Virus record (IMG/VR): IMGVR_UViG_2802429232_000009 | Direction: 5' to 3' (one strand) | Source of the DNA: a virus | Taxonomy: Duplodnaviria; Heunggongvirae; Uroviricota; Caudoviricetes | DNA: 17,274 nt | Shown here: positions 1 to 17,274 of the stretch, piece after piece | Layout: each line of letters begins with the position of its first letter | Position numbering within the stretch: the first letter of the stretch is position 1 | Program-made: the position numbers and the translations under genes | The notes under the pieces: generated by a model | The model's database searches: none | The model's input: the letters and a program-made list of their open reading frames with translations, nothing else | What the model was told of the DNA's origin: nothing

Positions 1-1152
1 CTAATTAGAACAGTCAAACCAATTGCTAATTACAGTTTCAAACTTGTGAGTAACTTGCCACCATAAATAATTTTCTAGGACAAATTGTTTTCCGTGATGG
101 GCAATACTAAGTAAATCAGGATTGTTAAGTGTTTTTTCTATATCCACAGCAATCGTTTCTGGTGTCATCGGCTCTTGCAGGTGATAGCCAGTATCTTTAT
201 CTTTTACAAATTCTATCATTCCACCTCGAGTACTCACCAGTACAGGTTTACCTGCGCTCATAGCTTCTATTGCCACCATACAAAATGGCTCCTGAAATTG
301 AGATGGAATAACAACTAAATCAGCCAAAGAATAATAGCGATGCATTTCCTCAGGAGCGACACCTCCTAACATATGGCAGTGTGAACCTAGTTGTTTTGCT
401 AATTCTCGAATTTTCTGTTGGTAAATTCCTTTTTCCCCCTTACTTTTGCTCGCATAATCCCCTATAACAACCAGTTCTATATCATCACGGGTTCTGATGA
501 GTAGTTCAAACGCCTGTAAAAGTAACATCAATCCTTTTTCAGGAGATATTCTTCCCGCATAAAATACAATCTTCTTTTCAGGGGGTATGTTCAGTTCAGA
601 ACTGTTGATTTTTACATGGTGCTTATCCGTATTATATGGATCTGTTCCATTTGGGACTATAGCGATATCTGCATCAGGAAGAAACCCCTGATAATAGTCT
701 TTTAAATAGTTACTGGGGACGAGCATTTTGACATTATCATCCATTCCTTTTGGCTCATAAGCGTTATGCATATGCATCACTATTTTTGCATGAGGTGAAC
801 GCTCACGAATCTGGCGATATAATTTCATGCTATTATGTACAACGATTACACTGTTATCCGTAATATTGAAATCGTTAGCGATATTCAAAATTCGTTGAGA
901 ATAAGGCAGGGGATCTATACGCGTCAATTTCTGAAATATGCGTTTATAAATTCGACTGAACCCGATGCGATGAATTGAGCATCGTTCACTGACAGTGGTG
1001 ATATCAGAATAACCTTCTTCTTTTATACAAACAATTCTATTCGGTATTCTTGTCATCTTAGCAACCTGATAAATCCAGGTTTCTACAGCAGCTGCGCAAC
1101 GTGGAGGAATGGAAAAAATTGGCGTAACAGTGAAAATTATTTTATCAACCAT
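1..1152 (-). CDS. Glycosyltransferase, GT-B fold, family 4-like (383 aa, complete)
   Basis: ATG at 1152..1150 preceded by an AAAGGA Shine-Dalgarno; stop TAG at 3..1. The C-terminal half carries the GT4-type EX7E region (VVIPSQFQEPFCMVAIEAMSAGKPVLVSTRGGMIEF). Markedly more AT-rich than the tail genes by eye. Specific sugar and acceptor not determinable. Confidence 0.8.
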   Translation of the reverse strand: MVDKIIFTVTPIFSIPPRCAAAVETWIYQVAKMTRIPNRIVCIKEEGYSDITTVSERCSIHRIGFSRIYKRIFQKLTRIDPLPYSQRILNIANDFNITDNSVIVVHNSMKLYRQIRERSPHAKIVMHMHNAYEPKGMDDNVKMLVPSNYLKDYYQGFLPDADIAIVPNGTDPYNTDKHHVKINSSELNIPPEKKIVFYAGRISPEKGLMLLLQAFELLIRTRDDIELVVIGDYASKSKGEKGIYQQKIRELAKQLGSHCHMLGGVAPEEMHRYYSLADLVVIPSQFQEPFCMVAIEAMSAGKPVLVSTRGGMIEFVKDKDTGYHLQEPMTPETIAVDIEKTLNNPDLLSIAHHGKQFVLENYLWWQVTHKFETVISNWFDCSN

Positions 1153-1638
1153 GACGTATTATCCTTTCTATTGTTATTTTGCGTTATTGAATTTTTATAA
1201 GCAAATGAGGAATCAGTGTATATGCATAGTATGTGAATGTTATCCTACTTAAGCCTCTATCTTTATGGTGTGCCAGCGGCAACGTGTTATCTGACTCATT
1301 TTTATTAGTGATAACCTTACTTTTCCAGAGGAGTGAGATAGTAAACACGCTGTTTCCTCGCATCGTCTATGAGGGTATCAAAAGGACAAACTATATTTGA
1401 AGTGATTTATAACGCAATATATTTATGTTTAAAAATCACTTTTTATTCTTCGCGTGAATGTTTTGTTTGGGACAATATTTTTTATAAATATGTTATAGTC
1501 TAATTCTATATAGCCAAGCGGAATAATTCTCCATTTTCGGTCAGACCTTTCGGGGTAAGGCGCAGAAGCCATTTTCTCTGTCTGACTGTGCTTGCACCGG
1601 GGAGGTGTCCGTATAGGCTATTTAGCGTATATAAGGAA

Positions 1639-1655
1639 CCGGGCATTGTGCCCGG
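1639..1655 (-). terminator. Perfect hairpin (CCGGGCA-TTG-TGCCCGG) 6 nt past the last tail-operon stop; candidate operon-end terminator
   Basis: 7-bp perfect stem with 3-nt loop read directly. On the minus-strand RNA it is followed by UUCCUUAUAU, only moderately U-rich, so termination efficiency is uncertain. Confidence 0.4.
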
Positions 1656-1661
1656 TGTGAT

Positions 1662-2117
1662 TTAAGGATGGGATTGCCAGCTACTTACTAAGGCATACAA
1701 GTGATTTGGTGAGTATCGCCAGCTATCTTTTAATTGCAGGAATTCAGCACAAAATTCACTGCAAAACAGGCGATCGCACTGTTCTTTATTGCCGGTGATA
1801 ATTCCTAAGGCTCCGCGCCAGTCGTATTTTTTGCCATCATGTTTATGGAAAAACGTTTCCACGTCCTGAAGGCAGGCCTGGAGCGGCAGCATATCCCACT
1901 TATCTGGCGGTAAAGGCATTATCTTTCCCCGAACGCCGCGATCGCGTAGTGATGCAGAGTAACAAAGGTAACTCTTTTCACCATGCTTAACGGCTAATTC
2001 ACAGTGGGAATAACTACCACGTGTCACTTTACGGGTAAACCAGTCAGCCAGTCGGGCAATACCACGGTGCTCTGTTCGGCCCTTATAACAAGCGAGCCAG
2101 ACAGTGGTTTTACTCAT
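1662..2117 (-). CDS. Hypothetical protein (151 aa), last gene of the tail operon; function unknown
   Basis: ATG at 2117..2115 overlaps the TGA of the upstream Tfa gene (ATGA overlap), implying translational coupling. Contains several Cys/His (WLACYKG, YSHCEL, CSEFCAEF) but no family I can name with confidence. Confidence 0.6.
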   Translation of the reverse strand: MSKTTVWLACYKGRTEHRGIARLADWFTRKVTRGSYSHCELAVKHGEKSYLCYSASLRDRGVRGKIMPLPPDKWDMLPLQACLQDVETFFHKHDGKKYDWRGALGIITGNKEQCDRLFCSEFCAEFLQLKDSWRYSPNHLYALVSSWQSHP

Positions 2118-2821
2118 GGTTGCCAGCCTGTGGAGTAATCGTAGTCGAGCACCGCCTGAATATCGTCCAGTGCTTCCACCGCCGCGATATGGTGCTGAGC
2201 GTTGGCGAATAAGCGCATATCGTGATCCATTGTTACCGATTCAAACTGGGCGGCGATTTCGTTGGTTAACTCGATCAGACCGTTATTTTTAGTTTTCCAC
2301 ATTAAACCTGGTGGAATTTTTTTCTCCGCTCCCATTTTTGTGAGTGAGATCTGTTGAATTCGGCTGTTTGTATCACTGTGGAAGTGATGGTCGTTGATGA
2401 TGATGTAGTTGGTTGTGATGGTATCGCGTTGATTTTTGATTGCAGAGTATTTCGCCTCTTTAGCATCGGTTATAGATGGTTGCCATTTTTCACCATCCCA
2501 ACGTTCAAAAGAACCTGATGGGGCAATGATGGTGACAGTTTCAGGTAATTGACCCAATTCTTGAATAATAAGCTGGCTACCATCAACTTTGTTATAAACA
2601 GTTTGCCCGCGATGATCTTCAATGTGCTCCCATTTTTCATTCACCCAAACAGGAGTAAAACCTGAAACCTTTTCGGGTGGTGAATTTAATGTGCAATGAT
2701 TTGGCAAACCTGTATTAGGTGCAATGTATGCATCAGACTCACCGATATATTCTTGGGTGTCTTGTGAAAAATTATAAACAGTCAGTATTTGAGCTTCATC
2801 GGAAAATGTAAAAGTATTCAT
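2114..2821 (-). CDS. Tail fiber assembly protein / chaperone (Tfa, Mu U / P2 G family), 235 aa
   Basis: Immediately downstream of the tail fiber gene with an ATGA start/stop overlap at 2818..2821. The N-terminal region has the Tfa-type pattern ([17 protein letters not shown] ... [10 protein letters not shown] ... WDGEKWQ); the C-terminal 100 aa are divergent. GAGG Shine-Dalgarno present. Confidence 0.8.
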
Positions 2822-4443
2822 GCTAGCCTCACAATATAATTGAATGCGATATTTTTAACGGTGTTTTCGGTATTGCCGGTATTATTAATGGTTATAGAGT
2901 GATTATGGGCCCCAAGTGGAATTGAATGTGAATGGGTACCAATTGAAAGTTCATGTGTATGGCTACCCAATGCGATAGTATGTGCATGGGTACCAATGGC
3001 TGTAGTATGAGAGTGATCACCTACTGCATCGGTATTAACAAAATCATAACGAGAGTCACCGATAGAATCAGCGGTTAGTGCATTGCCACCGTAATCAGCA
3101 TCACCTTTACATGTTATTTGATGTGAATGGCCACCTGTGCTGGTCGACGATTTACTTCCGTGATTGAACGACGATGTTGTCTTAGAGCCAAGATCAGAGG
3201 CAGATACCGTTTTGTTTCCAAAATCAAAAGATGATGTTGCTTTTGTCCCTAAATCCGTACTAGAAATACTGCCCGTATGGTTGTGCGATTTAACCCCATC
3301 CAGTTCAGTAGATAATATATTACGCCCACTGCTGGTTTTCCCTTTAATTATCCATCCACGCATATCAGGGATGACGCCAGACGGATATGCAATTGCCAGT
3401 TTGGGATATGAGGCTTTATTAAATGTCTGACCTGTCATCAGGGCGTAGCCAGAAGGTACAGAATCAGACGGCCAAGGAATAGGCATCCCTACAGGGCAGC
3501 TTTCCGCAGCACTAGCCTTATCATACGCCGCCTTCACCGCACTCGGCGTAGCCGCCTCCGTCGTACTGTTGCTATCCGTCGCATTACTAAGCTTCACAAT
3601 CCCTTTTTGTGTCAGGGTGCCGTCCGGAATACCCGTAATCTGCCCCCAGGGGTGTGTATGACTACCCGCAGCCTTACCGTTCGCCAGGTCATACGCCGCC
3701 TTCACCGCGCTCGGTGTCGCCGCCTCTGTCGTGCTGGTGCTATTGGTCGCATTATTAAGCTTCACAATCCCTTTTTGCGTCAGCGTACCATCCGGTATAT
3801 CAGTAATCTGACTCCAGGTATGACGATGATTTCGAGCCTCAATCATTGCCGCTTTCACCGCTTTTGGCGTAGCCGCTTTGGTTTCGTCATCACTGTCAGT
3901 GGCGTTACTTAACTGCGTAAAGCCTTTTTGCGATAACGTAGCATCAGGGTGATTAGTCGAACGTTCATGTTCATCCAGTTGCGAATCAACATAATCCCGT
4001 GTTGCCAGCACAATACTGGGATCAACGGTGAGCGTTACCGCTGCCGTATTGGAAACTTCCATAATGAGACGAATGCAAACTTGCTTACCGCTGCCGCCGG
4101 GTAATAGCGGTTTATACGACTCCGGGAATTTACCGATAGCAATGAGTTCACCATCGGTATCAAAAACACCGACTTCACGTACATACCAGCCGCCGATATT
4201 TTCTGGCAGTACAAGTTCCGCAATTAACCAGTTAGGATTATTAGGCGCAACTGTTAATGTATTTAAATCACCGCGCCATACTTCATGGCGTAATTTAGTT
4301 TGGCTGACGGTGGGTTCATAATATTGCCCTCCGCTGTCGCCAACAGCCATTTTTTGTAGATGAAGCTGTTTTTTATCCGCCAGGGCATTGGCAATTTTTG
4401 CCATCCCTCTGTCAGTGAGTAGAGTATAAAACTCATTATCCAT
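2818..4443 (-). CDS. Tail fiber protein (541 aa): P2 gpH / Mu S-like N-terminus, tandem repeats, His-x-His-rich C-terminal tip
   Basis: The N-terminal block ([21 protein letters not shown] ... [29 protein letters not shown] ... ATPKAVKAA) is the conserved tail-fiber N-terminal domain of P2/Mu/lambda-type fibers. Three copies of the TLTQKG-x-VKLSNAT...[13 protein letters not shown] repeat follow. The C-terminus has six HxH motifs (HSH, HSH, HAH, HTH, HSH, HNH). GGAG Shine-Dalgarno; ATG at 4443. Confidence 0.9.
3514..3945 (-). repeat. In-frame tandem direct repeats of about 168 bp (56 codons) inside the tail fiber gene; two well-conserved copies plus one degenerate copy
   Basis: The 20-mer tcatacgccgccttcaccgc occurs at 3521 and again at 3690 (period about 168 bp), with long near-identical tracts between them. 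The third, degenerate copy is around 3846..3945. Confidence 0.8.
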
Positions 4444-4445
4444 AA

Positions 4446-5078
4446 TTACTCCGGGTAAATATATGTAATTTCAAGGCTCCATTGCCCTGCTCCGTAATAG
4501 ATTGATGTGTTTTGCTGTACTTCCCGTATCTGGAAAGGTAAAACCGTCGTCAGTTCACCACCATAAAGCGCACAGCCAATAACAGGAATAGCACTTTGGT
4601 TAATGATCCAGACGATTAATGCTTCCAGTTTTGAACGTGTATTTTTATATTCATGAATGAGTTCTACCAGATTATTGAAAAGGTTTTCATCCATGCCTTT
4701 ATCCACCAGCTCTATATCAACCTTAAAAAAATAAGCCTTTCCCTCATATTCAAACCATTCTGAAATAGTTCCTGGTAGAGAAAGTATTTCCAGTACCCGC
4801 CGTACCGCCCAAATCGTTCCTTTATATTTATGCAGCTCAATGGCTTGCTTAATTAACTCTCGCTTCTCCCGTTCATCAGTGGTAAATAACCAACCTTCCA
4901 GCCCCTGAACGTGAAATTGTTCTGCAAGGGCAGGTAATGCCGAAGCATCAACTAGGTCTACCAGATAAACCATCAACGCCGTCAGATCGAGTTGGGCAAA
5001 ACGCTCGGCGGCGATATTTGCCAGAGTTGAAAAACGCTCATCGCTGGCAAGCGGCGGTGGCGGCAGCAATTTATCCAT
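4446..5078 (-). CDS. Baseplate/tail protein, P2 gpI / Mu gp48-like (about 210 aa)
   Basis: Position between the gpJ-like and tail fiber genes. I prefer the ATG at 5078..5076 (GGAG Shine-Dalgarno 9 nt upstream; overlaps the TAA of the upstream gene) over the TTG at 5093 used in the ORF track. Confidence 0.75.
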
Positions 5079-6186
5079 CGCTGACTCCGGCAATCGTGAC
5101 GTCTATCGCGGTGCATTCCGCCCACTCATGCGCCTGCAAAATACGTTTTGTGGGCATGTTCAGCACAACGTCATAGACGCCATCGACCTGCAATACTTTG
5201 ATTATCTGGTTTGGCACAATGTCCTGTCCCAGATGTGTCTGCCGCTGTTGCGTCCAGAGGCTAATCGCTTTACGCGCCGCAGCCAGCGTTGTCTCCTGAT
5301 CGGCAGTGGTAAACAGTGTGAGCTGCGCACGGATCTCATACGGCACCCTAACGGCGCATTTCGCACTTACTTTGTCGGTCAGCGGACGTTTTTTCTCCTT
5401 ACTAACCTCCAGTTCAATTTGCGCGAGCAGTTCCACGCCCGGCAGACCATTCAGCGTTAGCGGGTAGATCTCCACGCAGCCTTCTGGTAATCCTTCGTCC
5501 GGCCCCAGGACCGCAACGTCAATAATCGACTGGCTTACGGAAAGCGTATGAAAGCGGTAGGCACCATAGCTACCCGCATTACTGAAACTTTCCGGCGCCA
5601 GTTGGATCCGTTGGCGCAGTGCGTCATCACTCTCTTCACCGCAGCCGCCCGTTGAAGCAGTCAGGTTGGTTACGTTGATATCGTAATAACCAATCCTGTC
5701 AACAAGGGCGCTAATTTGTGCAGGCTGCCAGCCATTGCCCGCTTCGCCTGTTGTCAGACTGGTGGCGGGAACGGCGATATGCAAACTTCCCGCCGGAATC
5801 AGAACATCTTCATCGGTAGCAAACATCACGCTGTCAGAGGCGCTGGCTCGTGTTCCTTGGGGGATCAGGATGTTGCTTGTATACGCATTGACTACCGAAA
5901 ACTGCAACGTCGTTTTTGCTGGCTGCGCAGGTAAGCGGTGAACGCCCACCAGTTCCCCTAAATAATCCAGCATTGGCGCGCGGGAATACGCGACCAGGTT
6001 CTGTTTCGCCGCTTCCTGAATGGCGATGCGTACAAGGTTTTCACGATAGGCAAAAAGGTCAATCAGCAACCGCTCGGCCTGTGCCGGGTAGAGCTTTTTG
6101 CCGCTGGCATCTTCGTACTGCGCAATCATCTCGCTGGTAATTTGCGCAGGATCGCGGTCAATAAAATTGGGTTCGGCTATCGCCAT
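5071..6186 (-). CDS. Baseplate wedge protein, P2 gpJ / Mu gp47-like (371 aa)
   Basis: Size and synteny (gpW-like, gpJ-like, gpI-like, fiber). GGAGGTG Shine-Dalgarno; 10-nt overlap with the upstream gpW-like gene. Confidence 0.85.
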   Translation of the reverse strand: MAIAEPNFIDRDPAQITSEMIAQYEDASGKKLYPAQAERLLIDLFAYRENLVRIAIQEAAKQNLVAYSRAPMLDYLGELVGVHRLPAQPAKTTLQFSVVNAYTSNILIPQGTRASASDSVMFATDEDVLIPAGSLHIAVPATSLTTGEAGNGWQPAQISALVDRIGYYDINVTNLTASTGGCGEESDDALRQRIQLAPESFSNAGSYGAYRFHTLSVSQSIIDVAVLGPDEGLPEGCVEIYPLTLNGLPGVELLAQIELEVSKEKKRPLTDKVSAKCAVRVPYEIRAQLTLFTTADQETTLAAARKAISLWTQQRQTHLGQDIVPNQIIKVLQVDGVYDVVLNMPTKRILQAHEWAECTAIDVTIAGVSDG

Positions 6187-6536
6187 AACACCTCCGTTGA
6201 GTTGATTACGCCGTCAGCGGTGCGCCATTGCACACGTAACGTCAGATGTTCCCCGTCGATTACCGGTGTCACCTTCAGCAACCGGCAGCGCGCTTCCCAC
6301 TGGCGAATGGCCTCTACCGACTCCCGTACCACATGCGGGATCGCCCGCTCGATGGGATAATCGATGTAGTGCCACAAGTTGCTACCAAACAGCGGTCTGT
6401 GGGGATCACTGCCGCGCGGTGTGCGCAGAATGATGTGTATTGCCTGGTGAATATCATCCAGTCCGCAGACGTATTCTTCAGGCCGCTGCAAGGCGGGTTG
6501 CCAGTGCAGCGTAGAGGGGCGTGTTTTCGTGTTCAT
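6177..6536 (-). CDS. Baseplate protein, P2 gpW / T4 gp25 / Mu gp46-like (119 aa)
   Basis: Motif LDDIHQAIHIILRTPRGSDPHRPLFGSNLWHYIDYP matches the conserved gpW/gp25 core. Weak Shine-Dalgarno. Preceded by a 98-bp gap containing a terminator. Confidence 0.8.
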   Translation of the reverse strand: MNTKTRPSTLHWQPALQRPEEYVCGLDDIHQAIHIILRTPRGSDPHRPLFGSNLWHYIDYPIERAIPHVVRESVEAIRQWEARCRLLKVTPVIDGEHLTLRVQWRTADGVINSTEVLWR

Positions 6537-6597
6537 GAGGGCATTTTCGCCCTGAACAGGCGGAGGAGATATTAAAGCGGTTTAGAAAACTGGTTGA

Positions 6598-6629
6598 TTA
6601 AAAAGAGAAAACCCGCCATCAGGCGGGTT
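6598..6629 (-). terminator. Intrinsic (rho-independent) terminator for leftward transcription, inside the tail operon
   Basis: Perfect 8-bp GC-rich stem (6610..6617 pairs with 6622..6629) and 4-nt loop, followed on the minus-strand RNA by UUCUCUUUUU. Starts 6 nt after the spike gene stop (6635). Not a terminator on the plus strand. Confidence 0.65.
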
Positions 6630-6634
6630 AAAAG

Positions 6635-7336
6635 TCAGTGTGAATGGTGGTTGGAGTTGCCACCGCTGTCCTGCAATGTGCCGCTGGCCTGCACGTTACC
6701 AATCACGTTGACATTGCCGGTTATCGTGGCGGCATTACCGATGCCTCCACTTCCTGCCATGCCACCCAGCCAGGTCAGTTTTTTCATCACCGTTACGTTG
6801 CCGGTAAAGGTACTGAGCGGTGCGTCTACCGTTACAGTCATCGCTTTAACATCCACCTTACTGGCTTCAATGCTGACATCGGTGGCTTTCACATCAACAG
6901 TGTCGGAAGTCACGGTGACGTGTTGGGCTTTAACCTCAACGTTGGGCGATGTCAGGCGGGTACGGTCGATAACCTCAATCACGATTTTTTCAATGCCGCC
7001 ATTAATCGTAAGCTGGTGGGTGCTGCGGTCATATTCAAACGCTGCGCCATCGGAAAACTGGACATACCTTTTATCGCGCGATGCTACTGGCGCGGTATCT
7101 ACCGTTGAATATACTGCGCCCAGCACTACTCCATCTTCACCGTTATCATCCAGCAGAACTTCCACCTGCTCTCCCATATCCGGTAGCCAGTAGTCTTTAT
7201 TGTCCTGAGAATTGCGCTGCAGCACCGCAAGCCAGTTACTCTTCAGATTGTCACACTCTGGTAGCGTGACCCGCACCCGAACGCTGGTTTCGTCAATATC
7301 ACTGATAATCCCCGTTTGCCGGGTTACTCCTTTCAT
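6635..7336 (-). CDS. Baseplate central spike, P2 gpV / Mu gp45-like (233 aa)
   Basis: Strong AAGGAGG Shine-Dalgarno. N-terminal OB-fold-like region and repetitive beta-rich C-terminal half (VTV/VDV repeats) ending in a His cluster (NSNHHSH). Position after the gpD-like gene. Confidence 0.8.
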   Translation of the reverse strand: MKGVTRQTGIISDIDETSVRVRVTLPECDNLKSNWLAVLQRNSQDNKDYWLPDMGEQVEVLLDDNGEDGVVLGAVYSTVDTAPVASRDKRYVQFSDGAAFEYDRSTHQLTINGGIEKIVIEVIDRTRLTSPNVEVKAQHVTVTSDTVDVKATDVSIEASKVDVKAMTVTVDAPLSTFTGNVTVMKKLTWLGGMAGSGGIGNAATITGNVNVIGNVQASGTLQDSGGNSNHHSH

Positions 7337-7345
7337 ATTGCCTCC

Positions 7346-8386
7346 TTACTGGCTGGTCGCTGGCCCGCGTGAAACGTCGATCTCAGTGGTATAGCCGCTG
7401 CGCACAAAACTGTGAGTAGATTTATCAATCAGCCACTGACCGGAAAGCACACCAAAATCGGTTAGCTCGATTTTATTGCCTGCCGTCAGTTCCGGGCAGC
7501 CCATCATCCTGAGCGTTCCGGTTTGTTGGTATTCGTTGTGGCTGTCGAGCGCGGCGTTGGCCTTTGCTTGTGCCGCGCCAACGTCCGGCGCCCGACTGTT
7601 CAGTTTTAGCGTGTCGGCACTGGTGCCGACTCCACGGGCAGACGGCTTTTGCTGGCTGTCGTGAGTGTAGATAACCAGTTCTTTTTTCTTACTATTTTGA
7701 TGCTGTACGGTGGCGTTTTTGTAGATACGGTTAATGGTATCTTTGAAGGTGAAATGCGAAACGTCTTTGCGGTCGATCTTTTTCACCGGCGCCAGGCAGC
7801 GCAGCGTGGGTAAATGCGAAAAAATCAGCTCTTTGGTGGTCACCTTTAGCGCATAGCCATATTCGCTGGCCAGGCGCTTGATAAATCCAACATCGGTTTC
7901 GCCGTACTGTGTTACCCGGTCAATTGTCAGAGGCTCGATTTTGCCCACCAGCGTCAGGCCGTGAGTTTGCGCGATACGGCTGGCGATGGCTGAAAGCGTT
8001 GTCTCTTCAAAGCCCTGACTATTACGGGTGCGCAGCGCCTGATTGACGGAAGTGGCGATGCCATCAATATTTACCGTGGAAGGTGGTGCTGAAATATCAA
8101 TTTTATCAATGATATATTGACCACAATCGAGCAGTTTTTCCCCCTGATAACCCATGTGCAGCGCCAGCGTATCGCCTTTGCCGGGATACCACTCTTTTAT
8201 CCAGCGTCCATCGGTGTCATCCAGTGTAATCGCGATGGTATCCGACTCGTTTTTAATACTGTCGTGATAACTGATACTGGTGACATAGGGCGTGATGTCA
8301 TAAGTGATATCTTTATGCCCATACCAGAGGGTAAAAATGGGCGCGAGCGTGGCAAAGACGCCGCCAGTTACGCTTATCTCAGCCAT
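7346..8386 (-). CDS. Tail/baseplate hub protein, P2 gpD / Mu P (gp44)-like (346 aa)
   Basis: Size and synteny (gpU-like, gpX-like, gpD-like, gpV-like). GGAG Shine-Dalgarno; start overlaps the end of the gpX-like gene by 13 nt. Confidence 0.8.
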   Translation of the reverse strand: MAEISVTGGVFATLAPIFTLWYGHKDITYDITPYVTSISYHDSIKNESDTIAITLDDTDGRWIKEWYPGKGDTLALHMGYQGEKLLDCGQYIIDKIDISAPPSTVNIDGIATSVNQALRTRNSQGFEETTLSAIASRIAQTHGLTLVGKIEPLTIDRVTQYGETDVGFIKRLASEYGYALKVTTKELIFSHLPTLRCLAPVKKIDRKDVSHFTFKDTINRIYKNATVQHQNSKKKELVIYTHDSQQKPSARGVGTSADTLKLNSRAPDVGAAQAKANAALDSHNEYQQTGTLRMMGCPELTAGNKIELTDFGVLSGQWLIDKSTHSFVRSGYTTEIDVSRGPATSQ

Positions 8387-8583
8387 GGTGGGATCTCCGA
8401 TACGGTTTTGTTGACGGAAATGACTGGAATAATGAGCTGAATACCGGAAGGCAGTACCGGATAAATGGCGACATGTGGATTGGCGGCGATAATGCGTTCG
8501 TAAGCCAGTGCATCACCGTAGTAATGCCATGCCAGATTATCCCAGCGTTCGCCGTCGGTGGTGATATGTTCAAGGTATCGCAT
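8374..8583 (-). CDS. Small tail protein, P2 gpX-like (LysM-like fold), 69 aa
   Basis: GAGGAG Shine-Dalgarno. TAATG stop/start overlap with the upstream gene at 8583..8585. Motif YGD..AYERIIAANPHVAIYPVLPSGIQLIIP resembles tail protein X. Sits between the gpU-like and gpD-like genes as in R-type tailocin loci. Confidence 0.65.
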   Translation of the reverse strand: MRYLEHITTDGERWDNLAWHYYGDALAYERIIAANPHVAIYPVLPSGIQLIIPVISVNKTVSEIPPWLR

Positions 8584-9536
8584 TACCAGCTCCTCGTAAT
8601 GGTCGCGGCAGCAAGCCGAGTCACTGCGGGAATGGTTTGCTGTACCGTTGTACGTGCCTGCTCAACCAACGTTGTGGCTTTATCGAAAGTTGCTTCGGCG
8701 ATGTCGCTGGTAATGTCGTCAAAAAGCGCCTGTGCATGGTCAACCAGTGTCCCGGCGTCTTCGGCACAGTCGCGGATGCCCGGCATGTTACCTAGCAATG
8801 CTTTAATCTGCGCCGACAACGCTTTTGGTAATCCTGCCAGCGTTTGCAGATCCATCGGCTGTTTAAACAGGGTTTCGATGGCATCGATAGTCTTTTTCAA
8901 CGACGTAATTATCTTTTCACACTTTTCTTTTAACGCTTTGGCCTCTTTAATCAGTGCTTTGATCTTTGCCACTGTTTTTTTAATATCTTCAATGGATTGC
9001 GCCAGTTCATCGAGCATCTCTTTGGCTTTGCGCATACCTTCTTCAATGGTGTTCAATATCTGATCCAACCAAGACTCCACCTTGTCCGGAAAATCGCTCG
9101 CCTTTTCGTCAATATTAGGCTCCTGGGTGGTAATCGCCGGGGGCAGGAGTGGGTTTTTCGGATCGCCGGTATACTCCTGGAGCGACATTGTTCCGCTTTG
9201 GGCAATGATATTGCCCCAGGGATCGGTGTGCTGGTGAGTGGCGGTTAACTCTGTAATTACAAACCAGCCGCGATAATCACCGTTGCCAAACACCAGCGCC
9301 ATTGCTTTGTGGGCGAGCATGGCTTCACGCAGTCGATTCAGCTCTGTTGTGGGTTGGCAAAACTGGCTGTGCAGGGAAAATTCCAGCGCCAGCATGTCCA
9401 GCTTATCGCCAATAAACTGCACGCCAGGTTTGCCTTCAATACGGGCATGTGTGGCGTAATCCACGCCCATTGTGCTTTTAAAGCCATCCCAGAATGTGAC
9501 AACTTTAAATTCAATCTCACCTAAAACGGCATACAT
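8583..9536 (-). CDS. Tail protein at the Mu N position with a gpU-like N-terminal domain and a long K/E-rich coiled-coil C-terminal extension (317 aa)
   Basis: ATGA overlap with the tape measure stop at 9536..9538. The first 110 aa or so (EGKPGVQFIGDKLDMLALEFSL ... GNGDYRGWFVITEL) resemble the P2 gpU tail-terminator family; the remainder is predicted alpha-helical. Confidence 0.65.
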   Translation of the reverse strand: MYAVLGEIEFKVVTFWDGFKSTMGVDYATHARIEGKPGVQFIGDKLDMLALEFSLHSQFCQPTTELNRLREAMLAHKAMALVFGNGDYRGWFVITELTATHQHTDPWGNIIAQSGTMSLQEYTGDPKNPLLPPAITTQEPNIDEKASDFPDKVESWLDQILNTIEEGMRKAKEMLDELAQSIEDIKKTVAKIKALIKEAKALKEKCEKIITSLKKTIDAIETLFKQPMDLQTLAGLPKALSAQIKALLGNMPGIRDCAEDAGTLVDHAQALFDDITSDIAEATFDKATTLVEQARTTVQQTIPAVTRLAAATITRSW

Positions 9537-11905
9537 CAGGCATACCCCCGGCGCTGTTGCTGCGCCATTACGTCGTTAATCATTCTTTCCAGTTCGCGTT
9601 TACTCATCGTCAACACGTTCTGAATGTCTTTAGTGGTGTTTTGTCCGTTACTCTGCACGGTAATTTGTGGCGAAAAATTCACCTGGACTTTTCCCAGGGA
9701 ACGGGAGGGTAGCGTCGCCGGTTTGGTTACGGATTTACCAGGTAAAGAGGCCGACGCGGGTTTTGCCGCTGGCGCCGATGACGGCGTAGCCGTTTTGCTG
9801 GATGGCGCGAGTTGTTTGCCCACAGGCGGCGTTAAAAGCGCACCGGCAACGCCTGGAACAACGGTCGCGGGGGAGACTGATGCGGTATTAGTCGTGCCTG
9901 TAACAGCCGCAGCCGATGCTTCTGTGCTGATCCCCATTGTGGCTTTTAGCCAGTCTGGCATGGCGTTTTTGACCTGATCAATAATGCTTTTCAGAGCGGG
10001 GAAAGCATTCATTATGCCGTCGGCCAGACTACCCAGTATATTGCTGCCGAACTCGCTAAAACTCGCAGGCATCTCAACACCAAACCAATTCATCACATCG
10101 GAAAAGGCGCTGTAAAACAGCCCCAGTGGCGACCAGTCGAGAATCAACCGGCTAATACCAGCAATGCCGCCATCAAAGGCCGTGGTGATACGTTGCCAGA
10201 TGGCGGAAAATAACCTGGATATAGGTGCCCAGTTGCGATAAATCAGATAAGCCGCGCCCGCAATCGCAGTGATGACCAGACCAATGGGATTCATCAGTAG
10301 CACCCGACCTAGCGAGAGAACGGTTCGACCAACCAGTTTCAATGCTCCGATCAGGCCACGACCAAGCAGTTGCGTTAGCCATTTTGCGCCGCCACCCAAT
10401 GACTTAACCGCCGATAGCACCTTACTTGCCGTGCCTCCGAGCGCCAGACTTGCCCTCACTTTCAGGAAGATATCGACCAGACGAATAAACGGCGAGGCGA
10501 TGAAGTTCGCGCCCAGCTTTAAAACATTCAGCGCACCGTTAAACAGCCAAATCGCCCCGACGATTTTCGCAATGTTTTGCACCAGCGCCGGATGTTCGCG
10601 TAGCCAGGCGCTGAACTGGCGAATAACCGGCGCAAGGCTTTGCGCCAGCTCGCCAATCGCCGGCATAAGTTGTAAGCCAATGCTGAGCCATAAATCATTT
10701 AACGCCAGTTGTAACGCTTTAGTCTGTTCAATGGGCGAGGCCATTTGCGCAGAAAAGTCAGCGTTAATCAGATTCTTGCTGGTGGCTTGCATGGCAGAGG
10801 CTTTTAGCTGGCGATATTCCTCCATATTCGCCAACATAGGAGCCAGAAATTCCACCGTTTGCGCATCGCCGAACATTTCGCCCAGATTAAATTGCGTCAC
10901 CATCGATTGCAGCGCAGTGCTGCGGGCAGATAAATCTTCAATCTGCATGGTGCGTTTGAAGGTATCGAGGATCGCCGGATTCATCTTCTCAAGCTGCATT
11001 TGCACGATATGAGTCATAGCTTCGCTAACACCCATACCGTTTTGCTGATGCTCAAGCAGAGAACCTTGCAGATCGACCCCCTGGCTGGCGAACCAGCTAT
11101 CGGTTTTTTTCGAAAAGGTGGTTTGCAGAAAATGAGCGAAATTTTCCGTCGCCGCACTGGCGCTGGCACCGTTTTTCATGGCGATCTGCATGGTGGCGGC
11201 CAGTTCAGCCATACCTTCCAGACCCTGAGCGCCGGTTTTACCTGCAAATTTCTCTATCCACTGCGTTTGTTCGGTAATGGCAGGCCCACCGCTTTTGGTA
11301 ACGCTGTACATCATGTTTTGCGCAGCGTGGAAATTTTCTGGGGCAATATTCAGTCGATCATGAGTCGCGAGCGCGGCTTTCGCCCATGTTTCGGCGCTGT
11401 CGCGCGTGGCGGTGGCGGCTTTGGCGATCTCCGGCATATAGCGGTTGAGATCCTGCAAGGACGATATGTTGCCTTCAACTAAGGTCAGAGCGGCGGACTG
11501 TAACGTGGTCTGCTGCTGGTTAAAATCCATACTCCAGTCGCGCAGATTAAGGCTGAGCGTCTCGCGGGTGGCATCACTCATCCCGCCTTTGGTCGCCATA
11601 TTGACCATATTGACCATATTGTCCTGAAACTCATACGGCAACTTCCAGTCGGGGGCTTCAACATTAAATACTTTGCTAAATTGCCCGGCAAATGTTTGGG
11701 TTTTCTCCATCAGATTAGCGCGGCTGCGGCTATTTTCCTCCAGGCGGAGAGCGGAATTGGCAAGCCGCTGCGTTAGTTTGATAACTGTCGCTTGCTGAGT
11801 AGAGAGAGTTAACAATGTTCTGGCGTTGAGTGAGCCGTAACGGGCTATTGCCTGCGTCAACGTCTCATTACGCGCCTGAAGCTGGGTAATAATATCGTTG
11901 GCCAA
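9536..11905 (-). CDS. Tail tape measure protein (789 aa)
   Basis: Largest ORF, directly after the chaperone gene. Long helical N-terminal part, a central hydrophobic glycine-rich segment, and a Pro/Ala/Ser/Thr-rich tract near the C-terminus. The only available start is TTG at 11905 (in-frame TAA 15 nt upstream; AAAGAG Shine-Dalgarno-like motif). Confidence 0.85.
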   Translation of the reverse strand: MANDIITQLQARNETLTQAIARYGSLNARTLLTLSTQQATVIKLTQRLANSALRLEENSRSRANLMEKTQTFAGQFSKVFNVEAPDWKLPYEFQDNMVNMVNMATKGGMSDATRETLSLNLRDWSMDFNQQQTTLQSAALTLVEGNISSLQDLNRYMPEIAKAATATRDSAETWAKAALATHDRLNIAPENFHAAQNMMYSVTKSGGPAITEQTQWIEKFAGKTGAQGLEGMAELAATMQIAMKNGASASAATENFAHFLQTTFSKKTDSWFASQGVDLQGSLLEHQQNGMGVSEAMTHIVQMQLEKMNPAILDTFKRTMQIEDLSARSTALQSMVTQFNLGEMFGDAQTVEFLAPMLANMEEYRQLKASAMQATSKNLINADFSAQMASPIEQTKALQLALNDLWLSIGLQLMPAIGELAQSLAPVIRQFSAWLREHPALVQNIAKIVGAIWLFNGALNVLKLGANFIASPFIRLVDIFLKVRASLALGGTASKVLSAVKSLGGGAKWLTQLLGRGLIGALKLVGRTVLSLGRVLLMNPIGLVITAIAGAAYLIYRNWAPISRLFSAIWQRITTAFDGGIAGISRLILDWSPLGLFYSAFSDVMNWFGVEMPASFSEFGSNILGSLADGIMNAFPALKSIIDQVKNAMPDWLKATMGISTEASAAAVTGTTNTASVSPATVVPGVAGALLTPPVGKQLAPSSKTATPSSAPAAKPASASLPGKSVTKPATLPSRSLGKVQVNFSPQITVQSNGQNTTKDIQNVLTMSKRELERMINDVMAQQQRRGYA
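11596..11621 (-). repeat. Short in-frame tandem repeat (9-bp unit ccatattga, about 2.9 copies) inside the tape measure gene
   Basis: Read directly: gccatattgaccatattgaccatattgtcc. It encodes the duplicated tripeptide in DNMVNMVNMA. Confidence 0.7.
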
Positions 11906-12094
11906 AATTGTTTCTCTTTAAATATTGATAATGGCCCGCTGGTTATTTTTCTAAAAAAAGGGGCAGGGAAGAAATAAACCTGACGGGCTTGGGAAACTCG
12001 CAGACATCAGGTCTGCGAGCCATATTCGATTTTTATTTGGGCGTTGGCTTCATCCAGCCAGTTGCTAAAGTCATCGACGGTAAGGGCGTCTATC

Positions 12095-12412
12095 TCACTG
12101 GGCGGAAAGCGAAACCATCTCGCCAGTAGCGCCATTGCCTGCCATAGCAGGGGAGGATTCTGTAACCACGCTAAGCATAGATTGAAATCGTTTCTGCAAT
12201 GCCTGGTAATCCAGCAAATCCATTTCAGCTAAATCTTCTGGCACCAGTCCGGTCATTGCAGCCATTAGCGGTTCATCCCACTCTTCTGGTTTTTCGCTGA
12301 TCCGGCGGGCGTTGCGCATATCTTTTACTTTCAGGCGACGTAATTGCAGAGTGTTAATTACGTCTCCCGCCGCTGAAGTAAACGGGAACTGTAAGATATA
12401 ATGTTCTTTCAT
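12095..12412 (-). CDS. Tail assembly chaperone (P2 gpE / Mu gp41 / lambda gpG-equivalent position), 105 aa
   Basis: Small acidic ORF between the tube and tape measure genes. AAGGA Shine-Dalgarno. An overlapping alternative-frame ORF extends 3-prime of it (see findings). Confidence 0.7.
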   Translation of the reverse strand: MKEHYILQFPFTSAAGDVINTLQLRRLKVKDMRNARRISEKPEEWDEPLMAAMTGLVPEDLAEMDLLDYQALQKRFQSMLSVVTESSPAMAGNGATGEMVSLSAQ

Positions 12413-12439
12413 TTTGTATCCTTATTTATCATGCGGAAA

Positions 12440-12457
12440 TCGGGGCCGTAGCCCCGA
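12440..12457 (-). terminator. Hairpin between the tube and chaperone genes; possible attenuator or mRNA-stabilising stem-loop
   Basis: 7-bp perfect stem (TCGGGGC/GCCCCGA) with 4-nt loop in the 50-bp gap downstream of the tube stop. Followed on the minus-strand RNA by UUUCC only, so at most a weak terminator. Confidence 0.35.
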
Positions 12458-12462
12458 ATAAC

Positions 12463-12987
12463 TTAGCCACCGATGTTATTGCGATAGGTACTTAATTGAT
12501 CCACGCCGTTAACGCGGAAAATATTCGCCAGGTAATCCAGCTCCAGCAGTGTTTCACCATCGACCACCTGTTTAATATAGGTACAACCAAAGGCGCTGCT
12601 GAATTCCGGGTTTTCATTTTGTTTAAATGTTCCCAGTGGATTCTTTTTAAACATAACAGTCAAATGAGTGACTAACGCTAATTGATTCGCTTTCCCCTGG
12701 GAGTTATAGCAATCAATACTGGAGCGGCACTGTAATGCTACCGCCTGCCACGGGTTTGCCGTTTTACGCATGACGTCCTGATAAAAGGAGTTCCATTTAA
12801 TTTCCCCTTCCAGTTTATCGAAACCTGCCGGGAGCTCGATTTTACCGACCATGCCCAGTGCTTTATGCTCCTGCATAATTAAACTGACATCCGGTAATTT
12901 AATTTCGGTTGCACGACCTAACAGGTTATTACCATCGAGATAAATATTGGCATTGGTAATACGGTTAATTTGAATTTTTCCAGCCAT
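12463..12987 (-). CDS. Tail tube protein (P2 FII / Mu M-like), 174 aa
   Basis: Directly follows the sheath gene with a TAATG stop/start overlap at 12985..12989. GGAGAG Shine-Dalgarno. Size and position typical of contractile-tail tube proteins. Confidence 0.85.
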   Translation of the reverse strand: MAGKIQINRITNANIYLDGNNLLGRATEIKLPDVSLIMQEHKALGMVGKIELPAGFDKLEGEIKWNSFYQDVMRKTANPWQAVALQCRSSIDCYNSQGKANQLALVTHLTVMFKKNPLGTFKQNENPEFSSAFGCTYIKQVVDGETLLELDYLANIFRVNGVDQLSTYRNNIGG

Positions 12988-14411
12988 TAGCTATTGCTCT
13001 CCAGAGAGACTAAATATTCAGAAGTAATTTCAGTTTCAAACGTCAGACGTTCCAGCGGCGGTGGCGGGGTGAATTTATAGCTCAGCAATAAATGCCCGGC
13101 GCTGAGTTCGGTCGGTGAATTTCGCGCCGGATCGTACCAGCACTCAAAGCCAAGCAGTGCGCCGTCGGCAATCAGCTTACGGCCCCAGGTATTTACCGAC
13201 TCGGTCAGGGCATCAATTAGCGCCTGATTAATCGGCATATCGATATACTGCTGGCTGAAATAGCGGATCGACTCGTTAATCACATCGCCCGTGCGGCGAA
13301 CGTTTTCAAAGTTACGCATATGGGTCACGGTAGGCCATGCCGCAGTGCGGTTGCCCCATAAACGCAGACCAGAGCCGTAACTATTGAAAACTGTGGTAAT
13401 GCCGTTTTCGTTGAGCTGATTCACTTCACTTTGCGGGTCATCAACCATTGCGGAAAGTGAACGTTCGATACCGATAATGCCCTGAATTTCCTGGTTTGAG
13501 TTACTCCACCAGAAACCTTTCTCCAGGTCTACTTTGGCACGCAGTCCGGCAGCGCGTGAAGAGAGCGGTTCGAGAACTTCCTGGTTGGTTGAGCCGTCAT
13601 AAACTTTGACGTGCGGATAGCATAAACGCGCACGGTCAGAACTGGTGTTGAAGTTGATTGCGCCTTTCGAGCCGCGACCAGCCAGCACCTGCTGGAATGT
13701 AGTACCGATTGGGGCGTCAATGTAGGCGATAGCACCGAGTTTGTCCGCCTGAGCAATCAGCTCTGTGGTGACCGATTTTTGCGTACAGAAAACCGGAGCA
13801 AGCAGGATTTTGGCGTAGAAACCATACAGATTATAGGTGTCCTGTAGCAGTTTCATCCCCGTGCGATCGCCTGCGGTATTAACGGCGCCAATAATATCGG
13901 CTGCGGTAACTTTTGTTGGATCGGCCCATGAGTAATAGGCGCAAACTTTCGCTCCGGCAGGGATCTCAGTTTCTGCACGAGTGATTATTCCTGTTTGTTC
14001 ATCAACATGAAACGCTGTGCTGCTATACGTGGTGGCTGATGTTGAAGAGGGTTTCAGGACAACATTACGCACCGCACTATGAGCCAGTTTCGCCTGGTTG
14101 TTGGAATCAAAAGTGATACTCTCATTGCTGATGCTGGAGCCATGTTTTACCGGGTCCAGTACGTTAATCACCACCACCGTACCAGCGCCGTGGTCGTAAA
14201 TCGCCTTCAGCGCCTGCGGGATCGTAAAGTTAGCCTGAGTCGAGCCAAACTGCGCGGCATCGCTTTCAGAAAGGCACAATGTTGGTTTGTTTACCGGACC
14301 GCATGGTGCACTACCGATTAAAGCGATTACAGCGGATTTTACCGCTTTAACCGGGCGCGGACCGGTTTCAATTTCAATGGTTTCGACACCGTGCAGGTAA
14401 TTAGCTGCCAT
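12987..14411 (-). CDS. Tail sheath protein (Mu L / P2 FI-like), about 474 aa
   Basis: Large ORF immediately upstream of the tube gene. I prefer the ATG at 14411..14409 (GGAGAGG Shine-Dalgarno 8 nt upstream; overlaps the TAA of the preceding ORF) over the TTG at 14417 in the ORF track. Confidence 0.9.
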   Translation of the reverse strand: MAANYLHGVETIEIETGPRPVKAVKSAVIALIGSAPCGPVNKPTLCLSESDAAQFGSTQANFTIPQALKAIYDHGAGTVVVINVLDPVKHGSSISNESITFDSNNQAKLAHSAVRNVVLKPSSTSATTYSSTAFHVDEQTGIITRAETEIPAGAKVCAYYSWADPTKVTAADIIGAVNTAGDRTGMKLLQDTYNLYGFYAKILLAPVFCTQKSVTTELIAQADKLGAIAYIDAPIGTTFQQVLAGRGSKGAINFNTSSDRARLCYPHVKVYDGSTNQEVLEPLSSRAAGLRAKVDLEKGFWWSNSNQEIQGIIGIERSLSAMVDDPQSEVNQLNENGITTVFNSYGSGLRLWGNRTAAWPTVTHMRNFENVRRTGDVINESIRYFSQQYIDMPINQALIDALTESVNTWGRKLIADGALLGFECWYDPARNSPTELSAGHLLLSYKFTPPPPLERLTFETEITSEYLVSLESNS

Positions 14412-14598
14412 GTACAATTTCCTCTCCGGTATTTTGTTCTTCCTGAGTGATGACGGGAGTCAGATGATTGCGGGCAATCATGGTCATGACCCACTCGTTG
14501 TCTTCTGGCAGATCAATTTCACTGTTCGGCCACAATAAGATTTCTTGTCCGTCGGCAAGGGTGACGCCGCTTGCCGGGCCGTTGTAGATATATTTCAT
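14401..14598 (-). CDS. Small phage protein (65 aa), Mu gp38-like position; probable tail completion / neck-proximal protein
   Basis: ATGA overlap with the upstream ORF at 14595..14598. GAGGAA Shine-Dalgarno. Acidic. Position directly before the sheath gene. Confidence 0.55.
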   Translation of the reverse strand: MKYIYNGPASGVTLADGQEILLWPNSEIDLPEDNEWVMTMIARNHLTPVITQEEQNTGEEIVHGS

Positions 14599-15050
14599 TC
14601 AGTTTCCTCGTAATTAACTTCAGTAAGCAGGGTAAGGTCCGCGCTTTCCCGTTTCGCGATAAACAGCGAGCTGGTCGCCATTTCCAGGATGTAGCGGCAG
14701 AAACCACCGCTCTCGCCTGCATTGATTTCTTTTTCAAGCCAAAGAAGACGCTCGCAATCAGGAAGCTGGATCCCTCCCAGTGCGCTGCGTATGCGATCCA
14801 GTGCGTTTAACGCGTCACAATTTTTGCCAACAATAACGGTGGCAGTTAAGCGGAGCGTTTGCTGTTGCACGAGAGCATCACTGCTTTCAGGCATGGCAAA
14901 TAGAGAACCGCTATAATTAATAATTACTGTAACTTGCTGTGTCTGTGGAATATATTTCTGGGCATCGACCGATGAAATAAATACGTCCATTTCGGGATTC
15001 TGTTCACGTAATCTGGTCACAACAGAATTCATTACAGATAAAATTTCCAT
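14595..15050 (-). CDS. Phage protein (151 aa), Mu gp37-like; probable tail completion / sheath-initiator protein
   Basis: AAGGA Shine-Dalgarno. Position between the lysis cassette and the sheath gene, where Mu-like phages encode tail-completion proteins. Family assignment from memory only. Confidence 0.55.
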   Translation of the reverse strand: MEILSVMNSVVTRLREQNPEMDVFISSVDAQKYIPQTQQVTVIINYSGSLFAMPESSDALVQQQTLRLTATVIVGKNCDALNALDRIRSALGGIQLPDCERLLWLEKEINAGESGGFCRYILEMATSSLFIAKRESADLTLLTEVNYEETE

Positions 15051-15167
15051 ATAGGGTGTTCCTTAATTATTGCTGATTCGTTAACGCTTACTCCGTTATC
15101 GTTGAAATGTATTCTGACGTAGTGAAGGTGAAGGATCTTTTAATCTGCTTTAGAGAAAAAATTGAAT

Positions 15168-15482
15168 TTAATAGCTGCCACGTTGTAATAGCTCTATTTT
15201 GCTATATAAGGCATCCAGCTTTGCTTCTAATACTGCCTGGCCACGAAGATAATCTTCTCTGCGGACATAATGCAGCGGAAGCTCGGCACGAAATTCGAGA
15301 AATTCTCTTTCCAGTTTCGACCAATTTGTTTCTGATTCCCGGCGTGCGTTTTCCAGAGATTCAAAACGCTCATTAAGTCTTTTTTCAATTTGTGCTAACA
15401 GCAATTTTCCGGCAGCAAACATTAATCCAACGAAGGAAAGCATAAGGGAGATCACTTCCCAAAAATCGATACTGAGTTTCAT
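15168..15482 (-). CDS. Lysis accessory membrane protein (104 aa): N-terminal TM helix plus coiled coil; i-spanin-like or Mu gp25 (releasin)-like
   Basis: GAGGAG Shine-Dalgarno 5 nt upstream. One hydrophobic segment (VISLMLSFVGLMFAAGKLLLA) followed by a charged helical region. Located directly after the lytic transglycosylase gene. Confidence 0.55.
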   Translation of the reverse strand: MKLSIDFWEVISLMLSFVGLMFAAGKLLLAQIEKRLNERFESLENARRESETNWSKLEREFLEFRAELPLHYVRREDYLRGQAVLEAKLDALYSKIELLQRGSY

Positions 15483-15494
15483 CGGCTCCTCTGT

Positions 15495-16103
15495 TTAGTG
15501 AAGACAGCTTGCCTGTCCCCAGAGTAAGTAGCGGGCGGCATGTTGATAGAGGATCATCTTCGGGTAGTGACGATTTTCTCGCCAGTTCGCGGCGCTACGC
15601 CCGGCGTTGACGTGTTCAACATGACCAAACCAGATAGTGGCATCTAACCCTTTGGATGCGGCCAGTTTTTTATCCCGGTTAACCCATCCCTGACCGCCGT
15701 TATAGGCGCTTAGGGTAAATGCCATACGCTGACAGTCATTTTTCGCAGAGATGTTTTTCCACAAATGCTGGTCATATTGCACCAGCGCGCGAATCGCCCA
15801 GGTTGGGTTATAGGGCTTATTTTCACGTAGCTGTGGATACAACTGGCTTATCCATGTCGCTGTGGCAGGCATAAATTGCGCCATACCTTGTGCGCCGACG
15901 GGGGAACGCGCCATTGGCTGCCAGGCGGATTCCTGGTGTAACTGCCCGGCGAAGTCCGCCACCGGGGCGTTCAGCCCCCAGACTTCTCGTGCAGTTCGAA
16001 TCAGTTCGTTTCGCCATGCCAGAGATGCTCGCGGCGGTTCAGATGCGTTAAGCGGGAAGAACGCGAACAGAGTAATTAGCGCGAGAAATTTTACCTGCAT
16101 CAT
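15495..16103 (-). CDS. Lytic transglycosylase (SLT domain) endolysin with an N-terminal signal peptide or SAR-type sequence, about 202 aa
   Basis: Catalytic-site region LHQESAWQP ... AQGMAQFMPATA is the family-1 lytic transglycosylase signature. I place the start at the ATG at 16103..16101 (MMQVKFLALITLFAFFPLNA-SEPP), which overlaps the TAA of the upstream gene (TAATG). The longer 16199 start in the ORF track would overlap the upstream gene by 97 nt. Confidence 0.85.
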   Translation of the reverse strand: MMQVKFLALITLFAFFPLNASEPPRASLAWRNELIRTAREVWGLNAPVADFAGQLHQESAWQPMARSPVGAQGMAQFMPATATWISQLYPQLRENKPYNPTWAIRALVQYDQHLWKNISAKNDCQRMAFTLSAYNGGQGWVNRDKKLAASKGLDATIWFGHVEHVNAGRSAANWRENRHYPKMILYQHAARYLLWGQASCLH

Positions 16104-16390
16104 TAAAGTCCTAACGCGACGGAAAGGCAGACGGCTGCAACGATGATAGCCCGACGAATCATTGCCGCCGCGCAGCATCGCGCCTCTTCCCAAGGGCAAA
16201 ATGAGTCAGGCCGCGCCCAGGGAAACAGACTGCGATCGAGCCAGTATCCCAGCACAGCGGAGAGCGAAACCAGGCTTAGTTTATAAATGACTACCGGGAT
16301 CTGTGCGGAAGATGTCCAGCCGATCACGACAAACAGCGCGACGGAAGCGACCAGCCAGCCGGAAAGCCGGGGAAAAGTGACTTTTTTCAT
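16103..16390 (-). CDS. Small membrane protein with 3 predicted TM segments (95 aa); holin/antiholin candidate, first gene of the leftward operon
   Basis: Strong AGGAG Shine-Dalgarno 8 nt upstream of the ATG at 16390. Three hydrophobic stretches. Translationally coupled to the endolysin gene. Holin identity is positional inference only. Confidence 0.55.
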   Translation of the reverse strand: MKKVTFPRLSGWLVASVALFVVIGWTSSAQIPVVIYKLSLVSLSAVLGYWLDRSLFPWARPDSFCPWEEARCCAAAMIRRAIIVAAVCLSVALGL

Positions 16391-16926
16391 ACGATATCTC
16401 CTGATAAGTGAGCGTTTAGTGTCGCCAGATCCCTCCAGTGAAGAATGAAAAAAGCTTTAATAAATAACTTTAAAAAATAGATCCTCTATAAATGAACATG
16501 CTCGCTAATAAATCCACCCATTAATAAAAGAGCAAAAGGTGACCTGGCGAATAAGCGCGTCATTATGCAGGGAAAAGAGGATGGTGGATCGTAGGAGTAG
16601 TCAGTAGTTATTTGATTTTTAAAGTTTGTTTAAGAAAGTTAGCGACTGTGAGGGAAACGATCTTTTTATACTACAGGTAAAATAATACTGTATGTGTATA
16701 CAGTATCGTGTAAAATGATACTCCAGTTGACAAGAAACGTAACGCAAACAATATATTTATTTTGTGAATTTATGGTGTTCATTAATATTAAAAATTTATA
16801 TTTTTGGTGATTGTTTATTTGTTTGTTGAATGTATTGAGTAGCAGTAATGACAACTGCTTAGCGTATATCCGTGGTTTTACACGCATCGGGTCTTATACA
16901 GGATGCAAGATATATGGAGATGAAAA
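16391..16926. promoter_or_regulatory. Divergent AT-rich control region between the lysis/tail operon (leftward) and the Mor-family activator gene (rightward)
   Basis: 536 bp with no ORF of convincing coding character on either strand. Contains the LexA box below, a TAAAAT -10-like hexamer at 16711..16716, a TTGACA at 16727..16732, and three TAATAAA heptamers at about 16459..16528. Confidence 0.6.
16686..16705. promoter_or_regulatory. LexA (SOS) box: TACTGTATGTGTATACAGTA
   Basis: Perfect CTGT-N8-ACAG palindrome with the conserved flanking TA dinucleotides. Differs from the enterobacterial consensus TACTGTATATATATACAGTA only at two central spacer positions. A -10-like TAAAAT lies 5 bp to its right, so the box overlaps the -35/spacer of a candidate rightward promoter. 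Confidence 0.6.
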
Positions 16927-17274
16927 ATGATACGAAAATCAAAAGAGATGGCCCGGACACCGGAGATCATTAACGACCTGGCGTTTCATGCATCGCAAGT
17001 TCTGATTGAGAGCATCAATCTCGACAGCTCATCGGCGGAAAATGTGGGCTTTGCCATTGCTGACCGAATGATGCGTAACTGGGGGGGGCAAAGCATTTAT
17101 TTCCCGAAAGGGATCTCTGGACGGGCGTCGGAGCGTGACTACCAAATCTATAGCGAGTGCGATGGTCGCAACTACGCCGAATTAGCGAAGAAATATAATC
17201 TGACGCTGCAATGGATTTATAAGATAGTGAAACGCGTACATGCGGAAAAGCAACAGCGCCGTAGTAATTCGTAA
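16927..17274 (+). CDS. Mor/C-family phage transcriptional activator (115 aa)
   Basis: C-terminal region GGQSIYFPKGISGRASERDYQIYSECDGRNYAELAKKYNLTLQWIYKIVKRV aligns by eye with the DNA-binding C-terminal domain of Mu Mor (GGGQVYIPRG ... DFNGRNVSELTTRYGVTFNTVYKAIRRM). GGAG Shine-Dalgarno 7 nt upstream; stop TAA at 17272..17274, the window edge. Confidence 0.85.
   Translation: MIRKSKEMARTPEIINDLAFHASQVLIESINLDSSSAENVGFAIADRMMRNWGGQSIYFPKGISGRASERDYQIYSECDGRNYAELAKKYNLTLQWIYKIVKRVHAEKQQRRSNS

Follow-up and report, generated by a model that had tools for sequence, protein, structure and literature searches.

Introduction

The closest described relatives of the gene discussed here are WaaK (RfaK) of Salmonella enterica and of Escherichia coli R2, and WaaD of E. 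coli R3. These are UDP-GlcNAc:(glucosyl)LPS alpha-1,2-N-acetylglucosaminyltransferases that belong to glycosyltransferase (GT) family GT4, match the protein family PRK15484 and carry the EX7E motif. The genes of the waa clusters are low in GC, and those of the WaaK family stand at the end of the waaQ operon, convergent on waaL. Many contractile-tail phages and tailocins use sugars of the LPS core as receptors, and the O-antigen is attached to these sugars as well. The fibers of P1 and Mu bind outer-core glucose, and LPS sets resistance to R-type pyocins. The chemistry of WaaK has been described, together with the need for WaaK in recognition by WaaL in the R2 and Salmonella cores, and the cores of E. 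ruysiae and E. albertii were found not to be typable by the waa locus (PMC13293308). LPS core typing schemes at present read the waa locus alone.

Phage-borne cargo provides the second point of comparison. Morons are reportedly autonomous promoter-gene-terminator units of deviant base composition that lie between phage genes, and the tail-fiber end of an element is a classic moron position. In lysogenic conversion, as by P22, SfV and Sf6, the products of gtrABC and oac modify the O-antigen in the periplasm, with bactoprenol-linked sugars or by acetylation, and their genes are neighbors of the phage integrase and att site. Mu keeps alternate S'U' fiber genes in a slot by its Gin invertase. Neither the present locus nor a tailocin between lysC and yjbD was described in the part of the literature that was searched, and waaK orphans borne by prophages or phage-plasmids were likewise not found there.

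The stretch of DNA analyzed here (17,274 nt, hereafter the window) carries an AT-rich segment at positions 1-1661, beside a tail operon. With a little better than even confidence, we read this segment as a self-contained, acquired cassette for a WaaK-family GT, moron-like in build and placed after a BcepMu-like tail cluster, which would alter the LPS core. Such a cassette is an ordinary kind of mobile cargo. The window GT shares with WaaK and its relatives the protein family, the GT4 fold class, the EX7E motif and the low GC, but it is neither at the end of a waaQ operon nor convergent on waaL; it stands alone, with its own candidate promoter and predicted terminator, beside a phage-tail cluster, and would presumably act on top of the resident waa system. 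With morons it shares the deviant composition, the predicted hairpin terminator, an insertion point where the two genes of relatives stand 13 nt apart, and the position at the tail-fiber end of the element; a promoter of its own, for which there is a candidate, would be a further likeness. It differs from them in that the carrier is a headless tail and lysis cluster and not a complete phage, in that the RlaP flank (now deleted) lies at or past the edge of the element and may be chromosomal, and in that the expression signals of the GT are sequence predictions. As in lysogenic conversion, a gene on a mobile element would alter the LPS surface and the availability of receptors; unlike GtrABC and Oac, the window GT is a cytoplasmic Leloir-type GT4 enzyme with a predicted core substrate, encoded at the tail-fiber end. 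Neither Gtr-type nor acyltransferase domains were found in the AT-rich segment, which holds a single GT4 gene.

Composition and product of the AT-rich segment

Base composition was scanned in 1661-bp windows over 27 kb, comprising the window and 10 kb of its left flank. The GC content was 0.375 in positions 1-1661 versus 0.490 in 1662-17274, with 0.377 (GC3 0.305) in the GT coding sequence (1-1152, minus strand) and 0.371 in the spacer (1153-1661). Across the 27 kb, the mean GC of the 1661-bp windows was 0.497 (sd 0.044), and the lowest value (0.356, ∼3 sd under the mean) fell on the AT-rich segment. The lowest non-overlapping window wholly outside the segment had a GC of 0.457, and the one at 1401, which overlaps the spacer in part, had 0.427. 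The core tail genes (gpJ, W, V, D, tape measure and sheath) showed GC values of 0.51-0.575 and GC3 values of 0.53-0.68, and the host genes to the left (yjbD, rluF, pepE, yjbB and metH) ranged from 0.50 to 0.555. The preliminary description, which by eye had placed an AT-rich GT gene and spacer beside the tail operon, is borne out by these values, and its open reading frame at 1..1152 (minus strand) and its 509-bp gap to the next one (1662..2117) both match. The compositional boundary is, however, not a plain drop in GC on leaving the tail genes. Lower-GC patches occur inside the tail cluster, at the fiber tip and assembly gene (2114-3300, ∼0.42), in gpI (0.44), at 15051-15482 (0.34-0.41) and at 16391-16926 (0.336), and the AT-rich unit extends ∼197 bp beyond the left edge, so that the window cuts it. 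The composition of the GT cassette deviates from that of the surrounding element, as in a moron; given that the WaaK gene family is low in GC throughout, the low GC of the gene dates nothing.

The gene at 1..1152 (minus strand; the window begins precisely at its stop codon) encodes an orphan WaaK-family LPS N-acetylglucosaminyltransferase of 383 amino acid residues, here termed allele alpha. The protein scored 675.6 bits against the NCBIfam model PRK15484 (cutoff 618), residues 1-380 aligning with model positions 1-380 of 380, and it matched Pfam Glycos_transf_1 with E = 2e-38, as a GT4 enzyme. The EX7E motif was intact (E288-x7-E296, EPFCMVAIE, residues 288-296), and the amino acid identity was 70% to Salmonella WaaK, 66% to E. 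coli R3 WaaD and 54% to R2 WaaK. The GT4 identity proposed earlier is thus confirmed by the Pfam match, and the proposed role at the cell surface is supported by the full-length match to an LPS N-acetylglucosaminyltransferase family. Based on family membership and the 70% identity to Salmonella WaaK, we infer that the enzyme would move GlcNAc from UDP-GlcNAc to an outer-core glucose of LPS on the cytoplasmic face of the membrane, like the WaaK enzymes of Salmonella and R2; acting in addition to the resident waa locus, it would give the cell a capped or branched outer core. A match to the Pfam family 'GT4-conflict' was partial and far weaker than the generic GT4 match. The PADLOC defense-system models gave no match for the GT or for the 151-residue protein encoded next to it, nor for the slipin and RlaP of E. 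coli.

Upstream of the gene, a ribosome-binding site (AAGGA) is located 9 nt before the ATG, within a conserved 5' leader of ∼230 nt (1153..1389, minus strand). The leader is conserved in an alignment of four alpha and beta sequences over window positions 1140-1445, which cover the leader, the promoter and the first GT codons; the mean column identity was 86%, with long invariant blocks. A candidate sigma-70 promoter, TTGCGT-16-TATAGT, was predicted at 1417-1390 (minus strand), and both of its hexamers are invariant in the four diverged copies (the window, contig L033, E. albertii and E. fergusonii). It has one exact occurrence in the window, where 0 are expected from shuffles; it agrees with the consensus at 3/6 and 5/6 positions and is absent from the list of a stricter consensus scan. 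The earlier suggestion that the gene has its own promoter in the spacer thus receives a concrete candidate. The homology between the alpha and beta cassettes begins 284 nt ahead of the GT ATG and defines a common upstream block (1153..1436, minus strand). When L012 9717-10000 was compared by BLAST with the E. albertii and E. fergusonii loci, an identity of 77-80% was obtained, colinear with the gene. The remaining part is an alpha-specific distal spacer (1437..1637, GC 0.396), defined by locus comparison, with a 92% match in contig L033 and no counterpart in E. coli or the beta cassettes; no donor for it was matched in the phage or plasmid collections.

A structured leader or riboswitch was considered and rejected, as the folding z was -0.08 against shuffles and the four sequences gave no convincing covariation. 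No Rfam family was found in positions 1-2300, leader included, at E values up to 1. A 5' stretch of the leader, GUCCUUU, could pair with the ribosome-binding site, and every position of it is invariant. The RfaH ops/JUMPStart element typical of LPS operons had no match in the spacer, its sole exact match being within the tube gene. A small upstream open reading frame (1184..1363, with an in-frame internal start) was not counted as a gene: although open in 4/4 copies, it differs among them in length and at the C-terminus, and its substitutions are mostly non-synonymous by eye.

The neighborhood is rich in remnants (a GT fragment, stubs of RlaP and Mor, fiber pseudogenes), and a decaying GT relic without current function might be supposed from this. 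Such a relic is very improbable here, given a full-length reading frame, the intact EX7E motif, a dN/dS of 0.14-0.17 versus three diverged copies (which indicates purifying selection), the conserved candidate promoter and ribosome-binding site, and a GT found intact in every listed contig of either allele.

Architecture of the cassette and its flanks

A hairpin, ACCGGGC-N5-GCCCGGT, forms the right bracket of the cassette at 1638..1656. Its folding energy was -14.2 kcal/mol (z = -3.9, sense strand), and it resembles a terminator at the end of the tail operon. A partner hairpin is located outside the window at -55 to -77, 56 nt past the GT stop codon (-22.8 kcal/mol, z = -5.5); its 9-bp stem includes 6 G-C pairs and leads into a T-rich tail, and it is predicted to be the factor-independent terminator of the GT, as at the end of a moron. 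Past this hairpin lie the core gene yjbD and then rluF, ccdBA, pepE, yjbB and metH, and no further polysaccharide genes were found in the recovered DNA left of the GT. The preliminary description had seen the gene as the first of a leftward unit, with a composition typical of acquired surface-polysaccharide loci. An AT-rich GT4 gene at the edge of the window does suggest an acquired multi-gene LPS or capsule operon extending to the left, but this explanation is now barely credible, being refuted by the flank sequence (hairpin, yjbD, rluF, ccdBA, pepE), and the unit is a single-gene cassette.

In E. coli, the same tail cluster (∼91% nucleotide identity) is located between lysC and yjbD. There, the 151-residue gene and the convergent RlaP gene are 13 nt apart, with one hairpin between them. 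The homology to E. coli breaks at window 1638/1639 and at 43 nt before yjbD, and the segment missing from E. coli, from window 1638 leftwards to about -196, measures 1,835 bp. Horizontal acquisition, which had been proposed from composition, is upheld by this comparison: E. coli has the tail cluster in the corresponding place but not the segment. No tRNA or tmRNA integration site and no integrase were found in the window. Two hairpin copies flank the GT in both arrangements in which alpha occurs (A and B). Arrangement B (L033) has the order tail, 151-residue gene, hairpin, spacer, GT, hairpin, RlaP, and is colinear with the window at 92%; in E. fergusonii, the same two hairpins enclose a different open reading frame of 242 residues.

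Bracketed by a hairpin that is duplicated here and single in E. coli, the segment resembles a moron-type insertion at the distal end of the cluster. The proposed cassette would measure ∼1.7 kb between the hairpins and consist of a 200-nt distal spacer, the promoter, the ∼230-nt leader, the 383-residue GT and the hairpin terminator. It would have entered directly after the last gene of the BcepMu-like tail and lysis cluster in the lysC-yjbD interval, in a slot that in relatives is the one hairpin between the 151-residue tail-cluster gene and the convergent RlaP. The hairpin would here have been duplicated around the insert, and RlaP and the slipin would have been lost later, with the result that the cassette now adjoins yjbD.

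The last gene of the tail cluster (1662..2117, minus strand) encodes the 151-residue protein, a member of a phage-associated family of unknown function (phrog_1128, E = 2.6e-56). It shares 91% nucleotide identity with the E. coli cluster and matched nothing in Pfam or NCBIfam. The adjoining tail-fiber module (2114..4443, minus strand) comprises a fiber of 541 residues (2818-4443) together with an assembly protein of the DUF4376 type (235 residues, 2114-2821), and its Pfam domains are Phage_tail_fib, Phage_fiber_2 and Collar, and DUF4376 and Caudo_TAP. The fiber tip (residues 313-541) showed 57.6% identity to the fiber of a GT-carrying P1-like plasmid and 47% identity to that of a GT-carrying Salmonella Mu-like prophage. 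Arrangement B has a tip of an unrelated kind, though both arrangements carry the same GT allele. The whole cluster contains a Mor activator, a holin, an SLT transglycosylase, the genes from sheath through fiber and a P2-type baseplate, and is without head genes. Its sheath has 71-74% amino acid identity to those of the BcepMu-like transposable phages BcepMu, phiE255 and Escherichia phage PhiKM, and the Mor activator, holin, SLT transglycosylase and P2-type baseplate with fiber are shared with BcepMu-like phages and R-type tailocins. Unlike BcepMu-like phages, the cluster lies between lysC and yjbD without head, replication, transposase or integrase genes, and its particles are putative.

Linkage between the glycosyltransferase and tail genes

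Approximately 55 contigs were read for alpha-type proteins. The alpha GT was found beside tail genes at every place shown, always on the tail side of RlaP and immediately after the tail cluster, in the two arrangements. In E. albertii, a 3' alpha fragment is located right after the tail-fiber assembly gene, with 81-82% identity to alpha and 73% to the full-length GT of its own genome. The beta allele of E. albertii and E. fergusonii adjoins yjbD whether the tail cluster is present or not, and it persists without the cluster. The 'empty' E. albertii locus retains remnants of Mor and RlaP, which identify it as a deletion and not as an ancestral tail-free state. Contig L017 was discarded as a case of a GT without the tail cluster; the contig is short and shows the duplicated rluF/yjbD arrangement of the E. 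fergusonii type.

Among the 149 E. coli carriers of the tail cluster, ∼100 have a full-length fiber gene and none has the alpha or the beta GT; one carrier without the GT was confirmed to have a fully intact cluster. The view that clusters without the GT have broken fibers, suggested by four sampled E. coli genomes, is ruled out by these ∼100 full-length fibers. The link between the GT and the tail cluster is therefore physical and conserved in the alpha lineage, and the cluster does not depend on the GT: intact fiber modules free of the GT, beta alleles free of tails and two unrelated fiber tips show that the linkage is not obligatory. The preliminary description had named, as evidence against its reading, a GT belonging to a conserved core LPS or O-antigen operon at this position in strains that lack the tail cluster, without effect on particle sensitivity. 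The gene is not in a conserved LPS operon, and alpha was never found without the tail cluster; the choice that it had left between coincidence and function for this adjacency has been narrowed.

A coincidental neighbor is a credible though rather unlikely explanation. The GT would then belong to an ordinary chromosomal islet in a hotspot of gene flux between lysC and yjbD, unrelated to the tail cluster past or present, and would serve variation of the host LPS (O-antigen ligation site, serum or bile resistance). The cargo of the lysC-yjbD interval does vary by lineage (slipin and RlaP, a zeta toxin, the 242-residue reading frame, or the GT), and the indifference of beta to the tail cluster, the E. 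coli clusters without the GT, an orphan relative in S. arizonae away from tail genes and the role of WaaK in WaaL recognition in R2 and Salmonella cores (PMC13293308) all point the same way. It is difficult to reconcile with an alpha allele that is found only right after the tail cluster, be it in its two arrangements or as the E. albertii relic, with the origin of the 'empty' E. albertii locus by deletion, and with homologous orphan GTs that abut fiber-assembly genes in three other kinds of mobile element.

These orphan GTs (the beta, S. arizonae, Mu-like, P1-like and IncFII copies) lie outside waa clusters, belong to the WaaK family like the window GT and show 68-84% amino acid identity; a neighbor-joining tree, drawn without bootstrap values, grouped them. 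The beta allele has the same 284-nt upstream block as alpha. In Salmonella Mu-like prophages, the orphan GTs adjoin tail-fiber assembly genes at three different chromosomal sites, and the gene occupies the slot, next to a Gin invertase remnant, in which Mu has its alternate S'U' fiber genes. The P1-like plasmids with an orphan GT are 93-124 kb in size and were found in E. coli, E. albertii and E. fergusonii, and phage-plasmids with an IncFII replicon also carry one. The S. arizonae copy is next to umuDC, with no tail genes nearby. pO157 WabB was rejected as the closest plasmid homolog, the plasmid matches being P1-like phage-plasmids. The Mu-like, P1-like and IncFII elements differ from the window in that their GT is convergent on the fiber-assembly gene, whereas the window GT is co-directional with the tail operon; on the plasmids, the GT is paired with a hexapeptide acetyltransferase, whereas the window GT has no partner gene.

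In a further explanation, the GT would cap the outer-core receptor of its own tailocin fiber and so spare producers and their kin, in analogy to bacteriocin immunity. In all alpha contexts, the GT is directly downstream of and co-directional with the fiber module, and the intervening hairpin is without a clean U-tract, which would allow some read-through from the tail operon. Homologous fiber tips occur in P1-like and Mu-like elements with a GT, and the binding of P1 and Mu fibers to outer-core glucose and the LPS-set resistance to R-type pyocins would also be in keeping with dedicated self-immunity. It is nevertheless quite improbable: ∼100 E. coli genomes have an intact fiber module and no such GT, a fiber tip of another, unrelated kind accompanies this GT in arrangement B, and the alpha copy of E. 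albertii decayed while the fiber was kept. Neither strict co-occurrence with the tail cluster nor co-variation with fiber specificity, the marks of a dedicated immunity gene, was found.

Discussion

The preferred reading, an acquired moron-like cassette for a WaaK-family GT behind a BcepMu-like tail cluster, is by itself unexceptional, as one more case of AT-rich cargo lying where a phage-derived cluster ends. An outer core altered by the GT would present a changed receptor or ligation site. Sensitivity to phages and to contractile-tail particles that recognize the LPS core could shift as a result, and possibly O-antigen attachment with it. An effect of the GT on sensitivity to tail particles is plausible, and the position of related orphan GTs beside tail-fiber assembly genes keeps a receptor-masking role plausible as well. 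In the widest form of this idea, orphan WaaK-family GTs would make up a mobile module for receptor masking, carried along with contractile-tail fibers. By capping the outer-core glucose to which these fibers bind, the module would shield its carrier against the particles that it produces itself and against superinfection by relatives. This wide form is tentative, and we regard it as unlikely; if true, O-antigen seroconversion would have in it a counterpart that works in the cytoplasm and at the level of the core.

The locus offers a natural series (tail with alpha, tail with beta, GT without tail, tail without GT) that suits a test of the effect of the GT on sensitivity to the neighboring tailocin. 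A portable cassette that adds GlcNAc could change who kills or infects a cell while leaving the waa locus untouched, which is relevant to the prediction of phage and tailocin host range and to LPS core typing.

Base composition of the segment

The sequence analysed derives from contig PTRD01000020.1 (GCA_002965005.1), of which it represents a part in reverse-complement orientation. The GC content was 0.375 in positions 1-1661, compared with 0.490 in the remainder of the window. The glycosyltransferase (GT) gene (1-1152, minus strand) had a GC content of 0.377 and a GC3 of 0.305, and the 509-bp spacer (1153-1661) a GC content of 0.371; values were 0.51-0.575 (GC3 0.53-0.68) for the core tail genes and 0.50-0.555 for the host genes on the left side. 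When all 1661-bp windows across 27 kb were scanned (mean 0.497, sd 0.044), the lowest (0.356) coincided with the AT-rich segment. The break reported at the GT gene and spacer in the preliminary description is thus real and well outside local variation, and the AT-rich unit extends ∼197 bp beyond the left window edge. The tail cluster is itself a compositional mosaic, with lower-GC patches in the fibre tip and assembly gene, gpI, 15051-15482 and 16391-16926. The last of these, between the holin gene and the divergent Mor gene, was strongly AT-rich (GC 0.336) and is presumably the regulatory region of the tail cluster; it holds a 73-aa ORF (16666..16887, minus strand, GC 0.284) with no match in Pfam or PHROG.

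A solitary gene of the WaaK family

The 383-aa GT matched NCBIfam PRK15484 ('lipopolysaccharide N-acetylglucosaminyltransferase') from end to end with 675.6 bits, above the curated cutoff of 618, and it carries a GT4 C-terminal domain and an EX7E motif (residues 288-296), in agreement with the GT4 surface-glycosyltransferase class proposed earlier. Amino acid identity was 70% with Salmonella WaaK, 66% with E. coli R3 WaaD and 54% with R2 WaaK. The dN/dS of 0.14-0.17 (against three diverged copies) indicates that the gene is maintained by selection. WaaK puts a terminal alpha-1,2 GlcNAc on outer-core glucose, and in R2 cores this WaaK-added GlcNAc is required for recognition by the O-antigen ligase (PMC13293308). 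By homology, the activity and acceptor of the window's GT would be those of WaaK. The exact protein was found in an 'unclassified Escherichia' record, and its 90%-identity cluster consists mostly of E. ruysiae and cryptic-clade Escherichia.

The gene had also been described as the head of a leftward polysaccharide locus with its own promoter in the spacer; the locus was not found, and the promoter now has a candidate. The exact protein is present on seven contigs, with no polysaccharide operon in the DNA to its left; the genes downstream are, in order, yjbD, rluF, ccdBA, pepE, yjbB, metH and iclR, and yjbD (DUF3811) lies on the GT's strand, 240 nt away. Since the stop codon is followed, 56 nt on, by a G+C-rich hairpin of 9 bp and its T-rich tail, and no such operon lies to the left, the GT gene is a solitary unit. 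The ccdAB toxin-antitoxin pair of the window genome (L012 12627-13237) separates rluF from pepE, a position taken in E. coli by the sorbose operon.

The candidate promoter, TTGCGT-16-TATAGT (1417-1390), was invariant in four copies that otherwise differ by 14-23%. No Rfam match, ops element or folding signal was found in the ∼230-nt leader. A small ORF in the leader (1184-1363, minus strand) was open in all four copies of the window's GT allele (alpha) and its sister allele (beta), at 43-59 aa, with a good ribosome-binding site before an internal ATG/GTG and a variable C-terminus; base pairing is also conceivable between a 5' GUCCUUU segment and the ribosome-binding site of the GT. Support for this putative ORF and this putative pairing goes no further than sequence conservation.

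Insertion site and cassette slot

Between lysC and yjbD, E. coli carries the same tail cluster (∼91% nucleotide identity), with RlaP (a nucleotidyltransferase) and slipin in place of the GT segment, which supports the horizontal origin suggested earlier. Homology between the window and E. coli breaks at 1638/1639 and 43 nt before yjbD, delimiting 1,835 bp that are unique to the window genome in this comparison. The slipin (Band_7) and RlaP pair of E. coli (L014 18086-20010) gave no PADLOC match.

In E. coli, 13 nt separate the gene for the 151-aa protein that ends the tail cluster from the convergent RlaP gene, and the two genes have a single hairpin in common, GCCGGGC-N5-GCCCGGC. A second Escherichia gene order (arrangement B, locus L033) has the 151-aa gene after the tail genes, then a hairpin, the spacer, the GT, another hairpin, RlaP and yjbD; its match to the window (92%) is colinear from the assembly gene through 88 nt past the GT. 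The window's own order (arrangement A) is arrangement B from which RlaP was deleted, and ∼10 nt of the RlaP end are left over in it. In E. fergusonii, a different ORF of 242 aa lies between the two hairpins that bracket the GT in arrangements A and B, which identifies the position behind the last tail gene as a slot for cassettes, with the GT unit as one occupant. This unit consists of a distal spacer (1437-1637), a shared upstream block (1153-1436), the gene and its own hairpin. The short hairpin, (A/G)CCGGGC-N5-GCCCGG(C/T), was located at window 1638-1656, L012 11208-11230, L033 9493 and 11206, L022 5135 and 6093, and L044 7773. E. coli has one copy, between the last tail gene and RlaP; wherever a cassette is present there are two, one on either side of the insert. 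This distribution resembles that of a recombination site used repeatedly for exchanging cargo. The tail-less E. fergusonii locus L021 has a single hairpin copy, adjoining RlaP, with a zeta-toxin gene ahead of it. Partial second copies of rluF (177 aa) and yjbD (74 aa) flank the beta GT cassette of another E. fergusonii locus (L022 8827-11418), an arrangement that suggests insertion through recombination with a donor fragment already holding GT-yjbD-rluF.

Classic phage morons have their own promoter and terminator, a deviant composition and a place between otherwise adjacent genes. The GT cassette resembles them in its deviant GC, its predicted terminator and its position, and it has a candidate promoter. 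The composition boundary marks a moron-like cassette of one gene, encoding a predicted accessory LPS core GlcNAc transferase of the WaaK family and placed at the far end of the tail and lysis cluster.

Relation to the tail cluster

The E. coli cluster comprises Mor, holin, SLT transglycosylase, a Gp37-family protein, sheath, tube, tape measure, baseplate, fibre, a DUF4376 assembly protein and the 151-aa protein; it lacks genes for a head, a transposase or an integrase. The tail cluster covers 1662-17274 in the window and 20024-35709 in the E. coli locus L014, with a membrane protein between the SLT transglycosylase and the Gp37-family protein. It is BcepMu-like, with a sheath 71-74% identical to those of BcepMu-type phages. 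At ∼91% nucleotide identity it was present in 196 of 5,426 complete E. coli genomes, counted as genomes having the end of the cluster. A literature search found no paper on a headless lysC-yjbD tail cluster. The fibre module was damaged in about one third of the E. coli carriers, through a fibre that was truncated or had lost an internal part, a gpI frameshift or an IS1 in the assembly gene, and looked intact in the others (loci: L014 21513-22760, L041 5041-6979, L042 3976-5178, L043 5082-6320). The 151-aa terminal gene (1662-2117) belongs to phrog_1128, labelled 'enoyl-CoA hydratase/carnithine racemase-like' moron, a label made doubtful by the lack of any Pfam or NCBIfam match for the protein; E. 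albertii clusters with a Caudo_TAP-type assembly gene are without it. The fibre gene contains a 130-bp direct repeat (3521-3650 and 3689-3818, 86% identity) corresponding to Phage_fiber_2 repeats.

Tail genes lay directly upstream of alpha-type proteins at every place shown (∼55 contigs read). In E. albertii with the cluster, a 3' fragment of an alpha-type GT (L025 and L028, 8952-9397; the last 396 nt of the gene and ∼50 nt downstream) directly follows the fibre-assembly gene and precedes an RlaP stub; its identity is 81-82% with alpha but no more than 73% with the full-length GT of the same genome 600 bp further on. That the GT is an islet unrelated to the tail cluster is possible but less likely. 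Beta shares 84% amino acid identity and the 284-nt upstream block with alpha; in E. albertii and E. fergusonii it closely precedes yjbD, whether or not the tail cluster is present. One tail-less E. albertii (L026 9443-9738) still has the 3' end of Mor (∼190 nt) and a middle piece of RlaP (∼110 nt), remnants indicating that a single deletion removed the whole cluster there and kept the beta GT.

Neither allele was found in any of the 196 E. coli genomes having the cluster end, among the 5,426 complete genomes. The fibre gene was full-length in ∼100 of 149 E. coli carriers, and in one carrier checked the fibre, assembly protein and 151-aa gene were intact and followed by RlaP, slipin and yjbD. 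Arrangements A and B have the GT in common and are 92.6% identical over the first 319 fibre residues, whereas their receptor-binding fibre tips are unrelated. The retention of beta after cluster loss, the intact E. coli clusters lacking a GT and the unrelated tips of A and B argue that the linkage is physical and lineage-specific. The GT is neither required by the tail cluster nor does it track fibre specificity. A dedicated immunity gene, for which the constant position of alpha beside the tail genes might be cited, is improbable.

Relatives on other mobile elements

The closest GT relatives outside the orthologues are also orphans. One, in S. arizonae, lies beside umuDC (75% identity); each of the others faces a tail-fibre assembly gene in convergent orientation, and they belong to three types of mobile element. 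In true Mu-like prophages, inserted at three separate sites of Salmonella chromosomes (L029, L030 and L031, ∼9600-13300 in each), the GT has 70% amino acid identity to the window's. There it lies between a DUF4376 assembly gene and an HTH_7 stub of 73-76 aa, which resembles the remnant of a truncated Gin invertase, with Com and a DNA methylase nearby; in Mu itself, the alternate fibre genes occupy this position. P1-like plasmids (93-124 kb) from E. coli, E. albertii and E. fergusonii pair the GT with a hexapeptide (DapH/GlmU-like) acetyltransferase, and IncFII-replicon phage-plasmids with a myovirus tail carry a WaaK-family GT and a hexapeptide acetyltransferase as well (L015 7995-9681, L002 408-2094, L019 3567-5260; 15 plasmids listed). 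The plasmid elements have a macro-domain protein between the fibre and the fibre assembly gene. An unbootstrapped NJ tree grouped Escherichia alpha and beta, the S. arizonae copy and the phage-plasmid GTs; this orphan group was sister to Salmonella WaaK and the Mu-like prophage GT, with the R3 WaaD clade apart.

The window's fibre tip was 57.6% identical to the P1-like plasmid fibre and 47% to the Mu-like prophage fibre. P1 and Mu bind outer-core glucose. A core-capping GT adjoining such fibres has the expected look of receptor-masking or superinfection-exclusion cargo, which is suggestive only; as a broader reading of the orphan GTs, receptor masking is unlikely. We lean slightly towards the GT cassette being moron-type cargo that modifies the LPS core, and such modification could change sensitivity to particles or phages. 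In the literature covered, which was incomplete, no paper was found on the GT locus or on orphan waaK genes on phage elements. The GT is a fresh example of the WaaK family and of phage morons and LPS-modifying cargo, and the finding would gain weight should the association of the whole family with fibre modules turn out to be functional.

Follow-up and report, generated by a model that had tools for sequence, protein, structure and literature searches.

Gene content, borders and chromosomal site

The window analysed here is a stretch of 17,274 nucleotides, and positions 1662-17274 form a shared module in which all genes annotated with Pfam and PHROG lie on the minus strand except mor (Table 1). 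All components of a contractile tail were recovered by Pfam in the order of Mu gp37-gp50, together with a lysis cassette of its own, a Mor-type activator next to it and only two small ORFs separating the lysis genes from the sheath gene, as a preliminary description had claimed. The endolysin has a signal-like segment at its N-terminus, and the membrane protein encoded after it is 46% identical to BcepMu gp25 and 51% identical to a PhiKM membrane protein. The two small ORFs have their sequence counterparts in BcepMu gp37 and gp38 (46% identity for the 65-aa protein) and their positional counterparts in Mu gp37, the tail terminator, and gp38. The first of them matches a solved homologue of six chains (2GJV, E = 5e-55), which is also matched by the Salmonella Gp37 (STM4215). 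The best solved relative of the sheath is that of an R-pyocin (3J9Q, pyocin PA0622), the gpU-like hub protein carries a coiled-coil C-terminal extension, and the chaperone piece E' was called in the source contig as an overlapping gene of 42 aa (RefSeq annotation 'GpE family').

Table 1. Genes and predicted regulatory elements of the window, by position
Feature	Position	Strand	Evidence or remark
GT4 LPS N-acetylglucosaminyltransferase	1-1152	minus	AT-rich (33-38% GC); strain-specific cargo outside the shared module
Permuted NlpC/P60 (YiiX-like) cysteine hydrolase, 151 aa	1662-2117	minus	Last gene of the shared module
Tail fibre assembly protein, 235 aa	2114-2821	minus	Pfam Caudo_TAP, DUF4376; PHROG 1807, 105
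Tail fibre, 541 aa	2818-4443	minus	Pfam Phage_tail_fib, Phage_fiber_2, Collar; mosaic
gpI baseplate protein, 210 aa	4446-5078	minus	Pfam Tail_P2_I, E = 2e-34; gene call in source contig
gpJ baseplate wedge, 371 aa	5071-6186	minus	Pfam Baseplate_J, E = 8e-64
gpW/gp25 wedge, 119 aa	6177-6536	minus	Pfam GPW_gp25
P_bp, putative late promoter	6543-6589	minus	TTTTCTAAACCGCTTTAATATCTCC - N16 - GAAAAT; upstream of gpW
Intrinsic terminator	6610-6629	minus	After gpV; 8-bp stem, 6 GC pairs, T-run
gpV spike, 233 aa	6635-7336	minus	Pfam Phage_base_V
gpD/VgrG-related baseplate hub, 346 aa	7346-8386	minus	Pfam Phage_GPD; NCBIfam VgrG_rel
Tail protein X, 69 aa	8374-8583	minus	Pfam Phage_tail_X, E = 1e-23
gpU-like hub protein, 317 aa	8583-9536	minus	Pfam Phage_P2_GpU, E = 1e-33; PHROG 788 tail protein
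Tape measure protein, 789 aa	9536-11905	minus	Pfam PhageMin_Tail
Tail assembly chaperones E and E'	12007-12412	minus	Pfam Phage_TAC_7; E 12095-12412, overlapping frameshift piece E' 12007-12135
Tail tube, 174 aa	12463-12987	minus	Pfam Phage_tube, E = 5e-56
Tail sheath, 474 aa	12987-14411	minus	Pfam Phage_sheath_1, Phage_sheath_1C
65-aa protein, putative sheath terminator	14401-14598	minus	Positional equivalent of Mu gp38; PHROG 895
Gp37-family tail terminator, 151 aa	14595-15050	minus	Pfam Gp37, E = 1e-32
P_tail, putative late promoter	15109-15160	minus	TTTTTCTCTAAAGCAGATTAAAAGATCC - N18 - GAATAC; immediately upstream of Gp37
Single-pass membrane coiled-coil protein, 104 aa	15168-15482	minus	BcepMu gp25 homologue
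SLT-type lytic transglycosylase endolysin, 202 aa	15495-16103	minus	Pfam SLT, E = 4e-15; 52% identical to BcepMu gp22
Holin, 95 aa	16103-16390	minus	Pfam Holin_2-3, E = 3e-27; PHROG holin; ~50% identical to BcepMu gp21
Block A (P_lys), putative Mor-dependent late promoter of the lysis unit	16454-16478	minus	ATTTTTTAAAGTTATTTATTAAAGC; nearly invariant in four genera
Block B, tentative late-promoter core copy	16614-16624	minus	CTTTAAAAATC; inverted relative to block A
LexA (SOS) box	16686-16705		TACTGTATGTGTATACAGTA; 18/20 consensus matches, both half-sites perfect
Sigma-70-like promoter toward holin	16687-16714	minus	TTTACA-16-TACAGT; promoter scan
mor, Mor/C-family late transcription activator, 115 aa	16927-17274	plus	Pfam Mor, E = 7e-38; PHROG 'late transcriptional activator'

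A tblastn search with all BcepMu and PhiKM proteins (E <= 1) returned no homologues of head, terminase, portal, transposase, repressor or Rz proteins, not even remnants, in line with the claim that head, packaging, transposition and integration genes are missing. In BcepMu the Rz/Rz1 genes precede gp25, whereas they are absent at this locus, and no lipobox ORF was found in positions 14900-16500.

The window is 100% identical to a stretch of contig PTRD01000020.1 (assembly GCA_002965005.1), where mor is directly followed by lysC and then by pgi and yjbE/F, while on the other side yjbD, rluF, ccdAB, pepE, yjbB and metH come after the GT4 gene. The same chromosomal site, bracketed by lysC and yjbD, is occupied in four genera (Escherichia, in E. 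coli, as well as Salmonella, Superficieibacter and Phytobacter). The left flank does consist of the AT-rich glycosyltransferase described before (NCBIfam NF012028, 675.6 bits vs. a cut-off of 618), but homology to the E. coli loci begins only at 1639-1650 and so leaves this gene out; other strains carry slipin and nucleotidyltransferase genes in its place.

Regulatory sequences

The product of mor, which is divergent from the lysis and tail genes, matches the solved structures of Mu Mor (1RR7) and Mu C (9L0X), and is 49% identical to BcepMu gp01. It is also 100% identical to the E. coli copies (dN = 0 at dS = 0.26), values that indicate extreme constraint on Mor.

The LexA box is the sole CTGT-N8-ACAG in the window (0.13 expected) and is conserved in all four genera, while the rest of the mor-holin spacer has diverged; in some E. 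coli, ISEc53 sits within its central 8 bp. It overlaps the spacer and the -10 of the sigma-70-like promoter, the -35 of which falls in a block (GTGTAAAATG) that is invariant in the four genera and that offers, on the plus strand, a possible -10 for mor (TAAAAT, 16711-16716). The SOS box may repress mor, the leftward promoter, or both.

Three BcepMu-type late-promoter motifs, one each for the lysis, tail and baseplate/fibre units, are conserved across genera along with the LexA box. Block A is related to a motif found upstream of the BcepMu holin (TAAAGCCGATTAAAAGACC). P_tail matches the two intergenic late-promoter copies of BcepMu, which stand exactly in front of its lysis and head operons (before the holin and before the head gene gp32), and is conserved 5' of Gp37 in E. 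coli, Salmonella, Superficieibacter, Phytobacter, carotovoricin and Chromobacterium, while the P_bp motif precedes gpW in BcepMu, PhiKM, carotovoricin, E. coli and Salmonella. Block B resembles CTTTAAAATC, present upstream of the holin in PhiKM, Brenneria and carotovoricin, and is conserved only in Escherichia, Salmonella and Phytobacter. By analogy with Mu Mor and C, these late-promoter motifs would be bound by Mor. A terminator hairpin also lies 3' of the lysis unit in E. coli, Salmonella, Superficieibacter and Phytobacter; given this one and the one after gpV, the downstream units would need activator-dependent promoters of their own.

Relationship to phages and known tailocins

Gene order and the Mor/C-family activator are those of Mu, but the tail proteins have no similarity to Mu detectable by tblastn, with Mor/C as the only match, and Mu itself was rejected as the ancestor type in favour of a BcepMu-like phage. 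Identities of the tail proteins are 28-39% to P2 and 26-71% to BcepMu, and the closest intact phages are Bcepmuvirus members (BcepMu, phiE255, E. coli PhiKM, Klebsiella KP12), which have sheaths 71-74% identical to that of the locus and agree with it in the order of their tail genes, in the lysis genes and in having a Mor/C activator and the late-promoter motif. Genes for transposase A/B, repressor, terminase, portal, capsid, connector and Rz/Rz1 occur in the phages but not at the locus. Compared with BcepMu, the losses are clean and comprise gp02-gp20 (early, transposition and repressor genes), gp23/24 (spanins) and gp26-gp36 (packaging and head), whereas the activator, holin, SLT endolysin, gp25, tail terminator, the full set of tail and baseplate genes, the fibre together with its chaperone, and three late promoters were retained. 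On the BcepMu map, the divergent arrangement of mor and holin is explained by the deletion of gp02-gp20.

Carotovoricin (Ctv/Er, Pectobacterium) likewise has no head genes and runs in the same order from the holin (Holin_2-3) through SLT, gp25-like, Gp37, 65-aa protein, sheath, tube, chaperone, tape measure, U, X, D, V, W, J and I to the fibre, and it shares the late-promoter motifs before Gp37 and gpW. Its sheath and tube are 76% identical to those of the locus, the other proteins 26-67%. It differs in its site (after the prt protease-secretion operon instead of lysC/yjbD), in keeping an Rz-like gene of 224 aa and a gp26-like gene, and in having neither an adjacent mor nor a LexA box, both of which are found here. 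As its similarity to the locus is no higher than that of free BcepMu-like phages, a common headless ancestry of the two is possible. The lack of a spanin (Rz/Rz1), unlike in BcepMu and carotovoricin, may make particle release inefficient.

R-type pyocins, xenorhabdicin, kosakonicin, dickeyocin and BceTMilo are machines of the same kind and draw on the same protein families. Induction linked to SOS and release by lysis are features of R-pyocins and P2-like tailocins, and both are predicted for the present locus from its sequence. R-pyocins have regulators of the PrtN/PrtR type. P2-like tailocins follow the P2 order (V-W-J-I-H-G, then FI-FII-E-T-U-D), which the locus does not, and kosakonicin and BceTMilo, the latter using Ogr (PMC5411513), derive from P2-like phages while the locus is BcepMu-like. 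The earlier view that a Mor-driven tailocin in Mu order would be unusual was overstated: carotovoricin, a characterised tailocin with the same holin-SLT-Gp37-sheath architecture, is described as a 'Mu-type tailocin' that is SOS-dependent and has no dedicated repressor (bioRxiv 10.64898/2025.12.09.693261), and the P. syringae tailocin was reported as a derivative of a Mu-like phage (PMC4684702). Mu-order tailocins are thus already known, and the locus would add one more.

In Salmonella Typhimurium LT2, the 'phage remnant' STM4198-STM4219 between yjbD and lysC is the orthologous locus, with the same site, genes, LexA box and promoters and with proteins 60-95% identical; what sets the Salmonella copy apart from the window is gtrABC, placed between gpV and gpW, and a gene for a hexapeptide acetyltransferase at its fibre end. 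In the literature searched, we found no paper that treats STM4198-STM4219 as a tailocin, no functional study of the lysC/yjbD tail locus and no report of particles or killing from it.

Selection and probable function

All genes of the locus are full length in the four genera, and dN/dS was 0.00-0.39 for all 19-20 genes in comparisons with E. coli, Salmonella and Superficieibacter, even at saturating dS, and their dS values resemble the ones of lysC and pgi in the flank. That every gene is under purifying selection, and that the SOS box and late promoters are conserved, argues for a maintained and regulated element and not for debris. An inert prophage fossil, i.e., what is left of a BcepMu-like prophage after the loss of head and early genes, now without a function, is unlikely on these grounds, even though the locus is missing from 96% of complete E. 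coli genomes (carriage 203/5426), IS elements have inserted in the regulatory spacer and elsewhere in E. coli, the spanins are missing and gtrABC interrupts the Salmonella copy. The regulatory motifs were kept within a diverged spacer, the deletions left no pseudogene debris, and the gtr insertion lies exactly between the terminator and the next promoter, with no gene broken. The rarity of the locus and the IS-split SOS box of some E. coli do show that it is dispensable and sometimes silenced.

The tails could also serve a purpose other than that of a bacteriocin, for example being donated to the heads of BcepMu-like phages, co-resident or incoming (with an effect on host range), or injecting the cysteine hydrolase encoded by the last gene. 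Consistent with this, the tail terminator Gp37, the head-docking surface in phages, was retained, BcepMu-like prophages with ~76% identical sheaths circulate in E. coli, and the fibre unit ends with a gene for a YiiX/TseH-like hydrolase. We nevertheless consider such uses improbable. Pfam and NCBIfam annotation turned up neither genes for effector loading nor a toxin/immunity pair, and no domain for attachment to a tail could be recognised in the hydrolase. Carotovoricin, the nearest homologue that has been characterised, is a bacteriocin according to the literature consulted, and the locus's own lysis cassette and predicted SOS control fit a model of suicidal bacteriocin release. It is highly implausible that a complete phage is split here, with its tail genes at the locus and its head genes elsewhere: the sole support for this was the boundary of the window, the caveat of the preliminary description that head genes could lie to the right of mor, where lysC-pgi were found in the source contig, and with housekeeping genes on both sides there and in all relatives examined, a head module in adjacent DNA was rejected and the headless reading upheld.

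The locus probably stems from a BcepMu-like transposable phage that lost its head genes and became domesticated. It would thus be an R-type tailocin of the carotovoricin family, fixed between lysC and yjbD, and most likely acts as a DNA-damage-induced bacteriocin of the carotovoricin type. DNA damage would lead to LexA self-cleavage and so free the one SOS box between mor and the holin gene. mor would then be expressed, possibly with a leftward transcript, and Mor would activate the late promoters of three units, namely lysis, tail (Gp37 to gpV) and gpW to fibre. Tails would then assemble with a Gp37 hexamer as cap and no head joined, and the holin and the exported transglycosylase would lyse the producer and let the particles out. 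The fibres would bind surface polysaccharides of related strains, followed by sheath contraction that would push tube and spike across the envelope and kill by depolarisation. The N-terminal 150 aa of the fibre are 92-96% identical to Salmonella and 62-66% to E. coli, while the C-terminal region differs between E. coli strains, a mosaicism expected for an arms race in receptor binding.

Gene content of the tail and lysis locus

Searches with Pfam and PHROG bore out the contractile-tail parts, lysis cassette and Mor-type activator that the preliminary description had placed in the window. The contractile-tail set is complete, comprising terminator, sheath, tube, chaperones, tape measure, hub, spike, wedges, fibre and fibre chaperone, all tail ORFs are intact, and every gene between 1662 and 16390 is encoded on the minus strand. 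The AT-rich glycosyltransferase noted on the left flank was assigned to family GT4.

Features of the locus and its left flank, in reading direction of the minus-strand genes
Feature	Coordinates	Strand	Position
Mor-family protein, 115 aa	16927-17274		divergent from the rest
LexA-like operator	16686-16705		mor-holin spacer
Block B, inverted copy of the late-promoter core	16614-16624	minus	mor-holin spacer
Block A, putative late promoter	16454-16478		before holin
Holin_2-3 holin		minus	first minus-strand gene
SLT lytic transglycosylase		minus	after holin
Membrane coiled-coil protein (gp25-like), 104 aa		minus	after SLT
Putative late promoter	15109-15160		before Gp37
Gp37-family protein, then 65-aa protein		minus	after gp25-like gene
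Sheath, tube, then E/E' chaperone pair		minus	after 65-aa gene
Tape measure, 789 aa		minus	after E/E'
gpU-like hub protein, tail protein X, gpD hub		minus	after tape measure
gpV spike		minus	after gpD
Putative late promoter	6543-6589		before gpW
gpW, gpJ, gpI		minus	after gpV
Fibre (541 aa), fibre-assembly protein		minus	after gpI
Permuted NlpC/P60 protein, 151 aa	1662-2117	minus	last shared gene
GT4 glycosyltransferase, AT-rich	1-1152		left end of the window

The 17.3 kb had also been described as free of head, terminase, transposase and integration genes, and this held: the head, packaging, transposition, repressor and Rz proteins of the phages BcepMu and PhiKM gave only chance-level matches to the window at E <= 1, and at the same threshold no match was obtained there for the DDE transposase, B-like ATPase, repressor or head module that characterize Bcepmuvirus. 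Head genes might have lain beyond mor, outside the window, but the source contig continues there with lysC, pgi and yjbE/F; no capsid, packaging, replication or integration genes were found in the cluster or in the source-contig flanks. The missing phage functions are absent rather than decayed, and the locus is a real, complete, headless unit of tail, lysis and activator genes. Tail, lysis and regulator without a head, the architecture from which a tailocin had been proposed, agree with the gene content expected of an R-type tailocin. The most plausible reading is an R-type tailocin of the carotovoricin family, belonging to Escherichia and its relatives and predicted to be switched directly by the SOS response; carotovoricin (ctv cluster) is the characterised tailocin of Pectobacterium. 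The locus adds a good candidate for experiments to a kind of tailocin that is already known, and no new principle.

The locus has its own lysis cassette and a regulator with a putative link to stress induction (holin, SLT, gp25-like gene, mor and a conserved LexA box) but no spanin, which is a point against the tailocin reading. No spanin was found in the window with the BcepMu and PhiKM Rz queries or a lipobox ORF scan, and the lysis region holds no lipoprotein ORF. Rz/Rz1 are present in BcepMu (L016 12513-13112) and carotovoricin (L098 7790-8464), unlike in the window. In both Escherichia and Salmonella, SLT is followed by the gp25 homologue, with a clean loss of the two genes in between (window 15483-15494).

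An invertible fibre segment and a DNA invertase have been reported for carotovoricin Er; none of the window ORFs matched a recombinase or invertase family. An Rfam scan of the window found no RNA family. A 73-aa ORF at 16666-16887 was rejected as a gene: no family matched, the sequence is AT-rich, and the ORF runs across the LexA box and promoter, so that it is probably spurious.

Relatives among phages and tailocins

The closest intact phages belong to Bcepmuvirus (BcepMu, phiE255, E. coli PhiKM and Klebsiella KP12), with sheaths 71-74% identical to that of the window. Similarity to Mu is confined to Mor/C, apart from two weak, short matches to gpV and the fibre, and the tail proteins of P2 are 28-39% identical to those of the window. 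The 'Mu order' initially ascribed to the module is therefore true of the gene order, while the lineage is BcepMu-like, since only Mor/C resembles Mu and the closest phages are Bcepmuvirus. In BcepMu, gp01 (Mor/C) ends the leftward early operon; loss of gp02-gp20 would leave gp01 divergent to the holin gene, as here, loss of gp23/24 (Rz/Rz1) would join SLT to the gp25 homologue, and loss of gp26-gp36 would join the lysis unit to gp37.

The carotovoricin cluster has been described from holin to fibres, with lytic transglycosylase, sheath, tube, assembly protein, tape measure, baseplate and spike (PMC13195805). A P. brasiliense ctv locus (L098), reached via a sheath homologue (protein P0088), has the same order as the window, the sheath gene being immediately preceded by Gp37 and the 65-aa gene, and its proteins are 26-76% identical to those of the window. 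It differs in its site, after the prtW-inh-prtDEF operon instead of between lysC and yjbD, in keeping Rz-like and gp26-like genes, and in having neither an adjacent mor nor a LexA box. A Mu-order, Mor-driven tailocin had been expected to be unusual; this is overstated, as carotovoricin is already described as a 'Mu-type tailocin', SOS-dependent and with no dedicated repressor (bioRxiv 10.64898/2025.12.09.693261).

Species-representative genomes were scanned and the loci were then classified with marker proteins. Loci of Brenneria, Lonsdalea (L026, L027) and Paraburkholderia keep the transposase and have no head genes (L020, L021, L023, L026, L027, L058); a repressor match within this group was found only in L020 and L058 (Brenneria izbisi, Paraburkholderia), L023 being too short to judge. 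In the Chromobacterium copies (L043, L046-L048, L051, L052, L054, L056, L057), which lack intervening lysis genes, a Mor/C gene stands right next to the late promoter of Gp37. Most other relatives in the scan are complete prophages, and loss of the head module in the BcepMu-like phage family seems to be recurrent or ancient.

In the literature searched, E. coli and Salmonella tailocins are almost undescribed, no particles or killing have been reported from this locus, and the only paper to announce an E. coli tailocin deals with a full P2-like prophage. Several candidate relatives were rejected: kosakonicin is P2-derived, the published 'ST131 tailocin' is a complete P2-like prophage at another locus, BceTMilo is P2/KL3-like with Ogr, and the Pectobacterium scan match L022 is a full BcepMu-like prophage and not ctv. 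Some short entries of the phage collection that lack annotation ('Escherichia phage ECO95 1-6-1' and 'Salmonella phage S.Kent 1-2-1'; hits H17-H22, H24, H41, H42) match pieces of the tail cluster at 75-96% identity. They resemble parts of related loci on bacterial chromosomes that were submitted under phage names, and the collection also contains an entire Salmonella contig.

Predicted LexA and Mor control

The spacer between mor and the holin gene is 536 bp long and poorly conserved between genera except for a few blocks. One of these, present in four genera, is the LexA-like operator TACTGTATGTGTATACAGTA. It is the sole CTGT-N8-ACAG in the window, agrees with the LexA consensus in 18 of its 20 bases, and reaches into the spacer and -10 of a leftward promoter predicted as TTTACA-16-TACAGT. 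The invariant GTGTAAAATG adjoins the box and in rightward reading gives a possible -10 (TAAAAT) with its -35 region inside the box. Because the box overlaps both the leftward promoter and the rightward -35 region, one LexA dimer could close both divergent promoters. The locus is not mentioned in a survey of the Salmonella SOS regulon. Direct LexA control appears specific to the lysC-linked lineage, since the carotovoricin, Chromobacterium, Brenneria and Lonsdalea loci yielded no box close to the consensus, and a relaxed pattern gave just three weak core matches (L021, L058, L081).

In several E. coli genomes (L009 7877-9767; hits H1, H3, H4) the central 8 bp of the box (window 16692-16699) hold ISEc53, an ISL3-family element with a DUF1706 passenger gene and the target duplication ATGTACAT. 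The insertion parts the half-sites and splits the overlapping leftward promoter, and it looks like silencing of the locus.

In BcepMu, the motif TAAAGCCGATTAAAAGACC with GATGA about 20 nt on is intergenic exactly twice, before the holin gene and before the head gene gp32. Close versions, of the form TAAAG...ATTAAAAG, precede holin, Gp37 and gpW in the window and are candidate Mor sites. Conservation of the Gp37 copy extends to E. coli, Salmonella, Superficieibacter, Phytobacter, carotovoricin and Chromobacterium, and that of the gpW copy also to BcepMu and PhiKM. A Mor/C-family activator is thus accompanied by putative cognate sites at three expected positions and at two BcepMu late operons. 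Mor is the sole activator encoded in the window, and the protein is identical across Escherichia copies at a dS of 0.26. The most economical circuit would be release of LexA, followed by Mor and then by the three late units. For Pectobacterium, carotovoricin is reported to be driven by RdgB, a Mor-like protein placed under the cleavable repressor RdgA (work of Liu et al. in 1994); a search for a named RdgB among Mor homologues yielded nothing beyond close relatives from Escherichia, Salmonella, Enterobacter and Superficieibacter.

A strong terminator follows gpV and, in most relatives, a hairpin terminator follows the lysis unit, so that the tail and baseplate units must start from their own late promoters. 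The lysis-unit terminator is deleted in the window, and the lysis and tail units may for this reason be co-transcribed there. Its form in E. coli, Salmonella, Superficieibacter and Phytobacter (L001, L013, L017-L019) is a GC-rich stem-loop plus T-run behind the gp25-like gene (window equivalent 15051-15167). Blocks A and B of the mor-holin spacer both hold AACTTTAAAAA(A)T, inverted and about 135 bp apart; block B, conserved in three of the four genera, could act as a further Mor site or in DNA looping.

Chromosomal descent, fibre and cargo

The window matches a stretch of contig PTRD01000020.1 (assembly GCA_002965005.1) at 100% identity; on this contig lysC, pgi and yjbE/F come directly after mor, and yjbD, rluF, ccdAB, pepE, yjbB and metH after the glycosyltransferase. 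In DNA, these flanking genes share about 89-95% identity with E. coli, and the host is read as an Escherichia-like lineage. The same bracketing by lysC and yjbD was found in 8 further assemblies with an identical Mor protein, in annotated E. coli chromosomes and in Salmonella Infantis, in which the locus genes carry the LT2 names STM4198-STM4219; Superficieibacter and Phytobacter share the lysC-pgi side, the side that their loci reach. In K-12, yjbD and lysC adjoin each other and the site is empty; comparison with this site gave no target-site duplication, the edges of the insertion being eroded or replaced. The locus occurs in 203 of 5426 complete E. coli genomes (~4%), and an exact match to the Mor protein is recorded for 11,719 indexed blocks of the assembly collection.

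None of the locus genes is truncated in E. coli, Salmonella, Superficieibacter or Phytobacter, and in three comparisons dN/dS lies between 0.00 and 0.39 for every gene, which is evidence of a maintained locus. Synonymous divergence of the element is comparable to that of the flanking genes, both against E. coli (element about 0.05-0.7, pgi 0.27, lysC 0.75) and against Salmonella (about 0.6-3.2, 0.73 and 1.78, respectively). As the element matches its flanks in dS and occupies the same chromosomal site, the data fit descent with the chromosome since before the genera split, followed by frequent loss.

The fibre is a mosaic: its N-terminal 150 residues and gpI are nearer to Salmonella than to E. 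coli, and a C-terminal segment varies among E. coli strains. Within window 2818-5078, the fibre N-terminus is 92-96% identical to Salmonella vs. 62-66% to E. coli, and gpI 85% vs. 70%, which implies recombination between genera at the baseplate-fibre junction.

The last shared gene encodes a permuted NlpC/P60 hydrolase fold of the YiiX type, with His37 invariant and Cys118 nearly invariant. The GT4 gene scored above the curated cut-off for an LPS N-acetylglucosaminyltransferase (NF012028: 675.6 bits vs. 618); the gene falls beyond the stretch homologous to E. coli, and identical copies were found on 7 contigs only. The Salmonella copy carries gtrABC and a hexapeptide acetyltransferase (L013 12514-13802 and 5302-5778) and BcepMu an acyltransferase at the same end (L016 35456-36589), so that surface-polysaccharide modifiers recur beside fibre genes. 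PADLOC defence models gave no match to the cargo genes. Speculatively, such modifiers may shield the producer from its own particles by altering the receptor. A broader reading, which we consider unlikely as a whole, is that of an ancient tailocin older than the Escherichia-Salmonella split and still functional in Enterobacteriaceae, with the phage repressor swapped for host LexA control, the fibre-end cargo conferring self-immunity through changes in the producer's LPS receptor, and fibre type and LPS modification co-varying as weapon and shield. If true, it would tie Salmonella gtr O-antigen variation to tailocin warfare.

As a carotovoricin-family candidate, the locus offers experiments a compact, conserved 15.6-kb unit with a predicted two-step switch (LexA box to Mor to three late promoters) and a visibly recombining fibre. 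If active, it would provide a natural scaffold for narrow-spectrum antibacterials against enteric pathogens, a function for the Salmonella 'phage remnant' STM4198-STM4219, and a clean case of a transposable phage trimmed to a weapon with its late-promoter logic kept.

At the edge of the element, lysC is unusually diverged between the source genome (L012 3228-4577) and E. coli GF130 (L001), with a dS of 0.75 beside 0.27 for pgi and no megablast match for the lysC pair, which suggests recombination or allele replacement.

Follow-up and report, generated by a model that had tools for sequence, protein, structure and literature searches.

Hundreds of phages and tail-like bacteriocins of Proteobacteria have tail-fibre cassettes that end in the gene that we call ORF X, and its product is very probably a Cys-His acyl hydrolase or transferase. 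The gene was found near one end of a virus-assigned stretch of DNA (IMG/VR record IMGVR_UViG_2802429232_000009, source contig PTRD01000020.1), the full 17,274 nucleotides of which are referred to here as the window. We infer that the enzyme is made late, acts on a conserved acyl substrate of the envelope and aids the release, dispersal or action of the particles, a reading whose chances we regard as about even. The regular linkage of ORF X to fibre cassettes, of which we found no description in the literature searched, is the interesting and testable part.

The gene and the tail cluster that it ends

The window is a head-less contractile-tail cluster of the Mu/P2 type. Its order begins with the Mor activator, holin, SLT transglycosylase, a 104-aa membrane/coiled-coil protein, Gp37, sheath, tube, tail chaperone and tape measure, and continues with gpU-, X-, D-, V-, W-, J- and I-like proteins, the fibre, its chaperone and ORF X. 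The features at the ORF X end are listed below in window coordinates.

1..1152, minus strand: GT4 'LPS N-acetylglucosaminyltransferase', AT-rich, in the variable cargo slot between ORF X and yjbD
1638..1656, minus strand: G+C-rich hairpin of 8 bp, terminator-like end of the tail operon (-14.2 kcal/mol, z=-3.5)
1662..2117, minus strand: ORF X, 151 aa, predicted stand-alone permuted NlpC/P60 (YiiX-like) Cys-His enzyme, PHROG 1128
2114..2117, minus strand: ATGA stop/start overlap of the Tfa gene and ORF X (translational coupling)
2114..2821, minus strand: tail-fibre assembly chaperone (Tfa), 235 aa, with a Caudo_TAP N-terminal part and DUF4376
2818..4443, minus strand: tail fibre, 541 aa, with Phage_tail_fib, fibre repeats, Collar and an HxH-repeat tip; first gene of the cassette

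The product of the gene at 2114..2821 is a tail-fibre assembly chaperone because it carries the DUF4376 and Caudo_TAP domains; neither of them was matched in ORF X. The ATG of ORF X (2115-2117) overlaps the TGA stop (2114-2116) of this upstream gene, and the junction on the minus strand reads ...GGCAACCATGAGTAAA... The original prediction was right about this overlap, leaving out only the strand, and also in proposing that ORF X is made with the fibre proteins, to which the stop/start overlap, the shared operon and the hairpin right after the stop codon all point. The hairpin begins 6 nt past the stop (5 intervening bases) and is followed by UCCUUAUAUA; it was not among the sites of a consensus terminator scan. 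Homology to E. coli begins at 1639, inside the hairpin. A promoter consensus scan of positions 1100-2900 returned one weak site, against 5.5 expected by chance, which was located at the 5' end of the Tfa gene, and no candidate immediately 5' of ORF X.

The exact ORF X protein is on record as WP_105280719.1 under 'unclassified Escherichia'. Neither a signal peptide nor a lipobox or TM segment is present in it, and its N-terminus is free of a hydrophobic h-region; it is cytoplasmic until lysis and coupled to the late genes. Compared with Escherichia relatives, the dN/dS of ORF X was 0.07-0.11, and that of the chaperone gene was similar. ORF X is thus under strong purifying selection (dN/dS about 0.1), and this, together with its thousands of homologues, makes it a real gene and rules out a spurious ORF.

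In E. coli MS 21-1 (L001, L024), the same element fills the interval between lysC and yjbD, in which no capsid, terminase, integrase or transposase genes were found in the stretch that makes up the element. Since the interval holds no capsid, terminase or integrase genes, the element looks like a tailocin. The sheath gene and the fibre/ORF X region, counted separately, each occurred in 196 of the 5,426 complete genomes of E. coli. No publication on this lysC-yjbD element was found in the literature searched, and a Burkholderia tailocin paper contained nothing relevant to ORF X. As a minor observation, the Mor and holin genes of MS 21-1 are separated by a ClbS/DfsB-family gene and an ISEc53 transposase (L024 5897-7654). 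An Escherichia-type tail cluster with 93-98% protein identity was also seen under the label 'MAG: Bacillota bacterium' (L007, JAEZCC010000043.1), where it is probably a binning contaminant.

ORF X had been considered possible cargo. It is instead a constant and strongly conserved component at the end of fibre cassettes across many unrelated tails, and the variable slot lies beyond it. In the window, the slot holds the GT4 gene (37.7% GC), which scores 675 bits against NCBIfam NF012028 (PRK15484), also matches PF20706 ('GT4 in conflict systems') and is separated from the end of the tail cluster by a spacer (1153-1637). By GC content, ORF X (47%) groups with the fibre (47%) and the chaperone (42%), and the content beyond it varies; we therefore place the fixed end of the fibre cassette at ORF X and the cargo slot after it. 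This slot behaves like a hotspot, for cargo or of the defence-island type, where the tail cluster ends.

Several side observations were made at this end of the cluster. A nucleotidyltransferase and a slipin pseudogene occupy the slot in E. coli MS 21-1 (L001 4086-6010), and a nucleotidyltransferase and RtcB occupy that in Phytobacter massiliensis (L008 10493-12527). The tip of the window fibre, at its C-terminus (2818-3000), carries HxH repeats, in which we see a likeness to the metal-binding ones in tips of the T4 gp37/gp12 type. In Phytobacter, the fibre (557 aa, L008 8256-9929) differs in its C-terminal part and is not accompanied by a separate chaperone gene; it is followed, after a gap of 71 nt, by an ORF X homologue of 76% identity.

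Fold, active site and family

The description of ORF X as unknown no longer applies, as homologues were found in about 2,000 to 4,600 protein clusters (50% identity). That it belongs to no recognised tail structural family was borne out in Pfam and NCBIfam, neither of which gave a match, and PADLOC matched 0 families; the protein does match PHROG 1128 (E=2.6e-56, residues 1-148). An alignment of 42 homologues (31-93% identity) had 14 invariant positions, including Tyr36-Ser37-His38, Glu40, Gly61-Val62-Arg63, Lys65, Tyr98 and Cys119-Ser120. The profile of these 42 sequences matched the Bacillus cereus 'cysteine peptidase' 3kw0 at E=8e-5 and E. coli YiiX (2if6) at E=0.22, and its S-H and C-S-E motifs aligned with both. 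When ORF X was compared by hhalign with the single YiiX sequence, the probability was just 14.8%; Foldseek against the PDB returned nothing significant, and a single-sequence search of PDB sequences gave a chance SPRY match only. The codons of the residues discussed below are as follows.

1761..1763, minus strand: Cys119, putative catalytic Cys at the start of helix 119-126, invariant C-S motif
1824..1826, minus strand: Tyr98, invariant, aligned with the YiiX active-site tyrosine, G-K-x-Y-D motif
1998..2000, minus strand: Glu40, invariant, candidate substitute for the third triad residue
2004..2006, minus strand: His38, putative catalytic His, invariant Y-S-H motif

ORF X has the papain-like alpha+beta fold of permuted NlpC/P60 enzymes, with the His before the Cys and the Cys at the N-terminus of a helix. 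His38 lies in strand 36-45 and helix 119-126 starts with Cys119; the two residues are invariant in the 42 sequences, and F-C-S-E surrounds Cys119 in nearly all members of the family. According to Xu et al., a Cys, a His and a tyrosine make up the active site of the group together with a third residue that is polar (Glu64), and among the S1' residues are the Ser that precedes the His and an Asp that precedes G-V-R (PMC3142127). At the aligned positions ORF X has Cys119, His38, Tyr98, Ser37 and Asp59. The invariant Tyr98 would be the active-site tyrosine, as suggested by its alignment with that of the YiiX G-K-P-Y-D motif. A polar third residue is absent from ORF X: with G-V-R as the anchor, the Glu64 position is taken by Ala55, and mostly by Ser in the homologues. 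The invariant Glu40 may substitute for it, and in PPPDE1 and LRAT the third triad residue can be dispensable (PMC3142127).

The Cys and His residues had been thought to indicate an enzyme or a metal-binding chaperone. The enzyme stands; the metal-binding chaperone is unsupported because, in the alignments, His38, Cys119 and Tyr98 fall on catalytic residues of the permuted NlpC/P60 hydrolases, and we dropped the metal-binding reading for a catalytic dyad. Among the residues that were named, Cys10 and the CSEFCAEF cluster (119-126) are correct and His39 is wrong, the histidine being residue 38 and residue 39 a Cys. A lipoprotein reading of 'WLAC' (residues 7-10) was also rejected, as there is no h-region and Cys10 is not conserved, being replaced by Phe, Leu and others in homologues; residues 6-12 form a core beta-strand. 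ORF X has neither the lipobox signal peptide nor the membrane segments of Cor/Llp-type exclusion lipoproteins.

Within the permuted NlpC/P60 group, we class ORF X as a sister family of YiiX/YaeF and not as C92 in the Pfam sense, since it does not reach the gathering threshold of PF05708 (Peptidase_C92), which YiiX passes, and since YiiX has a signal peptide and ORF X has none. As a positive control YiiX scored 167.8 bits against PF05708, whereas only 1 of the 42 ORF X homologues matched it (E=0.073). YiiX and BcPPNE (3kw0) are YaeF/YiiX-like permuted NlpC/P60 proteins (PF05708 / MEROPS C92) of about 185-215 aa with a third residue of the Glu64 type, and YiiX is exported. In comparison, ORF X is shorter (151 aa), phage-borne and fibre-linked, and has the invariant Glu40 instead of a Glu64-type residue. 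The tail module of lambda also has a papain-like NlpC/P60 enzyme, gpK, but this type is canonical, non-permuted, fused to JAB and part of tail-tip assembly, whereas ORF X is permuted and stand-alone. An ORF X homologue and gpK coexist in a lambda-like siphovirus (L020).

Distribution and linkage to fibre cassettes

A word-indexed search found 60 homologues of ORF X at E<=1e-3, and an exhaustive profile search of 50%-identity clusters found 4,637 at E<=1e-3 and 1,990 at E<=1e-10. Nearly all of the 150 matches listed were stand-alone proteins of 132-187 aa, and ten longer relatives showed no additional Pfam domain that would point to a fusion. Related stretches were confirmed in three scans of IMG/VR (475, at least 524 and 367), and a genome scan with the single ORF X protein gave 10 loci. 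Three divergent queries, run against 50,697 deposited phage genomes, returned the same 25 records, namely Moraxella, Pasteurella, Haemophilus SuMu, Salmonella, Pseudomonas, Ralstonia jumbo and Acidovorax phages. With V22 gp28, a more distant member, as the query, 47 records were added (P2-like Ralstonia phages, Vibrio, Alteromonas and Alishewanella). A megablast of the ORF X region against the deposited phage genomes gave no match. The named hosts were Proteobacteria throughout, and the carriers include many temperate phages as well as virulent and jumbo phages.

ORF X belongs to a large, mislabelled phage family, of which a few members are already annotated as permuted NlpC/P60. The authors of phage V22 annotated gp28 as 'permuted papain-like amidase' (PMC7289586), so the fold had already been assigned for relatives of ORF X. 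Both V22 gp28 and ORF26 of Ralstonia phage RSA1 are members of PHROG 1128, and they share the gene order fibre-chaperone-X with the window, including the stop/start overlap. They are about 21-29% identical to ORF X, and the homology of gp28 is indicated by hhalign (96.4%, E=1.3e-9), although gp28 has Gly in the place of Glu40. The two differ from the head-less tail cluster of the window in that V22 is a virulent phage and RSA1 a complete P2-like one. Under the 'enoyl-CoA hydratase' label we found no literature on the family, and the main text of the SuMu virion proteomics paper mentions neither the homologous gp51 nor the 'enoyl' label.

A same-strand ORF preceded ORF X in all 261 loci with upstream sequence, and the two overlapped by 1, 4 or 8 nt in 184 of the 261 (70%). 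When the homologues were clustered at 60% identity (n=53), the upstream ORF overlapped ORF X or ended <=30 nt before its start in 49 of the 53. The upstream proteins are mostly of 110-260 aa and usually are fibre chaperones. Tfa-type PHROGs among them were 2837 (in 14), 1807 (13), 8258 (7), 105 (5) and 188 (4), and the remaining neighbours were PHROGs of unknown function and a few podovirus fibres or tailspikes. As to the co-occurrence with this particular type of Tfa, which the original prediction had proposed to check, the upstream gene usually encodes a fibre chaperone, but DUF4376 occurs in only 13 of 51 diverse upstream neighbours. A dependence on DUF4376 chaperones specifically was rejected, since other chaperone families, or none, occur. 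The order fibre, chaperone, ORF X was seen in six different settings.

Mu-like SuMu: fibre, chaperone, ORF X
P2-like RSA1 and a metagenomic P2-like phage: ORF X between the chaperone and the sheath gene
Lambda-like siphovirus (L020): fibre, chaperone, ORF X after the J protein
Moraxella and Pasteurella siphoviruses: fibre, chaperone, ORF X
Pseudomonas phage pAN: fibre, chaperone, ORF X
Virulent Alteromonas myovirus V22: fibre, chaperone, ORF X

The Ralstonia jumbo phages have the gene outside a recognisable fibre context. Downstream of ORF X the genes are varied (DNA methylases, sheath, endolysins, holins and others), and in 15 of 50 cases the downstream gene is on the opposite strand. In distant relatives, ORF X was 45-51% identical, while the sheath reached 27-35% and the tube 24-27%, which makes ORF X the most conserved of the tail proteins compared, far above fibres and chaperones. 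A YiiX-type Cys-His enzyme is thus a regular last gene of fibre cassettes in proteobacterial tails of the myo-, sipho- and podovirus types, and the same pattern is found in an Escherichia tail-only element.

Possible roles

Those members of the permuted branch that have been characterised work on ester or amide bonds of fatty acyl groups and not on peptidoglycan; YiiX has a bound fatty acid, and Tox-Act1 and TseH have phospholipase activity (PMC3142127, PMC12994826). In the YiiX-like enzymes, lipid substrates are suggested by a narrow, hydrophobic S1 pocket for a fatty acyl chain. TseH (6v98), Tox-Act1, the LRAT/PLAAT acyltransferases and MARTX RID share the permuted NlpC/P60 core and the Cys-His dyad with ORF X, and in these proteins the dyad works via an acyl-enzyme on lipid acyl groups (PMC12994826). 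We suggest that ORF X, as a late gene of the head-less Mu/P2-type cluster, would appear along with the fibres, its timing being theirs because its translation is coupled to the fibre chaperone. His38 of the YSH motif would activate Cys119, at the helix start in the FCSE motif, Tyr98 would stabilise the carbonyl, and an acyl-thioester intermediate would be formed and then hydrolysed or transferred. The substrate would be a conserved acyl-linked component of the proteobacterial envelope, of the phospholipid, lipoprotein or lipid A type, and its cleavage or modification late in particle production would promote the release or dispersal of the particles. ORF X would then neither fold the fibre nor protect the producer.

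The high conservation of ORF X and its persistence in Phytobacter behind a different tip indicate that its substrate is likely to be conserved and not the hypervariable fibre tip. The gene is maintained by purifying selection in an element reduced to tails, from which all that does not serve to make, release or use them has been lost. Against an envelope or release role, however, the position of the gene next to the fibre, instead of in the lysis cassette, is left unexplained, and the Ala55 at the Glu64 position, the miss of the C92 model, the empty Foldseek search of the PDB, the low hhalign probability with YiiX and the export of YiiX, compared with none for ORF X, also speak against the reading as a whole. 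With its presence in 196 of 5,426 complete genomes, the tailocin-like locus of E. coli provides a simple genetic system in which to look for the physiological substrate.

Perhaps ORF X is instead a maturation factor of the fibre or its chaperone, as the original prediction had also suggested, which modifies or processes the fibre tip, removes a chaperone cap or serves as a second chaperone. The tight and widely kept coupling to the chaperone gene, the lower GC content shared with the fibre cassette and the maintenance of ORF X, Tfa and the fibre 3' end as a conserved block in some E. coli genomes (91.5% over 1639-2940) would fit with this. However, neither fibres nor chaperones come near ORF X in conservation, and the gene is found after members of several unrelated chaperone families as well as after podovirus fibres and tailspikes. 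It also persists in Phytobacter next to a fibre with no separate chaperone, and the Ralstonia jumbo phages keep the gene away from fibre genes. Furthermore, the V22 fibre needs only its DUF4376 chaperone to bind host cells, although gp28 is a homologue of ORF X (PMC7289586, PMC10579305), and this weakens a folding role. We therefore consider maturation unlikely. For retargeted tailocins and fibre swaps, it matters whether ORF X must travel with the fibre and the chaperone.

Self-protection or superinfection exclusion, in which ORF X would alter the receptor of the producer, was another proposal, and it now appears quite improbable. Genes of the cor, llp and P2 Z/fun type sit after fibre genes and encode membrane or lipoprotein exclusion factors expressed from the prophage. 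P2 Z/fun, phi80/N15 Cor and T5 Llp thus share the genomic position of ORF X after fibre or receptor-binding genes; moreover, many ORF X carriers are temperate and PHROG files the family under 'moron'. The likeness is positional only, as ORF X is predicted to be a soluble enzyme, with a core beta-strand at residues 6-12 and neither a signal peptide nor a lipobox or TM segment. Its expression is tied to the late operon, and the consensus scan detected no promoter of its own, so that the protein would be missing from uninduced sister cells; this speaks against protection of the producer. ORF X is also highly conserved across hosts with different receptors, the family occurs in virulent and jumbo phages, and PADLOC gave no match. 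The GT4 LPS enzyme beside an LPS-type fibre is a better candidate than ORF X for receptor modification or self-protection.

Equally doubtful is a particle-borne or co-released effector that, in the manner of TseH and Tox-Act1 of the T6SS, would attack lipids in the envelope of the target. ORF X shows no variable region for docking or packaging, one and the same small protein goes with myo-, sipho- and podovirus tails, there is no adjacent immunity gene in the window, and the main text of the SuMu virion paper put no proteomic detection on record. There is also a slight chance that ORF X is the payload of a contractile tail or a co-released lipid-targeting weapon against membrane lipids or lipoproteins of the target cell, or that it strips acyl chains from receptor-bearing debris and so spares the particles. 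If this were true, tailocins and many phages would carry an unnoticed lipid-directed activity tied to their fibres.

A papain-like isopeptidase with an anti-defence function, which would remove ubiquitin-like or other modifiers from tail proteins, is highly improbable. The enoyl-CoA hydratase or carnitine racemase-like metabolic gene of the database label, a name found in PHROG 1128 and in some records of GenBank and RefSeq, has, like a spurious ORF, practically no chance of being correct: crotonases have a different fold, ECH domains and a subunit of about 250 aa, whereas ORF X has 151 aa, a papain-like fold and no crotonase-family (ECH) match in Pfam or NCBIfam, and the label is refuted by the fold and family searches. 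The family gene is present in the RefSeq records NC_048847.1, NC_009382.1, NC_025115.1, NC_049432.1 and NC_041911.1, and 'permuted papain-like amidase' is also the label given by the GenBank submitters of V22. In BFVD, an 821-aa 'Cysteine peptidase' of an uncultured myovirus (A0A8S5PP64) has a distant C92-like domain and may be a fusion of this type of enzyme to a large phage protein.

Follow-up and report, generated by a model that had tools for sequence, protein, structure and literature searches.

The tail fiber encoded on the minus strand at 2818..4443 of the window, the whole 17,274-nt stretch of DNA analyzed here, is, judged by its sequence, a phage-type receptor-binding fiber made of interchangeable modules. 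[quoted passage not shown] The fiber is the final structural gene in a tail-only cluster that also carries a Mor-family regulator and lysis genes. It is ordinary for its kind: gp37-type tips are common to T4-like, lambdoid and P2-like phages, and the mosaicism of tail-fiber genes is a long-known principle.

Domain architecture of the tail fiber

The fiber open reading frame is intact, encodes 541 aa and spans exactly 2818-4443 in the ORF list, with its stop codon at 2818-2820. An identical protein, WP_105280721.1, is recorded from unclassified Escherichia. Pfam detects PF12571, three stretches of PF03406, and PF07484. From N- to C-terminus the protein consists of a P2 gpH-type anchor, a run of three Phage_fiber_2 repeats, a collar and a needle tip. 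An Rfam scan of the window returned zero matches, and a promoter and terminator scan of positions 1-5200 returned nothing relevant to the fiber that exceeded shuffle expectation.

Residues 1-150 (3994..4443, minus strand) form the P2 gpH-type baseplate-anchor domain (PF12571, Phage_tail_fib / DUF3751; E 3.9e-61), and fiber residues 25-300 are about 50% identical to P2 gpH. An earlier note on this DNA had described the N-terminus as P2/Mu-type; the P2 assignment holds, but the Mu assignment does not, because the match to Mu S is confined to a single repeat. Specifically, Mu S (5YVQ, 8JU3) has no significant match to fiber residues 1-164 and aligns only with repeat 1 (residues 165-217), and a PDB search with the N-terminal 315 residues returned Mu S as its sole match, at that one repeat only. 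The upstream baseplate wedge genes adjoining the fiber encode gpI (PF09684) and gpJ (PF04865). The gpI-like protein (4446..5078, minus strand; PF09684, E 2.4e-34) is itself divided: compared with the GF130 allele, its identity falls from about 95% to 55-73% at about position 4740, while against the Res13 allele it holds at 91-100%. The allele of the fiber anchor co-varies with this C-terminal half of gpI (about 4446-4740), so that the two belong to the same exchangeable module; the P2 gpH-type domain would thus be an anchor whose allele travels with the neighboring half of gpI.

The shaft consists of three Phage_fiber_2 repeats spanning residues 167-309 (3517..3945, minus strand; three PF03406 stretches, E 2.8e-53, and a repeat HMM). 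Copy 1 lies at 3793-3945, copy 2 at 3625-3792 and copy 3 at 3517-3624, all on the minus strand, starting at residues 167, 218 and 274. The Phage_fiber_2 repeat itself is about 40 aa long, and HxH-containing linkers occur in the repeat region at residues 206-208 and 262-264. The three tandem 56-aa repeats reported earlier are thus correct in number and not in uniformity: the repeat HMM gives a spacing of 51 and then 56 aa, with the 56-aa period only between copies 2 and 3. The accompanying description of near-identity at the DNA level over more than 100 bp was overstated, as the best pair (3521-3661 against 3689-3829) is 84% identical over 141 nt with a longest exact run of 22 nt, and the DNA of copy 1 is only about 50% identical to that of copies 2 and 3. 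Copy number does vary among homologs, as the same note had proposed checking: a close E. coli allele with the same N-terminus has four repeats versus three here, and homologs overall have 1-4. Such changes probably arise by unequal recombination within the repeat run, which would form the second module, the shaft.

The gp37-type tip

The C-terminal 232 residues of the fiber (310-541) align with the crystallized T4 gp37 tip (PDB 2XGF, chain residues 23-242) at an E-value of 3.6e-71 and 60% identity in phmmer, and on this alignment their relationship to the receptor-binding tip of T4 gp37 is one of true homology. The gp37-like HxH tip proposed earlier is therefore correct, and the relationship is stronger than was claimed. 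That proposal was to be abandoned if the C-terminus did not resemble HxH fiber tips and if repeat number were invariant across homologs; neither was observed, given the gp37 homology of the tip and the varying number of repeats. The same type of tip is present in 464 phage records that include T4-likes, lambdoid Stf proteins and P2-likes.

The order of elements is that of T4 gp37: collar, ascending strand, tip, descending strand and C-terminal strand, all encoded here on the minus strand. Using the published domain limits of T4 gp37 D10 and D11 (PMC6957217), the collar comprises fiber residues 315-385 (3289..3501; PF07484 at residues 319-365, E 1.5e-10), equivalent to D10 and matching T4 gp37 residues 811-881 at 75%. 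The needle comprises residues 386-524 (2872..3288), equivalent to D11 by alignment to T4 gp37 882-1009. Its ascending strand (residues 386-441) is 58% identical to the T4 stem and its descending strand (residues 471-524) is 50% identical, with the distal tip between them (residues 442-470; 3034-3120) only 25% identical to T4. The C-terminal strand that returns to the collar (residues 525-541; 2821..2871) is identical to T4 gp37 1010-1026 at 17 of 17 positions, is invariant in our alignment, and is present in nearly all gp37-type homologs.

The fiber contains nine HxH motifs, versus 0.93 expected, a number reached in 0 of 20,000 shuffles. Two lie in the repeat linkers (residues 206 and 262) and seven in the tip (residues 387, 439, 477, 486, 495, 504 and 513). 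The last five of these are G-x-H-x-H motifs at an exact spacing of 9 aa (residues 477-515; 2899..3015, minus strand; motif scan), and Tandem Repeats Finder reports a matching 27-nt period at 2905-2996. An earlier count of six evenly spaced motifs was roughly right, although the tip holds seven and only these last five are even. The T4 gp37 needle binds seven iron atoms (PMC6957217), the same number as its HxH motifs (at 883, 915, 929, 966, 980, 989 and 998). Of those T4 iron-binding pairs, the fiber keeps six; the T4 915/917 site is degraded here, with a single His left, and a new HxH at 486/488 brings the total back to seven. By analogy with T4, we predict that the seven tip motifs are metal sites. 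The placement of one of them, GGHSH(439), in the ascending strand is ambiguous, as MAFFT aligns it with T4 915-917 and HMMER and local alignment with T4 929-931. We rejected the MAFFT placement in favor of the latter because it keeps the two strands similar in length (56 and 54 aa, versus 50 and 50 in T4).

In this model, the collar would lead into a long needle, each chain ascending to a small distal tip before descending again, with the seven G-x-H-x-H motifs per chain forming seven octahedral metal sites, presumably iron as in T4, along the axis of the trimer. The poorly conserved distal tip (residues 442-470) most likely sets receptor specificity. Mutagenesis of T4 gp37 identified N937, G938, G940, S947 and Y949 as critical and K945 and Y953 as OmpC-binding (PMC6957217), and most of these residues are substituted in the fiber. 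By analogy, the fiber would recognize an outer-membrane porin (OmpC, for example), the LPS core, or both, probably without T4's exact specificity. Further differences from T4 lie in the needle strands, which are 4-6 residues longer here (through a 20-aa imperfect duplication in the upward strand and an extra G-x-H-x-H in the downward strand), and in what carries the tip, which in gp37 is an 800-aa shaft and here 300 aa of P2-type anchor and repeats.

Module boundaries in natural alleles

Comparison with three other alleles locates the breaks between modules. Against E. coli Res13, fiber nucleotides 1-930 are 80-100% identical, the sequence from nucleotide 930 to about Tfa residue 132 is unrelated, and the remainder is 90-96% identical; the exchanged cassette is thus fiber residues 310-541 together with Tfa residues 1-~132. 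Against GF130, the C-terminal half of gpI and fiber residues 1-309 are replaced. Against E. coli ST648, only a needle segment (fiber residues ~401-508) is replaced, wholesale. The recombination junction at fiber residue ~309/310 is visible against two E. coli alleles, suggesting that the end of the last repeat is a recurrent crossover point. We tentatively propose that exchange involves three kinds of cassette: one joining the fiber anchor to the C-terminal half of gpI, one pairing the tip with the N-terminal domain of Tfa, and one limited to the needle segment. The end of the repeats and the G-x-H-x-H boxes would serve as conserved junctions for crossover.

The Tfa chaperone and its pairing with the tip

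The gene directly downstream of the fiber (2114-2821, minus strand) encodes a 235-aa Tfa protein of two domains. Residues 1-118 (2468..2821, minus strand) are a lambda-Tfa/T4-gp38-like N-terminal domain, identified in precomputed Pfam annotation as PF28596 (Caudo_TAP_N); the N-terminal half is 42% identical to that of lambda-type Tfa and 25% identical to T4 gp38, and Tfa residues 3-145 match lambdoid phage Tfa. Residues 119-235 (2114..2467, minus strand) are a DUF4376 C-terminal domain (PF14301, E 2.8e-14) with a helix/beta-hairpin fold in an AF2 model (pLDDT 94). A PDB sequence search with Tfa returned chance matches only, with E-values of at least 0.17.

Among the loci we fetched, which were ascertained by patterns derived from this fiber protein and are phylogenetically non-independent, a lambda-Tfa/gp38-like N-terminal domain follows 35 of 39 gp37-type tips versus none of five other tips. 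In other genera, four gp37-type tips precede an unrelated open reading frame of 287-300 aa, and the pairing is thus not absolute. Where gp37-type tips are paired, their chaperones carry either a canonical or a DUF4376 C-terminal domain and nearly always a lambda-like N-terminal domain.

A modular model of Tfa was reportedly put forward by North et al. in 2019. The Tfa described here fits such a model in its cassette boundary at residue ~132, in the co-occurrence of its N-terminal domain with gp37-type tips, and in its constant DUF4376 domain. In the published form of the model, fiber-tip binding is the role of a variable N-terminal domain, and multimerization that of a conserved C-terminal domain, DUF4376 (PMC9608196; PMC7882524). 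The earlier note had proposed the reverse, that the C-terminal half of Tfa was swapped along with the tip and confers tip specificity. That half indeed differs from the lambda/P2 type, with DUF4376 in place of the canonical C-terminal domain, and to this extent the note was correct. Co-exchange of the C-terminal half is nevertheless very improbable: DUF4376 is 90-96% identical in the Res13 comparison and 93-97% identical in E. coli alleles that bear another N-terminal domain and an unrelated, glycine-rich tip, while Tfa residues 1-~132 are swapped with the tip. In addition, the N-terminal domain is nearly constant in type and the C-terminal domain variable across gp37-type pairings, and an E. 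coli protein, P0014, joins the same Tfa N-terminal domain (91% identity) to a non-DUF4376 C-terminus; the literature cited above likewise assigns fiber binding to the N-terminal domain. We infer that Tfa residues 1-118 are the tip-binding part, matched to the type of tip, and that DUF4376 would be a lineage-constant oligomerization or assembly part. Folding of the fiber would then begin at its C-terminus, aided by the Tfa encoded downstream.

The tail-only gene cluster

The fiber belongs to a tail-only cluster (1662..17274; minus strand, with Mor on the plus strand) that we delineated from open reading frames, the RefSeq annotation of the E. coli ortholog, Pfam and PHROGs. It encodes Mor, holin, SLT endolysin, lipoprotein, a Gp37-family protein, sheath, tube, chaperone, tape measure, gpU/N-like, X, D, V, W, J and I proteins, the fiber, Tfa and orf151; the gene for the Mor-family activator (16927-17274, plus strand) is divergent from the rest. 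None of the sources used (open reading frames, PHROGs, Pfam and the RefSeq ortholog) reveals a head, terminase, portal, capsid, transposase/integrase, repressor or replication gene in the cluster. In the source genome, lysC lies 54 nt beyond Mor, and a glycosyltransferase gene and yjbD lie on the other side. The same lysC-yjbD arrangement occurs in about 200 E. coli genomes, or about 4% of complete E. coli genomes, and across Escherichia species the cluster keeps both its gene order and its place in the chromosome.

These surroundings do not support the inducible-phage setting implied by an earlier suggestion to map receptors with induced lysates. The tail, lysis and Mor genes do derive from phages, and real phages such as Chuche, STYP1, SEN1 and Peduovirus P24A7b encode close relatives of the fiber, yet it is scarcely credible that the fiber comes from an intact, inducible P2- or Mu-like temperate phage: the cluster is bounded on both sides by host genes, the Gp37-family and sheath genes come immediately after its lysis genes, with no terminase, portal, capsid, transposase/integrase or repressor gene present, and this arrangement recurs in about 200 E. 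coli genomes.

The cluster instead has the gene complement of an R-type tailocin: a complete contractile-tail set, a fixed site, and its own lysis cassette and regulator. We consider it plausible that it is one, because it has diverged to the same extent as the flanking host genes (90-92% identity, versus 90.8% for the flanks) and has evolved under purifying selection (dN/dS 0.00-0.39 against the E. coli ortholog for all 20 genes, at dS 0.05-0.7). Since the cluster is head-less, carries Mor and a lysis cassette, and occupies a fixed lysC-yjbD site, the fiber most likely serves an R-type tailocin rather than an infectious phage, and its most likely use would be target recognition.

Several observations would also fit a different history, in which the cluster is an inert prophage remnant and the fiber gene a fossil, unexpressed or unassembled, whose mosaicism records past phage recombination. 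The cluster has no integrase, replication or head genes, and only a small minority of E. coli genomes carry it. In some E. coli strains it is interrupted by ISEc53 or ISVsa5, or has lost the genes from sheath to gpI through IS1. The literature that we searched, which included few subscription-journal papers, describes no E. coli tailocin or particle production for the lysC-yjbD locus. We nonetheless consider decay unlikely. All 20 open reading frames in the window are intact and under the selection described above, the cluster has kept its position, synteny and host-like divergence across Escherichia species, the regulator and lysis cassette have been retained, and fiber and chaperone cassettes have been swapped as matched functional pairs.

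We tentatively put forward a more specific proposal, which we regard as possible though somewhat short of an even chance: that the lysC-yjbD cluster is a functional Escherichia R-type tailocin, controlled by Mor and vertically inherited, whose killing spectrum changes naturally through exchange of matched cassettes at conserved junctions. Such a tailocin is apparently undescribed in the literature that we searched. We judged the ST131 'tailocin' of E. coli (PMC9205054) to be a different element, as it has a P2/R2-pyocin gene order, unlike the Mu-like order here.

Comparison with known systems

The relationship to T4 extends beyond the tip to a gp38-related chaperone domain encoded directly downstream. 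The chaperone here differs in carrying a DUF4376 C-terminal domain, and no gp57A-type gene was identified among the open reading frames of the cluster. Lambda Stf resembles the fiber in that a gp37-type tip follows a run of Phage_fiber_2 repeats (about 50-58% identity to fiber residues 167-541 and 307-541), and the two systems share the fiber-Tfa order, with start and stop codons abutting or overlapping, as well as the related Tfa N-terminal domain. Published work reports that Stf and the T4 fibers can stand in for each other functionally and that both bind OmpC (PMC7291167). Unlike the fiber described here, Stf is carried by a siphovirus; its N-terminus is different, its needle segment differs in sequence and in the number and spacing of HxH motifs (the lambda descending run is spaced 14, 9, 9, 9), and its Tfa has a canonical helical C-terminal domain.

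Fibers of some P2-like phages (such as Peduovirus P24A7b, Salmonella phages STYP1 and SEN1, and Escherichia phage Chuche) have an equivalent mosaic make-up: they combine a P2-type N-terminus, Phage_fiber_2 repeats, a gp37-type tip and a lambda-like Tfa N-terminal domain, and match the fiber over its full length at 48-54% identity. They differ in their 44-aa repeat spacing, their lack of HxH linkers and their repeat number; their Tfa proteins have the canonical C-terminal domain, and these are complete phages.

Phage Mu shares a similar tail gene order with the cluster, and Mu S/U and the Campylobacter CJIE1 H-fiber share a modular chaperone with a variable tip-binding N-terminal domain and a conserved C-terminal domain for multimerization or assembly. 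In fusions onto R2 pyocin, a DUF4376-containing chaperone is needed for fiber function (PMC7882524; PMC9608196). The tip of Mu S is structurally unrelated to gp37, with only one repeat common to Mu S and this fiber. We rejected an invertible alternative tip in the style of Mu or P1, as the ORF list includes neither an invertase gene nor a second tip/Tfa set downstream; the invertible G-segment and S'/U' set of Mu have no counterpart here.

R-type tailocins such as R2 pyocin, kosakonicin and the Mu-derived Pseudomonas tailocins likewise have lysis genes alongside a cluster confined to tail genes, at a fixed position in the chromosome, and combine a conserved sheath and tube and a conserved fiber N-terminus with a variable C-terminus and chaperone (PMC6629978). 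The putative Escherichia tailocin differs in having a Mor-family activator as its regulator.

Discussion

The alleles at this locus provide a clean natural data set on the break points between tail-fiber modules. [quoted passage not shown]

If the cluster encodes an active tailocin, it would provide a minority of E. coli, and related species, with a chromosomally encoded weapon whose specificity cassettes are naturally swappable, and would bear both on strain competition in the gut and on the engineering of narrow-spectrum antibacterials. Should the tailocin reading prove true, the fiber described here would be one allele in a natural strain-discrimination system of E. coli and its relatives.

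A P2-type tail fiber with a T4 gp37-like tip

The tail fiber gene (2818-4443, minus strand) is an intact 541-aa ORF, and its product is 100% identical to WP_105280721.1 from unclassified Escherichia. The source is contig PTRD01000020.1 of GCA_002965005.1. Pfam searches place a full-length Phage_tail_fib domain at the N-terminus (aa 1-150, E 3.9e-61), followed by three Phage_fiber_2 repeats (E 2.8e-53), whose copies start at aa 167, 218 and 274, and a Collar domain covering aa 319-365 (E 1.5e-10). An earlier note, made from the sequence alone, described the N-terminus as P2/Mu-type; the P2 assignment holds, with ~50% identity to P2 gpH over aa 25-300, but the Mu assignment does not, as Mu S and the fiber have one repeat in common and no more. 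The proposed likeness of the C-terminus to T4 gp37 is borne out: aa 310-541 match the crystallised receptor-binding tip of T4 gp37 (2XGF) at E 3.6e-71 in a PDB sequence search, with 60% identity to T4 gp37 in a multiple alignment.

T4 gp37 comprises a collar, D10 (residues 811-881 and 1010-1026), and a needle, D11, with a stem (882-931 and 960-1009) and a tip (932-959); seven axial iron atoms are found in the gp37 tip (PMC6957217). Using these domain limits, identity between the fiber and T4 gp37 is 75% in the collar, 58% in the ascending stem, 25% in the distal tip, 50% in the descending stem, and 100% over the last 17 residues. Residues that mutagenesis identified in T4 as critical or OmpC-binding (N937, G938, G940, S947, Y949, K945 and Y953) are mostly substituted in the fiber, and its receptor need not be that of T4.

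The fiber contains nine HxH motifs against 0.93 expected, a number reached in 0 of 20,000 shuffles. Two lie in repeat linkers (aa 206 and 262) and seven in the C-terminal region (aa 387, 439, 477, 486, 495, 504 and 513). The array proposed in the earlier note is thus present, but rather than six evenly spaced motifs, only the last five of the seven are regular, exactly 9 aa apart; a 27-nt period detected by Tandem Repeats Finder at 2905-2996 corresponds to this array. The HxH motifs of T4 gp37 (883, 915, 929, 966, 980, 989 and 998) equal its irons in number, and six of these seven positions are kept in the fiber. The T4 915/917 site is reduced to a single histidine, and a motif at 486/488, new relative to T4 and located where the descending strand gains a net 4 residues, brings the total again to seven.

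In the ascending needle strand, 20 residues are imperfectly duplicated in tandem (aa 398-417 and 418-437, 10/20 identical; window 3133-3252). We rejected the MAFFT placement of GGHSH(439) in favor of the HMMER/local alignment, which keeps the two antiparallel strands similar in length. Because both strands are a few residues longer than those of T4 (56 and 54 aa versus 50 and 50), we predict a slightly longer needle, and the ascending duplication, matched by an extra descending G-x-H-x-H, looks like coordinated lengthening. We infer both metal binding and the trimer geometry of the fiber tip.

Repeat number varies among homologs

The three repeats anticipated earlier are present, but not at a uniform 56-aa spacing: starts are separated by 51 aa and then 56 aa. 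The near-identity of the two best copies over more than 100 bp was overstated, since the most similar pair (3521-3661 and 3689-3829) shows 84% identity across 141 nt with a longest exact run of 22 nt; copy 1 shares just ~50% identity with the other two. The predicted change in repeat number is nonetheless found, with one to four copies per homolog by repeat HMM. Alleles with the window-type N-terminus fall into two groups: three copies in the window, Superficieibacter and Dryocola, and four in E. coli Res13 and Phytobacter. Since copy number differs among alleles sharing an N-terminus, and adjacent Res13 copies match perfectly over stretches of 35-50 nt, unequal recombination evidently occurs among these repeats, though the window's copies keep only 22 nt of perfect identity.

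The linkers between 56-aa-type repeats each carry H-x-H-x-W-x-Q-I-T (3793-3830 and 3625-3662; aa 205-217 and 261-273). Close homologs have one linker HxH after every repeat, and P2-like fibers with 44-aa repeat spacing have none. The linker motifs may provide extra metal sites in the shaft.

The chaperone N-domain co-varies with the tip

The 235-aa chaperone Tfa (2114-2821, minus strand) has an N-terminal region of ~118 aa that is 42% identical to the N-half of lambda-type Tfa and 25% to T4 gp38, and a C-terminal half assigned to DUF4376 by Pfam. In the published model, a variable Tfa N-domain binds the fiber tip, and multimerisation is driven by a conserved C-domain, which in Mu-like systems is DUF4376 (PMC9608196; PMC7882524). 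Among loci found with patterns from this very fiber, which are not phylogenetically independent, a lambda-like Tfa N-domain comes next after 35 of 39 distinct gp37-type tips versus 0 of 5 other tips; in the four exceptions, from other genera, the next gene is an unrelated ORF. The C-domain at examined loci is canonical or DUF4376, DUF4376 is paired with at least three unrelated N-domains, and the E. coli protein P0014 joins the same N-domain (91% identity) to a non-DUF4376 C-terminus. These data fit the tip-binding model and reverse the earlier proposal that the Tfa C-terminal half was swapped with the tip.

Overlapping the Tfa stop codon is a 151-aa ORF (1662-2117, minus strand) present in all fiber-allele types, with dN/dS 0.06; it matches phrog_1128 ('enoyl-CoA hydratase/carnithine racemase-like'), and a Pfam search gave no match.

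Allele comparisons delimit exchangeable modules

The gp37-type tip occurs in 464 phage records spanning T4-like phages, lambdoid side tail fibers and P2-like phages, and full-length relatives with a P2-type N-terminus exist in phages Chuche, STYP1, SEN1 and others; the fiber is therefore a mosaic of a known type, ordinary and well understood. HHpred has also related the C-terminus of lambda Stf to the gp37 tip (95.2% probability), and lambda and T4 fibers are reported to replace one another functionally (PMC7291167). A Serratia microhaemolytica locus (NZ_SBEF01000040.1, ~5200-13800), resembling reported multi-fiber loci of kosakonicin, contains at least five tandem fiber-like ORFs, one with a gp37-type tip and two followed by a DUF4376 chaperone.

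Four alleles at this locus, those of the window and of E. coli Res13, GF130 and ST648, place the module boundaries. Res13 resembles the window across gpI and fiber nt 1-930 (80-100%) and again from Tfa aa ~132 through the 151-aa ORF (about 81-96%), but fiber aa 310-541 and Tfa aa 1-~132 are unrelated: its allele combines four repeats with a glycine-rich tip and another Tfa N-domain. GF130 is the converse, alike from fiber aa 310 on (93-98%) and only 55-86% identical across the gpI C-terminal half (about 4446-4740) and fiber aa 1-309. ST648 shares the collar, the last ~30 fiber aa and Tfa, with the needle (fiber aa ~401-508) replaced. From these breaks we delimit an anchor module (gpI C-terminal half, fiber N-terminus and repeats) and a tip/chaperone module (collar, needle and Tfa N-domain), inside which the needle segment is exchangeable in turn, its 3' boundary falling in the G-x-H-x-H array. 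Tetart et al. (1998) reportedly proposed such motifs, under the name 'His boxes', as sites of recombination in the adhesins of T-even phages. The gpI C-terminal half (4446-4740, minus strand) co-varies with the fiber N-terminal allele, at 91-100% identity to Res13 and only 55-73% to GF130, suggesting that the fiber's anchor domain docks onto it.

A conserved tail-only cluster between lysC and yjbD/rluF

From 1639 onward, the window is ~91% identical to a chromosomal cluster in 203 of 5,426 complete E. coli genomes (~4%), flanked by lysC and yjbD/rluF both there and in the unclassified-Escherichia source genome. The cluster (1662-17274) begins with a Mor-family activator and, divergently, a holin, SLT endolysin, lipoprotein, Mu-Gp37-family protein and 65-aa protein; tail genes follow in Mu order (sheath, tube, chaperone, tape measure, gpU/N-like, X, D, V, W, J and I), then the fiber, Tfa and the phrog_1128 ORF. 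The gpV-like central spike protein (6635-7336, minus strand) ends in ...GGNSNHHSH, a His-rich apex reminiscent of the iron-loaded P2 gpV spike tip; if this likeness holds, the particle may use His-coordinated metal in both spike and fiber needle.

Beyond the cluster end lies a GT4 glycosyltransferase (1-1152, minus strand, and 1153-1661; Pfam Glycos_transf_1, also GT4-conflict), in a stretch for which megablast against complete E. coli genomes gave no match; E. coli has a slipin and a nucleotidyltransferase gene in the same place. This cargo slot is variable by these comparisons, and may contain genes for defence or surface modification. The source genome's host flank also contains a chromosomal ccdA/ccdB toxin-antitoxin pair between rluF and pepE, at 15918-16528 in the coordinates of that source-genome locus rather than of the window.

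Some E. coli strains, GTEN_24 among them, carry ISEc53 or ISVsa5 in the cluster or an IS1-associated deletion removing sheath through gpI, so the cluster is dispensable and being lost in some lineages. We judged the ST131 'tailocin' (PMC9205054), with its P2/R2-pyocin gene order, to be a different element, and a literature search of limited coverage found no published account of the lysC-yjbD cluster. The cluster contains no capsid, terminase, portal, integrase/transposase or replication genes, its divergence from E. coli (90-92% identity) equals that of the yjbD-rluF host flank (90.8%), and 20 of 20 genes are intact, with dN/dS of 0.00-0.39 at dS 0.05-0.7. These features disfavor both an inducible phage and a decaying remnant, and fit a tail-only element that is inherited vertically and maintained in function. 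Lacking head and integration genes, diverging as its flank does, and keeping intact genes at low dN/dS, the cluster is a candidate R-type tailocin and a more interesting lead than the fiber itself.

Follow-up and report, generated by a model that had tools for sequence, protein, structure and literature searches.

A conserved predicted intrinsic terminator and a predicted Mor/C-type promoter at the V-W junction of a headless BcepMu-type tail cluster

A hairpin followed by a T-rich run lies in the gap between the spike gene V and the wedge gene W of a phage tail cluster. This arrangement raises the question whether transcription ends at this point and, if so, how the wedge and fiber genes beyond it are transcribed. 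The question was addressed in the window, which is the whole 17,274-nt stretch of DNA analysed here. Gene assignments were confirmed by Pfam search. According to the ORF list, all cluster genes are carried by the minus strand while the activator gene is divergent and lies on the plus strand. The genes are as follows.

16927..17274, plus strand, transcription activator gene of the Mor family (Pfam Mor, E 7e-38)
16390-16103, minus strand, holin, first in transcription order
minus strand, lytic transglycosylase, after the holin in transcription order
15482-15168, minus strand, small membrane protein, after the lytic transglycosylase
15050-14595, minus strand, Gp37, after the small membrane protein
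minus strand, sheath, tube, tail chaperone, tape measure, GpU-domain protein, X and D, in this order between Gp37 and V
6635..7336, minus strand, spike or baseplate protein V gene, last of the upstream unit (Pfam Phage_base_V, E 9.6e-8)
6177..6536, minus strand, gpW/gp25-like baseplate wedge gene W, first of the downstream unit (Pfam GPW_gp25)
minus strand, J, I, tail fiber and fiber-assembly protein (Tfa), in this order after W
2117-1662, minus strand, ORF of 151 amino acids (orf151), last ORF of the cluster

No head, transposition or replication genes were found within the window by ORF and Pfam analysis. The W protein showed 60% amino acid identity to gp49 of Burkholderia phage BcepMu and 68% identity to W of the BcepMu-like phages PhiKM and KP12, and the gene order matches that of BcepMu. 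On the basis of this identity and order, the window is, as judged from its sequence, a headless BcepMu-type (Mu-like) contractile-tail cluster with lysis and tail genes and one Mor-family activator gene. Its closest relatives are E. coli chromosomal elements located between lysC and yjbD, which are present in 197 of 5,426 complete genomes (~3.6%) with 90-96% identity and in which V is annotated as baseplate assembly protein V. The Salmonella element occupies the identical lysC-yjbD locus, and its record cross-references STM4198-STM4215. The cluster is syntenic in Escherichia, Salmonella, Phytobacter, Dryocola and Superficieibacter with 74-80% nucleotide identity. The literature search returned nothing useful on a BcepMu-type tailocin or on the Salmonella locus tags STM4202-4213 and STM4204-4206. 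The "tailocin" of E. coli ST131 (PMC9205054) was considered and set aside; it appears to be a different prophage, related to R2 pyocin.

The end of the V gene and the structure beyond it are composed of the following elements.

6637-6635, minus strand, V stop codon TGA, followed by 5 nt (CTTTT) before the hairpin
6610..6629, minus strand, terminator hairpin of perfect 8 bp, formed by AACCCGCC (6629-6622), the loop TGAT (6621-6618) and GGCGGGTT (6617-6610)
6600..6609, minus strand, U-tract TTCTCTTTTT, directly 3' of the hairpin

In a consensus scan of the window, this hairpin, with 8 pairs of which 6 are G-C, ranked first among 21 terminator-like sites. Its predicted folding energy was -15.3 kcal/mol compared to -6.0 +/- 2.1 for shuffled sequences (z -4.35), and none of 200 shuffles folded as well. 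No other hairpin on the two strands of the window combines 8 or more perfect pairs, 6 or more G-C pairs and a T-rich tail, and 60 Markov-1 random windows yielded one such hairpin altogether (~0.017 per window). The run after GGCGGG reads TTTTCTCTTTTT when the two paired T's of the stem are counted. The terminator score, by the d'Aubenton-Carafa formula, was clearly positive and well above the threshold in all variants. The structure resembles enterobacterial Rho-independent terminators in its G+C-rich stem of 6-8 bp, 4-nt loop and U-rich tail just past a stop codon, and departs from them only in the two C's which interrupt the U-tract. Read on the plus strand, the hairpin precedes AAAAGTCAG, which contains no T-tract, so the terminator is expected to be one-directional. 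No match to Rfam 15 was obtained at the gathering threshold anywhere in the window. The 201-nt region holding the hairpin occurs at one place per genome in 195 E. coli genomes and is thus not a multi-copy element of REP or ERIC type; the hairpin is also unlike the REP-like and ERIC-like inserts found at the equivalent site in the loci L003, L004 and L019. Taken on its sequence features, it is almost certainly a real and conserved Rho-independent (intrinsic) terminator. The initial annotation had described a perfect 8-bp GC-rich hairpin with a T-tract and a V-W gap of 98 bp. Both were recovered here, the gap measuring 98 nt between the V stop (6637-6635) and the W ATG (6536), while the distance from the spike stop to the hairpin, which it had given as 6 nt, was counted as 5 nt.

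To assess the conservation of the hairpin, viral and prophage contigs were scanned, which gave 39 enterobacterial loci with 13 distinct sequence variants from E. coli, Superficieibacter and further enterobacterial contigs. Each variant was folded singly; RNAalifold on 12 variants was of no use as MAFFT misaligned the loops of unequal length. The arms CCCGCC and GGCGGG, with at least four T's directly after GGCGGG, were unchanged in all 13 variants, and every variant gave the same hairpin with energies of -11 to -19 kcal/mol. The loops differed among the variants (TGAT, ATTCA, TCA, GTAAT, GCTAA, GCAAT, CAA and ATTAA) and so did the flanks. Eight copies from E. coli and MAGs share an identical hairpin, apart from that of KK19-02, which has one G-to-A change at the loop-closing pair. 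Some lineages have an extra G-C pair on top of the stem; otherwise the 13 variants contain no compensatory changes, because the stem arms are invariant. Covariation hence does not prove an RNA structure here, and a conserved DNA palindrome would look identical. The invariance of stem and T-tract beside diverged loop, flanks and spacer, at about 75% overall nucleotide identity, argues for purifying selection and is consistent with a stem under selection.

The five phages examined (BcepMu, phiE255, PhiKM, KP12 and Komp_PAO1_1) have no such hairpin in the V-W gap. In these phages the V stop lies 3-15 nt from the dyad described below and the V-W gap is 53-54 nt; the gap of the window is about 44 nt longer and carries the terminator in the additional part. 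PhiKM and KP12 do possess a terminator and an abutting promoter in tandem, but this pair is placed 3' of the tube-adjacent gene.

The 63 nt from the U-tract to the W start codon contain a conserved predicted promoter with the following parts.

6585..6599, minus strand, promoter upstream flank AATCAACCAGTTTTC, with TCAA 13 nt before the dyad and a T-rich run
6573..6584, minus strand, dyad TAAACCGCTTTA (TAAA-N4-TTTA), proposed dimer site of the Mor-family activator
6549..6572, minus strand, spacer of exactly 24 nt, conserved in length, divergent and mostly G+C-rich in sequence
6543..6548, minus strand, -10-like hexamer GAAAAT, 6 nt before the W ATG
6534..6536, minus strand, W start codon, with the A at 6536 as the transcription start predicted from the geometry

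The W-upstream regions of 23 loci were aligned without gaps. They represent Enterobacteriaceae, the Burkholderia phages BcepMu and phiE255, PhiKM, KP12, Pseudomonas phage Komp_PAO1_1 and ten Chromobacterium species. The alignment showed a common pattern of dyad, 24 nt, nAnnAT, 6 nt (7 in two loci) and ATG. The hexamer of the window carries the key A2 and T6, and in other loci it takes the forms AATACT, CAACAT, CATCAT and CACCAT. The upstream flank is kept in the enterobacterial and Chromobacterium chromosomal elements and in a second promoter of the window, and is not found in the phages. At the -35 position only 1-2 of 6 positions match TTGACA, and a generic sigma-70 scan detected nothing in the V-W gap. 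The dyad centre is 30 nt 5' of the first base of the hexamer, which corresponds to -42.5 or -43.5 for a start 7 or 8 nt past the hexamer. Strong comparative evidence thus supports 6584-6536 as a predicted Mor/C-type activator-dependent sigma-70 promoter. The initial annotation had supposed that the downstream unit would need either read-through or its own late promoter within 6537..6609, and the fixed geometry of this promoter across four bacterial groups backs the second option. The P2-type element TGT-N12-ACA is absent from 6530-6640, and its two copies elsewhere in the window, at 2780 and 2090, are of a kind expected by chance. The literature search found no open-access description of the late promoters of BcepMu-like phages. 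Start-site tables of B. cenocepacia J2315 biofilms (PMC4603805, supplement 3), the one dataset of this kind located for a BcepMu prophage, list no start for the BcepMu W-J-I-fiber genes BCAS0505-0508; they are uninformative on the promoter because the prophage is presumably silent in biofilm.

To find out how far this motif extends beyond W, a position weight matrix (PWM) was trained on the W sites only and controlled by cross-validation and Markov-1 random sequence. The next-best matches, with scores of 17-27, were intergenic sites on the coding strand ahead of late genes. In PhiKM, KP12 and Komp_PAO1_1 they precede lysis, head protease/scaffold (Mu I-like) and tail-chaperone genes. Random sequence gave at most 0.01 matches per genome scoring 17 or more. 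When a matrix of the dyad only was used, nAnnnT was found exactly 24 nt downstream in 13 of 15 independent non-W sites, compared to 0-2 of 15 at other offsets, and the two exceptions are the two intragenic matches. This recurrence with fixed spacing at late sites other than W points to a promoter class and not to a peculiarity of W. A further member is present in the window.

15111..15152, minus strand, second predicted late promoter, with dyad TAAAGCAGATTA, 24 nt and CAGAAT, upstream of gp37, sheath and the following genes

The corresponding match (15158-15111) scored 21.8 against a random maximum of 13.7, and this promoter is conserved in the loci L001, L003, L005 and L019. Ahead of the lysis genes of the window, the matrix gave no good-scoring promoter. 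The segment 16637-16616, upstream of these genes, was considered as a third copy and rejected, as its dyad has a 5-nt centre and no hexamer is present at +24.

The product of the Mor-family gene showed 49% identity to the late activator gp01 of BcepMu and 44% to the C protein of PhiKM, and its helix-turn-helix region is nearly identical to those of these activators. It is the presumed activator of both promoters of the window. Co-occurrence and geometry suggest that it may bind the dyad, the half-sites of which are short. Antitermination by the activator was also considered; the paper on the sliding clamp of Mu (PMC12867686) gives no evidence for it.

The position of the hexamer has a bearing on the translation of W. 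The seventh base past the hexamer is the A of the W ATG (6536). The base before this ATG is C in 22 of 23 loci and T in one, and the W start is ATG in every locus examined. A pyrimidine at -1 with a purine at +1 is the preferred context for a transcription start. The weak Shine-Dalgarno sequence which the initial annotation had ascribed to W was borne out, with an anti-SD pairing energy of -3.7 kcal/mol, the weakest among the confidently called ATG starts, compared to -12.1 for V and -10.8 for J. The hexamer-ATG distance of 6 nt, constant from Escherichia to Chromobacterium, would be difficult to account for if the placement of the AUG with respect to the 5' end of the transcript were of no importance. 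From this geometry, the lack of a Shine-Dalgarno sequence and the ATG found everywhere, we infer that the W mRNA would be leaderless or nearly so, and a leaderless mRNA is predicted to be the best explanation for the weak Shine-Dalgarno sequence. The start itself is predicted from the -10 spacing, and a start 1-3 nt off the AUG would weaken the leaderless reading.

Taken together, 6629-6536 is probably an operon boundary, where a terminator is followed by a Mor/C-type promoter that would serve W, J, I, fiber, Tfa and orf151, with W translated from a predicted leaderless mRNA. According to this model, a transcript from the promoter ahead of gp37 would cover sheath, tube, tape measure, U, X, D and V and would end at 6629-6600. 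The promoter at 6584-6543 would then restart transcription, with the activator bound to the dyad at about -42.5, no -35 element and GAAAAT as the -10. Transcription would start on the A of the W start codon and lead to leaderless translation of W. The unit from W to orf151 would end at another hairpin.

1638..1656, minus strand, terminator-like hairpin past the last ORF (dG -14.2, z -3.95), with a weak U-tract

Homology with the E. coli and Salmonella elements ends at 1639, at this hairpin, which appears to mark the end of the downstream unit. With the terminator after V in place, read-through would not supply the wedge and fiber unit, which would rely on an activator-gated promoter of its own. 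Should W require a 5'-terminal AUG, RNA reading through from upstream would be a poor template for W. The terminator may also shield the promoter and its activator site from polymerases arriving from upstream. The presence of the promoter and absence of the hairpin in the phages suggest that the promoter is ancestral to the family and that the chromosomal enterobacterial elements gained the terminator with about 44 nt of extra sequence; by this comparison the terminator is the younger and less widespread of the two. The initial annotation had proposed that the terminator splits the tail module into two units. The operon boundary is supported, though it looks like an ancestral boundary of the BcepMu family and not a break inside one operon, and the second promoter copy at 15152-15111, ahead of gp37, makes it probable that the proposed upstream unit is itself split.

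Other explanations of the hairpin were weighed against this model. It could be a leaky attenuator or a stabiliser of the mRNA 3' end, where partial read-through sets the ratio of upstream to downstream expression, or the upstream mRNA is protected from 3' exonucleases, and the promoter ahead of W tops up the supply. We regard this as unlikely, though several observations agree with it. The family phages manage without an upstream terminator, which the design can hence dispense with, and their expression of W to fiber in this way would make read-through together with the W promoter the ancestral state. REP-type hairpins are known stabilisers or partial terminators, and Salmonella and Phytobacter carry hairpins of this type without a U-tract at the same position. 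The two C's in the U-tract would also suit a leaky site. However, the G+C stem with four U's scores well above the terminator threshold in all variants by the d'Aubenton-Carafa formula, and read-through RNA would serve W poorly, as J has a strong Shine-Dalgarno sequence and W has none. The hairpin might also be a neutral relic, such as the terminator of a lost cargo gene or a mobile repeat, with no role in the tail cluster. The V-W gap is indeed an insertion hot spot (gtrABC with two REP copies in Salmonella, a REP-like element in Phytobacter, an ERIC-like one in Dryocola), Salmonella retains only an apparent left arm (ACCCCGCC) joined directly to ATCAA, and the phages lack the hairpin. A relic is hardly to be expected, however, where stem and T-tract are invariant while the loop, flanks and 24-nt spacer diverged freely, and we give this explanation very little weight.

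For the promoter, there is a slim chance that TAATAT in CTTTAATAT (6574-6569) is the -10. The start would then be at about 6562, W would have a 26-nt leader, and the dyad, by then overlapping the core promoter, might be bound by a repressor. This hexamer has the key A2 and T6, TCAACC is situated 17 nt upstream of it, and a small GGGC/GCCC hairpin could fold in the leader directly ahead of the ATG. The equivalents in Chromobacterium and Burkholderia are, however, TAAAAG or TTAAAAG, which are poor -10 sequences. Such a start would also leave unexplained both the nAnnnT exactly 24 nt downstream of the dyad at 13 of 15 other sites and the constant 6 nt between hexamer and W ATG, while the known sites of the activator family, centred at -43.5, fit GAAAAT as the -10.

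The V-W junction was further analyzed as a site of insertion and exchange. In Salmonella a 3.3-kb insertion carries gtrABC (STM4204-4206) with a copy of a REP-like hairpin on each side, and homology to the window breaks off at 6634 and sets in again at 6584. The stretch from the V stop to the dyad also holds foreign DNA in Phytobacter, as a REP-like element, and in Dryocola, as an ERIC-like one. In all three insertions the promoter is intact and adjoins W, and its retention in these three lineages indicates that the promoter is needed in its own right. The initial annotation had also suggested that the boundary would allow separate exchange of the host-range end of the operon. For the window and E. 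coli this did not hold, as homology is continuous across the junction. A mosaic breakpoint at V-W was rejected in the comparison with E. coli KK19-02, where homology is unbroken at 93% from 17274 to 3521 and the part that varies falls within the genes for fiber and Tfa (3521-2441). Elsewhere the suggestion fared better, with the junction serving as an insertion site for cargo or repeats in the enterobacterial lineages above and as a cassette boundary in Chromobacterium. Additional tandem J-I(-fiber) cassettes are found there, each with its own promoter copy 5', so in this genus the genes served by the promoter act together with it as a self-contained cassette.

The organization proposed here was compared with known systems. 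The late promoters of Mu have a -10 hexamer and no -35, and the activator C binds an imperfect dyad centred at -43.5 (PMC2582627); Mor of Mu acts likewise at Pm. The window resembles Mu in its activator from the same family (Pfam Mor) and in a promoter with a -10, no -35 and a dyad near -43. In Mu too, the genes for lysis, head and tail are shared out among several late promoters, one of which (PP) is inside the tail module. The C/Mor boxes of Mu are of the ATAACCCC type, as seen in promoter oligonucleotides (PMC4461284), whereas the window has TAAA-N4-TTTA. A differing recognition sequence within an equal architecture suggests the same kind of promoter with another specificity. Mu further differs in that PP is situated inside gene N, two genes further upstream, and that gp45 and gp46, the equivalents of V and W, overlap without a gap or a terminator; the start predicted at the start codon is also a difference of the window from Mu.

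The late operons of phage P2 (PP, PO, PV and PF) depend on Ogr, and its tail genes are split into V-G and FI-D operons. One separately promoted late operon carries the baseplate and fiber genes V-W-J-I-H-G, and its first gene is made from a leaderless transcript; our literature search returned no source for this P2 gene V transcript. Differences from P2 are the TGT-N12-ACA element, absent from the V-W gap of the window, and the zinc-finger activator, absent here. The boundary precedes V in P2 but follows it in the window, and the order of the two tail operons is reversed. In arrangement the window is like the BcepMu-like phages (BcepMu, phiE255, PhiKM, KP12 and Komp_PAO1_1), which share the tail gene order, the V-W gap, the promoter motif with its spacing and a homologous activator, and differ in having no V-W hairpin. 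The window thus follows their arrangement with a lineage-specific terminator added.

The terminator by itself is routine operon punctuation and a boundary between two late operons is ordinary, while some modest novelty lies in the promoter code and in the predicted leaderless W. A wider generalisation can be offered only tentatively, as it is possible but doubtful. BcepMu-type phages and domesticated tail clusters may share an undescribed late-promoter code, consisting of TAAA-N4-TTTA at about -43, 24 nt and a -10, which launches W without a leader. In the chromosomal enterobacterial elements the terminator would make this the sole route to the genes from W to fiber. The junction would be the boundary of a self-contained cassette, where cargo entered (gtrABC in Salmonella) and J-I-fiber cassettes with their own promoter copy multiplied (Chromobacterium).

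For a widespread tail cluster, the analysis provides a concrete regulatory map, in which a single Mor-family activator is joined by two or more predicted promoters of its type, an internal terminator and a first gene whose mRNA is predicted to lack a leader. The map points to expression of the activator as the switch of the cluster and to cut sites between modules for the engineering of tail-like particles. The motif can be used as a search pattern for late promoters of BcepMu-like phages. In Salmonella, the gtrABC operon placed between two tail genes is one which modifies the O-antigen, and the downstream tail genes are still joined to the promoter.

A second match to the late-promoter architecture (dyad TAAA-N4-TTTA, exactly 24 nt, -10-like hexamer), predicted to depend on a Mor/C-type activator, was found in the window ahead of gp37. 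Two less regular sites lie ahead of the lysis genes.

15111-15152 (-), second late-promoter match: dyad TAAAGCAGATTA, 24 nt, CAGAAT; complete fit to the architecture
16616-16637 (-), look-alike of the motif, CTTTCTTAAACAAACTTTAAAAAT, 5' of the lysis genes
16421-16468 (-), weaker candidate site, TAAAGCTTTTTT, 24 nt, GACACT, nearer to the holin gene than 16616-16637

The match at 15111-15152 is situated immediately 3' of the stop codon of a 104-aa membrane ORF and 5' of gp37 and the sheath gene, and it is kept in E. coli, Salmonella, Phytobacter and Superficieibacter. The initial annotation placed the genes from lysis through spike in one upstream unit; because of this second promoter match, they probably form two units instead. 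In the look-alike the dyad centre is 5 nt while that of the motif is 4 nt, and no -10 hexamer was found at +24 from it.

Both window promoters possess TCAA exactly 13 nt 5' of the dyad, at 6594-6597 (-) and 15162-15165 (-). The same tetranucleotide at the same distance is also found in the Chromobacterium elements (L007-L016) and is absent from the phages at this position. It may be an additional upstream promoter element particular to the chromosomal clusters. The Chromobacterium clusters contain several tandem baseplate J-I(-fiber) cassettes, each with a separate copy of the promoter motif ahead of it; these cassettes look like multiple alternative host-range modules. Outside the chromosomal elements, the architecture recurs in phage PhiKM (L018) before a DNA adenine methylase gene, which recalls the C-dependent mom promoter of Mu.

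L007, motif copies at 9926 and 13275
L011, motif copies at 642 and 9947
L013, motif copies at 9926 and 19348
L018, 30817-30864 (-), same promoter architecture, 5' of the DNA adenine methylase gene

The headless tail cluster occupies one shared chromosomal site, lysC-yjbD, in E. coli (L001) and Salmonella (L019), and its divergence is about that of neighbouring genera. This common site along with the genus-like divergence suggests an old, domesticated, vertically inherited cluster, a tailocin-like element. No functional study of the lysC-yjbD tail cluster was found in the literature. Two parts of the window bear on variation and on the limit of the element.

2441-3521 (-), C-terminal portion of the fiber gene together with the greater part of the fiber-assembly gene, with no homology to the copy in E. 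coli strain KK19-02
1638-1656 (-), hairpin ACCGGGCA-CAA-UGCCCGGU, dG -14.2, just 3' of the last ORF

Outside 2441-3521 the element shows 90-93% identity to the KK19-02 copy, and host-range variation is located in this segment. The hairpin coincides with the point where homology with the elements of E. coli and Salmonella stops; past it lies an unrelated glycosyltransferase gene (1-1152).

The spike-W junction of Salmonella carries an insertion placed precisely after the spike gene and before the W promoter, with a copy of one REP-like hairpin at either end.

L019 (Salmonella Infantis), 8676-11952, O-antigen glucosylation operon gtrABC (LT2 tags STM4204-4206)

In L051, a Salmonella-type contig, just one REP-like copy is present, immediately 5' of the W promoter, suggesting that this contig is without gtr, and this apparent lack in turn suggests that gtr is acquired or lost by recombination between the REP-like copies.

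Two database records are of doubtful origin. The "viral contig" IMGVR_UViG_3300050189_000002 carries in 1-124 a T7 promoter, a lac operator and a pET-type ribosome-binding site ahead of the W ORF and, judged from these elements, is expression-plasmid contamination. The contig JAEZCC010000043.1 bears a Bacillota MAG label; it has the enterobacterial element with W identity of 98% and is probably mis-binned.

Follow-up and report, generated by a model that had tools for sequence, protein, structure and literature searches.

A BcepMu-type lysis cassette without spanin genes at the head of a tailocin-like island of Enterobacteriaceae

Three lysis genes, coding for a holin-family membrane protein, a lytic transglycosylase and a 104-aa protein related to BcepMu gp25, stand at the head of a tail gene cluster in the 17,274-nucleotide stretch of viral DNA analysed here (the window). 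From a comparison of gene orders, we conclude that Rz/Rz1 and gp26 are cleanly deleted from a BcepMu-type cassette in several Enterobacteriaceae genera. The reading that we favour, and consider fairly probable, is that the trio is the BcepMu-type lysis module of a headless, tailocin-like island, that its spanins were lost, and that the outer membrane fails passively. An earlier sequence-only reading had seen that spanins are absent, which stands, while overlooking that this is a lineage-specific deletion from a cassette that normally bears them.

Gene content and setting of the island

The features on which the analysis rests are the following.

16927..17274, plus strand: Mor/C-family transcription activator (Pfam Mor, 129.3 bits; phrog_532, 'late transcriptional activator')
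16455..16477, minus strand: candidate activator-dependent promoter element TAAAG-N7-TTAAAG, read from the sequence; it precedes the holin ATG by about 65 nt
16103..16390, minus strand: 95-aa Holin_2-3 membrane protein of the BcepMu gp21 type (PF13272, 95.3 bits for a cut-off of 27; phrog_1528, 'holin', E 2.7e-36)
15495..16103, minus strand: 202-aa SLT lytic transglycosylase endolysin of the BcepMu gp22 type (PF01464, 56.5 bits for a cut-off of 21.3; phrog_669, 'endolysin', E 3.4e-63)
15483..15494, minus strand: 12-nt junction ACAGAGGAGCCG with a Shine-Dalgarno sequence, where relatives have ~520-900 bp with Rz and an embedded Rz1
15168..15482, minus strand: 104-aa gp25-like protein (phrog_462, E 3.4e-34; 46% identity to BcepMu gp25)
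15051..15167, minus strand: 117-nt spacer, where relatives have gp26 and phages also the whole head module
1662..15050, minus strand: tail-only structural module, assigned by Pfam matches and the RefSeq annotation of the E. coli island: Gp37, 65-aa protein, sheath, tube, assembly chaperone, tape measure, gpU-like, X, D, V, W, J, I, tail fibre and fibre-assembly proteins

The 17-kb window is a tail-only cluster with the lysis trio at its head and a divergent Mor-family activator alongside. No head, replication or integrase genes were found in it by Pfam matches and the RefSeq annotation of the E. coli counterpart island, which is 93% identical to the window. The island adjoins lysC in an Escherichia-type chromosome, as indicated by the E. 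coli annotation and by contigs identical to the window. It is carried by 197 complete E. coli genomes (a frequency of ~3.6%), at a fixed site that was chromosomal in every case. At the level of genes, all the elements of an R-type tailocin are present: a contractile-tail set, a lysis cassette, a regulator and a fixed chromosomal site. On this gene content, the island would be an R-type tailocin-like, domesticated and headless tail cluster of a BcepMu-like myophage. Its sister would be the tailocin cluster of Pectobacterium, which is probably carotovoricin, given the statement that Pectobacterium carries only a carotovoricin-like cluster (PMC11974492). We found nothing in the literature that specifically describes the island of E. 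coli and Enterobacteriaceae, and no lysis genes are described in the kosakonicin review; the locus flags an apparently undescribed tailocin-like island. The sequence-only reading had rightly recognised a lysis cassette, but missed this tail-only, tailocin-like context.

The Mor gene diverges from the lysis genes in the window, a layout also found in E. coli L001 and in L013-L016, and the candidate promoter element is kept upstream of the holin gene in these same loci. It resembles an element upstream of Gp37, a second copy being held by the 117-nt spacer at about 15135-15158. The Mor-family activator would switch on the promoter upstream of the holin gene and, likewise, the second one upstream of Gp37.

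The positions and common minus strand of the three lysis ORFs agree with what had been reported from the sequence. So does the three-TM protein placed upstream of the endolysin: besides its Holin_2-3 match, hydropathy gives three hydrophobic segments (residues 8-29, 31-48 and 72-95). Domain, small size, membrane helices and an endolysin neighbour are all those of Holin_2-3, the name 'holin' being taken from the family alone. The ATG of the SLT gene overlaps the holin stop codon (TAATG). In the ORF listing the SLT frame reaches as far as a TTG at 16199, whereas RefSeq calls in E. coli and gene calls on contigs carrying the exact protein agree on 16103, an ATG. In addition to the PF01464 match above cut-off, the protein has the Glu-Ser motif expected of the family, its catalytic ES lying within HQESAW, and QES is invariant in the alignment. 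Its N-terminus is MMQVKFLALITLFAFFPLNA followed by SEPP, with a predicted Sec signal peptide at residues 1-20 (16103..16044) and predicted cleavage after LNA. The Pfam match and this signal uphold the exported SLT endolysin that had been proposed.

The same proposal had left the choice between a Sec signal and a SAR domain. The hydrophobic region, FLALITLFAFFPL, is Phe/Leu/Ile-rich and spans ~13 residues; it is followed by Pro, then by LNA and SE on the two sides of the cleavage site. A SAR domain is expected to be an uncleaved, Gly/Ala/Ser-rich, weakly hydrophobic helix, and this composition and the conserved AxA-type site speak against one. In all SLT relatives a short hydrophobic N-terminus leads into an AxA-type site, directly after which the conserved mature part begins. 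By inspection of composition and site, we therefore take the signal to be more like a Sec signal peptide that is cleaved off than like a SAR domain. If the transglycosylase is indeed soluble and free in the periplasm after cleavage, it must be restrained until triggering, by some means that is not apparent from the sequence.

Search for spanins and comparison of cassettes

A lipobox scan was run from every ATG, GTG and TTG start in the six frames of the whole window, for ORFs of at least 20 aa and with a permissive pattern. It yielded no credible lipoprotein (o-spanin) ORF, while a proline-rich embedded Rz1 was recovered in 6 of 6 controls (the BcepMu, KP12, B3, Pectobacterium, Yersinia and Salmonella loci). 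The absence of a lipoprotein ORF or spanin pair, first noted around the cassette, therefore extends to the whole window, and this broader small-ORF scan turned up nothing credible against it. A 33-aa GTG ORF at 16960..16859 was rejected as an o-spanin: it overlaps the start of Mor on the opposite strand, lacks a basic N-region and would leave a mature part of 13 residues. When a basic N-region was required, no conserved lipoprotein ORF was found in E. coli L001 and in L013-L017. No Rz was detected in the window by tblastn with four Rz queries, and no ORF there combines an N-terminal lipobox with a C-terminal membrane helix, as a unimolecular spanin does. Two cationic, embedded ORFs (15202..15324 and 15227..15388) were disruptin-like, but were not kept beyond the closest E. 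coli relative. The alignment revealed no C-terminal SLT extension peculiar to the spanin-less clade.

[quoted passage not shown] The cassette resembles these phages in having no recognisable two-component or unimolecular spanin. In contrast to phiKT, which has the disruptin gp28, it has no small cationic amphipathic peptide gene conserved across genera in or near it, in the alternative frames. It also differs from the spanin-less phages in that the absence is here a demonstrable secondary loss.

Three gene orders were distinguished across ~90 loci: that of the phages, that of the Pectobacterium/Samsonia/Lonsdalea tailocin, which includes Rz/Rz1 and gp26, and that of the Enterobacteriaceae tailocin, which has neither. 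BcepMu-like phages and the Pectobacterium tailocin share the order holin, SLT, Rz/Rz1, gp25-like, gp26. In BcepMu these are the gp21 holin, the gp22 SLT endolysin, the gp23/gp24 Rz/Rz1 pair and gp25, and both Klebsiella phage KP12 and Pseudomonas phage B3 have the same arrangement. All three phages encode homologues of the holin, SLT and gp25-like proteins of the window, in the same order, the gp25-like proteins being 46-50% identical (KP12_277, B3 ORF28). However, in these phages Rz/Rz1 separates SLT from gp25, which is followed by gp26, and the window is without both Rz/Rz1 and gp26. The gp25-like gene is followed by gp26-like and TerS genes in the phages, by a gp26-like gene and then Gp37 in Pectobacterium, and directly by Gp37 in the window; beyond the cassette, TerS and head genes thus lie in BcepMu, B3 and KP12 where the tail module lies here.

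Rz/Rz1 and gp26 were found to be absent not only from the window, but also from E. coli, Phytobacter, Superficieibacter, Dryocola and Lelliottia. The SLT and gp25-like genes lie 16-28 bp apart in the window and in L013-L017, compared to 519-1050 bp in the phages and the Pectobacterium tailocin. Among the 197 cassette-bearing E. coli genomes, 196 match 80% or more of the 1.7-kb query, which argues against a spanin insert of ~600 bp.

The closest comparison is with the Pectobacterium carotovoricin-type cluster (e.g. L007), which is also headless and shares the order holin, SLT, gp25-like, Gp37, 65-aa protein, sheath and tube. Its gp25-like protein is 65% identical to that of the window, and Gp37 is preceded by a similar promoter-like element. 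In contrast to the window, it still has Rz (224 aa, with a lipoprotein Rz1 embedded in the gene) and a gp26-like gene of 103 aa, while a search of its flank revealed no Mor gene, where the window has a divergent one. That this sister lineage kept Rz/Rz1 suggests that spanins are useful for tailocin release.

Across the three lysis genes dN/dS was 0.04-0.15, with dS saturated between genera: 0.04-0.07 for the Holin_2-3 gene against other genera, 0.05-0.15 for SLT, and 0.04-0.085 for the gp25-like gene, the lowest among the genes compared. From these ratios we conclude that all three are under strong purifying selection.

The gp25-like protein and Mu releasin gp25

The 104-aa protein has one N-terminal membrane helix followed by helical sequence, and alignments show an invariant motif, LPLxYVRREDYxRGQxxxEAKLDA. 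It contains no Cys, no lipobox and no C-terminal membrane helix. By the positive-inside rule its topology is predicted to be N-out/C-in, with K/R of 0.33 versus 2.8 in the two flanks over 30 homologues. The AlphaFold2 model (pLDDT 81) has helices at 7-67 and 75-101, so that a cytoplasmic helical hairpin behind a single N-out/C-in membrane helix is predicted. Compared to viral structures, the model gave no match (best E 4.4), the fold being too simple to inform. phrog_462 and RefSeq use the label 'lipoprotein', which seems to be spurious and to stem from a Cys within the membrane helix of B3 ORF28. The gene survived deletions on both sides, and its retention although both neighbours were deleted points to a role in lysis, not in packaging.

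The releasin of Mu acts at the inner membrane, on the endolysin. The sequence-only reading had proposed a Mu gp25-type releasin as a way to explain outer-membrane disruption, which does not fit this site of action. As an analogy, the proposal is the closest one available, given the homology to BcepMu gp25, the position and the architecture. Mu gp25 has the same predicted N-out/C-in architecture and the same gene position (PMC9239132). Both proteins are ~100 aa long and begin with a short periplasmic stretch; a single membrane helix follows, with basic residues at its cytoplasmic face, and then a ~75-aa cytoplasmic helical domain. Both genes lie downstream of the endolysin and just before gp26 and TerS in a late region of the transposable-phage type, for the gp25-like gene in the relatives of the island. 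In the window the gene is directly downstream of SLT, where a releasin would be sought within five genes of the endolysin in a Mu-like late region; the size of ~100 aa, the N-out/C-in orientation and the basic pair agree by prediction (positive-inside analysis and AlphaFold2).

Membership of DUF2730, on the other hand, was not shown. A search with PF10805 at E up to 10 gave no match for the window protein, BcepMu gp25, KP12_277, B3 ORF28 or JBD67 gp23, while Mu gp25, as positive control, scored 50.4 bits. By hhalign, the gp25-like family had no significant match to DUF2730, whether the target was a single sequence, a close-family profile or a diverse profile; against 135 diverse DUF2730 proteins the probability was 3.4% (P 0.013, 61 collinear columns), which is not significant. 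The family HMM gave weak matches of 17.5 and 11.6 bits to two DUF2730 proteins confirmed by Pfam, for a background maximum of 10.2 bits in 4050 composition-preserving shuffles and of 5.7 bits for reversed sequences. The HMM comparison with Mu that had been suggested, run here for gp25, gave these weak family-HMM matches, and direct homology to Mu gp25 was not established, as there was no Pfam and no significant hhalign match. The two systems also differ in that the partner endolysin of Mu is a SAR protein, whereas the SLT here looks signal-peptide-cleaved, and in that a holin-family gene is present here but not in Mu. We conclude that, by position, the gp25-like protein is the equivalent of Mu releasin gp25.

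Outer-membrane failure and its alternatives

In the reading that we favour, SLT would be exported by Sec and its signal peptide cleaved. The Holin_2-3 protein would collapse the membrane potential and so unleash the periplasmic SLT. The gp25-like protein, anchored in the inner membrane and with its helical domain on the cytoplasmic side, would assist or regulate the endolysin or the holin, by analogy with Mu releasin gp25. Once the wall is gone, the outer membrane, having no dedicated disruptor, would fail passively under turgor and shear. Such a failure may suit an altruistic tailocin producer, for which the exact timing of the burst does not matter. Lambda with defective spanins still lyses when sheared by aeration (bioRxiv 10.1101/515445). 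The case for passive failure is an argument from absence, and the retention of Rz/Rz1 in Pectobacterium counts against it.

An outer-membrane disruptor might be present but unrecognisable, the gp25-like or Holin_2-3 protein (the two most plausible) or a structural tail protein having taken the spanin role. This would mean a new spanin-independent route through the outer membrane. It would account for a spanin loss that is old and stable across genera with the trio still under strong purifying selection, and for the gp25-like gene in particular, with its low dN/dS and its survival between two deletions; phages without spanins, one with a disruptin, offer a precedent. But the gp25-like protein is equally conserved in spanin-bearing phages and is predicted to face the cytoplasm, and the searches for a clade-specific SLT extension, a conserved small cationic ORF and a lipoprotein ORF were all negative, so that we judge this unlikely. 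A bolder version, in which the trio is a complete spanin-independent release system and the gp25-like family a second, sequence-distinct releasin-type class that is essential for release, is in our view doubtful. The spanins may also be missing simply by erosion, in a decaying prophage remnant whose cassette has ceased to support productive release. In favour of this, the island lacks head, packaging, gp26 and spanin genes, and no publication on particle production from the island was found. Against such decay, none of the remaining ORFs is disrupted, either in the window or in five other genera, dN/dS lies at 0.04-0.22 with synonymous sites saturated, the chromosomal site is fixed in the 197 E. 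coli genomes, and the Pectobacterium sister cluster, probably carotovoricin, makes particles (PMC11974492). We hold decay to be improbable.

Spanins could otherwise come from lambdoid or P2-like prophages in the same cell, acting in trans and induced by the same stress. Prophages with Rz/Rz1 are present in most E. coli genomes, and the lambda pair is known to complement heterologous lysis systems; yet no co-regulation with the Mor-family activator is seen, and the set of prophages varies by strain and genus while the spanin-less form is constant, which makes the idea quite unlikely. As to the 104-aa protein being itself an i-spanin or a unimolecular spanin, both raised by the sequence-only reading, its N-terminal membrane helix and long helices resemble Rz superficially. 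An i-spanin must be N-in/C-out with a periplasmic coiled-coil domain, however, and the helical domain of the 104-aa protein is predicted to be cytoplasmic; neither the lipobox and C-terminal helix of a unimolecular spanin nor a partner ORF was found. Moreover, in more than 60 loci a distinct Rz/Rz1 pair is encoded directly upstream of homologues of the protein, which also speaks against an i-spanin with a distant partner. We consider a spanin role for this protein very improbable indeed.

In Gram-negative hosts, the action of spanins is considered to be a necessary third step of lysis. The island provides a clean natural comparison, as BcepMu-like phages and the Pectobacterium tailocin have spanins in the same cassette, whereas the conserved, selected island of E. 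coli and several other Enterobacteriaceae does not. Two questions become testable: whether the outer membrane must be disrupted for tail particles to be released from a sacrificial cell, and what the function of the widespread gp25-like protein is. If true, a spanin-independent trio would be a natural minimal system for breaching the Gram-negative envelope without a dedicated outer-membrane protein.

The lysis trio and its tailocin-like setting

The three genes proposed by the sequence-only reading were recovered, with coordinates and translations in agreement with its description. They are listed here, all three co-directional, with the other elements of the window discussed in this part.

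16927..17274: Mor-family activator, divergent, upstream of the lysis trio
~16455-16477, minus strand: TAAAG-N7-(A/T)TTAAA(A)G, copy 1, upstream of the holin ATG
16390..16103, minus strand: Holin_2-3 protein, 95 aa (Pfam Holin_2-3, 95.3 bits; phrog_1528 'holin')
16103..15495, minus strand: SLT lytic transglycosylase, 202 aa (PF01464, 56.5 bits; phrog_669 'endolysin', E 3e-63)
15482..15168, minus strand: gp25-like protein, 104 aa (phrog_462, E 3e-34)
~15135-15158, minus strand: TAAAG-N7-(A/T)TTAAA(A)G, copy 2, upstream of the Gp37 ATG
1-1152, minus strand: group 1 (GT4) glycosyltransferase, 383 aa (weaker match, 'GT4 in conflict systems')

The Holin_2-3 protein has three hydrophobic segments. 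The SLT enzyme carries the catalytic motif HQES, and its ATG overlaps the stop codon of the holin gene (TAATG). The gp25-like gene starts 12 nt past the SLT end, with the ribosome-binding site GAGGAG ahead of it, and its product found no family match in Pfam or NCBIfam.

Downstream of the trio, the same strand encodes Gp37, a 65-aa protein, tail sheath, tube, assembly chaperone and tape measure and, further along, gpU/X/D, baseplate V/W/J/I, tail fibre and fibre chaperones. An E. coli island 93% identical to the window lies between lysC and yjbD/rluF, and genes for head, packaging, replication or integrase are absent from it. In contigs 100% identical to the window, some of them from human gut metagenomes, the cassette adjoins lysC and pgi; among 5426 complete E. 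coli genomes, 197 carry it on the chromosome. Given this tail-only gene set beside lysC, without head, replication or integrase genes, we conclude that the predicted lysis module formed by the trio belongs to an R-type tailocin-like island rather than to a phage. Both this context and the deletion history had been overlooked from the sequence alone. The fibre-distal cargo of the island varies, as E. coli A10 encodes a slipin-family protein and a nucleotidyltransferase where the window has the GT4 glycosyltransferase.

Two short unannotated records labelled 'phage', OR845313.1 (Escherichia phage ECO95 1-6-1, 3576 bp) and OR851449.1 (Salmonella phage S.Kent 1-2-1, 1846 bp), contain fragments with 80% DNA identity to the gp25-like/SLT region of the island; the ECO95 counterpart of the 104-aa protein shows 89% identity. 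The records are not phage genomes, and their DNA may have been recovered from induced lysates.

The TAAAG element lies ~60-75 nt 5′ of the holin ATG and, likewise, of the Gp37 ATG. Besides the window, it is kept across genera: in the E. coli island (L001), in spanin-less relatives (L013-L016), in a Pectobacterium tailocin locus (L007) and in locus L024. In three of the relatives (L013-L015), a hairpin and T-run separate the second copy from the gp25-like gene. The element may be where the divergent Mor-family activator binds. Its presence at both genes, with the hairpin and T-run in between, suggests two activator-dependent late promoters, the lysis trio forming a separate transcription unit, analogous to Mu Plys.

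Three gene orders

Neighbours were mapped by tblastn in 80 genome loci with relatives of the 104-aa protein, and around the Pectobacterium, Yersinia and Salmonella homologues.

Gene orders around the gp25-like gene
State 1 (BcepMu-like phages/prophages, >60 loci, Beta- and Gammaproteobacteria): holin, SLT, 520-1050 bp, gp25-like, gp26, TerS
State 2 (Pectobacterium, Samsonia, Lonsdalea): holin, SLT, Rz, gp25-like, gp26, Gp37, sheath
State 3 (window, Phytobacter, two species of Superficieibacter, Dryocola, Lelliottia): holin, SLT, 16-28 bp, gp25-like, Gp37, sheath

Rz-like sequence occupies the 520-1050 bp interval in most state 1 loci. The E. coli island has the state 3 order, and a Salmonella Infantis contig is collinear with the window across the cassette region, without the insert. 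The state 2 cluster is headless, and very probably is the carotovoricin cluster, because Pectobacterium has been reported with carotovoricin as its only R-tailocin (PMC11974492).

A permissive lipobox scan detected an embedded proline-rich Rz1 in 6/6 state 1 and state 2 controls. It yielded no credible lipoprotein ORF in the window, in five further state 3 loci or anywhere in the E. coli island, which bears out the missing o-spanin of the sequence-only reading. BcepMu-like phage cassettes keep Rz/Rz1 and gp26, with TerS next, whereas the window cassette has neither and adjoins Gp37; the carotovoricin-type Pectobacterium cluster shares Gp37 and sheath with it, but has kept Rz and gp26. The most economical history that we infer starts from a headless ancestor with Rz/Rz1 and gp26, all of which the Enterobacteriaceae lineage then lost. 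The window cassette is a previously unrecorded variant of the known BcepMu/carotovoricin-type lysis module.

The gp25-like protein and the endolysin

Clear homologues of the 104-aa protein were found by tblastn in the phage genomes of BcepMu (gp25, 46% identity), phiE255 (gp54), Klebsiella phage KP12_277 and Pseudomonas phages B3 (ORF28) and JBD67. The order in BcepMu, KP12, B3 and JBD67 (holin, SLT endolysin, Rz with embedded Rz1, gp25-like, Mu gp26-like, TerS), set against that of Mu (lys(22), 23/23.1 spanins, 24, 25, 26, 27(TerS)), places the family in the position of Mu gp25. The latter has 99 aa, an N-out/C-in topology and a cytoplasmic domain; it belongs to DUF2730 and is needed for release of the Mu SAR endolysin, hence the name 'releasin' (Chamblee et al., PMC9239132). 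K/R counts in 30 gp25-like homologues were 0.33 in the N-terminal flank versus 2.8 in the first 15 residues past the helix, Lys26 being almost invariant; by the positive-inside rule, the family is predicted to be N-out/C-in, as Mu gp25. AlphaFold2 (pLDDT 81) gave a long helix (7-67) and a second one (75-101), separated by a loop that coincides with the invariant LPLxYVRRED motif.

PF10805 did not match any of five gp25-like members at E up to 10, versus 50.4 bits for the Mu gp25 control. By hhalign against Mu gp25, its close family and a diverse alignment of 135 DUF2730 members from an exhaustive HMM search, the best P was 0.013, with a probability of 3%. The gp25-like HMM matches two Pfam-confirmed DUF2730 proteins (17.5 and 11.6 bits), collinear from the N-terminus; 4050 composition-preserving shuffles scored no more than 10.2 bits, and reversed sequences 5.7 bits. 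These two matches hint at a distant relationship, short of proof. Position and predicted topology are thus alike in the two proteins, but PF10805 is matched by Mu gp25 alone; our working description of the 104-aa protein is releasin-like by position and architecture, its DUF2730 membership being unproven. The suggestion that it is a releasin, and so answers for the outer membrane, holds as to its releasin-like character, not as to breaking the outer membrane. A spanin role was rejected.

B3 ORF28 (L005:2501-2890) has a lipobox-like LTFLGAC inside its membrane helix; the window protein has no cysteine. The 'lipoprotein' label on the family in RefSeq/PHROGs (phrog_462) is probably an annotation artefact, apparently originating from this B3 motif.

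The SLT family begins with a short hydrophobic stretch ending in an AxA-type site (LNA|SE, ANA|AE, VNA|AQ, VCA|DT, VHA|DD and AKA|DE among others), directly ahead of the conserved mature start ..(E/Q)xP(R/A)A... In the window this region, FLALITLFAFFPL, is ~13 residues long and Phe/Leu/Ile-rich, with a helix-breaking Pro, while SAR domains are described as Gly/Ala-rich (PMC9239132). Of the 'Sec signal or SAR domain' first proposed, we therefore favour a predicted cleavable Sec signal, an informed reading of site and composition. The JBD67 homologue begins MKRLLTLGLLGLLSAC, a genuine lipobox, so that some family members may be lipoproteins rather than cleaved soluble enzymes. Two cysteines, one within DCQRMA and one in the C-terminal ASC, are invariant in all aligned phage and tailocin homologues. 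They could form a disulphide, structural or activity-regulating in the periplasm and, more speculatively, help restrain a soluble periplasmic transglycosylase before the holin fires.

Selection and the outer-membrane step

When the window was compared pair by pair with the remaining state 3 loci by the Nei-Gojobori method, dN/dS was 0.04-0.07 for the holin, 0.05-0.15 for SLT, 0.04-0.085 for the gp25-like gene and 0.13-0.22 for Gp37; between-genus dS was at or past saturation. All ORFs of this set are intact, and the spanin-less cassette looks functional. The gp25-like gene was kept although deletions took its neighbours on both flanks, which argues that its product is a partner of the holin and endolysin, not of the packaging genes next to it in phages. 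Compared with E. coli A10, dS was 0.06-0.08 for the gp25-like gene (15168-15482) and the 65-aa gene (14401-14598), versus 0.24-0.39 for holin and SLT (15495-16390) and Gp37 (14595-15050); such blocks indicate a recombination mosaic inside the island.

How, then, would the outer membrane be crossed? An unrecognised function might be hidden within the module, yet the alignment of SLT homologues revealed no extension peculiar to the spanin-less clade, and no disruptin-like small cationic ORF is conserved in the alternative frames. Spanins might also be provided in trans by other prophages, or the island might be in functional decay, a possibility opposed by the dN/dS values. Recognisable spanins are lacking in about 15% of the phages that infect Gram-negative bacteria, and lambda with defective spanins can still lyse cells when they are exposed to shear in aerated cultures (bioRxiv 10.1101/515445). 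Taken with the blank lipoprotein scan, the best-supported reading is that this tailocin lineage does without a dedicated outer-membrane step. As a natural instance of spanin loss the cassette is clean and testable, and through it the uncharacterised but widely conserved, lysis-associated gp25-like protein becomes accessible to study.

Follow-up and report, generated by a model that had tools for sequence, protein, structure and literature searches.

The control region between the divergent holin and mor genes of a phage-derived gene cluster carries a predicted LexA operator of near-consensus quality. In our preferred reading, to which we give a probability of roughly 0.6, this operator lies on a core promoter region and gates mor, alone or predominantly, in a domesticated BcepMu-like R-type tailocin. 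The evidence comprises the computed quality of the operator, its conservation, its overlap with promoter-like hexamers, the family of the Mor protein, the tailocin genes and the phage relatives that have no LexA sites. On this evidence LexA would bind the operator, the promoter chosen would be that of mor, and Mor would activate the late operon. Throughout, "the window" denotes the whole stretch of DNA that was analysed, 17,274 nucleotides in length; the coordinates of its features are collected in Table 1.

Gene content of the island

A complete contractile tail module and a lysis cassette are encoded leftward in the window and face a rightward mor gene. Pfam matches in the tail module identified Gp37, sheath, tube, chaperone, tape measure, gpU, gpX, gpD, gpV, gpW, gpJ and gpI, together with tail fibre and fibre assembly proteins, and the sheath is 71-74% identical to those of BcepMu-like transposable phages. 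No Pfam match was obtained for the 104-aa membrane protein of the lysis cassette. In the E. coli annotation the SLT lysin starts further inside the open reading frame (ORF) that is listed here. Head or capsid, packaging or terminase, replication, transposase and integrase genes were all absent from the window, as judged from the ORF list and Pfam. The genes thus correspond to those of an R-type tailocin: a complete contractile tail with a lysis cassette, no head or integration genes, and a fixed chromosomal site.

The mor product matched PF08765 over its full length (129 bits, against a cut-off of 24.9). It was also related to Mu Mor (1RR7, E = 5e-8) and Mu C (9L0X, E = 7e-5), and it is 44-49% identical to BcepMu gp01 and to phiE255 gp32 "RdgB", a name that is given to homologs of the island Mor in phage records. 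The exact Mor sequence of the window is on record from E. coli. Besides mor, no gene for a regulator or DNA-binding protein was found in the island by ORF list, Pfam or annotation, and neither the window nor the E. coli island yielded an ORF or Pfam match for a self-cleaving S24/cI-like repressor.

In the complete phages KP12 and PhiKM, tail, head and lysis genes run leftward, followed by a control region and then, rightward, by the early operon with transposase, gemA and mor. Given this gene order and the identity to BcepMu-like phages, the window was taken to be a headless derivative of such a phage. On this comparison it has lost the head module and the early operon, so that mor now faces the holin gene, and the window is, as known here from its genes, a BcepMu-derived R-type tailocin with a divergent mor.

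Table 1 Features of the window and the basis on which each was assigned
Feature	Position	Strand	Basis and remarks
Complete contractile tail module	1662-15050	-	Pfam matches
104-aa membrane protein, lysis cassette	15168-15482	-	ORF list; "membrane protein" in E. coli annotation
SLT-domain lytic transglycosylase (endolysin)	15495-16199	-	Pfam SLT, E = 4e-15
Holin, first gene of leftward lysis/tail operon	16103-16390	-	Pfam Holin_2-3, E = 3e-27; "putative holin" in E. coli annotation
Conserved block 1, GCTTTAATAAATAACTTTAAAAAAT	16454-16478	.	64-88 bp upstream of holin ATG; 22/23 columns invariant
Conserved block 2, palindrome TTTAAA-GTTTG-TTTAAG	16618-16634	.	Nearly invariant in alignments
A-rich tract	16677-16685	+	About -46 to -38 of candidate rightward promoter; A-tracts there in all orthologs
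LexA operator (SOS box), predicted	16686-16705	.	TACTGTATGTGTATACAGTA; sequence, 25.5 bits, orthologous loci
Candidate leftward promoter (alternative)	16687-16714	-	-35 TTTACA 16714-16709, 16-bp spacer, -10 TACAGT 16692-16687; overlapped by LexA box
Weak -35-like CTGTAT, candidate rightward promoter	16688-16693	+	17-bp spacer; inside LexA box
-10-like TAAAAT, candidate rightward mor promoter	16711-16716	+	Inside invariant 10-mer GTGTAAAATG (16707-16717)
mor, 115-aa Mor/C-family transcription activator	16927-17274	+	PF08765, E = 7e-38

Distribution across genomes

DNA homologous to the window at ~94% identity was present in 197 of 5426 complete E. coli genomes (~4%). The island is bordered by yjbD and lysC in E. 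coli A10 and adjoins lysC in five genera, represented by E. coli, Salmonella, Phytobacter, Superficieibacter and Enterobacter. According to the annotation of the Infantis record, the Salmonella counterpart is STM4213-STM4219 of LT2. Enterobacter hormaechei carries an intact cluster with mor beside lysC. In some strains the cluster is a pseudogene-bearing remnant, as in CREC-544 (frameshifted sheath) and at a Salmonella locus (L016), and three other Salmonella loci (L019, L020 and L037) keep only mor and ~150 bp upstream of it, the box and the tail genes being lost. In about 11 E. coli genomes an ISL3-family element is inserted exactly in the box.

The literature searched contained no account of the locus or its regulation. 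Identity with the published "ST131 tailocin" was considered and rejected, as the ST131 element is a P2-like prophage with capsid genes.

The LexA box

The sequence-only reading of the window had described a CTGT-N8-ACAG palindrome followed 5 bp downstream by TAAAAT, about 220 bp from mor and 295 bp from the first lysis gene, and all of this held on inspection. The palindrome reads TACTGTATGTGTATACAGTA, TAAAAT stands at the spacing described, the end of the box is 221 bp from the mor ATG (16927), and its start is 295 bp from the holin ATG (16390). CTGT-N8-ACAG occurs a single time in the 17,274-nt window. This loose match is weak evidence, because the pattern was matched at least once in 22 of 200 shuffled sequences as well. 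The full 20-mer TACTGTATGTGTATACAGTA, unlike the loose pattern, argues strongly for a LexA box.

In order to score the full site, which the same reading had proposed as a check, a LexA position weight matrix was built from 28 E. coli LexA sites; its exact scores are approximate. With this matrix the box scored 25.5 bits and ranked fourth among the 28 E. coli sites, as compared with 22.0 bits for recA and 22.9 bits for sulA. A value resembling the heterology index, calculated from the same single matrix, was 3.4 for the box, 5.8 for recA and 5.2 for sulA; on this matrix both measures fall within the range of verified LexA sites. The exact tail probability at the score of the box is 9.5e-10 per position, corresponding to 3.3e-5 sites expected by chance per window and 5.8e-6 in the AT-rich intergenic region. 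The second-best LexA-like site in the window reached 10.7 bits, and the matrix scan found no second site of at least 8 bits in the holin-mor intergenic region. When compared with the gammaproteobacterial LexA consensus TACTGTATATATATACAGTA, the box matches at 18 of 20 bases and both half-sites are perfect. The palindrome is very probably a high-affinity operator to which host LexA would bind, and we regard it as highly likely that it is real and functional in this role.

Conservation of the site was followed in E. coli A10, S. Infantis, Phytobacter and two Superficieibacter, loci that were found through the Mor protein and are therefore unbiased with respect to the box. Each contains CTGT-N8-ACAG once, about 230-310 bp upstream of mor. 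In a six-sequence alignment the holin-mor intergenic regions have a mean identity of 60%, and within them the 31 columns ACTGTAT.T..ATACAGTA..GTGTAAAATG are invariant at 26 positions, against 101 of 505 columns elsewhere. A 12-sequence alignment gave the same conservation of the box block.

Candidate promoters at the box

Sigma-70-like hexamer pairs were scored in seven orthologous intergenic regions. Only two positionally conserved promoter candidates were obtained, one per strand, and both are overlapped by the box. The first corresponds to the rightward, SOS-repressed mor promoter that had been proposed from the sequence of the window. In support of that proposal the box overlaps CTGTAT-17-TAAAAT, which is conserved with a score of 6.1-7.4 in every box-carrying ortholog and of which it would span about -37 to -18. 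An A-rich tract, which in Salmonella and Phytobacter reads AAAAAA between about -45 and -40, lies immediately upstream; it resembles a proximal UP subsite and may serve as an UP element. This candidate has a poor -35 and lacks an extended -10. That the box lies 221 bp from the mor ATG is no obstacle, because tisB is strongly controlled from a LexA box 236 bp from its ATG (induced 610-fold; PMC8072944). What counts against the proposal in its simple form is the second candidate, TTTACA-16-TACAGT on the leftward strand, which is equally conserved and scores higher (8.0-8.8 in every box-carrying ortholog).

Expression data from Salmonella bear on the choice between the two. In S. Typhimurium 14028, STM14_5073 rose 4.08-fold with nalidixic acid, from 49 to 204.5 TPM (PMC8072944 Dataset S1). 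This gene was identified as the mor ortholog by its size (348 bp), its plus-strand orientation and its distance to malE, which it precedes by 11.3 kb. The genes STM14_505x, 506x and 5070-5072 are absent from the available differential list, and no lysis or tail gene of the island is in it (PMC8072944 Dataset S1). The roughly fourfold rise from a basal TPM of 49 is weak evidence, because the RNA-seq compared different growth states and 1091 genes were up (PMC8072944). STM14_5073 is not among the LexA-box genes of that Salmonella SOS study (PMC8072944).

The A-tracts and the Salmonella RNA-seq favour the rightward mor promoter, and neither is proof. The rightward promoter is also favoured by the consideration that mor is the only regulator of the island and needs a promoter.

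LexA might instead directly repress the leftward promoter alone, with a transcript starting near 16680 and a leader of ~290 nt into the holin and tail genes. Control would then be colicin-style, and Mor would be a mere amplifier or be expressed from a promoter nearer its ATG. We consider this unlikely. TTTACA-16-TACAGT was the sole match reported by a consensus scan and is the best-scoring positionally conserved candidate in all orthologs, the box would span about -25 to -6 of it including the -10, which is the classical geometry of repression, and AT-rich -10-like hexamers do occur nearer mor in several lineages (e.g., TATAAT in Salmonella and Superficieibacter). Against it, mor was induced in Salmonella while the lysis and tail genes were absent from the differential list, the sequence on the side upstream of the leftward promoter is neither AT-rich nor conserved and contains nothing UP-like, and Enterobacter does not keep the TTTACA/TACAGT pair. 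The leftward leader has no special structure (folding no better than shuffles, z = -0.18) and no Rfam match, and the island's only regulator gene would be left without a clear role.

One operator might also gate two superimposed, opposite promoters within 30 bp, the -10 of each overlying the -35 of the other, so that LexA would silence a basal leftward transcript as well as mor. A single hexamer would not require all of the invariant 10-mer GTGTAAAATG, and rightward TAAAAT and leftward TTTACA together explain 8 of its 10 invariant bases, more than either hexamer does alone; both promoters are therefore possibly real. LexA boxes shared by divergent genes are also known, as between uvrA and ssb (cited in PMC8072944). 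Overlapping promoters would compete, however, and the late genes are again missing from the Salmonella differential list, and we hold this arrangement to be improbable as well.

For the rightward leader, folding was likewise no better than for shuffles (z = -0.22), and no credible Rfam match was found in either leader (best E = 0.75, 23 bits against a gathering score of 99). Small ORFs of 21-42 aa downstream of the box, considered as toxin-like peptides by analogy with tisB and dinQ, were rejected because the region is poorly conserved and indel-rich.

Conservation of the box and origin of the operator

The LexA box was present in four of the five genera with an intact cluster and was missing in Enterobacter. 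Across all variants it changes only at positions 1 and 9-12, and the 12 critical positions CTGTAT and ATACAG are invariant. Positions 1 and 9-12 are those that matter least to LexA, where substitutions are tolerated. Twelve further loci, obtained by pattern scans of viral and metagenome sequences, were used only for variation at the box centre, because the pattern demanded an intact box. The Salmonella locus L016 seems decayed, perhaps in part through assembly errors, and its box is likewise degraded, reading AACTGTGGTTAGCGCATACAGTA. These comparisons give good support to the view that selection maintains the box as a LexA-type operator of the divergent control region.

The Enterobacter hormaechei locus, with its intact cluster and mor, has no LexA-like site of at least 8 bits and counts against a LexA gate on mor; the mor-only Salmonella loci L019, L020 and L037, which lack the box as well as the tail genes, are a second counter-example. 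TAAAATG is retained in Enterobacter although the box is gone, which favours the rightward promoter.

It is very improbable that the palindrome binds a protein other than LexA, or that it is a structural or IS-target palindrome conserved without an SOS role. Such a reading would suit the ISL3-family insertions at precisely this site in about 11 E. coli genomes, from which it follows that the AT-rich palindrome attracts transposition, and also the adjacent invariant GTGTAAAATG, which is no part of a LexA site. The match is nevertheless specific to the LexA consensus, with CTGTAT and ATACAG invariant and variation confined to the centre; the island has no gene for a DNA-binding protein besides mor, and known Mor sites look different (PMC4390567). 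That the box is a chance match or a decaying, functionless relic, as the remnant clusters of CREC-544 (frameshifted sheath) and Salmonella L016 and the Enterobacter cluster that manages without a box might suggest, is barely credible given 3e-5 sites expected per window, a box that is invariant across genera between flanks diverged to ~60% identity, and its degradation where the locus itself seems decayed (L016, where assembly errors may contribute).

In the complete phages KP12 and PhiKM no LexA site was found near mor or holin. The best LexA-like site of KP12 (12.3 bits) lies inside a tail-fibre gene, and PhiKM has no such site of at least 8 bits within the 8.3 kb examined. Because these phage relatives lack such a site, the operator was acquired during domestication. 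This agrees with the earlier proposal that a LexA site had been grafted onto a Mu-type activator module, the module being more precisely one of the BcepMu family.

The Mor step and the late operon

The Mor dimer of Mu recognises a 16-bp element that has its centre at -43.5 and contains two inverted repeats of 5 bp, and the target promoter has a -10 and no -35 (PMC4390567). By this analogy the island Mor should act upstream of holin, where two conserved blocks are found. Block 1, whose 21-mer occurs only once in the window, may be a late promoter or operator that depends on Mor, in which TAAAGT on the minus strand could serve as the -10. Block 2 resembles the architecture of the Mu Mor site (PMC4390567) and is a candidate Mor operator; phage KP12 has TTATAA-CGCGC-TTTAAA, with the same geometry, about 55-75 bp upstream of its holin.

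The 11-mer AACTTTAAAAA occurs in exactly two copies in the window, inverted, one in each block. Long-range RNA pairing of the two copies was rejected because a C-to-G change in block 1 of two loci (L003 and L032) is uncompensated in block 2, and we favour reading them as DNA-level elements.

Neither in blocks 1 and 2 nor in the orthologous regions was a convincing Mor operator found whose -10 is conserved and correctly spaced. TACGAT fits the -43.5 spacing from block 2 in E. coli and is not conserved in Salmonella or Phytobacter, and on the rightward side there is no -10 at this spacing from block 2. Activation of the leftward lysis/tail operon by Mor is for this reason something that we infer, from the analogy with Mu. 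The late genes are missing from the Salmonella differential list, and the step from Mor to the late operon is therefore unsupported by those data.

Proposed circuit and its implications

In the mor-gating circuit that we prefer, a LexA dimer would occupy a weak rightward promoter from about -37 to -18 in the undamaged cell, keeping mor off or low. This promoter would consist of CTGTAT as -35, TAAAAT as -10 and the UP-like A-tract. Upon DNA damage, active RecA would bring about LexA self-cleavage, and mor would be transcribed with a leader of ~200 nt. Mor would then recruit sigma-70 RNA polymerase to a -35-less late promoter upstream of holin, at block 1, block 2 or both, and the holin, SLT lysin and tail genes would be expressed leftward as a single operon, so that tail particles assemble and are released by lysis. 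DNA damage would thus most likely trigger a self-lysing weapon through LexA and Mor alone. From a near-consensus box, tight repression, late induction and a high damage threshold are predicted, and late, high-threshold induction would suit a lethal function.

A broader account is possible, if speculative. The island may be a tailocin of long-standing domestication that at least five genera have kept beside lysC, by vertical inheritance or by repeated retention, and whose control has been cut to two parts, host LexA and a single activator of phage origin. The LexA-gated promoter would supply enough Mor for a trigger, and Mor would act on block 1 before holin and on block 2 upstream of its own gene, switching on both the late operon and mor itself and giving a bistable and irreversible commitment to lysis in a subpopulation. 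Enterobacter without a box, the boxes split by IS elements and the orphan mor genes could then, just as tentatively, be seen as rewired or disarmed variants.

The locus offers a minimal, testable circuit (LexA to Mor to lysis and tail) in genetically tractable organisms, including S. Typhimurium LT2, in which, going by the Infantis annotation, STM4213-4219 are the orthologs. If the circuit operates as proposed, carrier strains would lyse and release tailocins upon exposure to quinolones or other SOS inducers, with a bearing on gut competition, antibiotic-induced lysis and tailocin engineering. It would also mean that the late module of a transposable phage was rewired to a host regulator during domestication. 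The outline is unsurprising; the finding is precise, conserved and testable in model organisms.

Comparison with known systems

Tailocins are usually induced by DNA damage. The closest likeness in parts is the Rdg system of Pectobacterium carotovorum, in which RecA, RdgA and RdgB reportedly control pectin lyase and carotovoricin (Liu, Chatterjee and Chatterjee, 1994, cited in PMC3349551). Here too, a Mor-family activator (RdgB) is the final switch of a DNA-damage-inducible phage-tail bacteriocin and of lysis in an enterobacterium. The SOS input of Rdg is the RecA-processed, cI-like RdgA, whereas the island has no such gene and has a LexA box upstream of the activator. For Dickeya P2D1, a 2025 paper described the regulatory wiring of an enterobacterial tailocin as still to be elucidated.

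The R- and F-pyocins of Pseudomonas aeruginosa (PrtR, PrtN and P-boxes) share with the proposed circuit the order of an SOS-sensitive repressor, a small activator and the tail and lysis genes. In that system PrtR is encoded by the cluster and is similar to LexA and cI but is not host LexA, and PrtN is not of the Mor family. A cluster-encoded repressor upstream of the activator, of the PrtR/PrtN or RdgA/RdgB type, was not found in the window or in the E. coli island.

The control had also been called colicin-like from the sequence of the window. This is apt in so far as host LexA would act directly at the control region of a bacteriocin that is released by lysis, and in that a strong operator implies late induction. 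The likeness ends with the arrangement: in colicin operons, tandem overlapping boxes directly follow the -10 of the toxin promoter and no activator intervenes, whereas the island has a single box, 295 bp from the first lysis gene and beside an activator gene.

With Mu and BcepMu the island shares a Mor homologous to Mu Mor and C, lysis and tail genes 71-74% identical to those of BcepMu-like phages, and the expected activation at a -35-less promoter with a dyad at about -43.5. In BcepMu-like phages, however, mor is the last gene of an early operon under a phage repressor and has no LexA site. The island has lost the early operon together with the head genes, and mor is preceded by a 535-bp region of its own that contains the LexA box.

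LexA-controlled phage trigger genes are known from coliphage 186 (tum) and from the Gifsy antirepressors. As would hold for the island, a single small regulatory gene is directly repressed by host LexA, and its product sets off the lytic programme. In those phages this product is an antirepressor, which inactivates the phage repressor, whereas that of the island is an activator, with no repressor present. For the Gifsy prophages, PMC8072944 also lists dinI homologues under LexA control. The wiring of tailocins to the SOS response is already known; what differs here is most likely that LexA would act directly on a Mor-type activator, with no cluster repressor in between.

Disruption and loss of the LexA box

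In E. coli CREC-544, the LexA box of the holin-mor intergenic region was split by an ISL3-family element (ISKox3 transposase) inserted exactly within it, such that TACTGTATGTGTAT and ATGTGTATACAGTA lie on either side of the element, accompanied by an 8-bp target duplication (ATGTGTAT). The sheath gene of this strain also carries a frameshift. Split matches consistent with an IS in the box were found in approximately 11 of 197 E. coli genomes, among which CREC-544 was the one inspected.

In Enterobacter hormaechei (L012), mor and the holin-to-sheath cluster were intact and adjoined lysC. The box was missing from L012 2496-3000, where no LexA-like site of at least 8 bits was detected and the corresponding sequence reads ...CATAAGCAGTGTTTATTATAAAATGG... 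The locus is a natural variant that must be under different regulation.

Salmonella loci with an orphan mor (L019 908-1297, L020, and L037, e.g., serovar Stanley) retained this gene and roughly 150 bp upstream of it, adjoining lysC; a hexapeptide-repeat acetyltransferase gene replaced the LexA box and the entire tail/lysis cluster. The mor ortholog of S. Typhimurium 14028, STM14_5073, was up-regulated 4.08-fold by nalidixic acid (PMC8072944, Dataset S1) and is not included in Table 1 of that study, which gives those up-regulated genes that have a LexA box no more than 400 bp away. This leaves two explanations: 14028 has no box, or the authors' cross-referencing overlooked STM14_5073.

Positions and properties of features in the window and in CREC-544
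Feature	Position	Strand	Remarks
GT4-family glycosyltransferase ORF	window 1-1152	-	also matches PF20706, "GT4 in conflict systems"
Block 1	window 16454-16478		AT-rich, nearly invariant
Block 2	window 16618-16634		AT-rich, nearly invariant; hexamer-N5-hexamer palindrome
Direct repeat, left copy	window 16677-16689		GTAAAATAATACT
Direct repeat, right copy	window 16710-16722		GTAAAATGATACT
Split LexA box, CREC-544	L034 3798-3815 and 5125-5145		equivalent to window 16686-16705

Far end of the tail cluster

The glycosyltransferase ORF is located in low-GC DNA (~36%) past the fibre-assembly genes. At the same island end, E. coli A10 has slipin-family and nucleotidyltransferase genes instead.

Sequence surrounding the box and conserved blocks

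The direct repeat flanking the LexA box was confined to the E. coli lineage, and its left copy supplies a second TAAAAT directly upstream of the box. Four GATC sites were present within the intergenic region (window 16426-16660), one of them in the conserved ACGATCTTTTT immediately left of the box. A dam methylase gene is located in the control region of the related phage KP12.

The window contains exactly two copies of AACTTTAAAAA, inverted relative to each other and located one in each of the two conserved blocks, which are possible Mor operators. The block 2 palindrome resembles sequence upstream of the KP12 holin.

Follow-up and report, generated by a model that had tools for sequence, protein, structure and literature searches.

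The 17,274-nt stretch of DNA analysed here (the window) carries, as judged from its genes, a headless contractile-tail, R-tailocin-like element with one Mor-family activator gene, mor, transcribed away from the lysis and tail genes. A conserved LexA site lies between mor and these late genes, which suggests that DNA damage turns the switch on. We lean towards a circuit in which LexA represses mor, DNA damage relieves the repression, and Mor activates two or three late promoters. The parts of such a circuit are familiar; we found no paper on regulation of this lysC-linked element and no description of LexA, mor and a tailocin wired in this way.

A headless tail cluster beside lysC

The holin, the nearest gene left of mor, heads a minus-strand run that continues through the SLT transglycosylase, a membrane protein, Gp37, sheath, tube, chaperone, tape measure, baseplate and fibre genes (Table 1). 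The full tail set comprises Gp37, sheath, tube, chaperone, tape measure, homologs of gpU, gpX, gpD, gpV, gpW, gpJ and gpI, the fibre, a DUF4376 protein and a 151-aa ORF. Neither the ORFs nor Pfam matches in the window include head, terminase, transposase, integrase or repressor genes, and an early operon (transposase, B, Gam, GemA), a phage repressor and a head module are absent from both the window and its E. coli and Salmonella homologs. This gene content, in which a complete contractile-tail set and a lysis cassette come with no genes for capsid, packaging, replication or integration, is that of an R-type tailocin, and the element would be expected to produce tail particles. Our literature search returned no report of particle production or killing by the element, and no binding or expression experiment on it in the searchable literature. 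A paper on an E. coli ST131 'tailocin' concerns a P2-like prophage at another locus, and a review of kosakonicin gives no details of regulator or locus.

Table 1. Genes and candidate control elements of the window
Feature	Position	Strand	Basis or remark
Tail structural genes	1662..15050	-	ORF list, Pfam, homolog annotation, synteny with BcepMu genes 37-52
P_bp	6543..6629	-	just before the gpW start at 6536
P_tail	15108..15161	-	upstream of Gp37
Lysis cassette (holin, SLT, 104-aa membrane protein)	15168..16390	-	Pfam; E. coli RefSeq annotation agrees
104-aa membrane protein	15168-15482	-	lysis cassette member
SLT transglycosylase	15495-16100	-	Pfam SLT
Holin	16103-16390	-	Pfam PF13272 (Holin_2-3), 3e-27
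Gap between mor and holin	16391..16926		536 bp exactly; intergenic, divergent genes
P_lys core	16418..16445	-	conserved AGTRT column and fixed spacing in the alignment
Block1, ATTTTTTAAAGTTATTTATTAAAGC	16454..16478	-	25 bp, A/T-rich; candidate Mor-binding site of P_lys
Block2	16612..16638	+	inverted partial copy of Block1; inverted repeats I1/I9; upstream of the LexA box
Putative LexA (SOS) operator, TACTGTATGTGTATACAGTA	16686..16705	.	18/20 to consensus; CTGT-N8-ACAG intact
Octamer, TGTAAAAT	16709..16716	.	conserved; in conservation island 16682-16719
mor translation-start region	16908..16926	+	conservation island in six-locus alignment
mor, 115-aa Mor/C-family transcription activator	16927..17274	+	Pfam PF08765; terminal gene of the element

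In each of the 12 homologous loci checked, which come from six genera (Escherichia, Salmonella, Enterobacter, Dryocola, Phytobacter and Superficieibacter), the gene directly after mor is convergent lysC, within ~40-200 bp. The ~20 tail and lysis ORFs are all intact and syntenic across the six genera, with protein identities of 55-99%. The window's cluster is 93-94% identical to that of E. coli, in which its left flank finds no match. The Salmonella version carries gtrABC inserted within the cluster, and some Salmonella have an intact mor with the tail cluster and LexA box absent, a hint that Mor may have other targets.

Within the gap between mor and the holin (GC 0.34), we rejected as a gene the 73-aa minus-strand ORF at 16666-16887, which matches no Pfam family and sits where indels are frequent; an Rfam scan of the gap gave a chance-level match alone (E=0.75).

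A single activator under purifying selection

Mor matches Pfam PF08765 with E=7.1e-38 and 129 bits, above the curated cut-off of 24.9, over profile positions 2-103 of 107, making it a full-length member of the Mor/C family. Its ORF opens with an ATG preceded by the Shine-Dalgarno sequence GGAGAT (16916-16921), and its stop codon ends on the window's last base. Over the beta-linker and helix-turn-helix (HTH), the protein aligns with the structures of Mu Mor (PDB 1rr7, E=5e-8) and Mu C (9l0x, E=7e-5), the HTH alignment extending through residue 109. Its linker, WGGQSIYFPKG, pairs with LGGGQVYIPRG of Mu Mor and LGGRQFYIPCG of C, following the family pattern GGxxxYxP. As in the family, the N-terminal part is acidic (net charge -2 over residues 1-45) and the C-terminal part basic (+5 over residues 76-115).

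Searching all six-frame segments of the window with a Mor-family profile HMM returned this protein (E=5e-61), the next best segment scoring E=0.9. The original prediction of a lone Mor-family gene, transcribed away from the lysis and tail genes across a shared 536-bp region, is borne out, as is its statement that no second activator is visible. It had also proposed looking for a second Mor/C paralog right of the window; in the 12 homologous loci none is present, and convergent lysC occupies that position.

Compared with E. coli alleles, mor shows 15-17 nucleotide differences, every one synonymous. The dN/dS of mor is ~0.03-0.05, and strong purifying selection acts on the gene. The exact Mor allele, together with the full cluster, is very common among E. 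coli assemblies.

Descent from a BcepMu-like prophage

The closest phage homologs of Mor are BcepMu gp01 and phiE255 gp32 (49% identity), and together with KP12_298 these BcepMu-like relatives span 44-49%. Like the window, BcepMu-like phages have a single Mor homolog per genome, encoded by the last gene and transcribed away from the late operon; in BcepMu, KP12 and prophages of Brenneria, Xenorhabdus and Serratia, it stands terminally after GemA, and the late genes run on the opposite strand. Holin, SLT endolysin, gp37, sheath, tube and P2-like baseplate genes are common to the late operons of these phages and the window, and the Pfam family Gp37 is itself named after the BcepMu-like phage group. 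In the phages, however, mor lies at the far end of an ~8 kb early operon (ner-like gene, transposase, B, Gam, GemA) that is under a phage repressor and has no LexA box, whereas the window lacks early genes, repressor and head module and places a LexA operator upstream of mor.

Because BcepMu-like phages have a single, outward-facing terminal Mor, we read the divergent layout as ancestral synteny from which the early and head modules were deleted. The missing early operon, repressor and head module make the element a derivative and not a prophage. On the evidence of gene content and order, the cluster is a domesticated derivative of a BcepMu-like transposable prophage, fixed beside lysC, and does not come from Mu.

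This ancestry bears on how the layout had been read. The original prediction noted that it is unlike that of Mu, and this stands: the one activator lies on the plus strand, opposite to every late gene. Mu has two paralogs in series, co-directional with its late genes, and neither a second paralog nor co-directional upstream activators occur in the window. The further step, taking the single gene for a simplified Mu cascade, does not hold, as the closest phage homologs are BcepMu-like and a single divergent Mor is ancestral there. Accordingly, a stand-alone version of the Mu Mor-to-C system, pared down so that one activator constitutes the switch with no defined upstream input, seems to us very improbable. 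The single Mor-family gene and a holin promoter with a poor -35 fit such a derivative, but the lineage, the conserved LexA operator, which would be an input, and the consideration that an activator of a lysis operon cannot top the hierarchy without a repressing input all argue against it.

Mu nevertheless remains an informative parallel, its Mor-to-C cascade being built from the same protein family. Mu activators serve several promoters in which a -10 is paired with a poor -35, binding ~26 bp immediately upstream of the latter, and the Mu late units Plys, PI, PP and Pmom parallel the two or three candidate units in the window. The identity of the window's Mor to Mu Mor and C is limited to the linker and HTH, and the candidate sites described below are A/T-rich blocks without an established relation to Mu sites.

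A conserved LexA box overlapping promoter-like elements

The LexA box is the sole match in the window, where 0.04 chance matches are expected. It is kept in E. coli, Salmonella, Dryocola, Phytobacter and Superficieibacter loci, although the DNA around it is otherwise poorly conserved across these five genera. Every full-cluster locus checked has it save that of E. hormaechei, which keeps mor; complete BcepMu-like phages, which carry their own repressors, lack it. The box lies 221 bp upstream of mor in the window, and across loci its distance to the mor ATG is 221-232 nt, as against 298-350 nt to the holin ATG. LexA would be expected to bind this site.

The box overlaps the only conserved promoter-like elements, with hexamers on both strands and the stronger set pointing away from mor. 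Read rightward, the adjacent octamer supplies a -10, TAAAAT (16711-16716), to a -35-like CTGTAT (16688-16693) inside the box; read leftward, it supplies a -35, TTTACA (16714-16709), to a -10, TACAGT (16692-16687), again inside the box. The leftward promoter scores 9.9 bits and the rightward 7.1 (weak -35) against a sigma-70 model. The former, pointing toward the late genes, is the top and the sole positionally conserved sigma-70 match, in 7/8 loci. Promoter-like sites nearer mor occur in every locus, ~60-100 bp right of the box, but neither their position nor their sequence is conserved, and chance matches are expected in such AT-rich DNA. The LexA-occluded promoter would, on our reading, serve mor.

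Candidate Mor-activated late promoters

Mor/C proteins cover ~26 bp that directly precede a poor -35 (bioRxiv 10.1101/2025.05.02.651988). Upstream of the holin, Block1 falls within a conservation island (16449-16482) with a mean column agreement of 0.90, compared with 0.68 over the gap as a whole; the window has it at this one place, and its spacing to the -10 and the Shine-Dalgarno sequence is free of indels in 9 loci. P_lys combines a -10-like GACACT (16423-16418; GATACT or CATACT in other genera) with a poor -35, TTCTTC (16445-16440), and a predicted start near 16411. A simple sigma-70 scan found no canonical promoter at P_lys, in agreement with the earlier failure to find a convincing leftward one near the holin, and the -35-poor late promoter expected of a Mor/C target is recovered here as a conserved -10-like hexamer with a poor -35.

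Similar arrangements precede two further units. P_tail consists of a block, TTTTTTCTCTAAAGCAGATTAAAAGA (15161-15136), followed by TCCTTC and a -10-like GAATACA (15114-15108). The block is kept in 9/9 loci, more loosely in L021 and Superficieibacter-type loci, and in most genera a rho-independent terminator after the lysis cassette precedes it. At P_bp, a terminator-like hairpin (6629-6600) is followed by a block, GTTTTCTAAACCGCTTTAATATCTC (6590-6566), and a -10-like GAAAAT (6548-6543); block and -10 survive in Salmonella despite the gtrABC insertion upstream. Conserved 25-26-bp A/T blocks lie upstream of -35-poor promoters in three places; they are candidate sites at which Mor would bind at P_lys, P_tail and probably P_bp, and there is likely more than one late promoter. 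The original prediction mentioned neither this likelihood nor the LexA operator nor the headless nature of the tail cluster.

A fourth block, Block2, may be a second activator site, possibly for autoregulation. Its 11-nt core, TTTTTAAAGTT, spans 16616-16626, and it is conserved in 6/9 loci. As a -10 linked to this block we considered TATACT (16667-16672), which is not conserved even within E. coli, and set it aside.

Similarity between the blocks is weak except for P_tail and P_bp, which agree at 20/30 ungapped positions (p=0.003); Block1 and Block2 also agree at 20/30 positions (p=0.06). The pattern TAAAS-N4-7-TTAA, chosen post hoc, matches only these four intergenic places in 17 kb. The statistics do not support one common motif for all four, and the P_lys block lies ~10 bp further from its -10 than the P_tail and P_bp blocks do from theirs. 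By eye, we found no match to the IHF consensus.

Homologous systems added little to the definition of a binding site. Pasteurellaceae homologs have the recognition helix QWIYKIVKRV in common with the window's Mor; their late promoters lie beyond the 10-kb flanks, and core-motif matches were uninformative. The recognition helices of the KP12 and BcepMu proteins differ, and no clear Mor-box motif was found in these two phages.

Proposed circuit and alternatives

In the circuit that we favour, a host LexA operator would stand in the control region in place of a phage repressor. A LexA dimer on the operator would, in undamaged cells, block the overlapping promoter elements, and we propose that mor stays low through this occlusion. 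Upon DNA damage, activated RecA would trigger LexA self-cleavage, and mor would be transcribed with a leader of ~200 nt. By analogy with Mu Mor and C, the protein would bind the ~25-bp A/T blocks upstream of poor -35 elements as a dimer of dimers and recruit sigma-70 RNA polymerase to P_lys (holin), P_tail (Gp37) and probably P_bp (gpW). Tail particles would then assemble, and the holin and SLT transglycosylase would lyse the producer cell.

Published expression data for S. Typhimurium 14028 include STM14_5073, a 348-bp plus-strand gene matching mor in size and position. Its mRNA rose 4.1-fold with nalidixic acid, in a comparison confounded by growth phase, from a level that was already 49 TPM without inducer (PMC8072944 Dataset S1). 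None of the lysis and tail genes of the Salmonella cluster is among the ~2,160 differentially expressed genes of that dataset, and the authors do not list STM14_5073 among genes with a LexA box (PMC8072944).

The stronger of the two overlapping promoters points away from mor, which raises an alternative in which LexA would control leftward transcription through a 290-bp leader into the holin and tail genes. Under this arrangement, mor would be expressed from its own downstream promoter(s) and act as a co-factor or amplifier at internal promoters. The box covers the spacer and -10 of the leftward promoter in classic SOS geometry, and the conservation of that promoter, its recovery by the sigma-70 scan, the promoter-like sites nearer mor in every locus and the substantial uninduced mor mRNA in Salmonella all fit. 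We consider it unlikely nonetheless: nalidixic acid raises the mor-sized Salmonella gene and not the holin or downstream genes, and the box keeps its distance to mor better than to the holin. The holin, moreover, has a conserved -10 of its own, an upstream block and a ~20-nt leader, a constitutive activator of a lysis operon would be hazardous, and the sites nearer mor are unconserved matches of the kind that AT-rich DNA yields by chance.

A different concern is decay: the element would be a prophage remnant that has lost the ability to induce its late genes, with mor co-opted for host genes and the motifs left as relics or serving H-NS and other factors. The Mor-like RdgB of Pectobacterium, which activates pectin lyase, is a parallel for such co-option, and the AT-rich gap is a likely H-NS target. 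That ~20 tail and lysis ORFs remain intact and syntenic across six genera, that regulatory islands are conserved against a diverged background, that the exact Mor allele so commonly accompanies the full cluster in E. coli, and that the internal promoter block survives the gtr insertion make this reading quite unlikely in our view, even with the orphan mor of Salmonella lineages without tail cluster and LexA box, the late genes not differentially expressed in S. Typhimurium, the gtrABC insertion itself and the loss of the LexA box in E. hormaechei on its side.

The LexA-mor-late promoter circuit can also be extended, though we regard the extensions, taken jointly, as doubtful. In this fuller version, at least six enterobacterial genera would have inherited a BcepMu-derived tailocin at the lysC locus, with host LexA replacing the phage repressor. 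The operator would sit within a compact bidirectional promoter in which TGTAAAAT serves as both the rightward -10 and the leftward -35. As this octamer is shared by both promoters, derepression would fire mor and a leftward read-through transcript together. Three late promoters would next respond to Mor, which would also feed back through Block2, and a subpopulation of cells would be committed to lysis in an all-or-none manner.

Relation to other damage-controlled systems

The proposed circuit resembles the control of P. aeruginosa pyocins, which are likewise headless tail bacteriocins with their own lysis cassette and a path from damage to an activator. For R/F-pyocins, damage removes the repressor PrtR, which leads to expression of PrtN, a small dedicated activator, and through it of the tail and lysis genes (PMC10598620). 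The activators differ in family, PrtN in pyocins and Mor in the window, and the pyocin repressor is the cluster-encoded, LexA-like PrtR, whereas the window has an operator matching host LexA. The window's activator matches Mor alone, and we found no repressor gene in the cluster or its flanks. Carotovoricin has been described as a Mu-type tailocin whose cluster lacks a repressor (PMC13566846).

Phage homologs of the window's Mor are annotated 'RdgB'. In Pectobacterium, where RdgA and RdgB govern pectin lyase and carotovoricin, RdgB is a Mor-like activator that was reportedly found by Liu et al. in 1994 to be induced by DNA damage. Unlike the arrangement in the window, RdgB is under RdgA, a distinct cleavable repressor whose gene lies next to that of RdgB, and it also drives the non-phage gene pnlA; no RdgA-type repressor gene adjoins mor in the flanks of the E. 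coli and Salmonella homologs. In the E. coli SOS regulon, LexA operators of consensus type overlap promoter elements, in colicin operons those of a killing-and-lysis function, much as the window's operator overlaps promoter-like hexamers. LexA represses colicin operons at the structural-gene promoter itself, whereas in the window an activator step apparently intervenes and upstream blocks accompany the structural promoters.

Implications

Even if the circuit that we favour is wrong, the divergent single Mor gene is ordinary BcepMu-type synteny. If it is right, a LexA operator, a 115-aa activator and two or three short promoter blocks would make up the entire control, a small and fully specified set that would offer portable parts for engineering tailocin production. 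Quinolones and other DNA-damaging antibiotics would be predicted to trigger lysis and particle release, and tailocin production by these model organisms, including Salmonella LT2, where the element corresponds to the STM4198-STM4219 region, would become directly testable. The element would be a compact example of transposable-prophage domestication in which host LexA takes the place of the phage repressor and early operon, and a conserved, SOS-inducible phage-tail weapon would be present in common E. coli lineages, in many Salmonella serovars and in several other Enterobacteriaceae.

The tail and lysis element and its single activator

The mor product aligns with Pfam PF08765 (E=7.1e-38, profile positions 2-103 of 107) and, over its linker and helix-turn-helix, with the solved structures of Mu Mor (1rr7, E=5e-8) and Mu C (9l0x, E=7e-5). 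Searching all six-frame segments of the window with a family HMM returned mor as the sole match (E=5e-61; next best 0.9). Together with the 536-bp gap between holin and mor, this bears out the original prediction of a single Mor-family gene divergent from the lysis and tail genes. The protein is identical to WP_000619864.1, which the assembly index lists in 11,719 blocks; 15-17 of 348 nt differ between window mor and such E. coli alleles, every difference being synonymous, and dN/dS is ~0.03-0.05 where dS is not saturated. Judged from its sequence, mor is a maintained gene.

The window lacks genes for a capsid, portal, terminase, transposase, integrase or repressor. Of 5,426 complete E. coli genomes, 197 also have the 16-kb cluster (90-99% DNA identity), where RefSeq annotates tail and lysis genes plus Mor and nothing else. 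Its Salmonella LT2 counterpart is STM4198-STM4219, with gtrABC inserted, and the cluster is also found in Enterobacter hormaechei, Dryocola, Phytobacter and Superficieibacter. Convergent lysC directly follows mor in 12 of 12 checked loci; the element therefore occupies one chromosomal site across six genera, and no second activator, which would have refuted the original prediction, lies to the right of the window. In all nine checked loci that reach far enough, pgi comes next after lysC.

The left flank (1-1660, GC 0.38) encodes a family-4 glycosyltransferase of 383 aa, which Pfam 'GT4-conflict' also matches; in E. coli this position holds genes for slipin and a nucleotidyltransferase. Because the flank has no match among the 5,426 complete E. 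coli genomes and the cluster is only 93-94% identical to that of E. coli, the window probably comes from another lineage of Escherichia. A Salmonella Infantis contig (L019, 5288-8620) has gtrABC (O-antigen glucosylation) and another ORF between gpV and gpW, in late orientation. The longest SLT ORF (15495-16199) overlaps holin by 97 nt. E. coli annotation starts SLT at the equivalent of 16100, and the N-terminus from that start, MQVKFLALITLFAFFPLNA, resembles a signal or signal-anchor sequence of the kind that secreted/SAR endolysins have.

Features of the element and its candidate control sites
Feature	Coordinates	Strand	Sequence	Description
mor	16927-17274	+		115 aa, full-length Mor transcription activator family member
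holin	16103-16390	-		left of mor
SLT transglycosylase		-		left of mor, same gene run as holin
104-aa membrane protein		-		left of mor, minus-strand run
Gp37, sheath, tube, tail chaperone, tape measure		-		left of mor
Homologs of P2 gpU/X/D/V/W/J/I		-		left of mor
Fibre, DUF4376 protein, 151-aa ORF		-		left of mor
LexA box (candidate)	16686-16705		TACTGTATGTGTATACAGTA	18/20 to LexA consensus, CTGT-N8-ACAG intact, within island 16682-16719
Conserved octamer	16709-16716		TGTAAAAT	immediately right of LexA box
Block2	16612-16638			inverted partial copy of P_lys block, 11-nt identical core; left of LexA box
P_lys block (Block1)	16454-16478		minus strand ATTTTTTAAAGTTATTTATTAAAGC	25-bp A/T block in island 16449-16482
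P_tail block	15161-15136	-	TTTTTTCTCTAAAGCAGATTAAAAGA	gap before Gp37; conserved in 9/9 loci
P_bp block	6590-6566	-		after terminator-like hairpin behind gpV; before -10-like GAAAAT

Ancestry in BcepMu-like phages

The nearest phage homologs of the window Mor are BcepMu gp01 and phiE255 gp32 (49% identity), followed by those of enterobacterial BcepMu-like phages such as KP12; some of these homologs are annotated 'RdgB'. BcepMu, KP12 and prophages of Brenneria, Xenorhabdus and Serratia have one Mor-family member each, which ends an ~8-kb early operon (ner-like gene, transposase, B, Gam, GemA, Mor) running away from the late genes. In these phages and prophages the late genes come in the order holin, SLT endolysin, head genes, gp36/gp37, sheath, tube and P2-like baseplate. 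The window has the same layout minus the early genes, repressor and head module, which indicates that the divergent single activator was inherited and is not a simplified Mu Mor-to-C cascade.

A LexA box in the control region

An alignment of six representative loci gives a mean column agreement of 0.68 for the gap, and after smoothing over 12 nt four islands stand at 0.85 or above: 16393-16413 (holin Shine-Dalgarno region), 16449-16482, 16682-16719, and 16908-16934 (mor Shine-Dalgarno and start). The candidate LexA box is unique in the window, where 0.04 such sites are expected by chance. Loci of E. coli, two lineages of Salmonella, Dryocola, Phytobacter and Superficieibacter carry it, and E. 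hormaechei has lost it. Intact BcepMu-like phages have their own repressor genes and, when searched, no LexA box, whereas the window has a LexA box and no repressor gene. The box keeps a distance of 221-232 nt to mor, except in one locus with a 65-nt insert, and its distance to holin varies between 298 and 350 nt.

One reading of the adjacent octamer is a rightward -10, TAAAAT, whose weak -35 (CTGTAT) falls within the LexA box; the other is a leftward -35 (TTTACA) whose -10 (TACAGT) lies within the box. Of the two, the leftward reading scores better as a sigma-70 match (9.9 vs 7.1 bits) and is the only one conserved in position. Furthermore, a -10-like hexamer lies 1-4 nt left of the box in every locus. 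The promoter that LexA would occlude may thus fire in either direction or in both. On either side of the operator, the window and E. coli carry one copy of a 13-nt direct repeat, GTAAAATRATAC (16676-16688, 16709-16721), so that each side has one TAAAT-type -10-like hexamer. Between Block2 and the LexA box, ACGATCTTTT is conserved at 16657-16666 and contains a Dam site (GATC); at the equivalent position the palindrome CGATC-TTTTT-GATCG is found in Salmonella and Phytobacter. The E. hormaechei loci (L021/L022) have intact mor and tail genes, no LexA box and a half-degenerate holin-promoter block.

Just upstream of the mor Shine-Dalgarno, complementary GCACC ... GGTGC segments occur in most genera (L002-L005 and L019, at the equivalent of window 16853-16910); a local GCAGT/ACTGC hairpin takes their place in the window and E. 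coli. These segments possibly form a leader structure, and no Rfam family matched this candidate.

Candidate late promoters and their A/T-rich blocks

Candidate late promoters P_lys, P_tail and P_bp precede holin, Gp37 and gpW. The spacing from the P_lys block to a poor -35 (TTCTTC), a -10-like GAYACT (16423-16418) and the holin Shine-Dalgarno is free of indels in nine loci, consistent with an activator-dependent promoter and a ~20-nt leader. The poor -35 agrees with the original prediction. A rho-independent terminator separates the lysis cassette from the P_tail block in Salmonella, Phytobacter and Superficieibacter and is absent from the window (15051-15167) and the E. coli, Dryocola and E. 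hormaechei loci, suggesting that lysis/tail coupling may differ between lineages. At P_bp, the GAAAAT (6548-6543) ends 6 nt ahead of the gpW ATG, with no Shine-Dalgarno there; a real P_bp would yield a gpW message with no leader or almost none. Salmonella keeps this block and -10 despite gtrABC inserted just upstream.

A T-run, TAAAG/C and TTAA recur in all four blocks. In 17 kb these four are the only matches to the pattern TAAAS-N4-7-TTAA, which was picked with the sites already in view; 1.6 would be expected. Ungapped comparison against dinucleotide shuffles gave 20/30 matches both for P_tail with P_bp (p=0.003) and for P_lys with Block2 (p=0.06); similarity in the remaining pairs was not significant. 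As a conserved cis element, each block has good support. We infer that one protein would bind them all, in line with the tetramers of Mu Mor and C, which cover ~26 bp immediately ahead of a weak -35 (bioRxiv 10.1101/2025.05.02.651988).

Proposed control and alternative readings

We propose that LexA represses mor and that DNA damage would lift this repression; Mor would then activate P_lys, P_tail and probably P_bp, and tails would assemble and be released by holin and SLT. The only experimental hint for this mechanism that our literature search found is RNA-seq of Salmonella 14028 (PMC8072944). STM14_5073, a mor-sized 348-bp plus-strand gene in the right region (4451529-4451876), rises from 49 to 204 TPM under nalidixic acid, in a comparison that mixes growth phases. 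It is not among the LexA-box genes named by the authors, and none of the ~2,160 differentially expressed genes listed is its cluster neighbour. These data lean slightly towards a damage-responsive mor and count against simple, sufficient late-gene activation by Mor, at least in Salmonella 14028.

LexA might directly gate a leftward read-through promoter, with Mor merely amplifying, which we consider unlikely. The cluster could also be a silent remnant, with mor retained for other targets. Loss of the LexA box in E. hormaechei speaks for this, as do Salmonella lineages that keep mor alone: in L028, L029 and L039, mor, intact or nearly so, lies between lysC and a gene for a hexapeptide acetyltransferase, with ~150 bp of original upstream sequence left and the whole tail cluster, LexA box and holin-promoter block lost. 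We regard a silent remnant as quite improbable. A simplified Mu cascade without input, as originally predicted, is very unlikely given the BcepMu-like ancestry, where a divergent single Mor homolog is the terminal early gene. Its one-activator switch stands insofar as there is one activator and none beyond the window; it erred on the ancestry and left out the putative SOS input.

In Pectobacterium, RdgA and the Mor-like RdgB control pectin lyase and carotovoricin, a logic that, by description, matches the LexA-mor control proposed here. PrtR/PrtN control of pyocins follows the same logic (PMC10598620), with PrtN as activator in place of a Mor-family protein. Among the differences, the window element has no cluster-encoded repressor, and its operator matches the consensus for host LexA. 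Carotovoricin has been called a Mu-type tailocin, with a cluster lacking a repressor (PMC13566846). Our literature search found no paper on this wiring, nor on the lysC-linked element as a tailocin. Of all that the control region shows, the putative SOS input tells the most, and the finding is of moderate interest because the organisms are heavily studied and it is immediately testable.
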